Assembly: GCA_963666975.2 (NCBI GenBank)
Contig: CAXVYR010000004.1
Span: 608,001-672,000 of the forward strand
Reading direction: 5' to 3'
Origin: Terriglobia bacterium
GTDB lineage: Bacteria > Acidobacteriota > Terriglobia > 2-12-FULL-54-10
Length of the DNA: 64,000 nt
Below, piece by piece: positions 1-64,000 of this stretch. A program made the position numbers and the translations under genes. Position 1 is the stretch's first letter. Each line of letters opens with the position of its first letter. The notes under the pieces are model-generated. The model did not search any database. It was not told the DNA's origin and saw only the letters and a program-made list of their open reading frames with translations.

Positions 1-4
1 CCAT
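1..4 (-). CDS. rpsM: Probable start of 30S ribosomal protein S13 (only ATG-G is inside the window)
   Basis: Minus strand reads AGGAGG-aaaa-ATGG at the window edge; rpsM normally follows rpmJ. Identity rests on synteny only. Confidence 0.55.
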
Positions 5-98
5 TTTTCCTCCTGGGAACCGCGCCACCGCCTGACTTTGGCCTGCGGACGATCTCCGGTGCTGCCTGTTTGTTTCCCGGCGAAAAGCAAATCCACCT

Positions 99-212
99 TC
101 ATCCCTGGCGTTGTTTGTGCTTCATGTTCACACAGATCACCCGAACCACCCTTTTGCGGCGGATGATCTTGCACTTGTCGCAAATTTTTTTAACCGACGC
201 TCGTACTTTCAT
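99..212 (-). CDS. rpmJ: 50S ribosomal protein L36 (Zn-binding C+ type)
   Basis: Hand translation (below ORF-track cutoff): [37 protein letters not shown]. Confidence 0.97.
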
Positions 213-296
213 ACCCGGATCCTTCCTGCCTGCCTGGCCGGCGGCATCCGCGCAAAATGCGTTTTCTTTTCCCAGCGCGGCCCGCCGGAGCGGCCC

Positions 297-1046
297 TCAG
301 GGTTTCGTCAGGATCCACGGGCCGTTGCTGGTCACGACGACGCAGTGTTCAAAGTGCGCCGAATAGCTGCCGTCTTCGGTCACGGCAGTCCACTTGTCTT
401 CCAACACTCGCGCTTCCGCTTTTCCCGCGTTCACCATGGGCTCAATCGCCAGCACCATTCCCTCTTGCAAGCGCGGTCCGTGGCCTGGAGTTCCATAGTT
501 GGGCACCTTCGGATCCTCATGGAGACGGCTGCCGATCCCGTGTCCCACAAAATCGCGCACCACCGAGTAGCCGTGAGGCTCCACGTAATGCTGCACCGCA
601 GCCGAAACGTCGCCCAAATGCGCATCCGGCCGGACATGATCGATTGCGGCATACAGAGACTCTTCGGTCACCCGCAGCAGTTTTTCCAATTCCGGCGAAA
701 TGGTTCCCACGGGCACCGTCACGGCCGAATCGCTGTAGTAGCCTTCCGTCTTGACCCCTACGTCGATCTTCACGATGTCCCCTTCTTTCAAAATCCTTTG
801 GGGGGAAGGGATCCCGTGCACGATTTCATTGTTGATGGAGGTGCACAAGATGCAAGGATAGTCATACAGCCCCTTAAAAGCCGCCTCCACCGCACGTTCG
901 GCGAGTTTTTCTTCGGCCAGCTTTTCCAAATCATAGGTGGAAATTCCCGGTGCGACCCGTGCGCGCAACTCATCCAAAAGCTCCCACACGAGCAGTCCTC
1001 CCCGGCGCATCTTTTCCAGCTCCAGCGGTGACTTGCAAATAATCAT
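297..1046 (-). CDS. map: Type I methionine aminopeptidase
   Basis: HGIP, DSAVT, GHGIG..HEDP, IEPM and SAHFEH motifs; follows adk. Confidence 0.97.
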   Translation of the reverse strand: MIICKSPLELEKMRRGGLLVWELLDELRARVAPGISTYDLEKLAEEKLAERAVEAAFKGLYDYPCILCTSINNEIVHGIPSPQRILKEGDIVKIDVGVKTEGYYSDSAVTVPVGTISPELEKLLRVTEESLYAAIDHVRPDAHLGDVSAAVQHYVEPHGYSVVRDFVGHGIGSRLHEDPKVPNYGTPGHGPRLQEGMVLAIEPMVNAGKAEARVLEDKWTAVTEDGSYSAHFEHCVVVTSNGPWILTKP

Positions 1047-1723
1047 GAGGCATTCAAAATGCGATTGATCGCTCCCGTGATCTTCTCCGGGGCTTGGTCC
1101 GCATCGACCTCATAGAACCGGCCTTCGTTTCTGTAAAAAGCGATCAGCGGCGCCGTCTGGGTTTCGTAAGCGGAAAGGCGCTCGCGAATTGTCTCCTCGC
1201 GATCATCCGGCCTCTGCTGCAGGGAGACGCCATCCTCATCGCAAATACCTGGTTGGGCAGGGGATTGCAAACTCAGGTTGTAAATCCGGTTGCACACCGG
1301 GCAGATTCTTCGGCCTGAGAGACGTTCAACCACAGTATTATAGCCCAGGCGCAAATGGATCACAACCGGAGCTCCGAACCCCTTCTGCTTTAGAATTCCC
1401 TGGAGCGCTTCTGCCTGGGCCAATGTTCGGGGATAGCCGTCCAGAAGAAATCCTCTGCCGCAATCGTCCCGGCTGATCCGCTCCTGGACCATCTCGTTCA
1501 CCACGTCATCACCCACCAGTTCCCCCGAATCCATCGTGGCCTTGGCCTTCAATCCCAGAGGCGTTTCCCTCTCCACGTTTTCCCGGAACATATCCCCCGT
1601 AGAGATGTGCGGGATCCCCAACTGTTTTACAATTTCCCTGGCCTGCGTTCCCTTCCCGGCTCCAGGCGGACCCAGAAAAACCAAAGGGCCCGGAGACGGG
1701 TTGGATATCTCCTGCCTTACCAT
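1043..1723 (-). CDS. adk: Adenylate kinase with Zn-binding LID
   Basis: GPPGAGKGTQA P-loop, HISTGDMFR, LDGYPRT, CPVC...CDED lid. Confidence 0.97.
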   Translation of the reverse strand: MVRQEISNPSPGPLVFLGPPGAGKGTQAREIVKQLGIPHISTGDMFRENVERETPLGLKAKATMDSGELVGDDVVNEMVQERISRDDCGRGFLLDGYPRTLAQAEALQGILKQKGFGAPVVIHLRLGYNTVVERLSGRRICPVCNRIYNLSLQSPAQPGICDEDGVSLQQRPDDREETIRERLSAYETQTAPLIAFYRNEGRFYEVDADQAPEKITGAINRILNAS

Positions 1724-1869
1724 GAGATCTCATTTCCCGGAGGCGACAATCCCGGGTGAATCACTCGGGATCGCCCGAAGGTTAGGCGCATCGTGCGCGT
1801 TTTTCCCTAACCAACCACTACCAGCCGATCCGCAGTATTGCCTTCCGGAAAGCCACCCCGAGGCTTCCC

Positions 1870-2313
1870 TCAGGAAGCAATCACCTCTGCCCGCCCTCCG
1901 GCCTTGGTGATCTTTTCCCTGGCCGCCCGGCTGAAAAAATGAGCCGAGACGCTTACCTTGCCTTTCAAATCCCCCTCGCCCAACACCTTGAGACCGGCGT
2001 AGAGCTTCTTGATTATCCCGCGCTGCAACAGAATTTCGGGAGAAATTTCCTTTTCCGCCAAGGGGGCGATCTGCTTCAGATTCACAATGGCAAAACGCTT
2101 CCGGAAAATATTCCGAAACCCCCGCTTGGGCAGCCGCCGCTGCAAGGGCATCTGCCCGCCCTCGAAACCGCGCTTCCTGTGGCTCCCCGAGCGGGAACGC
2201 TGCCCCTTGTGCCCGCGGGCGGAGGTTTTGCCGTGCCCGCTGCCCATACCCCGGCCTACACGCTTGGTGGCGTGTGTTTGTCCGCGCGGCACTGACAACG
2301 AACTCAAATTCAT
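1870..2313 (-). CDS. rplO: 50S ribosomal protein L15
   Basis: GRGMGSGHGKTSARGHKGQ, GFEGGQMPLQRRLPKRGF. Confidence 0.97.
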   Translation of the reverse strand: MNLSSLSVPRGQTHATKRVGRGMGSGHGKTSARGHKGQRSRSGSHRKRGFEGGQMPLQRRLPKRGFRNIFRKRFAIVNLKQIAPLAEKEISPEILLQRGIIKKLYAGLKVLGEGDLKGKVSVSAHFFSRAAREKITKAGGRAEVIAS

Positions 2314-2334
2314 CCGATCCTCCTCGAAAACCCT

Positions 2335-2526
2335 CTACTCCACAATCCGGACCAAGTGGGACACTTTGAGAATCATCCCCCGAATGGAATCGTCGTCGGG
2401 CCTTTCAACCACCTGCTGAAGCTTCCGGAAGCCCAAGCCGCGCAGCACCAGTTTCTGCTTCTTGGGAAATCCGATCCCGCTGCGCACCCATTGGATTCGG
2501 ATTGTTTTCGTTTGCTTTTTGGCCAT
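2335..2526 (-). CDS. rpmD: 50S ribosomal protein L30
   Basis: IRIQWVRSGIG...LGFRKL...IRGMILKVSHLV; synteny. Confidence 0.95.
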   Translation of the reverse strand: MAKKQTKTIRIQWVRSGIGFPKKQKLVLRGLGFRKLQQVVERPDDDSIRGMILKVSHLVRIVE

Positions 2527-2762
2527 CCGGAATCTCCCGCTTCAAGCTCCCACATCAATCTTCGACATCCTGCCCTCGCTGACGCTGCTCACTTTGCCCT
2601 AGCTTGGCCCCTGGTTTAGGACTCTGGTTTAGGACTCGGGCCTGAGCGGCAAGAACACCTGAGCAACCATCCGCATACCATAGGCCCGATACCATAAGCC
2701 CAATGCCATAAGCTCCTGCTTGCCAGCCGACCCGCGCTCACATCCCGTAGGAGAACGCCGGG

Positions 2763-3281
2763 CTAGCGTTCCTGCGCCGGGCGCTCTTGCAACCCGTCCG
2801 GCGAACCGGTGGCCGCCGGCTTGCGCGCACGGAGTTCCGTGAGGCCTACCATGGTGGCTTTGACAACGTTGTGCGGGTTGGTTGTGCCCAGCGACTTCGT
2901 AAAAACGTTCTGAATCCCGGCTGCCTGCAGCACAGCCCGTACGGGGCCGCCGGCTATTACTCCGGTCCCTTCCGGAGCCGGTTTTAAGAGCACGAAACCA
3001 GCGCCGAAGTGACCCACGACTCGATGGGGAATAGTGGCCTTGAATAGATTAATCTTCTTCAGGTTCTTCTTCGCAACCTCGATTCCCTTCCGAATCGCCG
3101 ATGGAACGTCTTTAGCTTTCCCCATCCCAAAACCCACAATCCCCCGTTCCGGGTCGCCGACCACCACCAGCGCGCTAAAACTCATGTTCTTACCACCCTT
3201 GACGACCTTGGTCACCCGGTTGATGGAAACCACTTGGTCCTTCAGTTGGAGGGTGGCCGGGTCAATCCGTTTACTTTCCAA
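2763..3281 (-). CDS. rpsE: 30S ribosomal protein S5
   Basis: [23 protein letters not shown]. Confidence 0.97.
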
Positions 3282-3291
3282 ACTTCCTCCC

Positions 3292-3654
3292 TTAAAACTT
3301 CAGTCCGGCTTCCCGGGCGGCGTCCGCCAGAGCCTTCACGCGGCCATGGTAACGATATCCGGCTCGGTCAAAAGCCACCTGGGTAATTCCTTTTTCGATA
3401 GCCCGTCCGGCGATCAATTTTCCCGCCTCGCAGGCAGCCGCAATGTTTCCGCCGCCTTTCAGCGGAAAACCCTTCTCGGCAGAACTGGCAGCAGCCAAGG
3501 TGCAACCCTTGCTATCGTCGATGACCTGAACATAAACGTGCTGGAGCGAACGGAAGATATTCAAGCGGGGCCGCGCCACCGTCCCACTGATTTTTTTCCG
3601 GATCTTGCGATGAATTTTTTTTCGCGCTTCATTCCGTCGAACTGGCGTGAACAT
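3292..3654 (-). CDS. rplR: 50S ribosomal protein L18
   Basis: [30 protein letters not shown]. Confidence 0.97.
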
Positions 3655-3687
3655 AATCTAAACTCTGCTCCTCAGCAGCCAGGCGGG

Positions 3688-4227
3688 TTATTTCGCGCTA
3701 GCCCCTGTCTTGCCTACCTTCTTGCGCAGCACCTCGCCCGCATACCGAATGCCCTTGTTTTTGTAAGGGTCCGGCTTCCTCAGGGAACGGATATCGGCGG
3801 CGACCTGGCCCACTTTCTGCTTGTCAATGCCGCTCACAGAGAGCCGGGTTTGCTTCTCCACCGAAATCTGAATCCCTTCCGGGATCGGGAATTCAATGGG
3901 GTGAGAGTACCCCAAGGTAAACATTAGCATCTTGTCCTTCAACTCAGCCCGGTAACCGATGCCCACAATCTCCAAATCCTTCTGAAACCCTTTTGTTACT
4001 CCCGTCACGCAGTTGGCCAGCAGGCTGCGGATCAGCCCGTGCTTGGCAGCAAAGGAGTCATTCCGCCGCACCGCGACTAACTGGTTGTCATTTTTCTCCA
4101 CACGGATTCCATCGGGAATGTCCAGCACAAGATTCCCTTTAGGACCCTTCACCTCGACGGCGCTCGCCGCAATGCCCACCTGCACATCGGGCAGCAACGG
4201 AATCGGCTTTCTTCCAATCCGTGACAT
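3688..4227 (-). CDS. rplF: 50S ribosomal protein L6
   Basis: [26 protein letters not shown]. Confidence 0.97.
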
Positions 4228-4290
4228 CGAAAACCCCTCGTAAGGATCGGCCTGTGCAGCAGCCGCCGTCCCGCATTCGCGGCAGCGGCG

Positions 4291-4689
4291 CTACCAAACC
4301 TCCAACAAAATCTCGCCGCCCACGCCTGCTTTGCGCGCCCGTTTCCCGGTCATCACACCCTGGGGAGTGGTGAGAATCGAATGACCCAGCCCGCCCAGAA
4401 CGGCGTGGATCTCCGAATGAGCAGCGTAGACTCTCCGTCCGGGGCGTGAAATCCGCACCAGGCTGGAGATCGCCGGCCCCTGGCCGGCGGAGTATTTCAA
4501 ACCAATCCGCAATGTCTTCTTGCGGTTCTCCTCCACCACCTTGTAGCTGGAGAGATAACCTTCCTCTTTCAGAATCCGTGCAACCTCCGCCTTCAAACGA
4601 GAGGAAGGCATTCCCACCCTCTGGTGGCGGCTTCGGATCGCGTTGCGGATCCGGGTCAGCATGTCTGCAATTGGGTCCGTAGTATTCAT
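4291..4689 (-). CDS. rpsH: 30S ribosomal protein S8
   Basis: [27 protein letters not shown]. Confidence 0.97.
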
Positions 4690-4727
4690 AAATGCTCTCG
4701 CCTGTGCCGGCTATTCCCTGGCAGAGA

Positions 4728-4913
4728 TCACCAACTCGACTTGCGGACGCCCGGTATCTCGCCCAGCAGCGCCAGCGACCGAAAACACAACCGGCACATT
4801 CCAAATTTCCGCAAAAAGGCGCGCGACCGTCCGCACAGCTGGCAGCGGTTGTGCTGGCGAACCGCAAACTTCGGCTTCTTGCGGGCCTTCGCTATGTGAC
4901 ATGTTCGTGCCAT
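4728..4913 (-). CDS. rpsN: 30S ribosomal protein S14, short Zn-binding (type Z) form
   Basis: 61 aa with RCQLCGR...CRLCFR. Confidence 0.96.
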
Positions 4914-4945
4914 CGCTTCTTTTTTCTCCCGCCGCCGTCCCGGCT

Positions 4946-5485
4946 TTAAGACCGGAACGGAACCCCGAGATGGCGCAGCAGCGACCGCGCCTCCTCGTCG
5001 GATTTCGCGCCCGTCACGAGCGTAATGTTCATTCCCCGAATCTTGTCCACCTTGGAGTAATCGATTTCCGGGAAGATCAACTGATCCCGGATTCCAATGG
5101 TGTAATTTCCCCGCCCGTCAAACGCCTTGGTGGGAAGACCCCGGAAGTCCCTTACACGAGGCAGCACAATATTGAGCAGGCGGTCCAGGAACTCATACAT
5201 CCGACGGCCCCGCAACGTGACCGAGCAACCGATAGGCACGCCCTCCCGCAGCTTGAAGGCTGCAATCGCCTTCCGGGCCCGGTTCACAATCGGTTTCTGC
5301 CCGGTAATGCGGGTCAAATCCTGCGTGGCCCCGTCAAGCAGCTTGACGTTCTGCGTCGCTTCGCCCACGCCTATGTTCACCACAACCTTTCGCAGTTGCG
5401 GGATGGCCATCGGGTTGGAGTATACGAACTCCTTTTGCATGGCGGGTGCAATTTCTTTCCGGTATCTTTCGAGCAGTCGGCTCAT
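4946..5485 (-). CDS. rplE: 50S ribosomal protein L5
   Basis: [22 protein letters not shown]. Confidence 0.97.
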
Positions 5486-5526
5486 GGAATTTCCTTAGCT
5501 TGCTCCTCTATGCTGCCCGCTCCCCA

Positions 5527-5844
5527 TCATGGGTCCAGCGTATTGCCGCATTTCCGGCAGGTCCGAATCTTCTTCCCGTCCGGCAATTTCTGCAAGCGGA
5601 CGCGGATGGGGCCGCAAGAGGGGCAAAGCAGCATTACATTGGAGCGATGGACCGGCGTTTCCCGCTCCACGATGCCTCCCTTGACGTTCTTCTGCGGATT
5701 CGGACGCGTGTGACGCTTCACCACTTGAACGTGCTCCACCAGAACCCGGTTGCGGGCCAGGTCCAGGCCCAGCACCCTGCCCGTCTTGCCGCTGTCCCGC
5801 CCGGAAATCACTTTCACTTGATCGTTTTTCTTGATCAGCAACAT
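5527..5844 (-). CDS. rplX: 50S ribosomal protein L24
   Basis: KOW motif DQVKVISGRDSGKTG; C-terminal CPSC/CRKC. Confidence 0.96.
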   Translation of the reverse strand: MLLIKKNDQVKVISGRDSGKTGRVLGLDLARNRVLVEHVQVVKRHTRPNPQKNVKGGIVERETPVHRSNVMLLCPSCGPIRVRLQKLPDGKKIRTCRKCGNTLDP

Positions 5845-5850
5845 GGCAAA

Positions 5851-6219
5851 TCACAATACCTCGGGGGCCAAGGACACAATCTTCAAATATTTTTTTTCCC
5901 GGAGCTCGCGAGCGACCGGGCCGAACACGCGCGTGCCGACCGGCTCGCCCGCCTCGTTGATCAGCACCGCCGCGTTCTGATCGAAGCGGATATAGGTGCC
6001 GTCCCGCCGCCGGTGCTCTTTCCGGGTGCGGACCACCACCGCCTTCACCACCGACCCCTTCTTGACGTTGCTGTTCGGGATCGCCTCCTTGACCGCGGCC
6101 GTAATGACATCTCCCAGCCCGGCGCGGCTGCCCACCGACCCGCCCAGCGGGAGAATGCAGGATATCCGGCGCGCCCCGGAATTATCTGCGACCTCCAGCA
6201 TTGTCCTCATCCCGATCAA
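5851..6219 (-). CDS. rplN: 50S ribosomal protein L14
   Basis: [27 protein letters not shown]; TTG start. Confidence 0.97.
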
Positions 6220-6326
6220 GTTAAATTCTCCTTAACCCTGCTTCTTTCTTGCTTCCTTATATCCATATATCCATCGCTTCCCCAGCCTCAGCTTTCCGGC
6301 CCGCTTGGAACCGGCGCAAAACAGGG

Positions 6327-6650
6327 TTATTGGACCGGCAGTTCCGGCTTTTCCCCGCCTTCGCTCTCGGAGAGCCCCACCTGAGGCACCCGGTAGAGAA
6401 TCTCCCGGAGACGCCACCGCTTCAAGCTGCTCAAGGGACGCGTTTCCACGATGCGGACGCGGTCGCCCAGGCGGCATTGGTTCGTCTCATCATGCGCATG
6501 GAATTTCTTGCTCCGGTTGACATACCGCCGGTACAACGGGTGCTGCACGCGCCGCGTGACCTTTACCACAATCGTCTTGTTTCCGGCGCAACTCACCACC
6601 CGGCCGACCTTGATGCTTCTGTGCCTGGACTGAACGGGCTTATCCGCCAT
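6327..6650 (-). CDS. rpsQ: 30S ribosomal protein S17
   Basis: HPLY...HDE...[13 protein letters not shown]. Confidence 0.96.
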
Positions 6651-6846
6651 GGGCTTGCTTCAACTCCCTTTCCCGAAGAACGGTTTTCACCCGTGCGTTG
6701 TCCTTTCGCAAGGAACGCAATTTCTTGAGCCCCTCGGTCTGGCCTGTAGCGGCCTGGAAACGCAGCCTCCAAATCTGGCCTTCCAGGTCTTGCACGCGGG
6801 CTTCCAACTCAGCTTCGGTCAACTCCCGAATTTGATCCGCTTTCAT
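6640..6846 (-). CDS. rpmC: 50S ribosomal protein L29
   Basis: LRFQAATGQ...ARVKTVLRE; synteny. Confidence 0.95.
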
Positions 6847-6851
6847 GGCGC

Positions 6852-7265
6852 TCAGGCTCCCAACCGGCTTACAAATTTCGTTTTCACCGGAAGCTTGTGA
6901 CTGGCCAGTTTGATTGCTTCCTGGGCTACCTCCATGGCAACCCCCTCCATCTCAAAGAGGATCTTGCCCGGCCTCACCACCGCCACCCAATGCTCGGGGG
7001 CTCCTTTGCCTTTTCCCATCCTCGTCTCGGCCGGTTTTCGGGTAATCGGCTTGTCCGGAAACAGCCGAATCCAGATTTTTCCGCCCCGCTTGATCGCGCG
7101 GGTCATGGCCACGCGGCTGGCCTCAATTTGGCGGTCGGTAATCCAGGCTGCTTCCAGCACCTTCAAGCCGAAGTCGCCAAACTTCAGGTCTCCGCCCCGC
7201 CAGGCCTTCCCCCGGCGGCGGCCCCGCTGCTGCTTCCGGTGTTTCACTTTCTTGGGCATCAACAT
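6852..7265 (-). CDS. rplP: 50S ribosomal protein L16
   Basis: [18 protein letters not shown]. Confidence 0.97.
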
Positions 7266-7291
7266 AGGCTGTCTCTATTCCTGCCGGGCTC

Positions 7292-7954
7292 CTACGCGGG
7301 CGGGAGGTGCGGCTCCTGCCGCTTCTTGGCATCCAGAATATCCCCTTTATAGATCCACACCTTTACGCCGATGATTCCGTAGGTGGTGTGCGCCTCCGCC
7401 AGTCCGTAATCAATGTCAGCTCGCAGCGTTGACAGCGGCAAGCGGCCCTGCAAGTTCCATTCCGTGCGGGCGATCTCCGCCCCATTCAGCCTCCCGGCAA
7501 CCCGCACCTTGATTCCCTTGCAGCCAAAGCGCTGCGCCGAGTCCACGGCTTTGCGGACGGCGCGGCGGAAGGCGATCCGCTTTTCCAGTTGCATGGCGAT
7601 GGATTCGGCCACCAACTGCGAGTCCAATTCCGGCTTGTGAACTTCCTGCACATCCAGGAAGACCTCCCGGTTGGTCCCTTTCTGCAAGTCGGCTTTTAGC
7701 TTGTCGATCTCAGCGCCCTTGCGTCCGATAACGATCCCGGGGCGCGCCGTGCGGATGCTGATTCGCAACTTGTTCGCCATCCGGTCGATTTCGATGCTGG
7801 AAATACCCGCCGCCCGCAGCCGGGTCTTCAATTCCTTCTTGAGCCGCAAGTCCTCGAGCAACAGCTCGCTGTAATCCCGCTTGGCAAACCACCGGGACTT
7901 CCATGGCTTGGTGTACCCCAGCCGAAAACCGTACGGATGAACTTTTTGCCCCAT
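7292..7954 (-). CDS. rpsC: 30S ribosomal protein S3
   Basis: [23 protein letters not shown]. Confidence 0.97.
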
Positions 7955-7978
7955 ATTCGGTGCTCCCTCCGCCGCTGC

Positions 7979-8344
7979 TTACCCTGTGGAGAGTGTCTCC
8001 TCCGTTCCCTTTTTCTCAGCAACGCGGACTATGATATGGCTCGTCCGCCGCTGGTACCGATGAGCGCGTCCCATGGGAGCCGGGCGGATTCGCTTGGCGC
8101 GCGGTCCTTCGTTGACGTAGGTCGCCGAGACGTACAGATTATCCACGTCCACCGTCTCCGATTTCCCCTCGGCGTTGGCGATGGCCGAGCGCAACACCTT
8201 GCCCACCTCATGCGCCACCCGTTTTTTGGTGAACCGCAAGAGGCTCATCGCCTCCCCGGCATCCTTGCCCCGAATCAGGTCCACCACGAGGCGGACTTTT
8301 TGCGGAGAAACCCGAATGTATTTTGCCTCTGCTCTGGCTTCCAT
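7979..8344 (-). CDS. rplV: 50S ribosomal protein L22
   Basis: RVSPQKVRLV, RPAPMGRA, RTSHI. Confidence 0.97.
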   Translation of the reverse strand: MEARAEAKYIRVSPQKVRLVVDLIRGKDAGEAMSLLRFTKKRVAHEVGKVLRSAIANAEGKSETVDVDNLYVSATYVNEGPRAKRIRPAPMGRAHRYQRRTSHIIVRVAEKKGTEETLSTG

Positions 8345-8367
8345 CCCAAAATCCTACTTCCTTCGGT

Positions 8368-8673
8368 TTAAGCGGGAGGCACACTGGCTGGCGCGGCGCT
8401 CCTCTCAACCGCAGCCTTCACCGAATGGCCTCGGTAGGTCCGTGTGGGAGAAAACTCTCCAAACTTGTGGCCTACCATGTTTTCTGTAACATAGACGGGG
8501 ATAAATTTCTTCCCGTTGTGAACCGCGACGGTGTGCCCCACCATCTCCGGCGTAACCGTGGAGCGCCGGGACCATGTGCGCACTACCTTCTTTTCATTCC
8601 TTCGGTTCAGCAACTCGATCTTCTTCAGCAAGTGATCGTCGACGAAAACGCCTTTTTTGATCGACCGTGCCAT
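8368..8673 (-). CDS. rpsS: 30S ribosomal protein S19
   Basis: [19 protein letters not shown]. Confidence 0.97.
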
Positions 8674-8735
8674 TCAAGCTCCTTTTAACCCTTGCCGGAA
8701 TTCCCCAATCCATGCATAACGATATCCTGCGCCCC

Positions 8736-9572
8736 CTACTTCGACTTCCTCGACTTCCGCCGGGACACAATGTAGCGGTCTGTCCTTTTGTTGTTGCGGG
8801 TCCTGTAACCGCGGGTCGGCTTGCCCCAGGGGGTCACCGGATTCCTCCCTCCGGAGGTCTTCCCTTCCCCTCCCCCGTGGGGATGATCCACCGGATTCAT
8901 GACCACCCCCCGAACGGTGGGCCGCCTCCCCAGCCATCGGGCCTTGCCAGCCTTGCCGTAGGTTACATTTTCATGGTCCACATTGCCTACCTGGCCGATG
9001 GTCGCCATGCACGCCACCGGCACCTTGCGAATTTCTCCCGAGGGAAGTTTCACCAAGGCCGTATCTCCCTCCTTGGAGACCAACTGCGCGGAACCTCCCG
9101 CGCTGCGAACCATCTGCGCTCCCTTGCCGGGCTTCAACTCCACATTGTGGATCGCCGTGCCTTCCGGAATGTTCCGGAGCGGCAAAGCGTTTCCAACCAG
9201 GATGTCCGCCTCCGGGCCGGAGACAATCGTACTGCCCACCGTCAGCCCGACCGGCTGCAAAATGTAACGCTTCTCGCCGTCCCGGTAATGGAGCAAGGCA
9301 ATACGGGCCGAGCGGTTCGGGTCATATTCCACCGAGGCCACGCGCGCCGGAATTCCCTTTTTATCCCGCAAGAAATCGATCAGCCGGTACTTGCGCTTGT
9401 GCCCCCCGCCCCGGTGCCAGACCGAAAGACGCCCCAGAGAGTTCCGCCCTCCGCGCCGCCTCTTCGGCTGCAGCAATGACTTCAAGGGCTTCTCGGCGGT
9501 GATCTCATCCCGCGAAACCGTGGTCTGAAACCGCCTTGTCGGCGTCGTAGGCCGGTAGGTCTTAATGGCCAT
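8736..9572 (-). CDS. rplB: 50S ribosomal protein L2
   Basis: [25 protein letters not shown]; start set at MAIKTY. Confidence 0.97.
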
Positions 9573-9682
9573 TCTCAATCCACCTTATCCACATCCCCAA
9601 AACCTGATTCCCCAAACCCGATCCCGAAAACCTTATTCCGAAAGCCTTCTGGGGACGGGCGTTCCTTAAGCTCTTCAACTCT

Positions 9683-9973
9683 TCAACTCTTCTCCGCGTA
9701 CTCAATCATCTTCTCGCCGGACCGGAGTTTGACGTAGGCCTTCTTCCAATCGCTGCGAAAACCTATGCTGCGCCCGCGACGCCTCTGCTTGCCCTCAAAA
9801 TTGGCCGTCCGAACCGACTCCACCTTTACCTGGAAGAGCCGCTGAACCGCTTCCTTGACCTCCGTCTTGGTGGCGGCGGGATGCACCTCAAAGCAAAGCG
9901 TGCGGCGCTCATCTTTGGCCATCAGGCCCTTCTCGGTAATGATGGGACGCCGAATTACCTGGTACTGGTTCAT
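9683..9973 (-). CDS. rplW: 50S ribosomal protein L23
   Basis: RPIITEK, WKKAYV; ATG at 9973 overlaps the rplD stop. Confidence 0.96.
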   Translation of the reverse strand: MNQYQVIRRPIITEKGLMAKDERRTLCFEVHPAATKTEVKEAVQRLFQVKVESVRTANFEGKQRRRGRSIGFRSDWKKAYVKLRSGEKMIEYAEKS

Positions 9974-10596
9974 GGGGCCAAAGCCTTCTGCAATCGCTCC
10001 AGAGCCGGACGCGAAATCAACAGTTGCCGGCACCGCAGCAGATGATAGGGATGCAAAGACGTTCCGTTCAGCAACTCCACCTCTGTCAGGTTCCGGCTGG
10101 AGAGTTCCAGATTCCGGTTGCCGGGATCGTCCACAAGCAGCACGGAACGCTCGGCATGAAAACGGTCCAGGACCTGCTGCAGATCTTTCGTCTTGTGGCT
10201 TTCCAGCTTGAACTCGTCGATCACCGTCAGTTGCTCCTCAGCCAGCTTCGCCGACAGGGCGGAGCGCAAGGCTCCGAGCAGCATCTTGCGCGGCAGCCGG
10301 TAGGAATACGAGCGCGGCTGCGGACCGTGGGTCGTGCCGCCCGATCTCCACAAGGGAGAACGGATACTGCCCACGCGAGCCCGGCCGGTTCCCTTCTGCT
10401 TCCATAACTTCCTCCCGCTGCCACGAACCTGGGCGCGGGTTTTGGTGGCGTGGGTTCCTGCCCGGCGGCTTGCCTGGAAATGCCGCACGGCTTCATAGAG
10501 CAGGTTCTTATTTATTTTGACCGCAAACACTTCTTCGGCCAAGTCTATTTCTCCGACTTTCCGATTCGCCAGGTTTTTTACTTCCACGCTCGGCAT
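9970..10596 (-). CDS. rplD: 50S ribosomal protein L4
   Basis: QKGTGRARVGSIRSP. Confidence 0.97.
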   Translation of the reverse strand: MPSVEVKNLANRKVGEIDLAEEVFAVKINKNLLYEAVRHFQASRRAGTHATKTRAQVRGSGRKLWKQKGTGRARVGSIRSPLWRSGGTTHGPQPRSYSYRLPRKMLLGALRSALSAKLAEEQLTVIDEFKLESHKTKDLQQVLDRFHAERSVLLVDDPGNRNLELSSRNLTEVELLNGTSLHPYHLLRCRQLLISRPALERLQKALAP

Positions 10597-10639
10597 CTTT
10601 CACCTATGCAGTTCCCGTACCTATACAGTTTCCGCAAAA

Positions 10640-11275
10640 TCAACTGGCGGAGGAGACCCTCTCGATAATCAGGTAACCCCCATTGGCCCCGGGCACGGCG
10701 CCCTTGACCAACAGCAGGTTGTCCTCCGGGACTACCCGCACAACTTCCAGATTTCGGACCGTTACGCGATCCGTCCCCATGTGGCCCGCTGCGCGCATTC
10801 CCTTCCACACGCGGGAAGGATAAGATGACTGCCCAATCGAACCAGGAGCCCGGTGAAACATGGAGCCGTGGGTGGCGCCGCCCCCGGCAAAGTGATGGCG
10901 CTTGATCACGCCGGCAAACCCCCGGCCCTTGCTGACGCCGATCACGTTCACGAGGTCCTTCGGCTGGAACAGGTCCACCTTGACCGAATCGCCGGGCTTG
11001 GTTTCGCCGCCCTCTTTCAAACGCAACTCCCGAGTAAACCGGGTGGGGGCCGTACCGGACTTCGCGAAATGGCCCTTGCTTGCCTTGGTGGCATGGCGCC
11101 GGGGGCGACTCTCCACCAACCCCAACTGCGCCGCTTCATAGCCGTCTTTCGCGGCTGTTTTTCGCTGCACCACCACGCAGGGGCCGGCCTCAAGCACCGT
11201 GACGGGCACCACCTCGCCATCCTCGCGGAATATCTGCGTCGTGCCCAGTTTCTTTCCTAAAATGCCGTTTACCAT
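10640..11275 (-). CDS. rplC: 50S ribosomal protein L3
   Basis: [31 protein letters not shown]. Confidence 0.97.
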
Positions 11276-11297
11276 ATGCTATTCCCGGGACGAGAGA

Positions 11298-11325
11298 GCA
11301 GACCCCTCGCTCCGCTCAGGATGAC
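11298..11325. repeat. REP-like palindromic repeat unit
   Basis: gcagacccctcgctccgctcaggatgac closely matches the reverse complement of gtcattccgagcgcagcgaggaatctgc at about 49984-50011. Confidence 0.6.
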
Positions 11326-11333
11326 CCTTCGGA

Positions 11334-11660
11334 TCACTTGTGTTCTCTCCCAAAAGCCTTGATCTCCACATCCACGCCAGCCGGCAGGTCCAGCTTCATC
11401 AGCGCATCCACGGTCTGCTGCGTCGGGTCCAGAATATCCAGCAGCCGCTTATGAGTGCGAATCTCAAACTGCTCGCGAGACTTCTTGTCCACATGCGGCG
11501 AGCGCAGCGTGGTGTACTTATTTTTGATTGTCGGCAGCGGGATGGGCCCGGCCACCTGCGCTCCGGTTCTCTTCGCCGTACCCACGATCTCCGAAGCCGA
11601 CTGGTCGAGGATACGATAATCGTAAGCCTTCAACCGAATTCTAATGCGTTCCCGTAACAT
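11334..11660 (-). CDS. rpsJ: 30S ribosomal protein S10
   Basis: [23 protein letters not shown]. Confidence 0.97.
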
Positions 11661-11744
11661 CGTATTTTTTCCGCCTCCGCCGGACCGCTTCCGGCTAGTA
11701 CGCGCTCTCTGGAGCCGGCGGTCAACCGCCGTCTGCGCTCCGTG

Positions 11745-12932
<1,188 letters not shown>

Positions 12933-13019
12933 CGCTATTCCTGCTCCCTTTCGTCTGCTTGAACCATCTCCTCTAACCGTCCCAGAAACATCGCCGGCCG
13001 CAGGAAACCTTCCACAGCC

Positions 13020-15110
13020 CTACCGCCCCACCGCGCGCCCTTGGACGCGGGCGACAATCTCCTCGCTGACAGTGCGGGGTATTTCCTCATACCGCGCAAA
13101 GTGCATGGTGTAGGTGGCGCGGCCCTGCGTCCGGGATCGCATTTCCGTGGCATACCCAAACATCTCCGCCAGCGGCACCGCCGACCGGATGATCTGGGTT
13201 CCGGAACGGGCCTCCATCGCCTCAATCTTCCCGCGGCGGCTGTTCAAATCGCCGATCACGTCCCCCATATACTCCTCCGGCACCACGACCTCCACGCCCA
13301 TCACCGGCTCCATCAGGACCGGCTTGGCGCGGCGGACCGCAGCCTTAAAGCCGATTGAACCGGCGATCTTGAAGGCCAGCTCAGAGCTGTCCACTTCATG
13401 GTAGCTGCCATCGACCAGCGTGACGCGGATGTCCACCATCGGATAGCCGGCCAGCACGCCGCCCTCCATTGCCTCGCGAATCCCCGTCTCCACCGGCTTG
13501 ATGTACTCTCTGGGAACCCTGCCTCCCACGATCTTGCTGATGAACTCAAATCCGGCGCCCGGCTCCGCCGGTTCAATCTCCAGCTTGACATGCCCGTACT
13601 GGCCGTGCCCGCCGGTTTGGCGAACGTATCTTCCTTCGGCCTCGGCGCTGCGCCGTATGGTTTCGCGATAAGCGACCTGGGGTTTCCCCACGTTGGCGCC
13701 CACACGAAATTCCCGCAACAGGCGGTCTACGATAATCTCCAAGTGCAGCTCACCCATTCCGGAAAGAATAGTCTGGCCCGTTTCCGCATCCGTATTCACC
13801 TGGAAGGTGGGATCTTCTTGCGCCAGCTTGCCCAGCGCCACCCCGAGCCTTTCCTGGTCCGCCTTGGTCTTGGGTTCCACTGAAATGGAGATCACCGGGG
13901 TGGGAAACTCGATGGACTCCAGCAGGACCGGCGCGTCCAGGTCGCAGATGGTCTCGCCCGTGCTGACATTCTTCAGGCCGACCGCAGCGGCGATGTCGCC
14001 GGCATAAACCTCGTCAATATCTTCGCGCTTGTCCGCATGCATTTTAAGAAGACGCCCGATGCGTTCTTTCCGCTCCCGGGTGGTGCTCCAGACCTGCGAC
14101 CCGGCTTTCAGAAAACCGGAGTAAACCCGAAAAAACGAAAGCTGGCCGACATACGGATCAGTCATGATTTTGAAAACCAAGGCGGCGAAAGGCTCAGAGT
14201 CGGCAGGCGCCCGCTGAATGGTCTCCCCCTTCGGCGAGAGCCCCTCCACGGGCGGGATATCCACCGGGGAGGGCAGAAAGTCGACTACCGCATCAAGCAA
14301 CGGCTGCACGCCTTTGTTCTTAAAGGCAGACCCGCAGACCACCGGAACCAGCCTGATCCCGATGGTGGACCGGCGCAGGCTGGCTTTCAACTCCTGCTCG
14401 GTCAACTGCTGGCCATGAACGTATTTTTCCAGCAGCGCCTCATCCTGCTCACAGATCGCTTCAATCATCTCGTCGCGGTAAGACTTTGCCTGGGCGCGGT
14501 AGGGCTCGGGAATTTCTTCCTCCTCAAACTGCGCGCCCAATGTCCCTTCGCGGTAGACAATCGCATGATTACGAAACAGGTCAATGACTCCCAAAAATCC
14601 GTCTTCCGTTCCCAGGGGAAGCTGTATCGCCACCGGATGGGTTCCCAGGCGCGTGCGCATCATGGCCAGGCAGCGGTCGAAGTCCGCTCCCACGCGGTCC
14701 ATCTTGTTCACAAAAGCGATGCGCGGAACGCCGTACTTGTCCGCCTGCCTCCAAACGGTTTCCGACTGCGGCTGCACACCCGCCACCGCGTCAAAGACAG
14801 CCACCGCGCCGTCCAGCACCCGCAGGGAGCGCTCCACTTCCGCTGTGAAATCCACATGCCCGGGGGTGTCGATGATGTTGATACGGATGTCATTCCAGAA
14901 ACAAGTGGTAGCCGCCGAAGTGATCGTGATTCCGCGCTCCTGCTCCTGCGCCATATAGTCCATAATGGCAGTGCCTTCGTGGACCTCTCCCATGCGATGC
15001 GTGATTCCTGTGTAATAGAGAATCCGCTCCGTGGTTGTCGTTTTCCCGGCATCGATGTGGGCCATGATGCCGATGTTGCGAATTTTTTCGAGCGCTACTT
15101 CACGCGGCAT
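13020..15110 (-). CDS. fusA: Elongation factor G
   Basis: [21 protein letters not shown]; start moved to MPREV (ATG at 15110). Confidence 0.97.
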
Positions 15111-15416
15111 ATCTTTACTAACCGTCTTCCCCACTGTCTCGCCACTCTGGCGCTGCGGCAATCCCTGAAAGCCATCCGCCTCCCTGGCTGCCACGCAAGG
15201 CCCAAAAGGCTCCTGCCCGGCGGGCCAAAGGCCTGACCTGGCTGGCTCCCGGCAGCGGAGCAAAAAGGCCACCGGGAAAACCGCCTAACCGGGGAAGAAC
15301 TAAGGTCTCTGTTCTGTTATTGAATCCCCTGACTGCCGATCCTCATCCTAAAAGCCGCAATGCCGGAAGAGCCCGTTTTCCTGCAAGGCGAGGCCATTGC
15401 TTTCGGCCCTTACTCC

Positions 15417-15887
15417 CTACCAGCGGTAGTGAGCAAACGCCCGATTCGCCTCTGCCATACGGTGGATTTCTTCTTTCCTCTTGATCGCAGCGCCCCGGCC
15501 GTTAAAGGCGTCCAACAACTCACCCGCCAGCCGCTCCGACATGCTTTTTTCCCCGCGACGGCGCGCGAAACTGATCAGCCAGCGAATGCTCAAGCTGGCC
15601 CTGCGGTCCGGGTTGACCTCAATCGGAATTTGGTAGTTCGCGCCACCCACCCTACGGGTCTTCACTTCCATCATGGGCTTGGTGTTTTCGACGGCCTTTT
15701 TGAAAACCCGGAGCGGATCCTCTTTCGTTCGCTCCTGAATTCTCTCCATCGCCGAATAAAAAATCGTTTCCGATGTCGACTTCTTGCCATCCCACATCAG
15801 GCAGTTCACGAATTTCGCCACCAGTTCGCTGCTGTAAATGGCGTCCATCGGAACCTGACGGTGTTCGACAAATCCTTTCCTCGGCAT
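15417..15887 (-). CDS. rpsG: 30S ribosomal protein S7
   Basis: [29 protein letters not shown]. Confidence 0.98.
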
Positions 15888-15955
15888 ATTCGACTCTATT
15901 CTCCCGCAGCCCTAAGTTTCCGGCCAGCTTTCCAGCGCCGCCGCCGCAGTCCGGC

Positions 15956-16330
15956 TCAAGCTTTGGGCCGCTTGGCCCCGTATTTCGATCTTCCTTGCTT
16001 CCGGGTCCCCACGCCCGAAGCGTCCAGAGTGCCGCGAACGACGTGATACCGCACGCCCGGCAGGTCCTTCACCTTGCCCCCGCGAATCAGCACAATGGAG
16101 TGCTCCTGCAGGTTGTGGCCGACGCCGGGGATGTAGCTGGTAACCTCAATCCCGTTTGTCAGGCGAACCCGGGCCACTTTGCGAAGCGCCGAATTGGGCT
16201 TCTTGGGCGTAGAGGTATAGACCCGCGTGCAAACCCCCCGTTTCTGAGGACACGATTGCAAGGCGGGACTCGCAGTTTTGCTCTTGACCCTTTTCCGTCC
16301 ATGCCGCACGAGCTGGTTAAATGTAGGCAC
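15956..16330 (-). CDS. rpsL: 30S ribosomal protein S12
   Basis: GTG start giving (M)PTFNQLVR; [18 protein letters not shown]. Confidence 0.97.
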
Positions 16331-16640
16331 CAAAACCCTTCCAGATCGCATGGACCCATCAGACAGAGGAAAAACAGGCTTCCCTCGCTTCAAAACTTCT
16401 GAAGAAGATCCGCTGCGACCAAATCCAAATTGTCCCTAAGGGTGGAAAACCCTCCCGGAGCGGCGTCTTGCTCCACTTCGGGCAGCTTTGTTTTAGGCTA
16501 GTCGTTCCGCCCTTGCGGGCGGCCAAGTTATTCACCTGGGCGGCAGGCACCTGGGGGACTTGCTGCGAAAGAAAACCCGGTAACCTTCCACTACATGCCG
16601 CCTCTAGATCAAAGCAGCATCCATGTAGCCAAACCCAAAC

Positions 16641-16669
16641 AATTTAGCAAAAAGCACATCTTCTGTCAA
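16641..16669 (-). promoter_or_regulatory. Sigma70-type promoter of the str-S10-spc operon
   Basis: Minus strand TTGACA-N17-TAAATT with TG just upstream of the -10. Confidence 0.7.
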
Positions 16670-17074
16670 TACGGCCGCCACCCAGCTTTTTGAACCTTAC
16701 AGGCCAAACGGCAAGTTAGAACGTTTCGTCGCTCCCTGCAACCGAGCCGCCCGGCACCCATCTGCAACTCCTTTATCATCTATTTTATCATCTATCACCC
16801 AACGAGTGGTCCAAACGGTTGACACGTCACCAATTTCGCCATCAGCCTGGACTGAATGCAAACAGCGCGGAAATAATTTGTGCTAAAATATCAAAAGTAA
16901 AGTCGTTGCAGGAGGGATTTCCTGAATCCTTTCCTCTGGGGCAGGCTTCGGGGAGAAAAATTTTCGCCCCGGAGTGAAGCATCTTTTTATGCAAACAGGG
17001 AATCGAACTAATTGGCAATCGTTTGTAGCAGTTATTTGTAGTATTGAAGAGAATACCTTTGGGAGGAACTTTCC

Positions 17075-18013
17075 ATGAGCATTACACCTTCACCCATACC
17101 GCAATCTGGAGGAGAGCCCAGCGCGGCAAGCAGCCCACCATCGCCCCCCACCGGAGGCGGCGGGAGTTCCACTTCGCTGCAATCCGTAATTCTGCTGGTG
17201 GTGTTGATCTTGGTTGTTGCCGGAGGATTGGGCTTCTACTCCTACCAGCTGACCAACCGCCTGGAGGAGATGAAAACCAGTTTCGCCCGGACGTTTGCCT
17301 CGCAAAATGAAATCCTGCAGGCAATCGGCCAGCGCCTGGACCAGGGCGATGAACGCTACGCCGACTTGCAGGGCGAATTTTCCGTGACCAGGGAGCGGCT
17401 GGGTCTGACCCGGAACGAACTGCAGCGGGCGCGGCAAATCTCTGCCGCGCTGGACGAGCAGCAGAAGGCATCCGCCATGCTGCTGACCAGCCAGTTGGGC
17501 CAGCTCGAGCAGGAACAGGCCACCACGAAGGGATCGGTGGGCACTTTGGAAACCGATGTGGTCGAAGTAAAGGAAGATGTAAAGTCCACACAGGACCTGC
17601 TGGCCTCCACCCAAACGGAGTTGCAGCGCGTAAAGGGCGACCTGGGCGTGCAGAGCGACCTGATTGCTCACAACGCCGGGGAGCTGGACTCATTGCGGAA
17701 GCTCGGAGACCGGGCCTATTTCGAGTTTGACCTGCGCAAAACCAGGCGGCCCCAGCGCGTCGGAGAGATTTCACTCCAACTCCGGAAAACGGATGTCAAG
17801 CGGCAAAAGTACACCATCTACCTGGTTGCCGACGACAGAACCATCGAGAAGAAAGACAAGACCGTCCATGAGCCGGTGCAGTTTTACCGTCCCGGCGACG
17901 GGTTTCCGACTGAAATTGTCGTCAACCAAATCTTCAAGGACCGCATTGTGGGTTACGTTTCGTCTCCTAAAGCGAAGGGACCGAGCCGGACCCCGATGGG
18001 GTCTGCCTCTTAA
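17075..18013 (+). CDS. Membrane-anchored coiled-coil protein of unknown function
   Basis: GGAGG RBS; Pro/Ser-rich N-terminus, one TM helix (VILLVVLILVVAGGLGFY), long heptad-like region, beta-rich C-terminal domain. Confidence 0.75.
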   Translation: MSITPSPIPQSGGEPSAASSPPSPPTGGGGSSTSLQSVILLVVLILVVAGGLGFYSYQLTNRLEEMKTSFARTFASQNEILQAIGQRLDQGDERYADLQGEFSVTRERLGLTRNELQRARQISAALDEQQKASAMLLTSQLGQLEQEQATTKGSVGTLETDVVEVKEDVKSTQDLLASTQTELQRVKGDLGVQSDLIAHNAGELDSLRKLGDRAYFEFDLRKTRRPQRVGEISLQLRKTDVKRQKYTIYLVADDRTIEKKDKTVHEPVQFYRPGDGFPTEIVVNQIFKDRIVGYVSSPKAKGPSRTPMGSAS

Positions 18014-18150
18014 AATCCTCGAACAGCCTCTGCAAAAACGAACGGGCGGGAGAGCGGGCAATGCCGCTGCTCCCCCGTTCGCCGCAGAAGGAAGCCGGTT
18101 CGCCAGGCCGCTGTCTTGTCAAAGGGCCGGATCGTCAGGGCGGCGGTTCG

Positions 18151-20694
18151 TCAGGGAGATTGACTCGACCAGCCGAGCTGCTTGCCGACGTAGTCGTAGA
18201 TCGGTTTCCCGCAACAAACCTCGTAATAGTGGCGGTCCGTGTACTCCACGATGCGGAAATCTTTCGGGTGGAGTTGCGGAACGCGGCCCCGGCGCACCAC
18301 CACCCTTTGGAAGCTTTCCCGCCCAATCGGCAGAGAACCACAATACAATTCCACCGTTTCCGGATCGCCTAAAAGGGGCATCTTCAAGTCCACCCTTCTT
18401 AGCGATAATTCCTGCGAAAGCTTGCTGAAGGCGGCCTCGTTGATCTCGATGCCCTCGACGTTGTAATGCAGCAGGAATTCCTCCGAGGCGCCGCCGGATT
18501 CGGCGTCGGGCAGCAACTGCATCACAAAGACCCGGAAGAACCGGTTCTTCTGGCCCACCACCCGCTTCGCCAGTTTGCCGCAACTGGAAAGCCGGTCGGA
18601 TTCATTCAGCGCTTTGGAGATCATAATCGGGGTCTCGCCGTCCATCAGGTACATGGGAGCCGCAGGCTGAAAACTGATGCCGATTCCCAGCTCCAGCAGC
18701 GGCAACTGTTTCCGCGCGGCCTGGTCGTTGACCGCCCGGACCCCCTCAATCATATCTCTGGCTAAACCTTTTGCTCTCATGAGACTTGTTGGCTGTTCTG
18801 AAATTTTAGCCGGACAGCAGTGAAGGGGCAGTCCACCCTTCTTAGAGATTCGGGCCACGGAGTTTGTGCCCAGGGTATCCTTCTCCCGCTCCAGAATCGC
18901 CAAAATCACGGCGTCCCCTTCCAGAAACACTTTGAAAGCGCCGTAGCGGGGCAGCAGTTTGGTGATCGGCTGAAAAAAATTGAGACTAAAGTAAGAGGCC
19001 GGATTCAATCCCCTGGAATACAGCTGGGCCGTGATGGAGGTGGAGTCCCGGATGTCGGCTTTCAGGATAGCGTGGCTAGAGACCTTGTCCTCCAGCGGCC
19101 CATGTTCCTCCGCCAGAAGAAACCGGTAGAGGGTGCGGTTGATCTCGGAAAGTTCCAGTTGCTTCCGGTCAACGGGAAGGTGGACATGCTCCATCAAGCT
19201 CCGCACCAGGTGAAAGTCGCGCAGATCGTGCTGGTAGCGCATATAGTCGGAAAGGAAGCGGACCAGCACAGCCCGTATCTCCTTGCTCCCGGCGTCGCGG
19301 ACCCGGCGCGCCGCTTCCTCCAGCGTGGCGGTGGAAGCGGTGGGGAGGCGGTATTCACGAATCAGGTGCGCCACCTTCTTTCGCTCGCCTTCCTCCACCA
19401 GCGCTTCTTTCAGTTGCTGCGGGTGGATTGGAGGACAAAAATCCTGATAGATTCTGGCCGTTTCATAGGCCGCCAGGATATAGGGAATCAACCCGGCTTG
19501 GTGAAACTGATCGTAGAGTTTCTCGAGGGCTTCCTTTTGCTCCCCGGCTTTTTGCTTCAGGAACGCGATTTTCTCCGCTCCGGCTTTTTCCTTCCGCGCC
19601 TCCGCAAGCTGCTGCTCGGTCTGAAAGGCGTCCACCAATAAAACGGCATTGGCCGGCGCAGCGGCGATGGCATCTATGCGGGCCGCATAAGAATCCGAGA
19701 TCAGGTGAAACGCTTCCAGTTGCCCGTTCAGCCGGCTTTCTATGGACGCAATCTCTGACTTCAGTTCGGCCGGGTCTTGTGTTTCCGTCCGTCCGCCCAG
19801 GGAGAAAAATCCCCGCTTCGTTCCCTGTTCCTCCACTTGCTTGCGCAGGGTCTCCCGACGCAGGCTCAGTTCCGCGCAGGACTCCCGGCGGGAATAGTAA
19901 TTTTGAAACTCCTCCGAGTGACAGTCGGCCCATTCCAGCAAGCTCCGCACCTGCTCGTCGACCAGTTCCAGCCGGTCCGGGTCCCTCTGGAAATTTCCCA
20001 GCAAAATGTAGTGCTCCAGATTTAGATAATCGTCCTTCCCGTCCTCGGTGAAAATCAATGGATTGGAAAAGACGGCGTGCGGCTCCGAGGCCTCGCTGCC
20101 GAAAAAGGACTCGCGCGTCTTGCGAACCACGTCACCGCGCGCCTCGTTGACCATTCCCAGCAGTTCCTGACCCGCCCGGCGCAGAATGATTTTTCTGTTT
20201 TTTTGGAAATTGCCGAACTGTTCTTGCAGTTGGTAGCCGCGTGGCCGGTGATCCTGTCCCGGCCCCTCAAACAATTTCAACTTCTCGCGCGCTTGGACGG
20301 TGATCGCGGCGTGCTGCGCTTGCAACTCCCCAACCATATACTTGAAGACCGCCGTTTGAACCAGCACCTCCAGTTGAGGGTTTTTCTCGACATTGGCGCG
20401 TTTCAGCACAGCCACCAGCAAGTCTTGCAAGCTCTGCTTCACCTCTTTTTTATCAGATGGTTTGGGTTGGCCTGGAGGGTTGTGCATAAGCTCTGCCGCG
20501 CCGGAATGCTTGAGAACTACTTGCAACAAGAGAGGCCGGCAGAACTCCAGGAAACGGGGGCTGAGACAGACGTCAAACCGGATGTTGTCAATGCCGGGGA
20601 TCAACTGATCGGTCTTGACAGCGGGCGCGTAGGAGTGGAAGGAGAAGGGGTGCTGCGGCTTTGCAGAAGCGGATTTGGAGAATAGGGCGCTCAT
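18151..20694 (-). CDS. Large protein with a C-terminal class III nucleotide cyclase-like domain
   Basis: ILKADIRDST, KVFLEGDAV and LGIGI resemble adenylate/guanylate cyclase motifs; helical N-terminus with no obvious TM; start set at MSALFSK. Confidence 0.65.
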   Translation of the reverse strand: MSALFSKSASAKPQHPFSFHSYAPAVKTDQLIPGIDNIRFDVCLSPRFLEFCRPLLLQVVLKHSGAAELMHNPPGQPKPSDKKEVKQSLQDLLVAVLKRANVEKNPQLEVLVQTAVFKYMVGELQAQHAAITVQAREKLKLFEGPGQDHRPRGYQLQEQFGNFQKNRKIILRRAGQELLGMVNEARGDVVRKTRESFFGSEASEPHAVFSNPLIFTEDGKDDYLNLEHYILLGNFQRDPDRLELVDEQVRSLLEWADCHSEEFQNYYSRRESCAELSLRRETLRKQVEEQGTKRGFFSLGGRTETQDPAELKSEIASIESRLNGQLEAFHLISDSYAARIDAIAAAPANAVLLVDAFQTEQQLAEARKEKAGAEKIAFLKQKAGEQKEALEKLYDQFHQAGLIPYILAAYETARIYQDFCPPIHPQQLKEALVEEGERKKVAHLIREYRLPTASTATLEEAARRVRDAGSKEIRAVLVRFLSDYMRYQHDLRDFHLVRSLMEHVHLPVDRKQLELSEINRTLYRFLLAEEHGPLEDKVSSHAILKADIRDSTSITAQLYSRGLNPASYFSLNFFQPITKLLPRYGAFKVFLEGDAVILAILEREKDTLGTNSVARISKKGGLPLHCCPAKISEQPTSLMRAKGLARDMIEGVRAVNDQAARKQLPLLELGIGISFQPAAPMYLMDGETPIMISKALNESDRLSSCGKLAKRVVGQKNRFFRVFVMQLLPDAESGGASEEFLLHYNVEGIEINEAAFSKLSQELSLRRVDLKMPLLGDPETVELYCGSLPIGRESFQRVVVRRGRVPQLHPKDFRIVEYTDRHYYEVCCGKPIYDYVGKQLGWSSQSP
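18804..18822 (+). mobile_element. Possible IS4-family terminal inverted repeat remnant inside the cyclase-like gene
   Basis: ttttagccggacagcagtg resembles, from memory, ends of DUF4372-type IS4 elements; it lies in an apparent ~25-codon in-frame insert. Confidence 0.4.
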
Positions 20695-20929
20695 CGCTGG
20701 TTGTCCGAGGGTTGTCCGAGTAGCCCTTGGTATGAAGGGGCAGGGGTAACGCCAGCTTCTGGCTCCGGAAGCAACTATAACAAAACCCGTGACCACCAGC
20801 AAAGCCCGTTGCGGCCCGATGGCTGCTCCGGCTCGGTAACCTCAATGATTCCCCTTGCACATCGCAGCGGGAAAAAACGGCAAGAAACGAAAAATGATCT
20901 GCAGCAGAAAATTTGGGTAGAATGTCCAA

Positions 20930-21166
20930 ATGTTTCCTGAAGCGGCCCCCCTGCGTTGCGTACATCTAAACCGGCTTGGCCGTCAATGTCCTTCCGAGGC
21001 GCTTCCGGAGGACGTGTTTTGCGCGGCCCACTCGCCCGACCGGGAACTTGAATCGCCGGAGCCGGACAATCGCCGCCCTTCCATCTATCGCCTGGTGGCG
21101 CTCCTGCTGCTGCTCATTTTTCTTTTCAATGCCTATCAGACTGTTCTCGGATGGCTGGGATGGTAG
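20930..21166 (+). CDS. Small membrane protein with a Cys/His (Zn-finger-like) N-terminus
   Basis: C-x8-C-x10-C-x2-H followed by a hydrophobic C-terminal helix (LVALLLLLIFLF). Confidence 0.6.
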   Translation: MFPEAAPLRCVHLNRLGRQCPSEALPEDVFCAAHSPDRELESPEPDNRRPSIYRLVALLLLLIFLFNAYQTVLGWLGW

Positions 21167-21274
21167 GATTGCTTTGTCGTTCTGCGCTGAGCACAAGCCT
21201 GGTAGATTCTCTCTTGAGTTACAAGGTTTTTTCTCTTTTGGAGGATGCCGAAGGAACCTTTTCTCTTATTGGAT

Positions 21275-21395
21275 TCATGCAACCTTCATGGTACAAAGCT
21301 CCGAGGCGAGCGGAAAGAGCTTGGCCCCGTCGTAAGCCTGGCGATGTTTGAACATGCCGAAGATGGCGTGCAAGAGCTTCCGCATGACGGCCACG
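21275..21395 (-). mobile_element. IS110-family transposase C-terminal fragment
   Basis: [22 protein letters not shown] resembles the IS110 C-terminal AxxRKLL motif. Confidence 0.6.
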
Positions 21396-21510
21396 CCCAT
21401 ATCTTCGACGCCCCGCACTTGATCGTCTTCCCTGCCCTGGCCGTGATGCTGGCCGTCCTGGCTTTCAACTTCCTGGGAGACGCGCTCCGCGACTACCTCG
21501 ACCCGTGCCT
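21390..21510 (+). pseudogene. C-terminal fragment of a DppC/OppC-type ABC permease
   Basis: [32 protein letters not shown] is the DppC C-terminal signature; the 5' part is absent. Confidence 0.7.
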
Positions 21511-21547
21511 GAGTAGAAGAACCCACCCTACTGGAAGCGAAAAGCTC

Positions 21548-21600
21548 TTGACAGCGGATGGACTTAAGGAGTATTAATGGCGTAAGTTAACTTGGGTTAA
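21548..21600 (+). promoter_or_regulatory. Promoter with a palindromic putative DtxR-family operator
   Basis: TTGACA at 21548, AT-rich -10-like TATTAAT near 21572, palindrome TTAAC-ttgg-GTTAA at 21587-21600. Confidence 0.5.
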
Positions 21601-21667
21601 TGATCCGGATGGCAGGATAGGGTTAGTTTCCGGGCCCCCTCCAAGAGCTAAGAGCGGAGGAAAACGC

Positions 21668-22714
21668 ATGAAGACTCCGGGATGGATTCTGGCAATCGTT
21701 CTGGCGCTGGGAGCGCTGACCGCAGGCCTCTGGCTGCTGCGGGGGCAGCCCGTGACAGCGCAAAAGCAGCCAGCTCGCTCGGCGGTCGACGCCGTGCAGA
21801 ACCAGCACGCGCGGCATTTGCCGCCTACAAAAGGTAGCGGGCTCTACCAGTACCAATCCCCTGCCTCGCGAAGGTTCGACCCCAGCCAAGTCTATGACCC
21901 GACGCCCCCTCCCCCGGGTCCGGCCCCGAACGGGGTGCGCGAGTACACGCTGGTGATCGAGGAGGACGTGCCGCACGAAGTAGCGTCGGGGGTGACGGTG
22001 CCGGCGTGGACGTTTAATCGCACTGTACCCGGGCCAGTGTTGCGCGCGACGGAAGGCGAACTGGTGCGCATCACGTTGGTGAACAAGGGGAAGTTGCCGC
22101 ACACGATTCATTTCCACGGCATTCACCCCGCCAACATGGACGGCGTCTCTGAACTGGTGGCGCCGGGGGAAACTTTTACCTATGAGTTTATCGCACAGCC
22201 CTACGGCATCATGCCCTACCACTGCCACTCCATGCCCACCTCCCAGCACATTCACAACGGTTTGTATGGAATGATGATCTTCGACCCCAAAGAGGGCCGC
22301 CAGCCGATGCGCGAGCTGGCGATGGTGATGAGCGCGTTCGACCTGGACCGCGATGGTGAAGCGGAGTTTTATTCCTGGAACGGCCGGGCTTTTCAGTATG
22401 CTGACAATCCCATTCCTCTCAAACGAGGGGAACCGGTGCGGATGTACGTGATGAACATTTTTGAAGAGGCGATGGTGCCGCATCTGCACGGGAATCTCTA
22501 CCAATTCTATCCTTCCGGCACAACGCTGACACCCACCGAATACACCGACGTCAAGACCCTGAGCATTGCCGAGCGGGGGATTCTGGAATTTCAGTACGAC
22601 TACCCCGGAACCTATATGTTCCAGTGCCACGTCACCGAGCACATGGAGCAAGGCCTGATGGGCTGGTTCAATGTGGTGGAGAATGTAGAAATAGCACAAC
22701 GCCGGGGCGACTAG
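21668..22714 (+). CDS. Two-domain multicopper oxidase-like protein, exported
   Basis: N-terminal hydrophobic segment; PGPVLRATEGE, HTIHFHG, YHCH..H, PHLHG, FQCHVTEH. Confidence 0.88.
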   Translation: MKTPGWILAIVLALGALTAGLWLLRGQPVTAQKQPARSAVDAVQNQHARHLPPTKGSGLYQYQSPASRRFDPSQVYDPTPPPPGPAPNGVREYTLVIEEDVPHEVASGVTVPAWTFNRTVPGPVLRATEGELVRITLVNKGKLPHTIHFHGIHPANMDGVSELVAPGETFTYEFIAQPYGIMPYHCHSMPTSQHIHNGLYGMMIFDPKEGRQPMRELAMVMSAFDLDRDGEAEFYSWNGRAFQYADNPIPLKRGEPVRMYVMNIFEEAMVPHLHGNLYQFYPSGTTLTPTEYTDVKTLSIAERGILEFQYDYPGTYMFQCHVTEHMEQGLMGWFNVVENVEIAQRRGD

Positions 22715-22719
22715 GCAAG

Positions 22720-23931
22720 ATGGCAGAACCAGGAAGCAGTGCCGCCAGAAAGTCGTCGCGCGCGGTCGTCCTCGCCAGCGCGCTCTTGCCCGTCTTATTG
22801 CTGGCTGGAATTCTGTATTCGTTTCTCGTTCGGGGCACGGGACTCAACCTGGCCGCCCCGGCTCCCATTGAAAACTTGGAGTTTGAACGTCTGGTGCTGC
22901 GCCCAGGGGAAATCCGCGCGCATGTGATCAACACCGGACCGGAGCCGGTGACGATTGCACAGGTGCAAGTGGGTTTCTTAAACCGCGCCAGCTGGGAGTT
23001 CGAGGTTACCCCGGACCCCACGATTGCGCGACTGGGCCGGGCAGTGGTGAGCATCCCCTACCCATGGACGCCCGGCGAGCCTTACGAGATTGTTCTCATC
23101 ACCGCCAATAGCCTGATCTTTACCCACGAGATCGAGGTTGCCGCCGAGACGCCCATCGCCGACCCGGCCATGCTGGGCCGCTTCGCCTTGCTAGGCGTCT
23201 ACGTGGGCGTCCTCCCCGTGTTTCTGGGCATTGGCTGGCTGCCGTTTTTGCGGGCGCTCTCACGGCGCTGGCACTTCTTTTTCCTCAGCCTGACAGCGGG
23301 GCTGCTGGTTTTCCTCGGTGTGGACGCGCTCGAAGAGGCGCTGGAGAACGCCGGGCAAGTTCCCGGGCCTTATCAGGGTGTGGCAGTGATCCTGATCGGA
23401 GTGAGCTTGAGCCTGGCCGGGCTTTACGCCGTAACGGGTTGGCTGAAGCAACGGCAGCCGTCAGCAGAGTTGGGCGCCGGTTTGTTGCTGGCCTACACCA
23501 TTGCCTTCGGTATCGGCGTGCACAACCTGGGCGAAGGGTTAGCGATTGGTGGGGCCTACGCCCTGGGCGCTGTGCCCACGGGCACAATGCTGGTTCTCGG
23601 ATTCACACTGCACAACCTGACCGAGGGTGTGGCTGTGGTGGCGCCCGTGATGCGGACCCATTTCCGCTGGTCACACCTGTTCTGGCTCGGGTTGCTGGCT
23701 GGCGCGCCCACCATTGCCGGCACGCTGCTGGGCGCATTCGCCTACACGGCGCTATGGGCCGTGCTCTTTCTGGCCGTAGGCGCCGGAGCAGTGTTCCAGG
23801 TGGTCATCGAAATCACCCGCCACCAGGTGCAGCAGGGCGGCGCCGCTTCGCTAGTCAGCGGCTTCAGCCTGGCCGGTTTTGCCTTCGGCCTGGCAGTGAT
23901 GTACGTCACCGGCCTCTTCGTGACCGTCTAA
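22720..23931 (+). CDS. ZIP-family metal transporter with an N-terminal extracytoplasmic domain
   Basis: GIGVHNLGEGLAIG and HNLTEG metal-site helices; multiple TM helices; start at MAEPG just after the oxidase stop. Confidence 0.88.
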   Translation: MAEPGSSAARKSSRAVVLASALLPVLLLAGILYSFLVRGTGLNLAAPAPIENLEFERLVLRPGEIRAHVINTGPEPVTIAQVQVGFLNRASWEFEVTPDPTIARLGRAVVSIPYPWTPGEPYEIVLITANSLIFTHEIEVAAETPIADPAMLGRFALLGVYVGVLPVFLGIGWLPFLRALSRRWHFFFLSLTAGLLVFLGVDALEEALENAGQVPGPYQGVAVILIGVSLSLAGLYAVTGWLKQRQPSAELGAGLLLAYTIAFGIGVHNLGEGLAIGGAYALGAVPTGTMLVLGFTLHNLTEGVAVVAPVMRTHFRWSHLFWLGLLAGAPTIAGTLLGAFAYTALWAVLFLAVGAGAVFQVVIEITRHQVQQGGAASLVSGFSLAGFAFGLAVMYVTGLFVTV

Positions 23932-23976
23932 CCTGGCGGTTGTCTCTTGGTTCGTGGACGTTTCAGCCAGCAAGCA

Positions 23977-24138
23977 CTAACTGAAATATCGCACGGTGGT
24001 CGCTACCAGAAACGTCACCAGAAAGGCAAAACCGAGGGGCATCAATGCCCCGATCATCGTCCACTTGCGGCTGCGGGTTTCTTTCCAGATCGTCAGGATG
24101 GTGGTGGCACAGGGGCTGTGCAGCAACGAGAACAGCAT
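23977..24138 (-). pseudogene. feoB: C-terminal remnant of a FeoB-like ferrous iron transporter
   Basis: Hand translation [27 protein letters not shown]... matches the FeoB C-terminal PC..T....KE...KW pattern; in-frame stop 10 codons upstream. Confidence 0.65.
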
Positions 24139-24222
24139 CAGGCTGGAAAAATATTTGTATCTAAGTTAACATTATAATTTGATCTATCTAAAGATCATAT
24201 CCCCTGTCAAGGCGGGTTAAAG

Positions 24223-24882
24223 ATGGCGACGATTGCGTCGGAAAACCTGTTAAAAGCAATCTTGGAATTGAACGAGAACGGGGAAGAGGTGATTGCGGCG
24301 CGCCTGGCCGAGTTTCTCCGGATATCCTCTGCCGCCATCAGCATGGCCCTAAAACGTCTGCAGAAAAAGGGTCACGTGCGAATCTCTGAAAAGCGCTCGG
24401 TTCATTTGACTCCGGAAGGCTTCCGGACCGCCAGCGCCCTGGTGCGACGGCACCGGCTGGTCGAGCGATTGCTGACAGATATTCTCCACATGCCCTGGGA
24501 AAAAGTCCACGACGAGGCGGAAAAACTGGAACATGCCATTTCGCCGAAGTTGGAAAAGCGCCTGCTGGAGCTGTTTGGCGAGAGGGGAACCTGCCCTCAC
24601 GGAAGTCCCTTCACGCCTGCGCTGCCTTCCAAGCGGGGCCCGCGATGCTTCCCTTTGGCCGAAGCCTCGGAGCACACGCGGCTGCGGGTGGTGCGCATTG
24701 CTGAGATGCATGAAAAAGAAAAAGATTTTCTGGATTCTCTGGCGGCAGTTCGGCTGCTTCCCGGCAGCCATCTCACACTCCTGCGCAAGACGTTTGACGG
24801 AGTTTTGGAATTGCGCGTCGGAGACCGCAAGACGGCATTCTCAAACGAATCCGCATCCCGGATCTGGGTGGAAAACGCTTGA
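24223..24882 (+). CDS. DtxR/MntR-family metal-dependent repressor with a FeoA-like C-terminal domain
   Basis: SENLLKAI wHTH, RRHRLVERLL, EAEKLEHAIS, CPHGSP. Confidence 0.92.
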   Translation: MATIASENLLKAILELNENGEEVIAARLAEFLRISSAAISMALKRLQKKGHVRISEKRSVHLTPEGFRTASALVRRHRLVERLLTDILHMPWEKVHDEAEKLEHAISPKLEKRLLELFGERGTCPHGSPFTPALPSKRGPRCFPLAEASEHTRLRVVRIAEMHEKEKDFLDSLAAVRLLPGSHLTLLRKTFDGVLELRVGDRKTAFSNESASRIWVENA

Positions 24883-24916
24883 CGGGCCGCAATTACCAAC
24901 CGGCTGGTGCAAACCC

Positions 24917-26368
24917 CTACAGGAACGGAGCCAGCAGAATGTGAATGACCGCGACCAGAATTGAGAACACGATCGTAGCGACCGCTCCGATCCGAATCAT
25001 GTTCTTCATGTCCACCTCGCCGGTGGCAAAGGCCGTACCCGCTGCCGCGCCCGCCCAAGGCACCATGATCCCCAAAGCCACGTTGGCAATCAGCATGCCG
25101 ATGGAGGCAGGATTAAAACCGATCTCTTGAGCTGCCGGGATCAAGATGTTCCCGAACAACACGGTGGTTGCCGTTCCGGAGATGAAGTTGGTGCTGAGGG
25201 CCACCAGGGGAGCAGAGGCAAACGGCAGGGAATAATATCCCAGGCCCAGCCCACCCACCAAGTTTCTGGCGAAATCTTGAAAGCCGAATTGGCTGAGAGC
25301 GCCGGTGATGGCTACCGCAGCGGTGCACAGGATCATGATCCCCCAAGGGGAGTGCTCCACTGCCTCGCGCCACGTCAAAACAAATTCACCCTTGCTCCAA
25401 TTCACGGGCGTTGAAAACAGAAGCAGCATGATTGTAGGCGGCACGACCCAAATGGAGAGCGCCGTGTCACCCCACTTCGCGAGCGCGTGGTCCGAACCCA
25501 ACGTCAAATCGATGAGAGTCGGCAGCGTAAACAGGAAGATCATGGCCAGGAAGACAAAAAGGGTGCCGCGCTCACCCGGGGTGAGGGGACCCAGCTTCTC
25601 TCGTTCTCCTCGGATAAAATCCTCACCGCCGGGAACTTGAGAAATCTCCGGCTTCAGAAACAGGCGCAGGATGAAATAAAACGCGACGAGCGTTACCAAA
25701 AAGATAGGTATGCCGCCTTTCATCCAGCCGAAAAAGCCGAAATCGCGTCCGGTGAACTTTGTTATCATTTCAACGGCCAGGGCATTGTGAGGAATTCCCA
25801 TGATGGTGGCTGTGCCGCCGGCTACCGCCCCGTACAGGGCCCCTAGCGCCAGGAAGGCTCCGAAATTGCTCTTTTTCGATCTGGAGATTCCCGTGACGGT
25901 CCGGACGAAGGAGACCAGCGATATCCCCACAGGAATCATCATGGCCACCGTAGCGGCGTCGGAAACCCACATGGAAAGGCACCCCGTCACCAGCATGAAA
26001 CCGAATGCCAGGCGATGGGTGCTGCCGTTCACCACTTTCAGAGACAAAAACCATAGAGCAAAGCGCTTGGCCAGCCCGTGGCGGTGCATGGCGTAGCCCA
26101 TCAGAACCGTTCCCATGATCCAGAAGAAGATGTTCTGCCCATAAAGGCTTACAGTGTTGCCGATGCTCATGAGCCCGAAGGCGGGGAACAGCAATAGAGG
26201 CAGCAAAGACGAAATACCCCAGGGGACCGGCTGGGTCATCCACCACATGATCACCCATCCGAAAATTGCCAGCGCCACGCGGAGTTCCGGCGACGGACCT
26301 TCATAGGGAAGGAGGTATAGAACAAGAAATGCGAGAGGGCCTGCGGCGAACTGCAGCAACAGCTTCAT
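24917..26368 (-). CDS. DASS/SLC13-family anion (di/tricarboxylate or sulfate) transporter
   Basis: LSMWVSDAAT, GGTATIMGIPHN, STNFISGTAT hairpin motifs; many TM helices. Confidence 0.85.
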   Translation of the reverse strand: MKLLLQFAAGPLAFLVLYLLPYEGPSPELRVALAIFGWVIMWWMTQPVPWGISSLLPLLLFPAFGLMSIGNTVSLYGQNIFFWIMGTVLMGYAMHRHGLAKRFALWFLSLKVVNGSTHRLAFGFMLVTGCLSMWVSDAATVAMMIPVGISLVSFVRTVTGISRSKKSNFGAFLALGALYGAVAGGTATIMGIPHNALAVEMITKFTGRDFGFFGWMKGGIPIFLVTLVAFYFILRLFLKPEISQVPGGEDFIRGEREKLGPLTPGERGTLFVFLAMIFLFTLPTLIDLTLGSDHALAKWGDTALSIWVVPPTIMLLLFSTPVNWSKGEFVLTWREAVEHSPWGIMILCTAAVAITGALSQFGFQDFARNLVGGLGLGYYSLPFASAPLVALSTNFISGTATTVLFGNILIPAAQEIGFNPASIGMLIANVALGIMVPWAGAAAGTAFATGEVDMKNMIRIGAVATIVFSILVAVIHILLAPFL

Positions 26369-26634
26369 ACAACGCTCCCATCAGGCCTGACGCCGATGGG
26401 TGATCAGCGGCATCCGCCAGGATTCATGATTAAAGATAAGCGAGATGGCGCATTATAGACCGAAAAACGCGGAGAAGAAATGCCTATGCGCAGCGTATCT
26501 GTCCGGTGAGGAAGGCCAGCCTCCGTGTGAGGACACCTCTGCCTTGCCCGAAGGCATATGATAGGGAGAATAGTTTCTTGAAAGTGCCGTAAGCCAGCCA
26601 GTGGGGAGGGAGATCCAAAACCAGCAGCGCTCTG

Positions 26635-28548
26635 CTACTCCCCTCCCGCGTACCGGGATTCGAATACAAAATCCAGTTGGGGCCCGATGGGAGCCCTGCC
26701 CAGTTCCTGGGCAAACTCGCTGCGCAGAACCTGAATCTTGCCGCCGACAATCGTCATGAGTGGATTCGTGTCTTCCAGCTCTTCCACCGGAACGGTGAAA
26801 TAGTCCTTATTGAGCACCAGAATATCGGCGAATTTTCCCGGCTCCAGCGATCCCAGCACGTCTTCCTTGAGAACAAAACGCGCGGGCCAGGAGGTCATCA
26901 TCTTCATCAAAGTGATACGGTCAACGGCTTCTTCCGGGGCCACCAGAGCGCCGTACTCATTTTTCCGGGTCAGAAACGGCACCGCTGCGCCAAAATACGA
27001 GCGGCTGGTATTGCCCCTGACCCCGGCCTCGTTTTCCAAAACTACCATCACCCCGCCCTCGATCGCGCTGCGGACCGGAGCGATCCGGTCGATGTAATCC
27101 ATGGAATATCTCTGCAAGTGGGGATAGCTTCGGCTCAGCACATTCGCCCCGCAACTGATAATCATCCCGAATCGGGCCAGGCGAGGGATTTGCGCCTTGC
27201 GCGGATAGAATCCGCAATGATCCGAGGTCAGCCGCCGGGAACGGATATAATCCAGCGTGATCGCCGGATTGTCGCGCATGGCAGCATCCACGGCGTCCAT
27301 GAAATAATCCACTCCTTTATCCGCATAGGCATGCCCCACGGCCACTCGCTGGTAGTTGGCAATTGCCATTCGGGTGGTTTCGTAGTAAACCGTGCCCTCG
27401 GCATTGTCGCACCATTCCATTTCCTTCACTTCCCCCGGGGCCTCCATGGTGGAACAGAACCGGGGAGGGCCGGAATCGATGCTGGAGAGCCCCACAGCGG
27501 ATTGCCAGAGATAGTCGTTGCCCATGCCGGCCATGTCGCCCATCCGCCGGTAGAAGTTTTCCGCCTCGCCATAGCCGGCCTGGAAACCAAACCAGTGCGT
27601 GTAGGCAAAACGGATCGGCATACGATTTTGCCGGGCCAATAAGTTGAAGGCATCCAGGAAACGCAGGCCCATGATGTGTGACGAGTAGGCGGTAATTCCC
27701 ACGGCGGCGTTTTTCAACAAGCCTTGCTCCACAAGGTCGGCCAGTTGCGGCACCCGCGTATGGAAGTACATATCGATGATCAACGCCCGCCGGTACTGCG
27801 CCGCCGTGCTGCGGACTCTTCCGGACTCATCGAGCCCGGCAGCCCTGGGATCGAATTTGGAGCCGTAGAGCTTTTCCATGCCCCGCATGGCCCCTGTGTT
27901 CATTACGTAGGAGGGATGAGAATAAAGCAGGACCGGGTGGTTCGGGGCCAGTTGGTCCAGCATCTGCATCGTGAACTTTTGCGAAGCCAGATACGCCACG
28001 CCCGGCGCTAATCCCGACCCGCCGCCTCCGGCGGCGCTGACAGTGATAAAGGCCCACCGGCCCGGAGCCGCATTACCGGCATGCTGCTCGACCGCCAGCC
28101 GTATCCCCTGCTCCATCTCCGCGTCCGTGTTGCCGGCTACACTGAATTGTTCCGCCAGTTCATCAATGACCTGGGGATTCTGGCCGACCCAATAGTTCAG
28201 TTCGTTGTTGTGGATATGCGTGTGGGCGTCGACGATGCCGGGCATCACCATCCTGCCGTTCACGTCGATCCGTTCGGTTTCCGGCCCGGCCATGCGCAGA
28301 ATCCGGGCATTGCTTCCCACCGCCTGGATTTTGCCGTCCCGGATCGCCACTGCCTCCGCCGTCGTTCCACGCGATGTGTTCAGGCCAAAGGAGGTGTCGT
28401 CCATCGTAACAACCTTGCCGTTGTGGATCAGCATATCGGGATAGGCCACAATCTCTTCCGGGACGGTAACCGTGTTCTGCGCACTTGCCACCCCGCAGAA
28501 AAGGAAAAAACTGATACAAAAACCCAAGCTAACCCTTAATTTTCCCAT
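26635..28548 (-). CDS. Secreted YtcJ-like amidohydrolase (paralog AH1)
   Basis: Signal peptide ending ASA-Q; NGKVVTMD, PGIVDAHTH, GSLEPGKFAD, TIVGG; start at MGKLRV. Confidence 0.85.
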   Translation of the reverse strand: MGKLRVSLGFCISFFLFCGVASAQNTVTVPEEIVAYPDMLIHNGKVVTMDDTSFGLNTSRGTTAEAVAIRDGKIQAVGSNARILRMAGPETERIDVNGRMVMPGIVDAHTHIHNNELNYWVGQNPQVIDELAEQFSVAGNTDAEMEQGIRLAVEQHAGNAAPGRWAFITVSAAGGGGSGLAPGVAYLASQKFTMQMLDQLAPNHPVLLYSHPSYVMNTGAMRGMEKLYGSKFDPRAAGLDESGRVRSTAAQYRRALIIDMYFHTRVPQLADLVEQGLLKNAAVGITAYSSHIMGLRFLDAFNLLARQNRMPIRFAYTHWFGFQAGYGEAENFYRRMGDMAGMGNDYLWQSAVGLSSIDSGPPRFCSTMEAPGEVKEMEWCDNAEGTVYYETTRMAIANYQRVAVGHAYADKGVDYFMDAVDAAMRDNPAITLDYIRSRRLTSDHCGFYPRKAQIPRLARFGMIISCGANVLSRSYPHLQRYSMDYIDRIAPVRSAIEGGVMVVLENEAGVRGNTSRSYFGAAVPFLTRKNEYGALVAPEEAVDRITLMKMMTSWPARFVLKEDVLGSLEPGKFADILVLNKDYFTVPVEELEDTNPLMTIVGGKIQVLRSEFAQELGRAPIGPQLDFVFESRYAGGE

Positions 28549-28728
28549 TGGAGACGACCCCCTTAGTTTCGCTAAAGTTGCTAGTTTTGAAGTCGATGGT
28601 TTGGCCGCGGCGGCGCGGACCACCGTTCATTTGCATACCGATATCTTATCCTGTAACACGACTCCCCCGGAATGACCAAATTCGGACAACCTGCATGGCA
28701 ATCCGTTCCGGACGGCAATAGAGAGGAT

Positions 28729-29229
28729 TGACCTGCCCCCTTAAAACGGTCCAGTTGGTAAGTTTGAGTATAGGGTTTCGACTGGAGTTGGAAAGGGGGA
28801 AAGAATGCCGAAGAAGCGATACACCGCCGAACAAACCATCCGACATCTACGATAGGCGGAAGTGGAGATGGCTAAGGGCCAGACAACCGGAGAGGTCTGC
28901 CGGAAGTTGGGAATCACGGAGCAGAGTTTCAAGACGAGTTTCTGAATGGAGAGATATTCTACACCTTGCGGGAAGCGAAGGTGTTGATGGAGGGATGGCG
29001 ACGGGAGTATAACAAAGTTCACCCGCACAGCACGTTGGGTTACCGGCCGCCAGCCCCGGAAGCGATCTTGCCGTTACCGCCGGGTTGAAATCGCGTCCGC
29101 CGACAGAGCAAGAGGAATCTTTCTTGAAAGCTCAGGCACAATTCCGTCGGACGCTTACGAAAAAACGAAAAGCCGCCCTTCTTTGTAGACTCTAGATGTT
29201 GCAGCCTAGATAAGTATCGGGGACGGTAC
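28729..29229 (+). mobile_element. Internally deleted IS3-family (IS407-like) element
   Basis: TGACCTGCCCC left end; orfA start MPKKRYTAEQ joined to orfB C-terminus DEFLNGEIFYTLREAKV..WRREYN..PHSTLGYRPP; right end degenerate and approximate. Confidence 0.75.
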
Positions 29230-29234
29230 TAGTA

Positions 29235-31145
29235 TTATTTTAGAACCCATCCATCCGGGATCGGTTCTGGCCACGTGCTCGGGCCAGTCGGTTGCATACC
29301 GGTCTCTCTGGCCAGTGCCGCTCCCAAATGGATCGTCTTGCCCCCAACCACAGTCATCAACACAGCGACATTCGGAATGTCCGCCTCCGGAATCGTCAGG
29401 ACGTCCCGATCCAGCACGAGGAAATCAGCATACGCGCCCGGCACTAACATGCCTAACCGTTTCTCCCGCAGCAAGTAGTATCCGCCCCAGGTCGTCAGCG
29501 CCTTCAATTGGGCAATCCGGTCCGTCCTTTCACCCGCTCCGTACACCAATTTGTCGGCCGGATTGTACCGGGTCATCCCCTGCAAGATGAAGAAAAACAC
29601 CTTGTTCGGTAGCGGCCGGTCAATCTCAAACGAGTTCATGATCCCAGCCTCGTTCAAGCTCTTGCGGGGAACCACCCAGTTTGTGTATTCAATCCCATAT
29701 TGTTGCGCAATCTCCCAGGCTCCTCGGTAGTTCTCCCACAAGATGGTATTGAGCATGCTGACCATCATCCCCAGATTCTTGATGCGAGGAATCTGGCCGG
29801 GCCGGGGGGCACCCGCGCTGTGATCGAATGCATGCCGCATGGCACGAATCTCATCCAGCGTCATCCCAGCTTTCTTGCTTCCTTCTTCAATGGCGGCCAT
29901 GATATTGTCAATCCCTTTGTCCCCCCCTGTATGCATCGTGGCAATGCGGAGGCCGGCTTCGGCGGTCCTCATAAGCCTTCCATAATCATCCGTGCCGGGG
30001 TCATTGCTGCACGTTCCATCTCCTCTTCCTCTGCCTCCACCTCCGGGAGGAGCCCCCAATTTCTCAAGCCAATTGGGTATCTCCGGGACTGTCATGCAGC
30101 CGGGACCAGTAGCGGGGAAAGCTCCCACAAACCACAAGTAGTCTGATCCCATTCCCAGGAAGCCAGACAGATGTCGCAATGTAGCTAATTCCCATGCTCC
30201 CTCTCCAGTTATTTGGTGCTGCCATGAAAAACCAATCCGCGCCGGCATTTCACCATTTCGATCCATAAGGTTCATGGCTTGCAGGTTGGTGTAGGAATAA
30301 GGCGCGGAGCCATACGCCGTGATGCCGTACCTGGCCCACAACTCCAATTCTGCCTTCACGAGTTGCGCCAGCTCGGGCAATTTGCCCTTGAGCAATGCGT
30401 CGGAAGGACTGTTACGGCCCAGCCTGCCCGTTTGCACTTCCCGATCGCTGATGTCTTCAAACACACTGCGATATATTTCCACGCCCTTGGTGTTCATCTG
30501 GCAAGCGCTGGTAAAGCCGTTGCTGATGCAGACCGGGTTGTTGGGAGCCAATATATCCAAATATTCTTTCGTGATAGAATTGTTCCAGATTCTGGTGCTC
30601 ATGGGCCCTCTAAATTCTGCAGCGCGTTCGTAGTCCGGGCCCCAGTTGGGGATCACCCGAATCCATTGCCCCGGTTTCGCCTTGGATACCAACTCCTTCA
30701 TCGTGGTCTCAAACAGACTAAACTGTTCCTTCACCGGCCGGTTCGGCAGCCAGCGTGCGAGAATTTCATTGTCATTCGGGAAAACATGCCGAAAGGCACG
30801 AGGCTCCGTCCACATCCAATCTACCGGGTGCTCGTGGGTCATGATGAAGCTGGGCAACACCGTCCGCCCCCGCAGGTCAATCTGCCGGGTCTGTGGTCCC
30901 GCGAGAGATCGGATTTCCGCGTTGTTTCCTGTCTCAAAAACTTTCCCGTCCCGAATGGCCATTGCTTGCGCGATGGTCCCCACATTCGACGTAAACGAGG
31001 TATCGTCCATGCTGACGATCTTTCCGTTGTAAAGGATCATCTGCGGGTAACTGACCAGCTTCGCGGGTGCATTTACGTTCTGAGCCCACGCCGAAGCCGT
31101 GTACAGAAACACACTCAACATTATAGCCAGCAGCATTCTCTGCAT
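29235..31145 (-). CDS. Secreted YtcJ-like amidohydrolase (paralog AH2)
   Basis: Signal peptide AWA-Q; PSFIMTHEH, MHTGGD, FDH, EIDRP, ADFLVLD, TVVGG. Confidence 0.85.
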   Translation of the reverse strand: MQRMLLAIMLSVFLYTASAWAQNVNAPAKLVSYPQMILYNGKIVSMDDTSFTSNVGTIAQAMAIRDGKVFETGNNAEIRSLAGPQTRQIDLRGRTVLPSFIMTHEHPVDWMWTEPRAFRHVFPNDNEILARWLPNRPVKEQFSLFETTMKELVSKAKPGQWIRVIPNWGPDYERAAEFRGPMSTRIWNNSITKEYLDILAPNNPVCISNGFTSACQMNTKGVEIYRSVFEDISDREVQTGRLGRNSPSDALLKGKLPELAQLVKAELELWARYGITAYGSAPYSYTNLQAMNLMDRNGEMPARIGFSWQHQITGEGAWELATLRHLSGFLGMGSDYLWFVGAFPATGPGCMTVPEIPNWLEKLGAPPGGGGRGRGDGTCSNDPGTDDYGRLMRTAEAGLRIATMHTGGDKGIDNIMAAIEEGSKKAGMTLDEIRAMRHAFDHSAGAPRPGQIPRIKNLGMMVSMLNTILWENYRGAWEIAQQYGIEYTNWVVPRKSLNEAGIMNSFEIDRPLPNKVFFFILQGMTRYNPADKLVYGAGERTDRIAQLKALTTWGGYYLLREKRLGMLVPGAYADFLVLDRDVLTIPEADIPNVAVLMTVVGGKTIHLGAALARETGMQPTGPSTWPEPIPDGWVLK

Positions 31146-31157
31146 TGCGTCCTCCTA

Positions 31158-31610
31158 GTCGGAATTTCCGTTTTGGCTCCCAACAGCCCTATAGTGTACA
31201 CACATGGATGGACTCCAGCGCACTATTTCTTCCTTGGCTGGGTCCCGGGGCTTGAAACAGGGGCCTAGCTGCGCCAACACGAGTCTCGAAACTGTTGACT
31301 GCGGCCTTCACATCCGGTTTTATCGGACACCCCTCTCTCCCTGGTGGCTCGGGATCGATTTTCCGGCTGCCACATCCTCCGCCTACCCGTCCGGCACCGG
31401 CAAGACAGCAATCCTTCGGACCATCACTCCGAAGAGCCGCCGGGTCAGATGACTCTCCGCCAACAAAAGCCAATAATAGCGGGCATGCTTCACCAGCCGT
31501 CCGCCGGTCTTCACCAACCGCTGCTGCAGGCTCGTCAGGGACCAGTTCCCGATTCTTTGCGGCAAAGCCAGTCGCCGCCAAAGGTTGCCCAGGTTATAGG
31601 CAATGCTGGT
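31158..31610 (-). mobile_element. IS1380-family remnant (transposase C-terminus plus terminal end)
   Basis: AYNLGNLWRRL..WSLTSLQQRLVKTGGRLVKHARYYWLLLAESHLTRRLF; end-like gtcggaatttcc near 31158. Confidence 0.75.
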
Positions 31611-31824
31611 CAGCCCCAGAAGCGGAAGCGGCAGCAGTCAGTCTCATCGAAGCTGCTTCCGAGATCCGCAACAAAAGTGATCCACCAGAATTGGGGATAG
31701 TCGCCGCCAAAGGTTGCCCAGGTTATAGGCAATGCTGGTCAGCCCCAGAAGCGGAAGCGGCAGCAGTCAGTCTCATCGAAGCTGCTTCCGAGATGGCAAA
31801 AAGTGATCCACCAGAATTGGGGAT
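31570..31824. repeat. Tandem duplication, 2 units of 129 and 126 bp
   Basis: agtcgccgccaaaggttgcc...gaattggggat at 31570-31698 and 31699-31824, near identical. Confidence 0.92.
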
Positions 31825-32299
31825 AGGGAGTCCGATAGATGTTGTTCTACTTGGCGTACTCCCCGGACCGATCCGCCTCCGATGGAAGACGAAGTAGCTA
31901 GATCAAACCTGATGTTGGGGCGGTCGAACACCAGATGAGCCGATGCCAGTTGGCGAGTAGTCGGCATCTCGGAAAGTGAGCAGAAAACGTTCCCTTCCAG
32001 CACAGAAATCGACAGGAAAACAGAACGCTTACGCCTTCTCTCATTTGAGACCTTGCAGAAAACCCACGATGAGGGATTGGGCACACCAAAATAGGCGCAG
32101 ATATCCTTCCATAGCAGGCCCTCACCGGCCCCGTCTGATGCCTGCTAAAAGTTCTCTGCCGAAATTTTATGAACGAACGCCGAGAGGTGGATAGCCTCTT
32201 GGCCGGAAAAGCAGACGCTGGGCACACGCACGGAATCAGCATCTACTCAAGGACTGCTGGTGACCCGCCGCGCAAGCACCTCGTTCAGGGCGCTACAGG

Positions 32300-32661
32300 A
32301 ATCGAACAGTAGCAAAACTCCGGAAACGAAAAAAATTGATTTGTTGCGTGTTCTAGGTTTGCCATACGAGCCTCTGGCAGCTTCCAATCCGAAGCTGGAA
32401 AGATTCCTATACGGCCAAGACATCGTTGCCTGTTTCTCTTGCCCTTGCGATTTTGTCCTAGAGATTGTGCTCGGCGAAATTGAGGACAATCAGGTGGTCT
32501 CCGCACACAGATCCTTTGTAGGGCGCTATGGCTGCAAAGAAATCTATATTTCCGAGTACCGGGAGATTCTCGTCCCTCGGCAAAATGAGCGAGGCAACAT
32601 CCTGGGAGTGCAGGAGTTCCTCTGCCAGAGCTCCCTGTGGCCAGTCCTGAATGTTAGTCAA
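32300..32661 (-). pseudogene. Possible degraded SpoIIE/PP2C-type phosphatase fragment
   Basis: LPVLGNIDF...GSVCGDHLIVLNF weakly resembles the SpoIIE N-terminal GGD motif; interrupted by stops; boundaries approximate. Confidence 0.3.
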
Positions 32662-33815
32662 ACTGATTTTCCCATCCTCTCCATCCGTATGCCGAGCGTG
32701 TGCTCCAATCGACGCAATTCCGGTCGCTGGTCCGTTGTGAAGAGGGTCGAAGCCACACCGTGTTCTCCTGCACGACCGGTGCGCCCTATGCGATGGATGA
32801 AAGTCTCGGCGACCTCAGGCAGTTCGTAATTAATGACGTGGGCGATGTCCTGGACATGGATCCCGCGAGAAGCCAAGTCAGTAGCAACCAGGACTCGGTA
32901 GCGTCCTTGCTGGAAACCGGTCAACGCCGCGGTTCTCTGGGATTGCGAGCGGTCGCCATGGATCAAGGCAGCCGCAAACCCTTCCCGATTCAGATTTTTT
33001 GCCAGCCGCTCGGTGCCGCGCTTGGTCCGTGCGAATACGAGGCAGCGACCGGTCTCGCTGGCGATGAGCCGGCACAGTAATTTCTGCTTGCTATCGTGGG
33101 CGACTTCAAATGCCCGGACGCGCACATTCTCCGACGGCTTCAGCGTCGAACCGAACGCGAGACGCACGGGCTTTCTCATATAGTCATTCACGATGCGTGC
33201 CACGGAGGCCTCTAAGGTTGCAGAAAAACAAAGCGTCTGGCGGTCTTTCGGCAGGACGGAAAGTATCCGCCGAATCGCAGGAAGGAATCCCATGTCCAGC
33301 ATGCGATCCGCTTCGTCGAGCACCAGCATTCGCGCGCCGCGGAGGTGGATGAGTTTACGTTTGAGAAAATCTTCCAAGCGGCCCGGAGTGGCGACCACCA
33401 GGCGAGCGCCGGCGCGTATCGCCGCGAGTTGTTGTCTTTCGGACAACCCACCGATCACCAGGGCGCCCGGCAATAGTTTTTTGCCCCGCAAGGCGGTGTA
33501 CTGATCCATGACCTGCATGGCGAGTTCGCGGGTGGGAACGAGCACAAGCGCCGCGATGCCAGGCGCATTCTGCTGCAGCAGTTGTTGGATGATTGGAATG
33601 AGGAACGCTAGCGTCTTTCCCGTCCCGGTCTGAGCGGTAGCGAGCACATCCTTGCCTGCGAGCGCCTGGGGAATCGCCGCGGCCTGCACCGCAGTCGGCG
33701 TCGAAAACCCAGCCAAAGAAAGTTGTTCCCTCGTGTAAGGGAGAATCGGAAGATCGGAAAACTTCTGCACTGGTCTTGTCCTTTTACTGGCCTCGGCTTT
33801 CCTGCGTGCGCGCAC
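32658..33815 (-). CDS. DEAD-box RNA helicase (RhlE-like)
   Basis: AQTGTGKT, PTRELA, TPGR, DEAD, SAT, ASRGIH, HRIGRTGR. Confidence 0.95.
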   Translation of the reverse strand: MRARRKAEASKRTRPVQKFSDLPILPYTREQLSLAGFSTPTAVQAAAIPQALAGKDVLATAQTGTGKTLAFLIPIIQQLLQQNAPGIAALVLVPTRELAMQVMDQYTALRGKKLLPGALVIGGLSERQQLAAIRAGARLVVATPGRLEDFLKRKLIHLRGARMLVLDEADRMLDMGFLPAIRRILSVLPKDRQTLCFSATLEASVARIVNDYMRKPVRLAFGSTLKPSENVRVRAFEVAHDSKQKLLCRLIASETGRCLVFARTKRGTERLAKNLNREGFAAALIHGDRSQSQRTAALTGFQQGRYRVLVATDLASRGIHVQDIAHVINYELPEVAETFIHRIGRTGRAGEHGVASTLFTTDQRPELRRLEHTLGIRMERMGKSV

Positions 33816-33994
33816 GATAGCGGAGCGAGCACAACCATGTGCTTTGCCAGTGTTGTTAAATTACGCTGAATGCAAACGGAGAGGAAAAAACGGAATTTCT
33901 CAGGCTGGGTACTTCACCGGAGCAACCGCACGACACACCGCGGAATAAAGCGCAAACTCAGTTTACCACATCTGCGTTCCGTGAAGCGTATTTG

Positions 33995-34339
33995 CTACCA
34001 GCGCGGTTCGCGCGGCTGGCGCGCGGACCCGCTGTAATCATCACGGGAGAATCCCTCGCGACCTCCGTCATCGCGGCGCGGGGCACTGCGCTCCGGCTTG
34101 GGTCGGGCCTCGTTCACGTTCAAGGCTCGCCCTCCCACCTCTTTCCCATTCAACGCTGCGATGGCCTTGGTCGCTTCCTCGTCATTGGGCATTTCCACAA
34201 AGGCAAAACCGCGCGCCCGGCCTGTATCCCGGTCTGTGATAATCCGAAGTCGCGTGATCTGGCCAAGAGGTTCAAACATCGACCTCAGTTGATCCTCAGT
34301 GGTTTGAAAACTCATGTTGCCAACAAACAGATTCTTCAT
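33995..34339 (-). CDS. RRM-domain RNA-binding protein
   Basis: RNP2 LFVGNM, RNP1 RGFAFVEM, Arg/Gly-rich tail; GGAG RBS before ATG 34339. Confidence 0.93.
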   Translation of the reverse strand: MKNLFVGNMSFQTTEDQLRSMFEPLGQITRLRIITDRDTGRARGFAFVEMPNDEEATKAIAALNGKEVGGRALNVNEARPKPERSAPRRDDGGREGFSRDDYSGSARQPREPRW

Positions 34340-34714
34340 TTTCTCGTATCTCCTTTCAAGCCCGTGCGTTGCTTTTGGCCCAATATAACGAGGAGTTGCC
34401 CGAAGCTTTCTTCGTTCAAAGGCTTTTGCAACAGTTCGTCGAGCCTCTGGTCTTGTACGGCGTTCATATGGTCTCTTTCTGGAGTTTTGAAAACTTGTAT
34501 TGCCGACAAACGCATTGTTCATCTTCATTTCCCTGGAGTTGCCGCACCCTGCTACGGAGCCGTCTGGCTGCCGACCATCAACGAGCTGTTTTCGGCGCGG
34601 GCATTTCGAACTTGCCGAGCCAATCGTGTGGGGTGCTTTCACAACAAGCCGAGTATTCAAATCCCCCCAAGGACATCCGCGCAGCGATCGGGAATGCCCG
34701 GAAGGAAACGGTGG

Positions 34715-35050
34715 TTACCCACGGTGTATCACGCCAGCCTTCGTTGGCGGGGTCCATTTTCGCTCTTTGGGCGGATAGTGCCTTTCCAAGTATTGCAGAA
34801 TATCCGGATCGCCAATCCTCATGTGGGCTTCAGCGTGCGATGCCTCAGTTTCCCTGCCCAGTTCCTGCTCTAACCGCTCAAGGGTGATGAGTGGTCCATC
34901 CTGGAATTTCAAGGGGGTCGCTTGAAAAGACTCCAATGGAACCTCGACGCTGAATTTGCGAGACTCTCCGGGCGCGTCGATCACCTGGAAGTTATAAGTA
35001 CGCAAAGTAGTCGATACGGTGAAACCTTCGGACTGTATTAGGGTTTTCAT
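34715..35050 (-). CDS. Hypothetical protein
   Basis: AAGGA RBS, 111-aa ORF co-oriented with the RRM and helicase genes. Confidence 0.6.
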   Translation of the reverse strand: MKTLIQSEGFTVSTTLRTYNFQVIDAPGESRKFSVEVPLESFQATPLKFQDGPLITLERLEQELGRETEASHAEAHMRIGDPDILQYLERHYPPKERKWTPPTKAGVIHRG

Positions 35051-35102
35051 GCTGCGTCCTTTCTCGGCCCTTTGAGCGTTGATTATTCGGATCCTCCATT
35101 AG

Positions 35103-36253
35103 CAGTTTGTTGAAAAATTCACCTTCCGAGATACTTTTCTGGGATAAGAAGCGTCGATCAGATGAACACGCCTCGAATCACAGGAGGCCCCCTGCGCGGA
35201 GAAGACTCGAAACAGGAAGCGATGTTCCGCTACGTGTCGCCGGAACAGCGAGTGCCGAGAGATCATCCCCTGCGACCGATCCGGGAGATGGTGGACACGA
35301 TCTGGCAACAGATGTCGCCGCGGTTTGCCCGGCTGTATGCCCAGCGGGGGCGGCCTTCGATCGCTCCCGAGAGGTTGCTGCGCGTCTTGCTGTTGCAGAT
35401 CTTCTACTCGCTGCGCAGCGAACGCCTGCTGATGGAGCCATTGCACTACAACCTGCTGTTCCGCTGGTTCGTGGGCATGGAGAGGGACGAGCAGGTATGG
35501 AACCACGCGGTGTTCAGCAAGAACCGGGAACGGCTGCTGAACGAGCAGATTGCCCAGGCCTTCTTCCAGCGGGTGCTGCGGCAAGCCCAACCGTATCTGT
35601 CGGACGAACACTTCACGGTGGACGGGACGCTGCTCGAGGCGTGGGCCAGCCAGAAGAGTTTCCGGCGCAAGGACGAGGGAGAACGGCCTCAGGGCACGCC
35701 TCGCGAAGCAGATTTTCATGGCGAGCAGCGGAGCAATCAAACGCATCCATCCACCACCGACCCCGAGGCCCGGCTGAGCTACCTGGGACACGTGCTGATG
35801 GAGAACCGCAACGGGCTGCTGGTGCAGACGATGCTGACGCAGGCCGATGGGACAGCGGAACGGGATGCAGCCTTGCTGATGGCGTCGAAGATTCCTGGAA
35901 CCCGGCGCCTCACCCTGGGAGCGGACAACAACTATGACACGCGCGAGTTCGTCGGCACGGCGCGGGAGAGGAAGATCATTGGCCTGCTGAGGAAAGTGAA
36001 GTGGCGAGGCCGGGAGAAAGTGGGTTGGTGGTTCACCTTCGTCGGGGCGGCCTACAACTTGGTTCGGTTGCGACGACTGCGGGCGGAGGCGGTGGCATGA
36101 CCGCCCAGCTGCAAAGGCGCTCCGAAAGTCCCCAGCGGGACCTAGGGTAGACCTCTGATCTCTGGCCGGAAACCCCTTTACCCTTGTTTTAACTCGATCC
36201 GAAACGAAAATAGAAACGGAAATCATCACAAACTCGGATTTTTCAACAAACTG
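35103..36253 (+). mobile_element. IS5-family element; transposase 35162-36100 probably internally deleted
   Basis: TIRs CAGTTTGTTGAAAA / TTTTCAACAAACTG flanked by TTAG/CTAG; GRPSIAPERLLR, TVDGT, GADNNYD, AAYNLVR. Confidence 0.88.
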
Positions 36254-36476
36254 CTAGTCGCACAGTGCCTGCATCACGGCAGACCGGCAAAGTAACTGAG
36301 AAATACCTCGGATGCAAGCAGCGCCTTAACGGAGCAATCAACGACCACATCGGACATCGAGCTGCCATAGGAATGAGTTTACTTTTCTACTACTTCTGGC
36401 CGGTCTCCGGTCAATCCGGCAAGCTTTTTGTTTCCTGGGCCTTCCATAAAATTTACACAGGATAATTTTGGCAGGC

Positions 36477-36650
36477 TCAGTCGGGCCCCCGATTACCTGC
36501 CAACGTTTCCGCTCCATCCCGCGACGAACGCTCGGTCTGGTCAAGGGTATGGGGACGGTTGAATGTAATGCGCGCAACGCTATCGATTTCTTGATACAGA
36601 AAGCAGTTATGTTGTTTTGTGTCCTGTTGCATCTTTTTCTTCCTCATCGG
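36477..36650 (-). pseudogene. Enoyl-CoA hydratase N-terminal fragment
   Basis: FLYQEIDSVARITFNRP crotonase start, then loss of similarity. Confidence 0.55.
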
Positions 36651-36754
36651 TAAACGGCCAACCGTTGGGCGGCGATCCGCCCTCCACGGCAACCGAGCAG
36701 CCCTCCGCCGGTCACGATAATTCCACAGGTCGGAGCATTTCTGGCGAGTTTCCT

Positions 36755-37531
36755 TCAGGACATCACCTGCCCACCGGAAACGTCAATGGCCTGACCTGTG
36801 ATCCCCCGCGCCTGCTCGCAGGCCAGCCACACAACCGTAAATGCGATCTCTCCCGGTTCAAGGATACGCTTCTGGGGACTGTCGCCGGCCAAATATTCCC
36901 GGGCCTTTTCGGCGGTGACTTTCGTCTTGGCGCTGATGGTCGAAACAGCCTTCTCCACTATATCGGTCTCGACCCACCCGGGACACACGGCGTTGACCGT
37001 AATGCCGGAGGTTGCCGTCTCCAGAGCCATGGAGCGCGTCAAGCCCAGCACTCCGTGTTTGGCCGCTGCATACGCCCCGGCGTAGCGGAACCCCATCTGG
37101 GCGGCGGTCGATGCGATGTTGATGATTCTCCCGGATTTCTGCGGCAGAATCCATTGCAGCGCCTGCTGGGAACACAGGAAAGTGCCGGTTAGGTTGACGG
37201 CGAGTATCCGCTCCCAGGTTTCGAGACTCACGCGGGCGAGCAGATCGCTGTGGCTCTGTCCGGCGTTGTTGACCAGTATGTCCAGCCGCTCCCAGCTCTG
37301 CCGCGTCTTAGTAAATAGTCCCTTGACCGAGTCAGGGTCGGTGACGTCGCAGCAAACGGCCAGAGACTCCCGCCCGGTCGCCCGGATTTTTCCGGCGACC
37401 CTTTCCAGGTGGGCGGCGGTCCTCCCTGCAACAGCCACGGAGCAGCCCTCCGCAGCGAGCGCTAAGGCAATGGCCTCTCCTATTCCTCTCCCCCCGCCGG
37501 TTACGATAGCGGTCTTCCCTTGGAGCCGCAT
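36755..37531 (-). CDS. Short-chain dehydrogenase/reductase
   Basis: TGGGRGIG, NNAG, YAAAK, CPGWVET; start at MRLQGK after GGAGG. Confidence 0.92.
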   Translation of the reverse strand: MRLQGKTAIVTGGGRGIGEAIALALAAEGCSVAVAGRTAAHLERVAGKIRATGRESLAVCCDVTDPDSVKGLFTKTRQSWERLDILVNNAGQSHSDLLARVSLETWERILAVNLTGTFLCSQQALQWILPQKSGRIINIASTAAQMGFRYAGAYAAAKHGVLGLTRSMALETATSGITVNAVCPGWVETDIVEKAVSTISAKTKVTAEKAREYLAGDSPQKRILEPGEIAFTVVWLACEQARGITGQAIDVSGGQVMS

Positions 37532-37590
37532 CTGTACCTCCTTGACCTTGCCTTCACCTCGGATTCGATGGCTGCCGGCAGGGCCATCGT

Positions 37591-37860
37591 TCATTCGTTG
37601 TAGATCTGCACCTTGGTCATGCACATGGCGAATGTCGTCCCGGCGGCCAACTTCCGGGCCCAGGCGAGCGATTCCTGCCGAACTCCGTTGCCTTGACGAC
37701 ACGGTTGACCAGGACGATCTGCTCGGCGCGCTCCGCCCGGAACGGCTCTCCCGGATAGAGCAACTCCACGGCTCGTGAGGCTCCCACGATGTGCGGCAAC
37801 AAGTAGGCGACGCACATATCCGCTCCGGTCAATCCGGCCTTAGTTGAACAGGAAAGCAAT
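37591..37860 (-). pseudogene. Enoyl-CoA hydratase internal fragment, frameshifted
   Basis: KAGLTGADM..AYLLPHIVGASRAVELLY.G...AE. Confidence 0.6.
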
Positions 37861-38381
37861 CTCGCTGCCCTCTGCAACGATAAGGATGGGCATCGAAAAT
37901 GATCGAAGCCAACAAGGACCACGCAGGAGAGACGAGACATCTGCAACGAAACGGTCCGCCTGAACGCACACAGGAATATAGCTTAATCCTCGTTTTTGGT
38001 CGAGTCGTAATGTAATTTTTAACGGTTTTGTTTGTTACCTCCCTTCAGCGCCCATCCCACCTTCGGGACAACCTGCCGAGTAGGAGGAGCAATCGGCTAC
38101 TAGCAGATTAGGTATCTCAGCAGGAGTGAGGTTTCCTCGGCAGCAGTTCTCAACGGGCATACTGGTTGAGGCGGCTATCCAACAGATTGGGTCAGATTCG
38201 TTTGGTTCGCAGAGGAAACAATTTGGGCAGCTTTTGTAATGGCGCGAATTTAAACATCTCGGGTGAAATTGCCTCATGGCGGCGACGGCGCCTTTCACCA
38301 TGCGAAAGGGAACCTGAGGGGTCCCGCTACGATCGTAAACTCAAGGTCGGGAGAAAATCCAGAGATAGAGGAGCGCATAGA

Positions 38382-38630
38382 ATGCACAATAAGCTGGAGT
38401 TCATTGATCCGCCGGAATTGGGTAAGCATCCCGGCTACAGTAATGGAATCAAGACAAAATCGGCCAGTCTGCTCTTCGTAGCTGGTCAAGTGGCTTGGGA
38501 TGAAGCCAACAAGATTGTCAGTTCCGAGTTTGTTGGGCAATTTGACCAGGCGTTGTCCAACGTACTTACGGTGGTACAGCAGGCGGGTGGCAAGCCGGAG
38601 GACATTGTCCGCTTGACGATTTATGTGCTG
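38382..38630 (+). pseudogene. RidA/YjgF-family protein, 3' truncated
   Basis: PGYSNGI, LFVAGQVAW, QALSNVLTVV.QAGG..EDIVRLTIYV, then runs into the convergent monooxygenase fragment. Confidence 0.75.
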
Positions 38631-39247
38631 GCCTGCTCGCATTCCACGATACAGGTGCCGGTGTGGCTGTCGAATGGATAGCAGTGCGCCTGGAACAATC
38701 CGTGCTCGTTCTCACAAAACAGGAACGTAAAGGCGTCAAACACCTTATCGGTTCCGAGCCAGATGAACTTGGCGTTTTCTACCGTCACACTCGGCTGGAA
38801 GATGGACTCGTAGGTCTTCCGCACAATGCTGTTGACACCATCGGCGGCGATGATCAGATCATAGTCGCAGAATTCCGACAGGTCGCTCACCTCAACCCCA
38901 AACTTCATCCGGACGCCCGCTTCGCGGCAGTGCTTCTGCAAGATGTTGAGCAGCAGTTTCCGCGAGATGCCGGCGAAGACGTGGCCTCCAGAACGGATGG
39001 TGTGATCGTGGTATTGCACGTCAATGGCATCCCACCTGACGAAGTGTTTCATGATGTCCTGGTAGGTCTCCGAATCAACCTCCTGGAAAGTAGCCAGCGT
39101 CCGTTCGGAAAAAACCACTCCCCAGCCGTAGGTCGCATCGGGCGGATTGCGCTCCAGGAGTGTGATATCGTGGGTTGGGTCCGCCTTCTTCAGCAGAAAT
39201 CCGCTGTATAATCCTCCCGGTCCTCCCCCGATGATGAGAATCTTCAC
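38621..39247 (-). pseudogene. N-terminal fragment of a salicyloyl-/anthraniloyl-CoA monooxygenase-like FAD enzyme
   Basis: IGGGPGGLY, ERNPPDATYGWGVVFS, ADGVNS, FIWLGT, AHCYPFD..TCIVEC; truncated at 208 aa. Confidence 0.75.
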
Positions 39248-39292
39248 GGCATGCGTCTCCCAAACTCTCCAGATGCGTGATGCGTATTCCCC

Positions 39293-39870
39293 CTAGCCAA
39301 CGGCCTCGGCTAGGCGGGCGAGTTGAGTGATGTTGCCCACAGTGGGGAACAAAAGCAGTTCGTCGCAACCTGCTTCTTGATAGCCTTGGATGAACTCGGC
39401 AACGGCTTGCGGGGTAGTGAGCAGGCTGGCGGTGATTCTATCGGCGAACGGTCCTGCGAAAAAATAGTAGTCCTTCATGTAACGGATACCTGCCTCCACC
39501 GCATCTTCGCCGAGCGCATAGTAACCCATTCCCCACAGTAGCAGCTTATCCGGGCGTCCCGCATCGAACCAGGCGGCTCGAGCTTTTTCAGCGGCGCGGG
39601 CGAAAACCCGTGGTGGTCCGCCCCCGTGCAGGTAGCCATTCGCGTAGCGGGCCATGCGGGCAAAAACCGGCTCGCTCGTCCCGCCTACCAGCAGTTCCGG
39701 GCCGCCGGGACGGGCCGGCTTGGGCCCCAAGGTATCCTCCTCCCAGTACGAGCGCAGGGCGCCCAGTTGCTCCGACAGCCGCCTGCCCCGAGATCGGTAC
39801 TCGACTCCCGCCACCTTGTAGTCGGCCTCCCGAGCCCCCACGGCCATGCCCAAGACCAGCCGGATAGTTA
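39293..39870 (-). pseudogene. LLM-class flavin-dependent oxidoreductase, 5' truncated
   Basis: RLVLGMAVGAREADY, GPKP..PGGPELLVGG, AGCDELLL; similarity starts at a MITE end at 39871. Confidence 0.7.
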
Positions 39871-39900
39871 GGTGCTTCCGCCATCCAGTGTTGTTAGGCT
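39871..39900. mobile_element. Terminal repeat of the GGTGCTTCCGCAATC MITE family
   Basis: ggtgcttccgccatccagtgttgttag matches the reverse complement of the right end of 50254-50419. Confidence 0.6.
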
Positions 39901-40411
39901 GCGAGAGACATTCGCTTATTGCTGGCAGCAACTGAGATTGTGGAGGAAACGAACACCAATATGAACTTTTCCCAACAGCGGGAATTCCTTTTTCGATACC
40001 TCTCCAATCATCGTAAGACCCCTTTTGGCATGTACTCAGCATGCTTAATTGTTGGAGGTTGTGCGTTTTCGCCGTTGCCGGATCGAAAGGAAATCATTTC
40101 TGCGCGGCCACCACTGGAGCCCAAGTCAAGACACTGCTCAGCCACTACCGAGGGCTAGGCCTGGCGGAACAAACTGAAGAGAATTTAATTGAGGTCCGCG
40201 AATTCTGCTATTCGCTCTCTTTTGTTCCTGGTGGGCCGCAACAGCAATGCAAGAACTCCCCCAAGCCTGATATTCCCAATTATCACTATATTACCACTCG
40301 GCGATCCGTGACTATTTTCCGAGTTTGTTACCAACGTGTTTAGGGATTATGGTGGAATTACTTCTCGGATGGACTCCCTGAAAAAATGAGGGAAGCCCAC
40401 CAGAATAAAGC

Positions 40412-40439
40412 TTGACAACCAGATTAGGAAAAGCATAGT
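40412..40439 (+). promoter_or_regulatory. Putative sigma70 promoter of the TonB receptor-amidohydrolase cluster
   Basis: TTGACA-N16-CATAGT about 115 bp upstream of the ATG. Confidence 0.45.
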
Positions 40440-40553
40440 GTTAACCACATATTGTGGACGTTTTACAAGATAATTCAAACTGCATCGTTCCTGAAGGCAA
40501 GGGAGAAAGCACTTGTCAGCCGAGCGATCCGTAACCGCAAACAGGAGGAAGTT

Positions 40554-43500
40554 ATGTCAGTGAGAAGGCTTTGGTCGGTGGTATTGGTGTGTGCGTTTTT
40601 CATCGGTGGAATCACTTGGGCTCAGGTGACCACTGGGACGATCTCGGGAACCGTAACCGACTCTACCGGAGCGGTGATTCCCGGAGCCACCATCACATTG
40701 AGGAACGTGGAGACGGGGATTACCCGCACAATCTCCACCGATGCGGCGGGCCGTTACACGGCTCAGCAGTTGGGGCTGGGCGGCTACGAAGTCACGGCGG
40801 GGTCGGCGGGCTTTCAAACTTTGATCCGGAGCGGCATTGAGATGACCGTGGGCCGGCAAGCGGTGTTGGATTTCGCCTTGCAAGTGGGAGCGGTGGCTGA
40901 GTCGGTGACGGTGACCGGGGAAGCTCCGTTGCTGGAGACCACCAACTCAACGGTGGCCGACCTGGTCACTGAGAAACAGATGCGGGATCTGCCGCTGAAC
41001 GGCCGCAGCTTTACGAATTTAGTGGCCATCCAGCCGGGTGTGGTTACAGATCTCGGGATTCCTCAGGGGGTATTCCAAGGTGGAGGCAGGATGTCACTGA
41101 ACGGTGCTCGCCCGCAGCAAAGCTTATACCTGCTGGACGGAACCGATATTGTGGCTCCCTATTCGAATGTGGCTCCTGTCAGCGTATTGTTCCAGGCGCT
41201 GGGAGTGGACACCATTCGGGAATTCTCCGTTTTGCAAAACAACTACGGAGCCCAGTATGGCCGCGCCGTCGGCGGCATCATGAGTGCCGTCACCCGTTCG
41301 GGCACCAACCAGATACACGGCAGCCTGTTTGAGTTTATGCGGAATGAGAAGCTGGACGCCAAGAACTTTTTTGATTCGGGCGAAGATTCGATCCCGCCCT
41401 TCAAGCGAAACCAGTTTGGGGGAACGATTGGGGGACCGATTGTGCAGGACAACACCTTTTTCTTCTTCTCCTACGAAGGTCTGCGGCAGGTCCTGGGAAC
41501 GACGGATTTCGGCACCGTATTCAGCGACGAGACGCGGCTAGGGGTGATCACAGGTTGTCCCCCAGGGCAGTCGAGTTGCACGGAAGAAGAGCGCATTGTG
41601 GCAGACACAGTAACAGTGAATCCTGACATCCAGCCTCTCATCGCCATCGCCCCGCGAGGTAACGGCCGCTATCTGAACGATGGAATTCAGGAATTCTTCG
41701 GCAGCCGGTCGCAGCGGGGCCGGGAGAGTTACTACATGTTCCGCATTGATCAGCGGATCAGCGACAACGACAGTTTGTTTGGCCGGTGGACGGGCGATCA
41801 CAGCAGCAAGGAACTTACCGATGCCCAGTTCTTCGCGGACGGTAGCGGCAGACACACCAGCACCGACGACGACGGTTTCTATGGCTTCTTGACAGTGGAA
41901 TGGACACGAATCCTGTCGCCTACGGTCATCAATATTGCGCGGGCAGGGTTTGCTCGAAACAACAACCGCCAGTGCATGTGCATTGATGGGACTGAGATTG
42001 GTGTGAACGAAATAAGTCACCCCGACTATCCCGTTGGCATGATCCCGGCGCAGTTGCAAATCATCCCCGGAATCCCGTTCGGAGGGCCGTGGGGGATGCC
42101 GGGTGTTGACATTCCTGGCGGGCACAATGGTATTGGCCGTCATACCGAAGGTGCGGACTTGGACGATCCCTTACATTACGTTGACAACACCTTCAGCTTT
42201 GCGAACTCTGTCCGCATTGCAAAGGCCGGGCACTCGGTGGACATCGGCGTGGACGTGAGGCGCTATCAAGAGAACGCGCTGCAATCGGTATGGGGCAAGG
42301 GAGGCACCAACTTCCGTTCCCCCATGCGGAACTTCTTGACCGCCGGCAGACCCGATCTTTGCCTGGAAGGGGGTGAGAGTTCCCGCAACTGCCGTGGGCT
42401 TAACACGCTCACTACGACAGGGATAACCGGACCGCCCGATTCATATCGCGGATTCAGGCAGACCTACTATGCCATGTTCTTTCAGGACGACTACCAAATC
42501 CGGCCGAACCTGACCTTGAACTTTGGGATCCGGTGGGAGTCAATTACGGGGCCTACAGAAGTCAACCAAAAGGTGGCGACCATCCTGGACGTATTGAACG
42601 ATGCGGATTGGACCCAGTTGGGGGACAAACCCTTGTTTGAGCTGCGCGATGGGTTGAAGGGTTTTTCTCCGCGATTCGGCTTTGCTTACAGCCCGGATCA
42701 AAGCACCTCCATCCGCGGTGGTTTTGGAACGTTCCGGGAGATGCCGTTGTTGTACTCGTACCAGTTAGCTGTTTTTTACCCCCCGTTTTCGGATCGGCTA
42801 CAGATACGGTCATTCCCACTTGATGCGTGGCCGAACCCCTTGGCTGGCATTGATCCGGCCGGAGCCCGGCGGCAGCCGCTGACGGTCAACCACGACTACA
42901 AATACCCGTACAGCATGCAATGGAACTTGCAGATTGAGCGGCAGATTGGGCAGACATGGGTAGCCAAGGCCGGCTATGTGGGGACCCGTGGGATCAGTCT
43001 CATATCGATCAATAACCTGCTTCAGCCAGCCCAAGAACTAGATGACCAGGGTGTGCCGTTCACACCTCGCAACGCACCTTCCCCCAATCCGGCCATCTTC
43101 TCGACTCGTAGTTACGGCAATTTTGGGGATTCCTGGTACAACGCGCTGCAACTGCGTCTCAAAAAGCGCTTCAGCCATGGAATAGATTTCAATTTTGGTT
43201 ATACCTGGTCGAAGAACATCGGCGATACGGGAATCGGCCTGAAGGGCGCAGAAACCCCGGGAGGAGACAGTCAGCAAGTCGGCTCCTTATGGGACTGGAA
43301 GATACTTGACAGGGGACTGGTCGCCCAGGACACTCGTCACAACTTCACGTTCAACTTCAGCTACGACGTCCCAATCGGGCCGGGGCGCTTCTTTGGCGGT
43401 AACATGGGCAGTGTCGCGAATACCATCCTCGGTGGCTGGCAGCTCAATAGTATCTTCAAAGCGCGATCAGGGTTACCGATGACCATTTCTGGAGGCGGCT

Positions 43501-43919
43501 ACAGCCGAAACAGCTACTGCCGCACCTGCGAAATTCGGCCCAATTTGGCTCCGGGGGGAGATAATAACCCGGTTAGGGATGAATGGGATCCGAATGCCCC
43601 GACTCCGGAATCTGCTTACTTTGATGTGTCGAATTTTGAGGTCGTGCCAGCCAGCTACTACGGCAACTTGGGGAAGCACACCTTGACCACACCCGGCTTG
43701 ACCACAGTGGATTTCTCCATCTTTAAAATGTTCGAACTGGGCGAGGCCAAGAACCTCCAGTTCCGAGCAGAGGTCTTCAATCTGCCGAATCACCCGAACT
43801 TTGCCCGGCCGAATGCTTCCGTCTTCCGCACCAATGGTTCTGTTAACCCGACGGTAGGGAAGATTACGCAAGCTCGCACCTCCCGGCAGATTCAGTTGGC
43901 GCTCAAGTTCGAGTTCTAA
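40554..43919 (+). CDS. TonB-dependent receptor, Oar-like, with an N-terminal carboxypeptidase-regulatory-like domain
   Basis: AGGAGG RBS; signal peptide; GTISGTVTDSTGAVIPGA, LPLNGR, TRSGTN..HGS, RNQFGG, C-terminal RQIQLALKFEF. Confidence 0.93.
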   Translation: MSVRRLWSVVLVCAFFIGGITWAQVTTGTISGTVTDSTGAVIPGATITLRNVETGITRTISTDAAGRYTAQQLGLGGYEVTAGSAGFQTLIRSGIEMTVGRQAVLDFALQVGAVAESVTVTGEAPLLETTNSTVADLVTEKQMRDLPLNGRSFTNLVAIQPGVVTDLGIPQGVFQGGGRMSLNGARPQQSLYLLDGTDIVAPYSNVAPVSVLFQALGVDTIREFSVLQNNYGAQYGRAVGGIMSAVTRSGTNQIHGSLFEFMRNEKLDAKNFFDSGEDSIPPFKRNQFGGTIGGPIVQDNTFFFFSYEGLRQVLGTTDFGTVFSDETRLGVITGCPPGQSSCTEEERIVADTVTVNPDIQPLIAIAPRGNGRYLNDGIQEFFGSRSQRGRESYYMFRIDQRISDNDSLFGRWTGDHSSKELTDAQFFADGSGRHTSTDDDGFYGFLTVEWTRILSPTVINIARAGFARNNNRQCMCIDGTEIGVNEISHPDYPVGMIPAQLQIIPGIPFGGPWGMPGVDIPGGHNGIGRHTEGADLDDPLHYVDNTFSFANSVRIAKAGHSVDIGVDVRRYQENALQSVWGKGGTNFRSPMRNFLTAGRPDLCLEGGESSRNCRGLNTLTTTGITGPPDSYRGFRQTYYAMFFQDDYQIRPNLTLNFGIRWESITGPTEVNQKVATILDVLNDADWTQLGDKPLFELRDGLKGFSPRFGFAYSPDQSTSIRGGFGTFREMPLLYSYQLAVFYPPFSDRLQIRSFPLDAWPNPLAGIDPAGARRQPLTVNHDYKYPYSMQWNLQIERQIGQTWVAKAGYVGTRGISLISINNLLQPAQELDDQGVPFTPRNAPSPNPAIFSTRSYGNFGDSWYNALQLRLKKRFSHGIDFNFGYTWSKNIGDTGIGLKGAETPGGDSQQVGSLWDWKILDRGLVAQDTRHNFTFNFSYDVPIGPGRFFGGNMGSVANTILGGWQLNSIFKARSGLPMTISGGGYSRNSYCRTCEIRPNLAPGGDNNPVRDEWDPNAPTPESAYFDVSNFEVVPASYYGNLGKHTLTTPGLTTVDFSIFKMFELGEAKNLQFRAEVFNLPNHPNFARPNASVFRTNGSVNPTVGKITQARTSRQIQLALKFEF

Positions 43920-44022
43920 AGCTAGGAGCAGTGACTTAAAGACAAGGTGCTTTCATGAAAGGCTAACCCCTTTGTGGAAGCACCTTTTTTATTTCAGCCT
44001 ATTGCTGAGGAGAGAAGCAATT

Positions 44023-45912
44023 ATGAGGAAAACGCTGTATGCAAGCTTGGCGATAGTTCTGGCTACTGGGTGGGGATGGGCTCAGCAAGAGAATGTTGCA
44101 GCGAAGTTAGGCTATCCCCAGATGATTGTTTACAACGGCAAGGTCGTGACCATGGACGACGCCTCGTTTGAATCACGAGTCGGGACCATTGTGCAGGCGA
44201 TGGCGATCCGGGACAGCAAGATTCTGGCGACGGGGAACAATGCAGAGATTCAGGCTCTGGCCGGGCCGCAGACGAAACAGATTGACCTCCAGGGCAGGAC
44301 GGTGCTGCCGAGCTTCATCATGACCCACGAACATCCCACCGACTGGGTCTTTATCGAGCCACGGGCTTTCCGGCACGTTCTGCCGGGGGACGATGTCATC
44401 GTCTCGCGATGGATGCCGAATGAGCCTCCCAAGCAACAGTTGGCGAAGCTGGAGCCGACGATGCGGGAGGCGGTCTCCAAGGCCAAGCCGGGACAGTGGA
44501 TTCGGGTGATCTTCAACTGGGGACCGGAATACGAATGGGCCACCGAGATGCAGCCGCTCTTTCGCAATTCCATCACCAAGGAATGGCTCGATGACATGGC
44601 CCCCAATAACCCGGTCACTGTGAAGAATGGATTCATTAATTCCGTATCCAATAGTAAAGCTGTCGAGGAATTGGCAAAGGTGCATGATCTGGAATCCTAC
44701 GATCCTGGCCCCGGCGGCGGAGGCCAAAAGGGCATTCGAGCCAGAGAAACCGGGCAATTGGGACGCCCGGTAGATCCCAATGCCATGCTCAGAGGAAAGC
44801 TCCCGGTGCTGGCTGAGCTATTGAAAGCGGAGTTGGAATTGTGGGGAAGCTACGGGATCACGACCTTTGGTTCCTCGCCCTACGCCTATCACAACCTCCA
44901 GGCCTTGGACTATTTGGACAAGCGAGGCGAGATGCCTGCCCGTTTTACCTGGGGTTATACGGGACCGACTTGGGACATAGAGACATTGCGGGTCCTGGCG
45001 GGCACATTAGGACATGGGACAGACCACCTGTGGCTTGTGGGAGCGTGGAAAGATACGGGCAGCGGTTGCATGAGCGTGCCGATGAGAGCGGAATGGGTCG
45101 AGCAAATGCGCGAGCAAGACGCGGGCTTTTCAGGGACGGGCCGCTGCAATTTCGCTCCCGGCACCGAGGGGAGAGAGATTCTGGAGCGGATCGTCGAAAG
45201 TGGCCTGCGGGTGGCCACGCTGCATACTGGCGGGGATAAGGATATCGACTACTTCATGGATGCGATCGAGCAGGCGAGCAAAAAAGCAGGTTTTACTCTA
45301 GACCAGATCCGCAGCAAGCGTCATGCCTTTGACCACAGTTCGGGTGCTCCCCGGCCAGATCAGATCCCCCGCATTAAGAACCTGGGGATGATGGTAAGCC
45401 AGATCAATACCATTTTGTGGGAGACGCACCGCGGGGCATCGATGACCGCCAAACAGTATGGGATTGAGTACACCGACTGGGTGGTGCCCCGGAAGAGTTT
45501 GACCGAGGCGGGGGTGATGACCACCTTCGAGATCGACCGGCCCTTGCCGCGCAAGGTGTTTTTCTTCATTACCAAAGGGATGAATCGGTACAACGACCGG
45601 GACCAGAGGGTCTATGGGCCGAACCAGAGGACGGACCGAATTGTCCAACTGAAGGCCCTGACGGTGTGGGGAGGCTATTACGTCTTGCGGGAAAACCTGT
45701 TGGGTACGCTGGAACCGGGTAAGTTTGCGGATTTCATCGTCCTGGATCGGGACTTTCTGACGGTCCCGGAGGCGGAGATCCCAGACACGACGGTGTTGAT
45801 GACGGTGGTGGGCGGCAAGACAGTGCATTTGGCTTCCCCGCTAGCGAGGGAGATTGGGATGCAACCAGTGGGCGCGAGCACCTGGACGGAACCGATCCCG
45901 GAGGGATGGTAA
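44023..45912 (+). CDS. Secreted YtcJ-like amidohydrolase (paralog AH3)
   Basis: Signal peptide GWA-Q; THEHPTDW, LHTGGD, FDH, EIDRP, GTLEPGKFAD. Confidence 0.85.
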   Translation: MRKTLYASLAIVLATGWGWAQQENVAAKLGYPQMIVYNGKVVTMDDASFESRVGTIVQAMAIRDSKILATGNNAEIQALAGPQTKQIDLQGRTVLPSFIMTHEHPTDWVFIEPRAFRHVLPGDDVIVSRWMPNEPPKQQLAKLEPTMREAVSKAKPGQWIRVIFNWGPEYEWATEMQPLFRNSITKEWLDDMAPNNPVTVKNGFINSVSNSKAVEELAKVHDLESYDPGPGGGGQKGIRARETGQLGRPVDPNAMLRGKLPVLAELLKAELELWGSYGITTFGSSPYAYHNLQALDYLDKRGEMPARFTWGYTGPTWDIETLRVLAGTLGHGTDHLWLVGAWKDTGSGCMSVPMRAEWVEQMREQDAGFSGTGRCNFAPGTEGREILERIVESGLRVATLHTGGDKDIDYFMDAIEQASKKAGFTLDQIRSKRHAFDHSSGAPRPDQIPRIKNLGMMVSQINTILWETHRGASMTAKQYGIEYTDWVVPRKSLTEAGVMTTFEIDRPLPRKVFFFITKGMNRYNDRDQRVYGPNQRTDRIVQLKALTVWGGYYVLRENLLGTLEPGKFADFIVLDRDFLTVPEAEIPDTTVLMTVVGGKTVHLASPLAREIGMQPVGASTWTEPIPEGW

Positions 45913-45936
45913 CCAAAGCCTTATTATTGAGGTTTA

Positions 45937-46015
45937 CATAATATAGTGACACTTAGATTCGCTGGGCGGCCTTCTGTAGGGCTTTTGAAGCCTGTAGAAA
46001 TGTCACTATATTATG
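45937..46015. repeat. 79-bp element bounded by a perfect 15-bp inverted repeat
   Basis: CATAATATAGTGACA ... TGTCACTATATTATG. Confidence 0.75.
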
Positions 46016-46106
46016 AAATGTTCAATAGGAGAAAATCGTCCTTACGGACCGTTAATCGATTGGAGCAACCGGTACATTTTTCTGCATTAACACAAGGGAG
46101 GAAACC

Positions 46107-48002
46107 ATGAGGAAAGCGGGCGCGATACTGTTGGCAGTTGTTTGGTGTAGTGTTTGGGGATGGTCCCAGAATGTTAGCGTACCGGCGGTGCTGGCGAACT
46201 ATCCACAAATGATCGTGTACAACGGAAAGATCGTAACCATGGACGATGAGTCCTTCGAGCCCCGCGTCGGGACGATCGTGCAGGCGATGGCGATCCGGGA
46301 CGGGAAGATCTTCAAGATGGGGAACGATGCGGAGATACGAGCCCTGGCGGGCCCGCAGACGAGGCAGATTGACTTGAAGGGGCGAGAGGTGCTGCCGGGT
46401 TTTATCATGACGCACGAGCACCCTGTCGACTGGATGTGGACGGAACCTTTGGCCTTCCGGCATGTCTTCCCGAATGACGAGGTAGCTGTCTCGCGATGGC
46501 TGCCTAACCTGCCGGCGAAGGAACAGTTTGCGCTGTTTGAGCCAACGATGCGGGAGGCACTGGCGAAGGCAAAACCGGGTCAGTGGATCCGGGTGATTCC
46601 CAACTGGGGCCCGGACAACGAGTGGGCTGAAGAATTTAGAGGGCAACTTGGTGATATCTGGGAAACATCCATCAAGAAAGAATACCTGGATATATTGGCG
46701 CCCAACAATCCGGTCTGCATCAGTAACGGCTTTACCAGCGCTTGCATGTCCAACACGAAGGCCATACAGGAATATCGTAGTGTGCATTCAGACATGGACG
46801 CTCAAGATGAGCAATCGGGAGTGTTAGGCCGCAAGATGCCGTCCGATGTCATACTGAAGGGGAAAGTGCCCCTTTTAGCTGAGCTTCTGAAGGCTGAACT
46901 GGAGTTGTGGGCTCGCTACGGGATCACGGCTTATGGCTCCGCGCCTTATGCTTACACGAACCTGCAAGCCCTGAATATTTTGGACCAAAGAGGCGATCTG
47001 CCGGCGCGGTATGCGTGGACATGGCATGCTGCAGTAGCTCCAAAAGGGTGGGATTTAGACACACTGCGACATATGTCTGGCATGCTGGGACAAGGGTCGG
47101 ACCACTTGTGGTTTATAGGCGCTTTCGGTTCTTCTGGCGGTTGCATGTCGATCTCGCCGAGACCCGAGTGGTCGGAGAAGTGGGGAGCCAATCTGCCTCG
47201 GTATTCCTATAGCCCGGAATGCCGTAACGCTCCCGGCACGCCTGGGTATGATAGGAATGTGGCGATCGCCGAGTCCGGCCTCCGGATCGCCACAATGCAT
47301 TCCTCAGGGGACAAAGGGATTGACTACGTCATGGACGCAATCGAAGAGGGTAGCAGACGAGCCGGGTTGACGCCGGAAGAGATTCGCTCCAAGCGGCATG
47401 CGTTTGATCATGCAGCGGGAGCTCCCCGACCGGGCCAGATTCCTCGCCTCAAGAACCTGGGGATGATGACGAGCATGCTCAATACGATTCTGTGGGAGAC
47501 CCACCGGGGGGCCTCGCAGGTTGCCAGGCAGTTCGGGGTGGAATACACGAACTGGGTCGTCCCCCGCAAGAGTGTGGCGGATGCCGGAATCATGAATACG
47601 TTTGAAATAGACCGGCCGCTGCCGCACAAAGTGTTTTTCTTTGTTGCAAAAGGGATGAACCGCTATAACGACCGGGATCAGCAAGTGTACGGACCGGGGG
47701 AGAGGACGGACCGGATTACGCAGTTGAAAGCGCTGACGACCTGGGGAGGATATTATTTGCTGCGGGAAAACCTGGTGGGGAGGCTGGCACAGGGCTCGTA
47801 TGCTGACTTCATTGTGCTGGACCGGGACTTTCTGACGATACCGGAGGCGGAGATACCACAGACGCAGGTGCTGATGACGGTGGTCGGCGGGAAGACGGTG
47901 CATCTAGGCAATGCCCTGGCCAGAGAGATTGGGATGCAGCCAGTGGGGCCGAGCACCTGGGCGGAGCCGATTCCGGAAGGATGGGAGCCGAAGGCTTATT
48001 GA
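46107..48002 (+). CDS. Secreted YtcJ-like amidohydrolase (paralog AH4)
   Basis: GGAGG RBS, signal peptide; THEHPVDW, MHSSGD, FDH, EIDRP. Confidence 0.85.
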   Translation: MRKAGAILLAVVWCSVWGWSQNVSVPAVLANYPQMIVYNGKIVTMDDESFEPRVGTIVQAMAIRDGKIFKMGNDAEIRALAGPQTRQIDLKGREVLPGFIMTHEHPVDWMWTEPLAFRHVFPNDEVAVSRWLPNLPAKEQFALFEPTMREALAKAKPGQWIRVIPNWGPDNEWAEEFRGQLGDIWETSIKKEYLDILAPNNPVCISNGFTSACMSNTKAIQEYRSVHSDMDAQDEQSGVLGRKMPSDVILKGKVPLLAELLKAELELWARYGITAYGSAPYAYTNLQALNILDQRGDLPARYAWTWHAAVAPKGWDLDTLRHMSGMLGQGSDHLWFIGAFGSSGGCMSISPRPEWSEKWGANLPRYSYSPECRNAPGTPGYDRNVAIAESGLRIATMHSSGDKGIDYVMDAIEEGSRRAGLTPEEIRSKRHAFDHAAGAPRPGQIPRLKNLGMMTSMLNTILWETHRGASQVARQFGVEYTNWVVPRKSVADAGIMNTFEIDRPLPHKVFFFVAKGMNRYNDRDQQVYGPGERTDRITQLKALTTWGGYYLLRENLVGRLAQGSYADFIVLDRDFLTIPEAEIPQTQVLMTVVGGKTVHLGNALAREIGMQPVGPSTWAEPIPEGWEPKAY

Positions 48003-48034
48003 GCCGAATGTTAGGTTTGCGGTAGGAGAGGAAG

Positions 48035-49948
48035 ATGAGAATAGGTCGGATAATGAGTGTGGTTTTGACTGTGGTGTTAGCCTCTGGCTTGGCCTGGTCT
48101 CAACAAGCGAATGTTGCAGCGAAGTTAGGCTATCCCCAGATGATCGTCTACAACGGCAAGGTCGTGACCATGGACGACGCCTCGTTTGAGTCGAAGGTAG
48201 GCACCATCGGGCAAGCGATGGCGGTGCGCGGGGACAAGGTATTGGCCGTCGGAACCAACTCGGAAATTCGCGCTCTGGCCGGGCCGCAAACCAAGCAAAT
48301 GGACTTAAAGGGCCGGACCGTGCTGCCCAGCTTCATCCTGACCCACGAACATCCCACCGACTGGGTCTTTATCGAGCCAAGGGCTTTCCGGCACGTTCTG
48401 CCGGGAGACGATGTCATCGTCTCCCGATGGATGCCGAACGAGCCTCCCAAGCAACAGTTGGCGAAGCTGGAGCCGACGATGCGGGAGGCGGTGTCCAAGG
48501 CCAAGCCGGGACAGTGGATTCGGGTGATCTTCAACTGGGGACCGGAATACGAATGGGCTACGGAGATGCAGCCGCTGTTTCGCAACTCCATCACCAAGGA
48601 ATGGCTCGATGACCTGGCCCCCAATAACCCGGTCACTGTGAAGAATGGATTCATTAATTCCATTGTCAACAGCAAAGCCATCGAGGAATATCGGAGTGTC
48701 CACGATGACGTCAGTTTTTACTCGACCGGGCGCCGGGGAGGCGGACGGATTCCGGAACGGGAGGCCCAGGCCGAGCGAACAGGGAACTTAGGCCGTCCCG
48801 TCGATCCGGATGCCATGCTCAAAGGGAAGCTCCCGGTGCTGGCCGAGCTGTTGAAAGCAGAGTTGGAGTTATGGGCAAGCTTCGGGATGACAACCTTCGG
48901 TTCCTCCCCCTATGCCTATCACAACCTCCAAGCCTTTCACCTTTTGGATCAGAAAGGCGAAATGCCAGCTCGCTTCGCTTGGGGTTATACGGGGCCTGCT
49001 TGGGACAAGGAGACATTGCGCGTCCTGGCAGGCACACTGGGACATGGGACGGATCACCTGTGGAATGTGGGGGTGTGGAGTGGCTCGGGCAGCGGTTGCA
49101 TGACCGTGCCGATGCGAGCGGAGTGGATCGAACAAATGCGCGAGCAAGGCGCGGACTTTGCAAGGTCGGGCCGGTGCAGTTTCGCTCCCGGTGCAGTTGG
49201 AAGAGAGATCATGGAAAGGATCATCGAAAGCGGCAATCGTATAGCCACGATGCACACGGGTGGAGACAAGGATATCGACTATTTCCTGGACGCGATTGAG
49301 CAGGCGAGCAAGAGAGCAGGCATTCCTCTGGACGAGGTCCGCGCCAAGCGCCATGCTTTTGACCACGGTTCGGGTGCTCCCCGGCCGGACCAGATCCCCC
49401 GCATTAAGAACCTGGGGATGATGGTGAGCCTGATCAACACCGTTTTGTGGGAGACGCACCGGGGGGCGTCGGTGACTGCCAAGCAGTATGGGATTGAGTA
49501 CACCGATTGGGTGGTGCCGCGGAAGAGTTTGACCGAGGCGGAGGTGATGACCGGCTTCGAGATCGACCGGCCTCTGCCGCACAAGGTGTTTTTCTTTATC
49601 ACCAAAGGGATGAATCGGTACAACGACCGGGACCAGAGAGTCTATGGGCCGAATCAGAAGACGGACCGGATCACCCAGTTGAAGGCGTTAACGGTGTGGG
49701 GAGGCTATTACGTCTTGCGGGAAAATCTGTTGGGTACGCTGGAGCCCGGTAAGTTTGCGGATTTCATCGTGCTGGACAAGGATTTTCTGACCGTCCCGGA
49801 GGATCAGATTCCAGGCATTCAAGTGCTGATGACCTCAGTGGGCGGCGAGGTGGTTCACCTGACTTCTTCGCTGGCCAGCGAGATCGGAATGCAGCCCGTG
49901 GGCGCTACCACCTGGAAGGAAGCGATCCCGGAAGGTTGGGAATACTAG
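48035..49948 (+). CDS. Secreted YtcJ-like amidohydrolase (paralog AH5)
   Basis: Signal peptide AWS-Q; THEHPTDW, MHTGGD, FDH, EIDRP. Confidence 0.85.
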   Translation: MRIGRIMSVVLTVVLASGLAWSQQANVAAKLGYPQMIVYNGKVVTMDDASFESKVGTIGQAMAVRGDKVLAVGTNSEIRALAGPQTKQMDLKGRTVLPSFILTHEHPTDWVFIEPRAFRHVLPGDDVIVSRWMPNEPPKQQLAKLEPTMREAVSKAKPGQWIRVIFNWGPEYEWATEMQPLFRNSITKEWLDDLAPNNPVTVKNGFINSIVNSKAIEEYRSVHDDVSFYSTGRRGGGRIPEREAQAERTGNLGRPVDPDAMLKGKLPVLAELLKAELELWASFGMTTFGSSPYAYHNLQAFHLLDQKGEMPARFAWGYTGPAWDKETLRVLAGTLGHGTDHLWNVGVWSGSGSGCMTVPMRAEWIEQMREQGADFARSGRCSFAPGAVGREIMERIIESGNRIATMHTGGDKDIDYFLDAIEQASKRAGIPLDEVRAKRHAFDHGSGAPRPDQIPRIKNLGMMVSLINTVLWETHRGASVTAKQYGIEYTDWVVPRKSLTEAEVMTGFEIDRPLPHKVFFFITKGMNRYNDRDQRVYGPNQKTDRITQLKALTVWGGYYVLRENLLGTLEPGKFADFIVLDKDFLTVPEDQIPGIQVLMTSVGGEVVHLTSSLASEIGMQPVGATTWKEAIPEGWEY

Positions 49949-50159
49949 AGCGTTTTCGCAAATGGTGTAAACCACAACGCGTTGTCATTCCGAGCGCAGC
50001 GAGGAATCTGCTTTTCGCCGGGTAAGGGCCAATCCCCTTGTACAAAAGCAGATCCTTCGCGGCGTTTACCCTGAGCAACGCCGAAGGGCTCAGGATGACA
50101 GCCAAAGAGGTTGCCTGGTTCCGATGGCGGAGCGGTCTACACCATTTGCGAAAACGGTA
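49948..50159. mobile_element. TA-flanked MITE (IS630-like ends) carrying REP-like palindromes
   Basis: TIR core CGTTTTCGCAAATGGTGTA (49951-49969) / TACACCATTTGCGAAAACG (50138-50156); TA on both sides. Confidence 0.75.
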
Positions 50160-50253
50160 TAAATCAAGAGACTTTTTCTTCGCGGGATGGGGAGGCGATG
50201 ATGAAACCCACTCTGTGCCTATTAGCCTTACTGTGTATAGTAGCGGCCGGCGT

Positions 50254-50419
50254 GGTGCTTCCGCAATCGACTGTTGGTGGGATCAGCATAACCTTATAAT
50301 GTTCAATATGTTGCTGGCAGAAATGGTCTTGGCAGTTCTGCCGTGTGGCAAATACAGGATAACCAAATTTGTTTGTTGGATATAGGGATGCGCTAACAAC
50401 ACAAGATTGCGGAAGCACC
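50254..50419. mobile_element. MITE with 15-bp TIRs GGTGCTTCCGCAATC
   Basis: Perfect TIR pair, non-coding interior; second copy at 58996-59143. Confidence 0.8.
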
Positions 50420-50459
50420 GAATAAATAGAATTGGTGTGAACTTTTGGACAAGCGGGTT

Positions 50460-53411
50460 TTATTTAAGCAAAGCCTGGTCCACCTGCACGCCCGAGGCAC
50501 CCAATGGAGTGGCACCCAATTCGAGAAGCAGATTCGCCGTAATCTCGCGCATCGCGCGCGGTTTCGCGTTAAAGGCATCCGCCAAACCCACTGTAAGGAT
50601 GTTCGACGTGATACTCAACGGCGTTTGGCCCCACTTATCCATCACGTCCATCTTGGCACCCCTGTCCACCAGAAACTGAATGATTGTATTCAATCCGCTG
50701 TATGCTGCGGCGTGCAGTGCGGTCTGGCCCACTTCGTTGGCCGCATTGACATCGGCGCCCAATTCCACAGCCAATTTGAAGGCTTCGAGAGCGCGCCTCT
50801 CCGCCGCCTCCGTGGAAGGTGTCCCAAACTCAGTTGCAGGTTGGGACGGCGGGTTGAGTTCATATTACGCCACTTCCTCCTTGTGAGAGGAAGCAGCGTT
50901 TGGACTTCGGCCGAGAATCGATGCCAAAGCCCAGAGATCGTGATAACCCATGATCTTCCGGAAATTCTTCTCGGTCAGCAGAAACGCTCCTGCCACCCAG
51001 CGCAACGTCATCTCGCCGTCGCGCCAGCGGCAAACATTGCCAGTCTTTTTCCGCACGCCCGACTGCGGGCTCTCGATGAGGTTCGTGGTTGCCAGGCAGC
51101 GGTGGAGGCTGGGAGGAACGTCGGCTCGATTGATCGTAAAGGTCTCCTCCAACCCTTCGCGCAAGCTGGCGGCTGCTGCCGGATGATCGCACTCGATCAT
51201 CCCAGCGAGCTTCTTTATGCGCACGATGCCTTCCTCGGCTTGGGGCAATCGCCAGGCGGCGCGCATCAGCGACCGCACCTGATTCGCCAGCATTTTGTCG
51301 CCCTTTGGTAACCGCTCAGCCACGTTGCGCAGCTTATGAGTACGGCAACGCTGCACCAGCTGATTGCTGCCGAATACTTCCTCGATCCCCGCGCGGAGCG
51401 CTTTGGCGCCGTCGATCACAAACAGATAGCGCTGATCCGTGCGCAGACCTTGCTGGCGCAGGCGGGTGAGAAGGTCTTTCACCGCAGCGGCGTTTTCGGT
51501 CGCGCCCAGTTGAATCCCCAGCACATGCTTGCGGCCCTCGCTGTCCACGCCCACGGCGCTGATGACGTGGTGGGAGCCGAACCGCATTCCGTCCAGGTAA
51601 ATCACCAGAATCTCGACCTCCTCCCAGCGCCGCGCCAACAGTTCTTCCAGCCGCCGCGCTCCTTGCTCGGCCGCTTCCCGGCTCACCTGAGACTTCGACA
51701 CCCCAGCGCTGTTGGCCATCTCCGGGATCACCTCGCGGTAGTTCCGCGTCGAAACCCCTTTCAACAGTGCCTCGAACATCTCCTCGCCCGTCTTCTCGCT
51801 TTTCCGCAGCGCTTCGTAGGCCGGCACCGCTTCTTCCCCTCCGCCCTTCCGGCGCAGCCGGGGCCGCTCCACCCGCAGCTGGCGATCGGCCAGTTTCACC
51901 CTCCCCAATTGCCGGCCATGCCAGCGCACCTCTCCGCTCGCCTTCCCGGGACTCTTTGGCCCCGCGATTTGCTCTGCGCTCATGCTCAGAATCGTTTCAA
52001 TCAAACCTCGCCCGGCCCGATCAATCACCTCATCCACCGCCAGACGCGCCTCCGTGATCAGATCCACCACCGGCAACAGCATCTGTCCGTTGGTTTGGCA
52101 AAACTTCTGGATGGTTTCTTCGGCTCCCTTGGAACCCAGTTCCAAAACGTGATATTTTCCCTTCATTCGGCGGTTCTCCTTCTATAGGATTTAGGCTTGG
52201 CCCGATTCTATTCGATTCGGGCCGAACCGCCGTTCAACCTTCAACTATGTATGGGACACCCTCCCTCCGTGTATATTCGATAGTTATTTGGATTTACGTC
52301 GTTATGCTCAGTCGCAGCGCCCCCTCCCGCCGCCAGAAGCAGCGATGTGGTATTGTCCTCCATTGCCAACAAAGGATCGGCGCCGCTGGTCGCCAGGACA
52401 CGCATGACGCCGGTGTTGTTGTTCATGGCTGCCAGCAAAAAAGGGGTTGCGCCAACTAGGACTATGCCTCCGATTGCAGGCACGTCCTTCCCGAGTCGAG
52501 CGTTCGGATTCGCTCCATGTGCCAGGAGCGCCTTCACCAATTCCTCCATGGTCCGGGAGGTGATGATTATAGCCCCTTGATATCTGCGGCCCAGGTTCTG
52601 CCCCGACGCCGCATAGTGTAGAGCAGTAAACCCTTTTCCGTCGACCGTCGCGTTCGGGTCCGCGCCTTTGTCCAGCAGAAATACGGAAAGCGCTTCGTGT
52701 CCGCTGGAGCTCGCCACCAGTAAGGCGCTCATGCCGTCCGGCGCGGCCTCATTCACATTCGCTCCCGTTGCCAGTAGTATCTGGGCAGAGTCCAGATCGC
52801 CCTGCTGGGCAGCAAACAGCAACGGGGAAAAACCGCCTTTCGAACGGGCATGAACATCCGCTCCGTGCTCGATCAACGGTCGCGCGACATCCGGGTGTTT
52901 TCTTGCCAAAGCCCACATTAGTGCCGTTTGCCCCCCCTGATTTTCTGCCGCGTTTGGGTCCGCTCCGTTAGCCAGCAGCGACTTCACCGCCTTCACGCTT
53001 CCGGTGTCCGCGGCCGCCATGAGCGGCGTTTCTCCTAACGGCAGGGCGGCGTTCGGGTTTGCCCCGGCGCTCAACAGCTTCTCGACCATGACAGCGTTCC
53101 CATTGCGGCAAGCTAGCCATAGAGGAGTGGCGCCATAGTCGTTCCTTGCATTCACGTTTGCGCCGGCATGAATTAGAAGTTCCGCCGTTTCCAGATCATC
53201 CAGGTGGACCGCCCATGCCAGTGCTGTCGCGCCATCCGCACCCGAGCGCATTTACATCGCTGTGGTGCTGTAGCAGGGAGCGGACGGCCTCCTTATCTCT
53301 CTTCTTAACCGAATCAATCAGCCGAAGATCGCTGCTGGCGGCAGCTAGGCTGGCGACTGAAAGCAGAGTTACTATACACCAGACACCAAAAAGCCTAATT
53401 TCAGCACCCAT
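50460..53411 (-). pseudogene. Secreted ankyrin-repeat protein, split by IS256 and frameshifted near 53245
   Basis: Signal peptide; repeated GxTAL/GADVNA ankyrin units; removing the IS and one TSD rejoins ...YTE-AAERRALEAFKLAVELGAD... Confidence 0.88.
50815..52263 (-). mobile_element. IS256-family element; transposase 50865-52166
   Basis: TIRs GAAGGTGTCCCA../GAGGGTGTCCCA.., 8-bp TSD CCTCCGTG; GVSTR, YLDG, IDG, QRC..HK, TTNLIES motifs. Confidence 0.95.
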
Positions 53412-53659
53412 CCTCGGTTTCTCCCTTCGCGGAATTGCTCTCTAAAAACCCGACAAGAAATTTTCGCAGGATCACAATTCGTTCAAATAAAGGCCACCCG
53501 TTTTTTAACAACGAGCTATTGACTGGGTGGAAAGATATCGAATTGGAGCCTGTACGGCTTACTTTGCCGGCGCATCAGCGCCACGCATTGCTATAATTGC
53601 AACCATCGCCCCAAATCTAATCCCACATGCGGAAAAGAAGCCAAGTCCTTCACCACCAT

Positions 53660-55015
53660 TTACACTGCGAGGAGGTTCAGCTTTCCAGTGCTGTCGCCGA
53701 ATTTCTCCACTGGAATCCCTAACATGTCAATCATGGTCAAATACAAATTGGTCATCGGGGTACCCTTTGGATACCGGAGGTGACGGCCTCCTTTGATCTG
53801 ACCTGATCCCCCACCCACTAACAGGGTGGGTAGGTCCGTAGGTATATGCTGGTTACCGTCGCTCAGACCGGCACCATAAACGATCATTAAATGATCCAGC
53901 AGGGAGCCATCGCCGTCAGGCGTAGATCGCAGCCTTTCCAGGAAATAGGCGAACATCTTGGTATGAAAGATGTTGATCTGGAGCGCCTTCGCGATCTTCT
54001 CGGGGTCGCCCTGGTGGTGCGTCAACGGCTGGTACGGATCCCAAATGCCAAGGTCGGGATAGGCCTGAGCGCTCATTTCGTGTCCTACCATGAGGGTGCT
54101 GACGCGGGTCAGGTCGGTCTGATAAGCCAACACCTGCAATTCAAACAGCAACTTAATGTGCTCTGTAAAAGTTGCAGGGATCCCACCAACGGGTCGCTGG
54201 AAGTTCGGCAACTCCCGGGAGGATTGTTCCTCGGCCATCTGGATGCGCCGCTCGACATCTCGAACGGCATCGATATACTGGTTGACCTTGGTACGGTCGC
54301 TGGGGCCGAGATCGCTCAAGAGCCGAGCCACATCTCGGGTCATGAAGTCGAGAATACTGCGCCTCTCCTGGATTCGGGCGAGCTGGCTGGCACGATCCGT
54401 ACTCTCACTGTCCCCGAACAGACGTTCGAACACCACGCGCGGTTGGTTCTCCATCGGCAGCGGCGTCGTGGCATTGCGCCAGCAGATCGTGTTGTGGTAG
54501 GCACAGCTGTAGTTGGCATTGCATGCGCCCACAACCTCGCTGGATTCTATGCCGAGCTCAAGCGACCCGAGTTGGGTATACTTTTGGAGTTCCTTCGCAA
54601 CGATCTGGTCTGCAGATATTCCCGCGACAACATCAGCGCCTCCCGTCGGCTTCGGGTGAACACCCGTAAGGTATGCGCCGCTGGCGCGCGGATGCTCTCC
54701 CACAGGTTCCCCCGGCAGCCCAAGAGCTTCGTTGGAGTCGAGGCCGCTCAGTACGAGAAGCTGATCCCGAAATGGAGCCAGCGGTTCCAGAATCGGAGTC
54801 ATCGCGAAAGCAGCGCCCTCTGTTGCCGGCGTCCATTGATTCATAAGTATCCCGTTCGGAACATAGACGAATGTCATGCGGGTCGCAGACTGGGGCGCCG
54901 TGTCGATCGTGCTGGCGAATGCTGGAATCATTCCTTCCAGCAGCGGGATAGCCAACGTTGTTCCCATCCCGCGCAAAAACGTGCGTCGAGGGATAGCTTT
55001 CTTGAAGATCATCAT
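53660..55015 (-). CDS. DUF1552 (HXXSHH) family protein
   Basis: Tat-like RRTFLRG; FVYVPNG, DLTRVST, QPLTHH, DGDGSLLD; start overlaps the upstream stop (ATGA). Confidence 0.88.
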   Translation of the reverse strand: MMIFKKAIPRRTFLRGMGTTLAIPLLEGMIPAFASTIDTAPQSATRMTFVYVPNGILMNQWTPATEGAAFAMTPILEPLAPFRDQLLVLSGLDSNEALGLPGEPVGEHPRASGAYLTGVHPKPTGGADVVAGISADQIVAKELQKYTQLGSLELGIESSEVVGACNANYSCAYHNTICWRNATTPLPMENQPRVVFERLFGDSESTDRASQLARIQERRSILDFMTRDVARLLSDLGPSDRTKVNQYIDAVRDVERRIQMAEEQSSRELPNFQRPVGGIPATFTEHIKLLFELQVLAYQTDLTRVSTLMVGHEMSAQAYPDLGIWDPYQPLTHHQGDPEKIAKALQINIFHTKMFAYFLERLRSTPDGDGSLLDHLMIVYGAGLSDGNQHIPTDLPTLLVGGGSGQIKGGRHLRYPKGTPMTNLYLTMIDMLGIPVEKFGDSTGKLNLLAV

Positions 55016-58000
55016 GGCTCTTCCGGCCTCCTCATCTGAAATGGAGTGCTGTTGACTATTCCCAAAACTAGCTCCGACCACCGGTAGTCGCGGGCAGCGA
55101 CCTCCCTTGTGATCTTGCGGATGGCTGGAAAGTCGTAATACTCGACTCCCCGGCCGAGGGCGTAAGTGAGAAGTTTTTCCGTGAGGGTAGTGACAAAATC
55201 TTCGCGACGGCTCAGCAATATTTGCCGGAGCTCCGCAGGACCTTGAAACTTGGTGCCGTCGGGCAGCACCCCGGACGCATCAATAGGAGTGTTCGCCACG
55301 CCGCTGGTGGTCCGCCACCTGCCGATCGCGTCATAGGTTTCGAGCGCGAAGCCCAACGGGTCCATCAGTCGGTGGCAACTTGCGCAGACGGGATTCTTGC
55401 GGTGCTGTTCCATGCGCTCGCGCATTGTGAGGGCCTTGGCATCATTGTCTTCCTTCAATGATGGCACGTTCGCTGGCGGCGGCGGGGGTGGCGTACCCAA
55501 AATGTTTTCGAGCAGCCACTTGCCGCGTATCGTCGGGGCTGTCCTGGTGGCATACGACGTCACTGTCAGAATGCTGCCATGGCCCAGCAACCCTCTCCGA
55601 TTTTCATCGCTCAACGTCACGCGCCGAAACGTGCTGCCGTGAATATTCGGGATCTGATAATGCCGGGCCAAACGTTCGTTGAGGAACGTATAATTCGCGT
55701 CCAATAAATCCAGCACGCTCCGATCCTCGCGCACAATGCTTTCGAAGAAAAGCTCCGTCTCTCGCTGGAATGCCTCCCGCAGGTTGTCGTCGAACTCGGG
55801 AAAGACTGTACGTCGTCAGATAATGTTGGACACAGAGCATAAAAAGATAAGGTGGCGTTCAGGCTCCTCTGGGTTGATGTTAGGCTGCCCTTCTTTTGAA
55901 GTGCAACCGTTTTCTTAAGATCATAGTTTTCTCTTTGATGCGATCCCGTTTTTGCAGGATGGCACTGCCTTGGCCTGTAAAAACGTCATACGGTGTCAGG
56001 TTGTTCAGGCTTTCATGGTATCGGTTGGTGTTGTAGTGGTTGACGAAGGCATCGATCTGCCGCTCCAGCTCTTCTGGCAGGTAATAGTTGTTGAGCAGGA
56101 TGCGGTCTTTCAGAGTTCGGTGCCAGCGTTCGATCTTGCCCTGCGTCATGGGGTGATAGGGCTTGCCGCGAGTATGCGGCACGCTGTTTTCTGCCAGCCA
56201 TGATTGCAGTTCGGAAGAGACGTAGCACGGCCCGTTGTCGCTCAGGAGGCGAGGTCTGTGCCGGGCGCCCACGCGGTCGAGGCCGGTGGCTTGCAAAGCA
56301 TCCCGCAACGTGGCCGAGACGTCACTTGCGCTCATGGTTTTGCACAGCCGCCAGGCGATGATATAGCGCGAGAAGTCGTCCAGCACCGTGGACAGGTAGA
56401 ACCAGCCCCAACCGATGACTTTCAGGTAGGTGAAGTCGGTCTGCCAGAGCTGGTTGACCGCCGTGGTCGGGTTGGCGAACCGTTCCGCCGCTTTCAGGAC
56501 AATAAAGGCTGGCGCGGTAATCAGGTCATGGCTTTTCAGGACGCGGTAAACCGTCGATTCAGAAAGGTAATACCGCCTTTCCTCGGTAAAACGCACCGCC
56601 AGCTCGCGTGACGACAGATCGGGCTCGGCCAGGGCTAACGTCACCAACTGCTGAGTTATCTCCTCCGGCACCTTGTTCCAGACAGGGCCAGGATCGGGTT
56701 TTTTGTCTTCCAGCCCATCAAAGCCTTCCGACACATAGCGGTCGTACCAGTTGTAAAACGTCGATCTGGGAATGCCAACCTGCTGCAGCGTCCGGCGCAC
56801 CCCCAGGGCAGATTGCTCCACCGTGCAGATGATCTCCAGCTTCTCCGAGGCAGGGTATCTCATGTATGTTCCTCCCCATCCCCGATCACGCTTTTTTTTA
56901 GCAGGCGATTTTCCAGCATAGCCTCGGCCAGGGCCTCTTTCAGCTGTACGGCCTGCTCCCGCAGAGTCTTGACTTCGCCACTGGTTGCCTCACGGTCTAT
57001 GTCGCCCGCCAGCCGCTTGCGGCCAGCCTCCAGAAACTCCTTGCTCCAGCGGTAATACTGGTTCTGGTGCAGCCCCTCGCGGCGGCACAGCTCCGCGATG
57101 CTGTCCTCGCCGCGAAGTCCCTGCAATACAATGCGGATTTTGTCTTCCGGGCTGAACCTGCGCCGCGTCCTGCGTTTGATCTCCCGGACGGCCTTCTCGA
57201 CCGCCCCCCTGTCGTCTTGTTTTTGTCTCATCTTCGTTCCTTTCAGTCTCTACGATGAGCCAAAAACATCACCTTAACTATTACCCTCTACCTGTCCAAC
57301 AAGCCCTGACGGGGCACAGGGAAAGACATCTGGATCCGGATACACCGAATCCATGTTGCGCAGGTATAGCCACTGTCCGGCAAAATTGCTCACCAGCGCC
57401 TCCGAGCGAGAATCGCCGAGCATACGCCTAACCTGCTCTTCCAGTACCGCAGGATCTTTGAGCTTACCGCGTTCGGCCCAGTCTAAAAGCTCCTCGTCAG
57501 GTATGCTGCTCCACAGGAAAAAAGACGAACGGGAGGCCAGTTCGAGGTCGCTGATGCCATAAGCGTTACCCGGCGCCACGTTCGCCGGGTCGCGTTCGAC
57601 GCGGAACAGGAACCCTGGACTAACCAGCATTCCCTGGAGGGCCATCCTGATTCCTGCTTCGAACCCTCCTTTGCTTTGGCCAGCCTTGTAGAGGCTCAAT
57701 AGAGGCTGTACATCTTCGTCAGTTACAGGCCGGCGATAAGCGCGACGCGCTAGCGTGGAGAGAATCTTCTTGGCGCAGGGCTCTGCGTCTCCGCTGTCGG
57801 CTGGGCGGCACACAAAAATCTTGCGGCGACTGGGTGTGTCCCCCGGCCCTTCTGGATCGTAGGGCCCAGCGATCATGACACTGCCCACGCCCTCCCGCGA
57901 TTCCTTCCCCAACCTAGCGTTCCGCTCAAGTGCACCTTCAGGTTTCACAGTTCCTTTCAAGAACGTGACCCCAACCAGATGCGGACCCGCTTTCGCCGGG

Positions 58001-58935
58001 AAGCGGACCTCTATGCCGTCATCCGCCGTGCGCTCGTATTTCTCCTGTTCGGGGTCTCCGATTGCTTGGCCTCCACCGGACTTGCCCTTGCGCTCGCCTC
58101 CAACCGTAAATAGCATGATCCTTGAGCCATCCAAGCGGACATCGATCAGCTTCGGCTCCGCGATGCCGACGATAATCCCATCATTATGGGAAGATCTTTG
58201 CAGGCGAACTGTGATGATGTACTCGCCGTCCAGCGGGAAGTAATGGCGAAACGCGATTCCGCCGCGCGACCCGAACGGCAAATCTTCGCTCATGCGGTCC
58301 TCTTGCACAAGGCGCTGGGGGACATCGTACGTCTTGAGCGCCGGTGACATAGAGGCATCCCCAACGGCTAGACGAGAGATCTTCTCTGCTGCTGACAGGT
58401 ATCTTTCCAGCAGCGCCGGCGAGACCGTGAGATTTTCCCCGATGTTGTCAAAGCCGTAGCCTGCCGAATCGTCGCCGGGAAGAAGAGATCTGCCATTGAT
58501 CTCAAGCGCAAGCAAGTCGCGGATTGCGTTGGTGTATTCGGTTCGATTCAGGCGATGGATGACTGCCCTGCCGGGATTGGGATTGGCCTTGGCAGCGCGG
58601 TCGAGCTCAGTCTCCAGGTACGTGGCGAAGGAGTCATAAGTGGCCTCATCAGGCCGCGGCATGCCGGCGGGGGGCATCGCTCCGGTCCGTAGTTTACGAA
58701 TAACCTTTTCCCAAACCTCCGCGCGCGCGGGAACATTCTCGAGGTCCATCTTGTCAAGCATCAGTTCCGCTGTTCGTAAATTTTCATTATGGCAGGTGAC
58801 ACAGTAGCGGTTGAGAACTGAACGGTATGGCGAGGTTGGCGCGGCAACACGGCTCGACAATTCTTGTGCAGGCGCATCCAGGTAGCTACCCGCAACCAGC
58901 GCGATTGTGGCCCAGGCCAGAATCGTTCTTAGCAT
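55012..58935 (-). pseudogene. Cytochrome c / DUF1587-1595-1592-1588-1585 (PSD) protein, split by an IS
   Basis: CVTCH and CASCH heme motifs, MPP, RLNRTEY, RAYRRP, ELASR.SFFLWSS.PD, RGKW, YALGR; removing the IS rejoins PDVFP-EFDDNLR. Confidence 0.9.
55807..57318 (-). mobile_element. IS3/IS481-like element; orfA 56860-57231, orfB 55880-56863
   Basis: TGT...ACA ends with matching TIRs, 9-bp TSD GGGAAAGAC; HTH orfA; rve motifs WQTDFT, SDNG, GKIER; A8 run near the end of orfA. Confidence 0.93.
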
Positions 58936-58995
58936 AGATACCCGCCTCCTGCCTTGAGTTGTCCAAGTGTACCAGATGAAAATTGCACTAGGCAA

Positions 58996-59143
58996 GGTGC
59001 TTCCGCAATCGACTGTTGGTGCGATCAGCATAACCCTATAATGTTCAATATGTTGCTGGAAGAAATGGCCTTAGTAGTTCTGAAGCGTGGCAAATATAGA
59101 ATCAGCCAATTTGTTGTTGGAGATAGGAATGCGCTAACAACAC
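58996..59143. mobile_element. Second, right-end-truncated copy of the GGTGCTTCCGCAATC MITE
   Basis: Aligns by eye over about 148 bp with the copy starting at 50254, same orientation. Confidence 0.8.
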
Positions 59144-59235
59144 TACCGCATCCTGTACCCCAGAATCAGTTTCATAACCACAGGCTGTGATGTGAACGCT
59201 CTCAGTCACCCTGGCACAATAATTCGGTCTGGTCA

Positions 59236-61563
59236 CTAGAAGTCGAACGAGTAGGTGAGCTTGAGCTGTAGGGAGCGATCCTTCTGACCGCCGAACACGC
59301 CCGCAATTTGGCGGCCTTCGTTATCGAACACGCTCCGGCGGCCTTCATTATAAACCAGGAAGAGATCGTCACCGGGCCGGAAGATGTAGTTCAGGCGGAA
59401 GTTGATCCCGGCAAAGGAGTCCACGTTGTTGTACTGAATGGTAGTCCCGGTGAGCCATTGATTGTTGAAATTGTAATTGATGCGAAAATTCGCGACGTGC
59501 TGAATGAAGCTGGTTTGGCCAAAGGTAATATCATTGATCCTATAATTCAGCTCGAATGAGAGGTTGTCGGTCAGTTTCAGTTTCGGCTGGACCCTCCATT
59601 CTATTAGATCACCGCCGAAGTATCCGGGATTCGGTGTGACACTTATGTTTCCGGAAAGCCTTCTTGCCGGATTGGCGCTGTACTGATACCGCACGTACCA
59701 CCAGCCGTAGTCACCCCGAGGAACCACCACTTCCGGCACACCCGGGGGCACATCCGGGCGAAACAGTTCGCTCAGCCTCTCAAAACGGTAGTGAGGGGAA
59801 ACCTGAACGGAGTCGCCGCTCTGGAAATGTACTTGGATCGTGTAATGATTGCGCCGCCTATCGAACTCCCAGTCGCTATTGGTAACGTAATCGAATCGGG
59901 TCCGCAGTTCGATTTGGCGGATGGGACCACTTCTCGGACGGGGCTTGAGTTGCAGGGTGGGAGTCACACGCCGTATGTTTGTTTGGTTAATAAATCCCAG
60001 ATCATCCCGGAAATTGGGTTCAATGAAAACGTAGTCCAGGCCCGTCGACAAAAAATCACTGTTCCACCGGATCGTGCCGCTGCTGACCCAGTTTTGTTCC
60101 GTGTTCCCCGGTTGTTGCGATTTGGCCCACAGGCCTGCCACGCGTAAATATTTGTAGAAGTTGAAGTTCGCGTCAACACCGTAGACCCGGTTGAAATCCG
60201 CTGTGCCCCCGAGCTCTCTATTCAGAAAAAACCCCCCAACAGTGGAACGGGCCAGTACATTGCGTTTGACCCTGACCACGCTGTAATTGCTCGCGGGAAC
60301 GCTAAAATTTTCCGACTCGTCCAAGGGATCGGTCTGGACACTCATCAAGCCCAGGGTGAAGCCCTGTAGATTACCGGTGATGCGGGCTCCAGCGTTGATG
60401 GGCACAGGTTGTCCCTTGCTAAGGCCGATCCGTCGGCTGTGAAATAACTTCATGTCGGTGGTGCCTTCGGCTCTGGACAGGCCAAATTCAAAGATACCCG
60501 CCCCCTCCAGGAAAAACTCTCTCTTTTCAGCGAAGAAAAGCGGGAAGCGGTCCAGGTTCACCCGCTGATCATCGACTTCAGTCTGGGCAAAGTCGGTCCG
60601 CCAGGTCATGTCCGCCGTGAGGCCCGGCGTGATCCGATATTTCAAAACTTCTATCCCGATGTCGGAGGCGTTGCGGAACGTGCTTCGGAATGGATCGGTG
60701 GCTCCGGGTATTGGATTCAGCCTGCGCTCGTTGACAAAACCTCCTAACACGTAGGGCTTGATTCGCAGCGTCAGTCCCGCATCGATCTCCTCTATCCCTT
60801 CCAGATGCCCTCCCTGTGAGATGTTTTCCAGATCGAATCCGCGATGGAAGCTGTTCCAGTAAGAAAACTCATTTTTCCGCCGAATCACTCGCTCCAGGTC
60901 TAATCCCCAGCCTTGCCCGTCTTCTTCACTCACTCGCAGGCTCTTGAAGGGGATGGCGAACTCCGCCGTCCAACCCGCCGGGCTCACCTGGGAAGCTACA
61001 TCCCACTTCTCGTCCCAGTTTTCGTTCACATCGTTCCCTTCGTCGGTAATCATGGCGTCATATTGGGTGCCCAGTGGATTCGTGCGGAACAGGAAAGCAT
61101 TGCGGTGGTCGTGAAAGGTATCGAGCACGAGGGTGATGGTGTCGTCGTTTACCAGATTGTTGTCCCGCCGCCGCTCGGTAGCCAGTATTCCGTCGGCGCC
61201 GGCGTCATAGCAGATGACCCCAACGTATAAGGTCGTGGCCGTGTAGAGGACGCGGAACTCCGTCCTTTCCGTGGAGGCTTCACCCTCCTGCGGATCTTTC
61301 TGAACGAATCCCAGGGAGACCTGAGCTTGCTGCCATGCCGGCTCGTCGAGGCTCCCGTCCACATCCACCGGCAGTTCGATCTGAATCGCAGTGATGGTTC
61401 TTTTGCCGTGGGCCCCGGCTGCAATCTGGAGACCGCTCTGGGCGTGACTGGGAAATGCAGCGAGTGCGGAAAGCAGCGTAAGGATAAACAGAAGAAGCCA
61501 TCGATGCAGGCTGGTGTTTCGCGCTGACAGAGCCTCATTCTTTTCAAACACCATTGGCTGCAA
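59236..61563 (-). CDS. CBM9-like/DUF5916 family exported protein (possible outer-membrane protein)
   Basis: Signal peptide; VDGSLDEPAW, GWTAEFAIPF, DFAQTEVD, RFPLFFAEKREFFLEG, LFHSRRIG; C-terminal KLTYSFDF; start uncertain. Confidence 0.8.
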   Translation of the reverse strand: MQPMVFEKNEALSARNTSLHRWLLLFILTLLSALAAFPSHAQSGLQIAAGAHGKRTITAIQIELPVDVDGSLDEPAWQQAQVSLGFVQKDPQEGEASTERTEFRVLYTATTLYVGVICYDAGADGILATERRRDNNLVNDDTITLVLDTFHDHRNAFLFRTNPLGTQYDAMITDEGNDVNENWDEKWDVASQVSPAGWTAEFAIPFKSLRVSEEDGQGWGLDLERVIRRKNEFSYWNSFHRGFDLENISQGGHLEGIEEIDAGLTLRIKPYVLGGFVNERRLNPIPGATDPFRSTFRNASDIGIEVLKYRITPGLTADMTWRTDFAQTEVDDQRVNLDRFPLFFAEKREFFLEGAGIFEFGLSRAEGTTDMKLFHSRRIGLSKGQPVPINAGARITGNLQGFTLGLMSVQTDPLDESENFSVPASNYSVVRVKRNVLARSTVGGFFLNRELGGTADFNRVYGVDANFNFYKYLRVAGLWAKSQQPGNTEQNWVSSGTIRWNSDFLSTGLDYVFIEPNFRDDLGFINQTNIRRVTPTLQLKPRPRSGPIRQIELRTRFDYVTNSDWEFDRRRNHYTIQVHFQSGDSVQVSPHYRFERLSELFRPDVPPGVPEVVVPRGDYGWWYVRYQYSANPARRLSGNISVTPNPGYFGGDLIEWRVQPKLKLTDNLSFELNYRINDITFGQTSFIQHVANFRINYNFNNQWLTGTTIQYNNVDSFAGINFRLNYIFRPGDDLFLVYNEGRRSVFDNEGRQIAGVFGGQKDRSLQLKLTYSFDF

Positions 61564-61877
61564 GGTGGTTTTTTTAGTCTGATAAATGGTTATGTCCCCC
61601 CCTCGCCATCCCGGACGAAGTGGAGCATCCTAGTCGGAATCGCCGTTTTCAAGTCTGCCTTCTGCAGATCATACACCAGCCACCCTCTTATATCCAGTTC
61701 AGATTGTCATGGACGTGGCAGCGCAGCTCGTTTTGGCCGTTTTGCCGATTTGTCTGTTGTTCTCATGAAGAATGTAGTGTTGCTGAAACTAACATCAATA
61801 TTGAGGTTAGCAGAAGGTTTTTTCTCCGATTTCAAACCGGGAATGCGGGCTAAACGGGCATTCGTGATACCGTTTGT

Positions 61878-62690
61878 TCAGATGTCGGCAAAGTCGCCAT
61901 GTCGCCCCTTGCCTTGTGAGAATCTTCTCGCACCCTCTGCCCCTTCGCGGAAATGCACATCGACGCTGTTCGCCCACTCGCACTTGAGTGCCTCGCGGAC
62001 CGTGAGCCCATAGGTCTCGTAGACGTTGCGTCGGTCGGCAAGAACAGCCGCCTGCGGGAAGCGCGCGATCTCTTGGGCCAGCGCTTCAGCGGCCCCGCGC
62101 GCTTTGCCCCTCGGCACCACCTTCTCGCACAGGCCGATGCGTAGCGCTTCTTCAGCAGGAACTTTGCGGCCCGTGAGGATGATCTCCATTGCGCGTCCCG
62201 TTCCGACAAGTCGCGGAAGCCGCACCGTGCCACCATCGAACAGCGGCACCCCCCAACGCCGGCAGTAGACGCCAAAGTAGGCGTCCTCGGCCATGACGCG
62301 GATGTCACACCAAAGCGCAAGCTCCATACCGCCAGCGAGCGCCGGGCCCTCGATCGCCGCAACGACCGGTTTGGACAGTTCGAGGCGCGAGGGTCCTAGC
62401 GGGCCTCGGGGAACCGGCTCCGTGCCTTGCGGGAAGCCTAACCCTTCGACAATTTCACGCTGAAATTTCTCACGATCATCTAGGGTGCTTGCATACTTGA
62501 GATCCCAGCCCGCACAAAACACCCCGCCCGCGCCCCAGAACACCGCAACCTTCGCCTCGGGATCGCGATCGAAAGCCCAGAAAGCCTCCACCAACGCATC
62601 AGCCGTTTCCGGATCAACCGCATTACGGGCGTTAGGGCGATCGTTGATGATGACCGAAACCTGGCCCTTTCTTTCCACAATGACCGTCAT
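61878..62690 (-). CDS. Crotonase/enoyl-CoA hydratase family protein
   Basis: RNAVD, FCAGWDL, AGGMELALWCD, WGVPLFDGGTVRLPR. Confidence 0.92.
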   Translation of the reverse strand: MTVIVERKGQVSVIINDRPNARNAVDPETADALVEAFWAFDRDPEAKVAVFWGAGGVFCAGWDLKYASTLDDREKFQREIVEGLGFPQGTEPVPRGPLGPSRLELSKPVVAAIEGPALAGGMELALWCDIRVMAEDAYFGVYCRRWGVPLFDGGTVRLPRLVGTGRAMEIILTGRKVPAEEALRIGLCEKVVPRGKARGAAEALAQEIARFPQAAVLADRRNVYETYGLTVREALKCEWANSVDVHFREGAEGARRFSQGKGRHGDFADI

Positions 62691-63257
62691 GATCGTCTCC
62701 GTAATAGTGTAATTTTAGGAGCAGAAAAATCGCCTTGCGCCACCGCGTAGCAAACGCAGATAATCGTCTTCCCAGAACCTGAAGGATTGTTCACCGGAAC
62801 AATCTTCCCATTATCCGGAATTAACTTTTTGCCCTTACGGCGGTTGCGAGTATACCCTCGCTTGCCTCCAGTCGAGCCCACCGAGCACAATTGTTTACTC
62901 GAGATGGTCCCGCTGGCTCCCAACCGCCCTTTTCCAGGTCCTGAAAACGCATCGGCCCGGCTGTTTTTTGCTGAAATCGCACGGCCATACGAGCCAACCG
63001 CGCAGTTCCTGGATGCGGGGACTTCCTGCACTTGGTTATGTGTTTGTCGTGACTGTAGTGGGTATATAGGGAGGGTATACCCTGGAGGACCCAGGCCAAG
63101 TCGCCTCCGGCCCTTCCTTTCCATCCCCCTCACAAGTCATTACACCCACTACGGGTCTGCGGAGACGAGGCTTTCAAATTTCTGATCGCTTGTCCCAGTA
63201 GATCCCTATTTGTCAGAAGGCCTACCCCACGACGGAAGCCGCAACTCGGCGCATCTT

Positions 63258-64000
63258 TTACCATTGAGCCGCTGGTCCGCCGAGTTCCACCTGGGCCCCG
63301 GTCGGTTGCATCCCGATTTCGCGGGCCAGAGATGGAACCAGATGGACTACCTTGCCGCCCAGCATGGTCATCAACACCCGCAACTTGGGAATCTCCTCCA
63401 CCGGAACTGTCAGGTAGTCCTGATCGAGCACAATCAGGTCCGCCCATTTGCCCGGCTCCAGCGACCCCAGCACATCTTCCCGCAACGTCCCATAGGCCCC
63501 CCAGAGCGTCGCCGACTTCAACATCGCCCTGCGATCTATCCCTTGTTGCGGTGCGACAACCTTTCCGTCCCAATCTTTTCGGGTAATACCGGAATAAAGA
63601 ACATGGAAAAACGTTAGGTTGGTGTATTCACTAAGGGGCCGGTCAATTTCGACGCTGTTCATGATGCCCGCTTCATAGAGACTCTTGCGAGGAACCACTT
63701 GCATGGCACCCCGCTCGCCGTAATCCCGGAGGACGTCCTGTCCCCTTCCTTCCCAAATAAAAAAGTCCCAACCACTGGTCATCATGCCCAGCTCTTTGTA
63801 CCGTGGGATCTGGTCTGGCCGCGGATACATGGCCATGTGTTCGGTCACATGGCGTTTGGCCCGAATCTCATCCGGCGTCATGCCGGCATCCTTGCTCGCC
63901 TTCTCGATGATGTCCAGGACCCGATCTATCTCCCCATCCCCTATCTGATGGTCTCCCATCAGCCGCCCGCCGGCCTTGATATATTCATAAAGAGCCTTAT
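63258..64000 (-). CDS. YtcJ-like amidohydrolase (paralog AH6), C-terminal part; runs off the window
   Basis: HQIGD, KRHVTEH, EIDRP, GSLEPGKWAD, TMLGG, LAREIGMQP tail shared with AH2-AH5. Confidence 0.85.
   Translation of the reverse strand, partial: KALYEYIKAGGRLMGDHQIGDGEIDRVLDIIEKASKDAGMTPDEIRAKRHVTEHMAMYPRPDQIPRYKELGMMTSGWDFFIWEGRGQDVLRDYGERGAMQVVPRKSLYEAGIMNSVEIDRPLSEYTNLTFFHVLYSGITRKDWDGKVVAPQQGIDRRAMLKSATLWGAYGTLREDVLGSLEPGKWADLIVLDQDYLTVPVEEIPKLRVLMTMLGGKVVHLVPSLAREIGMQPTGAQVELGGPAAQW

What the first reader, a model, noticed from the sequence alone, without database searches (positions are those of the whole stretch)
26635..64000. Six paralogues of one amidohydrolase clade within 37 kb
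Seen: AH1 (26635-28548), AH2 (29235-31145), AH3-5 (44023-49948) and partial AH6 share architecture and a distinctive C-terminal LAxExGxxPxG tail. All five complete copies have signal peptides and intact frames, while many neighbouring genes are pseudogenes. Inference: a lineage-specific expansion under selection, suggesting a periplasmic scavenging repertoire important to this organism.
Basis: partly seen in the sequence, partly recalled or inferred. Interest (0 to 1): 0.7.

Follow-up and report, generated by a model that had tools for sequence, protein, structure and literature searches.

The report
Ninety-copy exported amidohydrolase gene family
The six amidohydrolase genes are real, but they are a small sample of about ninety related exported enzyme genes that fill roughly 4% of this acidobacterial genome and probably break down imported nitrogen-containing compounds.

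Summary
All six ORFs exist at the stated coordinates and are Amidohydro_3 (PF07969) proteins of about 630 aa. The five complete ones have intact frames and Sec-type signal peptides. They are not one local clade. They fall into three deep clades of a family with 87 full-length ORFs plus 13 fragments in this 4.23 Mb Acidobacteriota genome, arranged in 52 arrays of up to 7 genes.

With one profile at E<=1e-40, the own genome gives 95 matches, a same-genus genome 95, two same-family genomes 43 and 24, and two genomes of other families 3 and 1. One distant acidobacterial lineage has 37 at E<=1e-120.

Copies diverge under purifying selection (dN/dS 0.12-0.35). HxH, two His and Asp are kept, but the carbamylated Lys of YtcJ-like enzymes is missing. 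A co-varying Cys pair is present.

Arrays are enriched next to TonB-dependent receptors (16 of 52 against 5.2 expected). The receptor, AH2 and parts of AH3/AH4 occur in metatranscriptome contigs.

Best reading: a periplasmic hydrolase repertoire fed by outer-membrane importers. The substrates are unknown.

The parts
26635..28548 (-). AH1: exported Amidohydro_3 protein (637 aa from the ATG at 28548). It belongs to a separate deep clade, with Glu in place of the beta8 Asp.
   Evidence: PF07969 E 1.4e-35. Signal peptide MGKLRVSLGFCISFFLFCGVASA. D505->E. Orthologues in L014 and L012.
29235..31145 (-). AH2: exported Amidohydro_3 protein (636 aa), clade A.
   Evidence: PF07969 E 8.3e-26. 68% identical to AH4. 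Groups with AH4, L003_2433 and L004_3917. Covered by RNA-library contigs in 4 runs.
24917..26368 (-). DASS-type anion:sodium symporter, 266 bp downstream of AH1 on the same strand. Candidate inner-membrane importer of a product.
   Evidence: Na_sulph_symp E 2.8e-41 and CitMHS E 9.4e-33. The link to AH1 is inferred from position only.
40452..43919 (+). TonB-dependent receptor-like outer-membrane protein (1155 aa) heading the AH3-AH5 array.
   Evidence: OMP_b-brl_4 E 7e-179, plus CarboxypepD_reg and Plug. RNA-library contigs with 0 differences span 40463-43931 in 4 runs. An orthologous receptor stands upstream of two AH genes in L002.
40412..40439 (+). Promoter-like site (TTGACA-16-CATAGT) ahead of the receptor gene.
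   Evidence: 10 of 12 matches. The number of such sites in the region is not above the shuffles. RNA contigs of four runs begin at 40463 or 40466. A weak hint only.
44023..45912 (+). AH3: exported Amidohydro_3 protein (629 aa), clade A, 103 bp after the receptor gene.
   Evidence: PF07969 E 3.5e-38. AlphaFold2 model with pLDDT 93.8. Best folds 3igh and 3icj. Sister of AH5.
46107..48002 (+). AH4: exported Amidohydro_3 protein (631 aa), clade A.
   Evidence: PF07969 E 3.1e-25. 75% identical to L003_2433.
48035..49948 (+). AH5: exported Amidohydro_3 protein (637 aa), tandem duplicate of AH3.
   Evidence: 82% identical to AH3, dN 0.111, dS 0.612.
63258..64000 (-). AH6: C-terminal 246 aa of a 627-aa family member (G000:C4:671258-673141). 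It belongs to a clade of 24 own copies.
   Evidence: PF07969 E 3.5e-25. Tree. 96% identical orthologue in G001, at most 59% in G002, G003 and G012.
50865..52166 (-). Mutator-family (IS256-like) transposase directly after the AH3-AH5 array.
   Evidence: Transposase_mut E 3.6e-35. 50 ORF copies at >=95% identity in the genome.
55880..57231 (-). IS3-type element (HTH_Tnp_1 and rve ORFs) that splits a DUF1592/DUF1588 gene.
   Evidence: The rve ORF has 33 near-identical copies.
38166..40042 (.). Three truncated gene remnants (L-PSP, FAD_binding_3, luciferase-like) upstream of the receptor.
   Evidence: Each matches only part of its Pfam profile: 10-74 of 121, 3-168 of 349, and 99-245 of 314.

Best explanation
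The six genes belong to a family of about 86 exported amidohydrolases of about 630 aa, a distinct offshoot of the YtcJ-like (COG1574, PF07969) enzymes.

Proposed mechanism:
- Each protein is exported by the Sec pathway and stabilised by a disulfide (C349-C375, AH3 numbering).
- It hydrolyses a C-N bond, or a related bond, at a metal centre built from HxH (H102, H104), H401, H438 and D505.
- The centre lacks the bridging carbamylated lysine, so it is probably mononuclear.
- Substrates are small organic molecules brought across the outer membrane by TonB-dependent receptors, which head many of the arrays (here 40452-43919 before AH3-AH5).
- Products enter the cell through nearby symporters (here the DASS transporter after AH1).
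- The family grew by tandem duplication and IS-associated dispersal in one acidobacterial family, most strongly in this genus. Copies are kept by purifying selection, giving a wide range of specificities.

Shown: family size, taxonomic restriction, conserved catalytic residues, export signals, receptor linkage, and presence in RNA libraries.
Inferred: periplasmic site, metal number, disulfide, hydrolytic activity, substrate class, and the product-uptake route.
For: Family membership and fold:
- PF07969 is above its cut-off in all six.
- The AF2 model has pLDDT 93.8. The best folds are 3igh and 3icj, with TM 0.75 and 0.73.

Size:
- 87 ORFs of >=550 aa and >=200 bits, plus 13 fragments.
- 95 profile matches at E<=1e-40, 88 of them near full length.

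Restriction:
- At E<=1e-40: G001 95, G012 43, G003 24, G016 3, G026 1.
- In an even sample of 120 other Acidobacteriota genomes, only G146 has matches above 500 bits. It has 37 at E<=1e-120.

Catalytic columns: H102 87/87, H104 87/87, H401 86/87, H438 87/87, D505 83/87.

Export:
- 72 of 87 pass a strict home-made rule. By eye nearly all do.
- C349 (83/87) and C375 (81/87) are both absent in the same 4 proteins.

Selection: dN/dS is 0.12-0.35 in nearest pairs with dS<1.

Receptor linkage:
- 16 of 52 arrays lie within 3 kb of a receptor gene. The permutation mean is 5.2 and the maximum 13 in 2000.
- 7 arrays have a same-strand receptor ending less than 1 kb upstream.
- 8 of 29 relatives' loci also hold a receptor-like ORF.

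Symporters (SSF, MFS, DASS) occur near arrays.

RNA-library contigs of 4 runs from one study cover the receptor, AH2 and parts of AH3/AH4.
Against: - No member is characterised. Databases give only 'amidohydrolase family protein' or 'predicted amidohydrolase YtcJ'.
- The lysine that is essential in the nearest characterised relatives is absent, so catalysis is not assured.
- 36 of 52 arrays have no receptor within 3 kb. AH1, AH2 and AH6 are among them.
- No SusD-like gene or dedicated regulator was seen beside the window's arrays.
- Signal peptides were judged with my own rule, not SignalP.
- The RNA evidence is assembled contigs from one study. It cannot give expression levels or exclude DNA carry-over.
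- Periplasmic versus extracellular location is not resolved.
- The AH1 clade has Glu instead of the beta8 Asp.
Confidence: 0.6

Rival explanations
1. The enzymes are released outside the cell through a secretion system and act on external polymers or conjugates. The receptors then import the products rather than the substrates.
For: The nearest characterised PF07969 relatives, the Bilophila metallo bile salt hydrolases, have Sec signal peptides and are found in culture supernatant next to a type II secretion locus (passages of preprint 10.64898/2026.04.05.716592). Signal peptides here have no lipobox.
Against: No secretion-system genes were seen in the window or in the 20 flanks surveyed. Receptor-first operon order fits import of the substrate. 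The C-terminal tail is modelled as ordered, with pLDDT 87-98 over residues 601-629, so it does not look like a free sorting signal.
Confidence: 0.2
2. The family spread mainly as neutral or selfish amplification, carried by the genome's many IS elements, without adaptive diversification.
For: About 50 Mutator-type and 33 IS3-type near-identical transposase ORFs. IS copies flank arrays. There are 13 family fragments and one copy with an internal stop. Two pairs of gene-sized duplicates are 98.4-98.8% identical in DNA.
Against: dN/dS is 0.12-0.35. Most nearest pairs have dS of 0.4 to above 1, so the copies are old and still intact. Catalytic residues are kept in 83-87 of 87. AH6 has a 96% orthologue in G001. 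The expansion is shared across a taxonomic family.
Confidence: 0.08
3. The proteins have lost catalysis (no bridging lysine) and serve as periplasmic binding proteins or chaperones for receptor cargo.
For: There is no conserved Lys or Glu at the beta4 position: the commonest residue in columns 341-344 reaches at most 29 of 87. K373A abolishes activity in BwBSH1.
Against: The five other metal or catalytic residues are nearly invariant. From general knowledge (recalled, not tested here), mononuclear amidohydrolases without that lysine are active enzymes, for example adenosine and cytosine deaminases.
Confidence: 0.07
4. The copies are assembly artefacts, that is, collapsed or duplicated repeats.
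For: Two pairs of proteins are identical between contigs C3 and C4.
Against: None of the window's six has an identical twin. Their nearest paralogues are 52-82% identical. The two identical pairs lie in 2.2-2.6 kb duplicates whose DNA is 98.4-98.8% identical, not exact copies. Relatives' genomes show the same arrays.
Confidence: 0.01

Closest known systems
YtcJ-like metal-dependent hydrolases (COG1574; PF07969), structures 3ICJ and 3IGH from Pyrococcus
   Same: Same Pfam family. They are the best sequence and fold matches (profile E 4.9e-36 and 3e-28; TM 0.73-0.75). They share the composite beta-sandwich plus (beta/alpha)8 barrel, HxH, two His, Asp, and the C-terminal GxLExGKxAD motif.
   Different: The Pyrococcus proteins are shorter (468-534 aa in the structures), have no characterised function, and carry GVKLF with the beta4 Lys. 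Here that position is variable and a Cys pair is conserved instead. The proteins here also have signal peptides, extra inserts and, in about two thirds of copies, a 25-aa tail.
Bilophila wadsworthia metallo bile salt hydrolases (BwBSH1/2), preprint 10.64898/2026.04.05.716592 (passages read)
   Same: PF07969/COG1574 enzymes with a Sec signal peptide, several paralogues per genome, and 3ICJ as the closest solved fold. They hydrolyse an amide bond between an acyl group and an amino acid or taurine. A Bilophila locus (L055) encodes a 26%-identical relative of AH3.
   Different: BwBSH1 has 945 aa with an extra C-terminal domain, a dinuclear Zn site with an essential carbamylated K373, and lies next to a type II secretion locus. 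The Bilophila relative in L055 keeps the Lys (GGVKIMSDG), while this family does not. The BwBSH substrate-binding residues were not compared, because I had no BwBSH1 sequence.
Polysaccharide utilisation loci of Bacteroidota (SusC-type receptor plus periplasmic hydrolases); comparison from general knowledge, recalled
   Same: An outer-membrane TonB-dependent transporter gene heads an operon of several exported hydrolases. Many such loci occur per genome, with diversified enzymes.
   Different: The enzymes are amidohydrolases, not glycoside hydrolases. No SusD-like partner or hybrid two-component or ECF regulator was seen. Only 16 of 52 arrays lie near a receptor.
Caulobacter Cc2672 and related periplasmic amidohydrolase carboxypeptidases (PDB 3MTW)
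   Same: Amidohydrolase-superfamily enzymes that act on small peptides. 3mtw appears as a fold match at rank 42.
   Different: A different Pfam family (Amidohydro_1-like), about 400 aa, and only a distant fold match (TMq 0.34). This genome has its own separate Amidohydro_1 array behind a receptor.
D-aminoacylase / N-acyl-D-amino-acid deacylases (PF07969; 1M7J, 3GIP)
   Same: Same Pfam family, with weak profile matches (E 7.8e-08 and 5.8e-06). From recall, they use a Cys instead of the carbamylated Lys as a metal ligand.
   Different: Only short N- or C-terminal stretches align. The conserved cysteines here lie after beta4 and are lost together, which fits a disulfide better than a metal ligand.

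Membership tests
Amidohydro_3 (Pfam PF07969) | Match to the family HMM above the gathering score (29.7 bits) | tested here: met
   89.9-132.7 bits for the six window proteins.
Amidohydrolase superfamily | (beta/alpha)8 barrel with a composite beta-sandwich domain | tested here: met
   AF2 model with pLDDT 93.8 and pTM 0.92. 363 PDB matches at E<=0.001. All those listed are amidohydrolase-superfamily entries, and the best are 3igh and 3icj.
Amidohydrolase superfamily | HxH after beta1, His after beta5 and beta6, Asp after beta8 | tested here: met
   H102 and H104 87/87, H401 86/87, H438 87/87, D505 83/87 (Glu in AH1 and two clade mates, His in one).
YtcJ-like dinuclear hydrolases (COG1574/cd01300), including metallo bile salt hydrolases | Carbamylated Lys after beta4 that bridges two metals (K373 in BwBSH1, essential) | tested here: not met
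   GVK of 3icj and GGVK of the Bilophila relative align with variable columns 341-344. No Lys or Glu is conserved there, and the commonest residue reaches at most 29 of 87. The definition comes from passages of the preprint.
Metallo bile salt hydrolases | Sec signal peptide / secreted enzyme | tested here: met
   An n-h-c pattern with a WAQ|Q-type site in all five complete window copies and in full AH6. 72 of 87 genome-wide pass a strict rule. Sequence only: no SignalP and no localisation data.
Metallo bile salt hydrolases | Substrate-binding residues for taurine conjugates (S194, H196, Q381, N443, H544 of BwBSH1) and bile salt hydrolase activity | not tested
Activity needs an assay.
PUL-like receptor-linked utilisation loci | A TonB-dependent receptor gene adjacent to the hydrolase genes and co-oriented with them | tested here: met
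   AH3-AH5 follow the receptor after 103 bp. 16 of 52 arrays lie within 3 kb, against a permutation mean of 5.2. It is not met for AH1/AH2 or AH6.
PUL-like receptor-linked utilisation loci | SusD-like lipoprotein partner and a dedicated regulator | tested here: not met
   No SusD, ECF sigma/anti-sigma or hybrid two-component Pfam hit among 128 window ORFs or 127 flank ORFs.
D-aminoacylase type (Cys-bridged site) | A conserved Cys shortly after HxH that serves as a metal ligand | tested here: inconclusive
   The conserved Cys349 and Cys375 lie after beta4 and are lost together in 4 of 87. Model coordinates could not be inspected to measure distances.

The most novel reading that the evidence does not exclude
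These arrays are the enzyme half of an undescribed kind of 'amide utilisation locus'. It would be a receptor-coupled, PUL-like system in which dozens of Lys-less, probably mononuclear YtcJ-type amidohydrolases each handle a different imported N-acyl, peptide-like or heterocyclic compound. That would let a small-genome acidobacterium live on a chemically diverse pool of organic nitrogen and carbon.
Probability: 0.3. Interest if true: 0.8.

Novelty: new variant of a known kind. Interest (0 to 1): 0.62.

Why it matters
About 4% of a 4.2 Mb genome is one uncharacterised enzyme family. That is a strong hint about what this uncultured acidobacterial lineage lives on.

The family departs from its nearest characterised relatives at a defining catalytic residue, so it may represent a new active-site subtype in the amidohydrolase superfamily.

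The link to TonB-dependent receptors suggests a non-carbohydrate counterpart of polysaccharide utilisation loci.

The roughly 86 natural variants, many in tandem and under purifying selection, form a ready-made panel for studying how substrate range evolves and for finding new amide-cleaving activities.

My literature searches found no description of this expansion.

Tried and rejected
- NCBIfam gave only short N-terminal or C-terminal matches, far below every curated cut-off, so it yields no functional name.
- The protein-database search and the ESM Atlas returned only generic amidohydrolase/YtcJ labels, all from Acidobacteria.
- Literature searches: searches found nothing on this expansion. 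Passages of 10.1101/2025.02.21.639455 and PMC5649159 proved irrelevant.
- Promoter and terminator scans were not above their shuffles: 6 against 5.5, 8 against 9.4, 3 against 3.9, and 15 against 9.7. They give no operon boundaries.
- RNA contigs left several parts uncovered in all four runs: most of AH1 (27301-28632), 31963-32628, and the gene remnants at 37957-39954.
I make no habitat claim from them.
- The 'own-only' look of the AH6 clade in the tree partly reflects sampling, because the outside loci were fetched with AH3 as the query. One search showed that G001 shares the clade.
- I considered a Cys349 metal-ligand reading. I prefer a disulfide because the two Cys are lost together, but I could not measure distances in the model.
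- The per-segment entropy profile shows the most variable stretches at 161-180, 201-260, 341-360 and 461-480. I could not map them to the pocket, so this is not used as evidence.
Full report
**1. The observation**

ORF listing shows intact frames at 26635-28623(-), 29235-31145(-), 43972-45912(+), 46107-48002(+) and 48035-49948(+). A 5'-open frame lies at 63258-63998(-).

All six match Pfam Amidohydro_3 (PF07969) above its 29.7-bit cut-off, at 89.9-132.7 bits. NCBIfam gives only short end matches, far below every curated cut-off.

AH6 continues beyond the window to G000:C4:673141 and has 627 aa.

The tail LAxExGxxPxG is exact in AH2-AH6, and AH1 has F for the L.

Pairwise identities:
- AH3/AH5: 82%.
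- AH2/AH4: 68%.
- AH2-AH5 among themselves: 60-82%.
- AH6 against AH2-AH5: 39-42%.
- AH1 against all others: 30-32%.

So the genes are real and are not duplicates of each other. They are also not a tight clade.

**2. The real scale**

The window is G000:C4:608001-672000, in a genome of 4,234,367 bases in 4 contigs, 98.9% complete.
- PF07969 gives 130 match pieces in this genome.
- With my own six-frame ORF set and an HMM of the six proteins, 120 ORFs hit at E<=1e-5. Of these, 87 have >=550 aa and >=200 bits, and 13 are fragments.
- One of the 87 (C3:680133-681818, 561 aa) is a canonical YtcJ-like protein, which I used as outgroup. One (C3:886493-888205) lacks its N-terminus. That leaves about 85-86 members of the long form.
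- A 72-sequence profile (A2) finds 95 matches at E<=1e-40. Of these, 88 are near full length, and one of them has an internal TAA.
- The 87 ORFs form 52 arrays: one of 7, one of 5, three of 4, three of 3, ten of 2, and 34 singles.
- At about 1.9 kb each, they take roughly 4% of the genome.

**3. Who else has it**

The closest public homologues (70-78% identity) are all 'amidohydrolase family protein' or 'predicted amidohydrolase YtcJ' from Acidobacteria/Terriglobia metagenome bins. They often stand in tandem arrays of 4-5.

Counts with the same A2 profile:

| Genome | Relationship | Threshold | Matches |
|---|---|---|---|
| Own genome | - | E<=1e-40 | 95 |
| G001 | same genus | E<=1e-40 | 95 |
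| G012 | same family | E<=1e-40 | 43 |
| G003 | same family | E<=1e-40 | 24 |
| G016 | another family of the class | E<=1e-40 | 3 |
| G026 | another family of the class | E<=1e-40 | 1 |
| G002 | same genus, 83% complete | E<=1e-120 | 51 |
| G146 | distant family, 3.6 Mb | E<=1e-120 | 37 (includes a six-gene array) |
| G116 | another family | E<=1e-120 | 0 |

In total 50 of 121 genomes, the own one included, had a match at E<=1e-80. Only G146 had matches above 500 bits. The rest had 0-5 matches of at most 377 bits. This tally includes the unpublished genomes G063 and G086, with one weak match each, and nothing rests on them.

The expansion is therefore confined to a few acidobacterial lineages and peaks in this genus.

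**4. Phylogeny**

I built a FastTree of 155 rows: 87 own copies and 68 from other genomes. The outside loci had been fetched with AH3 as the query, which biases the sampling.
- AH2-AH5 fall in a starred 18-row clade that holds 12 outside sequences. AH3 and AH5 are sisters. AH2 and AH4 group with L003_2433 and L004_3917.
- AH1 sits in a separate deep clade with L014 and L012.
- AH6 sits inside a clade of 24 own copies.
- The six need at least 4 origins by starred branches.

AH6's window part has a 96% identical orthologue in G001, which also has about 19 further matches at 59-85% identity. G002, G003 and G012 reach at most 59%. So this clade expanded in the lineage shared with G001. Only AH3/AH5 look like a duplication made at this locus.

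**5. Selection and turnover**

Nei-Gojobori estimates on nearest-neighbour pairs give dN/dS of 0.12-0.35 wherever dS is below 1. For AH3/AH5, dN is 0.111 and dS 0.612, a ratio of 0.18.

Two protein pairs are identical between contigs C3 and C4. They lie in 2.2-2.6 kb duplicates with 98.4-98.8% DNA identity, next to IS copies.

The genome carries 50 near-identical Mutator-type and 33 IS3-type transposase ORFs. IS copies flank many arrays. Together with the 13 fragments, this indicates birth-and-death evolution under purifying selection.

**6. The protein**

The AlphaFold2 model of AH3 has pLDDT 93.8 and pTM 0.92. Its tail is ordered, with pLDDT 87-98 over residues 601-629. Foldseek's best matches are two uncharacterised Pyrococcus hydrolases, 3igh and 3icj (TM 0.75 and 0.73). 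Imidazolonepropionases, triazine hydrolases and molinate hydrolases follow at a distance.

Conservation across the 87 own copies:

| Residue (AH3 numbering) | Conserved in | Note |
|---|---|---|
| H102 | 87 of 87 | |
| H104 | 87 of 87 | |
| H401 | 86 of 87 | |
| D405 | 86 of 87 | |
| H438 | 87 of 87 | |
| D505 | 83 of 87 | Glu in AH1 and two clade mates |

The carbamylated lysine of the YtcJ type aligns with variable columns where no Lys or Glu is conserved. That lysine is GVKLF in 3icj, GGVK in a Bilophila relative, and GAFK in a Solibacteraceae relative.

C349 (83/87) and C375 (81/87) are both absent in the same four proteins. I read them as a disulfide, which fits an exported protein.

72 of 87 N-termini pass a strict home-made signal-peptide rule. 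Most of the rest fail only because of one acidic residue or a slightly lower hydrophobicity.

**7. Context**

In the window:
- AH3-AH5 follow, after 103 bp, a 1155-aa TonB-dependent receptor-like gene (CarboxypepD_reg, Plug and OMP_b-brl_4).
- AH2 and AH1 are followed on the same strand by a DASS symporter.

Genome-wide:
- 16 of 52 arrays (39 of 87 genes) lie within 3 kb of one of 38 receptor-like genes of >=600 aa. In 2000 random placements the mean was 5.2 and the maximum 13.
- 7 arrays have a same-strand receptor ending less than 1 kb upstream.
- In relatives, 8 of 29 loci also hold a receptor-like ORF. These include the orthologue of the window's receptor before two AH genes (L002), and a receptor before the AH1 orthologue (L014).
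- The flanks of 20 further regions show more receptors, SSF and MFS symporters, IS elements, and a second expansion: six tandem Amidohydro_1 genes behind a receptor.
- No SusD-like or regulator genes were found.

**8. Expression**

Six RNA-labelled runs hold part of 40452-49948. Four of them, from one study, hold 37-61% of the sampled words.

I laid these four runs on 26635-46600:
- Their contigs cover the receptor gene from 40463 to 43931 without a difference.
- They cover most of AH2 and parts of AH3 and AH4.
- Contigs cannot give expression levels, and the tool warns that DNA can be present in RNA libraries.
- All four runs have a contig beginning at 40463 or 40466. That is 24-27 nt after a promoter-like TTGACA-16-CATAGT site. 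This is a weak hint only.

**9. Comparison with what is known**

A 2026 preprint (10.64898/2026.04.05.716592; passages read) shows the following:
- Secreted PF07969/COG1574 enzymes of Bilophila are metal-dependent bile salt hydrolases.
- Their closest solved fold is 3ICJ.
- They have a dinuclear zinc site.
- Their carbamylated K373 is essential.

That is the nearest characterised function: cleavage of an acyl-amino acid or acyl-taurine amide by an exported enzyme. The family here shares the fold, the export signal and five of the six site residues, but not the lysine. I therefore file it as a new variant in the amidohydrolase superfamily, not as a member of that group.

Searches for a description of this expansion found none. 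Supplements were not consulted.

**10. Verdict**

The finding is real and larger than reported. The most likely function is a periplasmic hydrolase repertoire coupled to outer-membrane importers (confidence 0.6). The substrate class, the metal stoichiometry and the cellular location are inferred and need the experiments listed under next steps.

Noticed in passing
window 50865-52166(-) and 55880-57231(-); genome-wide: Heavy IS load. The Mutator-family transposase ORF has 50 copies, and the IS3 rve ORF has 33 copies, at >=95% identity in the 4.23 Mb genome.
   Followed up: partly
window 55012-55734(-) and 57274-59031(-): One DUF1592/DUF1588/DUF1585 (PSD/PSCyt-type) gene is split by the IS3 insertion. 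The PSD4 profile is divided between the two pieces.
   Followed up: partly
G000:C4:208947-221821 (locus L094): A second, separate expansion: six tandem Amidohydro_1 genes (487-509 aa) directly behind a TonB-dependent receptor gene. Amidohydro_1+TIG proteins occur elsewhere (L087, L090).
   Followed up: no
window 40412-40466(+): RNA-library contigs of four runs all begin at 40463 or 40466, just after a TTGACA-16-CATAGT site and 11 nt inside the longest ORF of the receptor (TTG at 40452). The true start codon may lie further downstream.
   Followed up: no
window 52241-53251(-): A 336-aa ankyrin-repeat protein (Ank E 1.3e-54), unusual for free-living bacteria. Together with the IS load and gene remnants, it may hint at a host-associated lifestyle. 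This is not shown.
   Followed up: no
window 18151-20802(-): An 883-aa ORF between the ribosomal-protein cluster (1-16400) and a multicopper oxidase has no Pfam match at E<=1e-5.
   Followed up: no
window 32658-34660(-): A DEAD-box helicase gene (32658-33815) lies next to an RRM_1-domain protein ORF (33995-34660). RRM proteins are uncommon in bacteria.
   Followed up: no
G000:C3:308601-310439 = C4:577921-579759; C3:880557-882392 = C4:773381-775216: Two family members have protein-identical twins on another contig. They lie in gene-sized (2.2-2.6 kb) duplicates of 98.4-98.8% DNA identity, next to 1.45 kb IS copies. These look like very recent dispersed duplications.
   Followed up: partly
G146 (another acidobacterial family), e.g. 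G146:C1:1813217-1824809: An independent or shared expansion of the same long amidohydrolase form in a distant lineage: 37 matches at E<=1e-120 in 3.6 Mb, including six in a row.
   Followed up: partly
AH3 residues 307 and 396 (window 44941-44943 and 45208-45210): Two arginines are invariant or nearly so across the family (R307 87/87, R396 86/87). They may bind a substrate carboxylate, which would fit N-acyl amino acid or peptide substrates and the neighbouring anion symporter. This is speculation.
   Followed up: no

Follow-up and report, generated by a model that had tools for sequence, protein, structure and literature searches.

We analysed a window of 64,000 nucleotides from the 4.23-Mb genome of an uncultured Acidobacterium. 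An array of four intact genes was found on the forward strand: an Oar-type TonB-dependent transporter (1121 aa; positions 40554–43919), followed by three exported Amidohydro_3 enzymes, AH3 (629 aa, motif HEHPTDW; 44023–45912), AH4 (631 aa, HEHPVDW; 46107–48002) and AH5 (637 aa, HEHPTDW; 48035–49948). ORF and Pfam evidence confirmed the transporter and the three same-strand, signal-peptide genes of ~630 aa described in an earlier, sequence-only reading, and the assignments draw additionally on alignment for the transporter, trees for AH3 and AH5, and a structure model for AH4. The long ORF of the transporter spans 40452–43919, with a likely start at the ATG at 40554, preceded by the ribosome-binding site AGGAGG, and that of AH3 begins at 43972, with a likely ATG at 44023, preceded by GAGGAG. 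With the likely start codons, the gaps of 103, 194 and 32 bp given earlier were reproduced. A Pfam scan of 41 ORFs in the window found neither a glycoside hydrolase nor SusD, again as first reported.

AH3, AH4 and AH5 matched PF07969 from end to end, with 90–133 bits against a cut-off of 29.7. AH3 shares 82% identity with AH5 and 66% with AH4; in the tree, AH3 groups with AH5 as its sister copy, and the branch of AH4 is a neighbouring one within the same 15-member subclade. The two alternating subtypes (PTDW and PVDW) proposed from the sequence were not upheld: all three enzymes belong to this one subclade, and the distinction rests on a single hypervariable residue, two positions past the HxH metal ligands, at which 12 different residues occur among the 87 full-length enzyme paralogues of the genome. 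The signal peptides held up, as the N-termini of AH3–AH5 are hydrophobic and end in AWAQ or AWSQ, and 81 of the 87 paralogues passed a crude heuristic for such peptides. A similarly crude search for a lipobox found none among the 87.

The structure model of AH4 was confident (pLDDT 91.8), and its nearest structures were the YtcJ-like proteins 3IGH and 3ICJ (Foldseek E 9e-24; Z 31.8, rmsd 3.8 Å over 463 aligned residues, 19% identity), followed by amidohydrolase-fold peptidases and deaminases (Z 24–27). The catalytic residues H103, H105, H398, H435 and D502 are retained in 87, 87, 86, 87 and 83 of the 87 paralogues, respectively. C346 and C372 occur together in 82 paralogues and are both missing in 4, a joint presence or absence that would be expected if an exported protein carried a disulfide between them. 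The lysine in the GVKLFVDG segment of 3ICJ, which we take to be a carbamylated metal bridge, aligns with Gly338; glycine is found here in 85 of 87 paralogues, and lysine in none of 105 full-length global representatives. This assignment follows the six-residue set given for YtcJ, cd01300 and PF07969 in the accessible text of a preprint (bioRxiv 10.64898/2026.04.05.716592). Judged by their residues, the enzymes are a YtcJ-like subfamily that keeps four histidines and one aspartate and is devoid of the carbamylated lysine. Database and literature searches found no characterised function for the clade, in keeping with the array having been put forward as a candidate undescribed system.

The transporter gave Pfam matches to CarboxypepD_reg (72 bits), Plug (30 bits) and, over its full length, OMP_b-brl_4 (597 bits). 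It comprises a signal peptide, the CarboxypepD_reg N-terminal extension, a TonB-box-like VTVTGE, a plug, a 22-strand-type barrel and a C-terminal Phe. VTVTGE lies between the extension and the plug and is kept across 11 aligned sequences (the transporter and 10 relatives), and the genome encodes five TonB_C matches and two ExbB matches. According to the accessible text on Oar of Myxococcus xanthus, the only Oar-type transporter to have been studied experimentally, it exports a protein and is not a nutrient importer (PMC6434023).

The promoter-like site noted earlier, a sigma-70-like candidate (TTGACA, 16 nt, CATAGT; 40412–40439, +), is the best in the region, with 10 of 12 consensus matches, but such sites occur at chance level (6 found against 5.5 expected). 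Contigs from RNA libraries that match the genome exactly start at 40463 or 40466 in all four runs of one study, and contig cover is zero over 39000–40202; together, these observations are a weak hint for a promoter at 40412–40439. A palindrome, CCACATATTGTGG (40445–40457), follows the −10 element and precedes the first base of the RNA contigs. The pattern CCACAnnnTGTGG has five matches genome-wide, of which only the one at 40445–40457 precedes a gene for a transporter or an amidohydrolase. Transporter sequence was present in the RNA libraries, with the span from 40463 to 43931 or 43941 covered exactly in 4/4 runs, and AH3–AH5 were covered in patches by exact contigs from four libraries.

Co-transcription of the array, as envisaged earlier, was not supported. 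A putative terminator- or attenuator-like hairpin with a U-run (43945–43994, +) begins 26 nt past the transporter stop codon; it was absent from the consensus-scan list because its loop is long. The fold of 43915–44022 has an energy of −33.9 kcal/mol (z −2.65), and 2 of 200 shuffled sequences were equally stable. Among the RNA contigs listed, none bridged the transporter–AH3 junction, and the 194-bp AH3–AH4 gap contains a promoter-like site (45985–46014, +; 9/12 matches, a consensus match only). A single operon is therefore not established. No riboswitch was found, and no operator-like motif common to the upstream regions of the 34 Oar-type transporters of the genome.

Directly 3′ of AH5 lies a short repeated palindromic element (49970–50110; 28 blastn HSPs in the genome), with high summed RNA-contig depth and loose ends on both sides. 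The array is bounded by a Mutator-family IS transposase (50865–52166, −), which Pfam identified along with genes on the same strand for an ankyrin-repeat protein (52241–53251), a DUF1552 protein (53660–55081) and a PSCyt/PSD protein (55012–55734 and 57274–59031). These three, spanning 52241–59031, are possible accessory genes of the system. The PSCyt/PSD gene is split by a further transposase (55880–56863, −). At other loci, an ankyrin/DUF1552/PSD trio was seen directly upstream of an AH homologue (L023), and PSD–DUF1552 upstream of a transporter and AH (L010). Elsewhere in the window, the tree identified AH2 (29235–31145, −; HEHPVDW) as the closest own-genome paralogue of AH4, with no adjoining transporter, and AH1 (26635–28623, −) as a distant paralogue, 34% identical to AH3 and followed by a DASS-family transporter gene (24917–26368). 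A multicopper oxidase, a ZIP transporter and a DtxR-like repressor are encoded beside AH1 and AH2 at 21668–24882. The C-terminal part of a sixth paralogue (63258–64000, −) runs off the window; the whole gene is G000:C4:671258-673141.

The 87 enzyme paralogues occupy 3.9% of the bases of the genome. Recurrent linkage between receptor and amidohydrolase was confirmed: an amidohydrolase gene is the immediate neighbour of 11 of the 34 transporters, whereas 2000 shuffles gave 1.45 such cases on average and never more than 6. With gaps of up to 1.5 kb, 38 enzymes and 16 transporters are clustered, with up to seven enzymes beside one transporter, while 49/87 enzymes and 18/34 transporters are unlinked to each other. 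The order of the adjacent pairs is not fixed, since the transporter is upstream in six and the enzyme in five. In 29 flanks of the clusters, we found no recurring partner gene among 128 ORFs, and no linked regulator or inner-membrane transporter. The gene-neighbourhood check extended the linkage to public data (24 of 67 loci, in 10 assemblies), and the enzyme expansion was seen in 13/13 other genomes of the family, with one-to-one orthologues across genera for many paralogues.

Such adjacency could arise with no functional coupling, if chance neighbours were copied by IS-mediated segmental duplication while the two families (87 and 34 members) expanded independently. The genome is plastic and IS-rich: the Mutator-family IS is present in 51 copies (at least 1400 bp, at least 99% identity) and a second type in 29 near-identical copies, one of these types lies in 8 of 32 cluster flanks, where 4.1 were expected (a count reached by 49 of 1000 random draws), and some enzyme genes are duplicated at 100% identity. 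By sequence comparison, members of the genus do not all share the array: a same-genus genome keeps only AH4 at the corresponding place, as a 92% identical orthologue, and has nothing closer to the transporter than a 48% identical match. Transporter and enzyme paralogues do not clearly appear to have co-diversified (Mantel r 0.197; 293 of 5000 permutations as high), and AH linkage shows no clustering on the transporter tree (10 changes where 11.5 were expected; 122 of 500 shuffles as low). Against this, all 11 adjacent pairs are same-strand, an ~8-fold excess over shuffles, and the pairing recurs in different public assemblies. It recurs also in another genus, where transporters 57–64% identical to that of the array precede same-subclade enzymes that are 60–75% identical (L049, L015, L009, L010 and G012:C76). 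Pairs that diverged across genera, set against IS copies of 99–100% identity, imply that the pairing is far older than the IS copies, and we consider the absence of coupling unlikely.

We favour, with middling confidence, TonB-driven import followed by periplasmic C–N hydrolysis, with the paralogues acting as a panel of specialists. The array would be a two-part module for scavenging nutrients, of which the genome would have about sixteen, and the modules probably serve to harvest nitrogen-containing organic compounds. The transporter, energised by the proton-motive force via TonB–ExbB–ExbD encoded elsewhere, would move scarce or bulky molecules of this kind across the outer membrane. AH3, AH4 and AH5, reaching the periplasm through Sec, would cut a C–N bond (amide, cyclic amide or amidine) with metal-activated water, and the products would be taken up by unlinked inner-membrane carriers. 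We infer a division of labour among the paralogues because many are old and separately conserved and differ at the hypervariable residue, which suggests a specificity panel rather than gene dosage. Overall, the sequence-only reading, which had proposed a utilisation locus for amide or other nitrogen-containing compounds, is partly supported.

Transport might instead run outwards, with the transporter moving the amidohydrolases encoded beside it out of the periplasm to the surface or medium, where they would act outside the cell. The accessible text on Oar describes a matching architecture (PF13620 extension, TonB-box plug and barrel) and a requirement for Oar and the Ton system in secretion of PopC from the periplasm (PMC6434023); the predicted signal peptides would bring the enzymes to the periplasm, and the Bilophila wadsworthia enzyme BwBSH1 is a precedent for a secreted Amidohydro_3 protein (bioRxiv 10.64898/2026.04.05.716592). 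However, PopC as described there is not an amidohydrolase, BwBSH adjoins a type II secretion system with no TonB-dependent transporter described, and folded ~68-kDa metalloproteins with a probable disulfide would hardly traverse a plugged barrel. As one transporter can have seven neighbouring enzymes and most enzymes have no transporter nearby, export appears quite improbable.

It is very improbable that AH3, AH4 and AH5 form an obligate hetero-oligomer of PTDW- and PVDW-type subunits. A PTDW-type gene is directly followed by a PVDW-type gene twice in the genome (AH3–AH4, and C3:798679-800589 then 800328-802553), and related arrays at L005 and L006 also mix both branches, but every copy has a full catalytic set, the AH4 orthologue in the same-genus genome has no AH3- or AH5-type neighbours, and single members of both branches are found elsewhere. 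Metallophore handling, in which the amidohydrolases would free metal from an imported chelate by opening amide bonds, is scarcely credible: import of metal chelates is a classic role of TonB-dependent transporters (PMC6434023, accessible text), and metal-homeostasis genes lie near some paralogues (such as 21668–24882; Nramp genes in 2/29 and a ferritin gene in 1/29 flanks), but these do not adjoin AH3–AH5, siderophore-associated genes are absent from the 29 flanks, neither a riboswitch nor an operator-like motif shared upstream of the 34 transporters was found, ~90 paralogues far exceed the need of any known metallophore system, and nothing in the analysis supports the chelate substrate suggested earlier.

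Among known systems, the import and periplasmic hydrolysis proposed for the array can be compared first with the YtcJ-like amidohydrolases (PF07969, COG1574, cd01300), whose Pyrococcus structures 3ICJ and 3IGH are of unknown function. The full-length PF07969 match is shared, and the HxH, two His and one Asp of 3ICJ align, but the array enzymes are ~150 residues longer and exported, with Gly338 in place of lysine. The peptidases Cc2672, Sgx9260b and Sgx9260c (3MTW, 3FEQ/3MKV and 3N2C), which cleave C-terminal or Xaa-Pro peptide bonds and are presumably dinuclear with a carbamylated Lys, have the same fold (Z 26–27 over ~350 residues); unlike the array enzymes they are ~400 aa long, belong to Amidohydro_1/COG1228 rather than PF07969, and are only 15–16% identical. 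By description in the accessible text, the Streptomyces epsilon-lysine acylases SmELA and SgELA are also YtcJ-like metal amidohydrolases; they hydrolyse N-acyl amino acids and have a listed His/His/His/His/Asp metal-binding pattern, but are actinobacterial and presented with no transporter linkage (PMC10699109). BwBSH1, likened in the same way, is a metal-dependent bile salt hydrolase that cuts an N-acyl-amino-acid-type amide and resembles the array enzymes in its Amidohydro_3 domain, Sec signal peptide and adjoining paralogue; it differs in being 945 aa long, with a further domain at the C-terminus and a dinuclear Zn site containing KCX373, and in coming from a gut organism (bioRxiv 10.64898/2026.04.05.716592). 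Oar is of the same subclass as the array transporter, but its cargo PopC is a subtilisin-like protease made with no signal peptide, and adjacency of popC to oar is not described in the accessible text (PMC6434023). The likeness to polysaccharide utilisation loci, and to the TonB-dependent carbohydrate utilisation (CUT) loci described in PMC5615132 as far as its accessible text goes, is confined to the logic. The array has no SusD-like gene, glycoside hydrolase, hybrid two-component or ECF regulator, or conserved inner-membrane transporter, its hydrolases are amidohydrolases and its transporter is of the Oar subclass; what is shared is that exported hydrolases are encoded in arrays that cluster with a gene for an outer-membrane TonB-dependent transporter, that a genome has many such loci and that the paralogues have diversified.

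We confirmed the arrangement that the sequence-only reading had proposed as an undescribed utilisation locus, a receptor followed by three co-oriented amidohydrolases: all four genes are intact and run in the same direction, with their start codons corrected. The Oar-type TonB-dependent transporter gene (40554-43919, +) is followed by the Amidohydro_3 genes AH3 (44023-45912), AH4 (46107-48002) and AH5 (48035-49948), with intervening gaps of 103, 194 and 32 bp. Further paralogues lie in the window at 26635-28623 and 29235-31145, with a partial one from 63258. A copy of a Mutator-family IS (50865-52166) bounds the array. The two ORFs immediately upstream, at 38621-40042 (-), look truncated and may be gene remnants; their luciferase-like monooxygenase match covers profile positions 99-245 of 314 only, and their FAD_binding_3 match positions 3-168 of 349 only.

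Across the 4.23 Mb genome, 101 ORFs matched AH4, 87 of which encode at least 550 aa, and 34 ORFs of at least 900 aa matched the transporter; the enzymes account for 3.9% of the genome and the transporters for 2.6%. Mixed clusters, with genes at most 1.5 kb apart, contained 38 of the 87 enzymes and 16 of the 34 transporters, and the largest of these grouped a transporter with seven enzymes, another transporter with five, and two transporters with four. Strict adjacency was counted on 4053 greedy non-overlapping ORFs. An enzyme was the very next gene for 11 of the 34 transporters, with all 11 pairs on the same strand, as against a mean of 1.45 and a maximum of 6 in 2000 shuffles; enzyme-enzyme adjacency was counted 27 times, where the shuffles averaged 1.86. 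The two families are physically linked far beyond chance. The order within the pairs was not fixed (6 one way, 5 the other way), and we found no further recurrent gene, regulator or inner-membrane carrier in 29 flanks (128 ORFs).

The pairing was also seen outside this genome. Of 67 public loci that encode an enzyme homologue, 24 had an Oar-type transporter in the flank; by a tally of record names these 24 are distributed over 10 of 31 assemblies, all 10 labelled acidobacterial. Transporters 57-64% identical to the one in the array (at loci L049, L015, L009 and L010) were each directly followed by enzymes of the AH3-5 subclade, and two transporter matches (60-62%) on contig C76 of the comparison genome G012 likewise had subclade enzymes directly 3'. 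A same-genus genome carries at this place only an orthologue of AH4 (92%), with no AH3/5-type neighbour and no transporter-matching ORF; its best transporter match anywhere was 48%. The gammaproteobacterial homologues (47-50%) had no Oar-type neighbour in a phmmer search with the transporter. Pfam scans of six gammaproteobacterial loci identified classical TonB-dependent receptors in two (L023 and L029) and ExbB/DUF3450 in one (L034), a proximity of TonB/ExbB genes that is suggestive only.

The most economical reading of this arrangement, which we consider to have about an even chance of being correct, is import followed by hydrolysis: the transporter would bring a substrate in, and a panel of specialised, exported paralogues would hydrolyse C-N bonds within the periplasm. 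Linkage by coincidence, through segmental duplication, is an improbable alternative. Several results speak against tight coupling. Besides the content of the same-genus genome, the variable gene order and the lack of a further recurrent gene, similarity between transporters within the genome was only weakly correlated with that between their neighbouring enzymes (Mantel r 0.197; 293 of 5000 permutations as high), and the amidohydrolase-linked transporters showed no clustering in the transporter tree (10 changes, with 11.5 expected). Two abundant insertion sequences were present in the genome, the Mutator-family IS with 51 copies of at least 1400 bp and at least 99% identity, and an IS3/IS481-like element with 29 near-identical copies; of 32 flanks, 8 contained one or the other, where 4.1 were expected and 49 of 1000 random draws were as high. 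Other transposases in the cluster flanks were of the DDE_Tnp_1_4, DUF772/DDE_Tnp_1 and IS200 types. A short palindromic repeat (GTCATTCCGAGC...GCTCAGGATGAC) at 49970-50110 gave 28 blastn HSPs in the genome; its summed RNA-contig depth was the highest, with loose ends on both sides, and it is therefore a dispersed, transcribed repeat.

The import reading calls for a panel of distinct enzymes, and the tree of the AH3-5 subclade showed many one-to-one orthologues across genera, which indicates that the paralogues are old and have been kept separately. Each of the 13 further genomes in the family contained homologues at E ≤1e-30 (9 to 114 first-look candidates), and 17 genomes representing 10 other families in the class contained none. 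In a phylum-wide draw of 300 others, a single genome had matches at E ≤1e-40, with 71 candidates. The closest public homologues came from records titled Terriglobia or Acidobacteria MAGs, and those of 47-50% identity from records titled Gammaproteobacteria. Globally the enzyme family is small, with 649 representatives (50%-identity clusters) at E ≤1e-30 of 1.84 billion. Two pairs of amidohydrolase proteins encoded on different contigs of the source genome were 100% identical (C3:880557-882392 with C4:773381-775216, and C3:308601-310439 with C4:577921-579759), which points either to segmental duplication in the very recent past or to duplication in the assembly.

The transporter is an outer-membrane protein of 1121 aa with a likely ATG start at 40554 preceded by AGGAGG, and carries a signal peptide and a C-terminal Phe. 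Pfam matches comprised an N-terminal PF13620 CarboxypepD_reg extension (72.1 bits, profile positions 1-82 of 82), a Plug (PF07715, 30.2 bits, cut-off 23.9), and a barrel matched by OMP_b-brl_4 (597.5 bits, positions 1-838 of 838) and PF00593 (31.3 bits). The Oar subclass of TonB-dependent transporters is defined (PMC6434023) by an extension-plug-barrel architecture that includes PF13620, and these profile matches indicate that the transporter has that architecture. A (V/I)TVTGEAP stretch, conserved at residues 117-125 in an 11-sequence alignment, lies between the extension and the plug and, by comparison with the TonB-box consensus, may represent the TonB box. The genome encodes a Ton system, with 5 TonB_C and 2 MotA_ExbB matches above cut-off and two co-located TonB-ExbB pairs. 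No NCBIfam model reached its cut-off for the transporter or any of six amidohydrolases.

The main rival with a real precedent is that the Oar-type transporter exports the enzymes, as for PopC, and we regard this as quite unlikely; were it true, it would provide a second example of TonB-dependent protein secretion. A crude test identified a signal-peptide-like N-terminus in 81 of the 87 paralogues, 5 of the other 6 show MKK and a hydrophobic stretch, and a lipobox was absent from all 87 N-termini. Complex prediction with mature AH4 (residues 22-631) and transporter residues 24-135, covering the N-terminal extension and TonB-box region, gave a score of 0.00 against a mark of 0.32, which is evidence neither way.

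As for the enzymes themselves, AH3, AH4 and AH5 matched PF07969 over its full length with 132.7, 90.1 and 113.9 bits (cut-off 29.7). Searching solved structures with the AH4 sequence gave partial matches only, at E 2e-8 or weaker. The structural model of AH4 is confident (pLDDT 91.8, pTM 0.91). The nearest solved structures to the model were the uncharacterised YtcJ-like hydrolases 3IGH and 3ICJ (Z 31.8, rmsd 3.8 A over 463/483 residues, 19% identity; Foldseek E 9e-24, TM 0.74 normalised to the target), whose (beta/alpha)8 barrel and flanking beta-sandwich are both present in the model. The next neighbours, at Z 24-27, were the amidohydrolase-fold peptidases 3FEQ, 3MTW and 2P9B, together with deaminases, imidazolonepropionase and triazine hydrolases. 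In the ESM Atlas the nearest clusters were unnamed acidobacterial Amidohydro_3 proteins, which gave no functional lead.

Profile alignment placed AH4 residues H103 and H105 (the HxH motif), H398 (strand 5), H435 (strand 6) and D502 (strand 8) on the metal and catalytic residues of 3ICJ, and these are kept in 87, 87, 86, 87 and 83 of the 87 paralogues, respectively. The four histidines are kept in all 105 full-length proteins among the best 150 global representatives. The lysine in the GVKLFVDG motif of 3ICJ, however, aligns to Gly338 of AH4, a position occupied by Gly in 85 of the 87 paralogues and by Lys in none, and by Gly in 91, Ser in 9, Ala in 5 and Lys in 0 of the 105 representatives. 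A preprint on metal-dependent bile salt hydrolases (bioRxiv 10.64898/2026.04.05.716592) gives YtcJ, cd01300 and PF07969 a set of six conserved metal residues, one of them a carbamylated lysine, which it describes as essential in the bile salt hydrolase BwBSH1. The enzymes belong to the Pfam family but constitute a distinct lysine-less subfamily, and from the lack of the carbamylated lysine we infer that the metal site is mononuclear or differently bridged. Cys346 and Cys372 are both present in 82 of the 87 paralogues and both absent in 4, as would be expected for a disulfide.

AH3 and AH5 are sister copies (82% identity, support 98-99), while AH4 (66% identical to AH3) branches with AH2, another paralogue in the window, and with a PVDW-type copy on another contig. 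The proposed division into alternating PTDW and PVDW subtypes was not supported: both versions of the HEHPTDW/HEHPVDW motif are present, but they differ at a hypervariable position, two residues past HxH, at which the 87 paralogues show 12 different amino acids. In two places in the genome a PTDW-type gene directly precedes one of PVDW type, and the same-genus genome has its AH4 orthologue by itself; that the three enzymes form an obligate heteromer seems to us very unlikely.

We then considered the genes around the array and its paralogues. A set of three genes encoding PSCyt/PSD, DUF1552 and ankyrin-repeat proteins lies 2.3 kb past AH5, at 52241-59031 (-). The PSCyt/PSD protein contains DUF1592/1588/1585/1587/1595 domains, and its gene is split in the window by an IS transposase (55880-56863). 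Five such trios are present in the genome. The trio is tightly packed directly upstream of an amidohydrolase homologue in a gammaproteobacterial-labelled MAG (L023:2373-9884), with a classical TonB receptor 1.6 kb beyond, and PSD-DUF1552 genes lie upstream of a transporter and an amidohydrolase at L010:341-9914. The function of these families is given as unknown in PMC5615132. The records of L023, L025 and L034 are titled Klebsiella pneumoniae MAGs. PSCyt/PSD, DUF1552 and ankyrin genes such as those of the L023 contig seem atypical for this species, and the label is presumably doubtful.

Proteins combining CarboxypepD_reg with a Vgb_lyase/SMP-30-like beta-propeller recur beside transporter-amidohydrolase clusters of the source genome (L080:1710-3275 and L094:2786-4888), and the same type adjoins a gammaproteobacterial homologue (L029:5993-7687); one of these proteins also contains a cytochrome c domain. 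Directly after the distant paralogue AH1 comes a gene for a DASS-family (Na_sulph_symp/CitMHS) transporter, the two together spanning 24917-28623 (-), and the sister paralogue of AH1 elsewhere in the genome has a DASS gene 3.7 kb away (region C4:2160071-2166961). Genes for a multicopper oxidase, a ZIP-like transporter and a DtxR-type repressor with a FeoA domain lie next to AH1 and AH2 (21668-24882), and among other cluster flanks (L079, L093 and L074) two contain Nramp genes and one a ferritin gene. Such metal-homeostasis genes could reflect the metal demand of some 90 exported metalloenzymes, or chance; metallophore processing, to which they might also be referred, is the least probable of the explanations weighed here.

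Transcription was assessed from RNA contigs of four metatranscriptome runs of one study, which can show neither RNA ends nor levels. Exact contigs extended from 40463 or 40466 to 43931 or 43941 over the transporter, and the 1.2 kb upstream (39000-40202) was uncovered in all four runs, which argues against the cover being simply contaminating DNA. Exact contigs also covered patches of AH3, AH4 and AH5, for example 46871-47565 and 49250-49668 in run X13. The transporter had deeper cover than the enzymes, although contig depth cannot rank genes. Among the RNA contigs listed, none bridged the gap between the transporter and AH3 (76 pieces fell outside the listing), and a strong hairpin with a U-run lies there at 43945-43994 (-33.9 kcal/mol, z -2.65). 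A second promoter-like site was found in the 194-bp gap between AH3 and AH4, and the 32-bp gap makes AH4 and AH5 the likeliest co-transcribed pair. The promoter-like site noticed upstream of the receptor (40412-40439) is present and scores best in the region, but the number of such sites, 6, is about that expected by chance (5.5). The predicted fold of the 5' leader (40446-40560) was no more stable than those of shuffled sequences (z +0.93), and the 350 bp upstream of the 34 transporters yielded no convincing shared motif, with an 8-mer word in at most 6 of 34. A search of 39900-50500 against known RNA families gave no riboswitch at E ≤1; the sole match, to a snoRNA (E 0.48; 17.8 bits, well under the gathering score of 39), was dismissed as chance. 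Two RNA runs labelled "sponge metagenome", which contain 6-9% of the sampled words, have no bearing on habitat.

Characterised relatives and structural neighbours suggest, by analogy, what a substrate might be: an N-acyl amino acid, a small peptide, a cyclic amide or an amidine. In waters and soils a large share of the organic nitrogen is amide-linked, and the routes by which abundant uncultured Acidobacteria gain access to this nitrogen are poorly known. We put forward, tentatively and as a proposal that may well prove wrong, that the modules serve for organic nitrogen as polysaccharide utilisation loci serve for polysaccharides. A few uncultured Terriglobia would then carry dozens of such "amide utilisation loci" in each genome, each combining an Oar-type importer with periplasmic enzymes of an unrecognised lysine-less, probably mononuclear YtcJ-like branch, and each of some 90 old, separately kept paralogues would be matched to its own amide- or amidine-linked compound in dissolved organic matter. 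The lineage would have specialised in turning over amide nitrogen, and its enzyme family would offer a rich and so far untapped supply of C-N hydrolases. Should the modules import and cleave distinct compounds, they would provide a testable genetic marker for organic-nitrogen scavenging and the first candidate class of nutrient cargo for Oar-type transporters, and would define some 650 clusters of sequences as a lysine-less YtcJ-like enzyme type.

In the literature searched, judged on titles and abstract openings, neither the transporter-amidohydrolase pairing nor the expansion was described. The characterised YtcJ-like enzymes found in print, namely BwBSH1 (bioRxiv 10.64898/2026.04.05.716592) and the epsilon-lysine acylases (PMC10699109), cleave N-acyl-amino-acid amides. 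The metallo-bile salt hydrolases are described in the preprint with a dinuclear KCX site and about 945 aa including a C-terminal domain, whereas the enzymes studied here have about 630 aa and no Lys at that position, and lack the bridging lysine, one defining feature of YtcJ-like enzymes. The reported absence of glycoside hydrolases and SusD was upheld, with no such family among the 41 window ORFs scanned; SusD was likewise absent from 128 flank ORFs of other clusters, and Pfam identified no carbohydrate-active enzyme at 40412-49948. A CBM9/DUF5916 protein is encoded 9 kb from the array on the opposite strand (59236-61563). The proteins belong to known superfamilies, and the module, while it fails the defining features of Sus-like loci, shares the known logic of TonB-linked utilisation loci.
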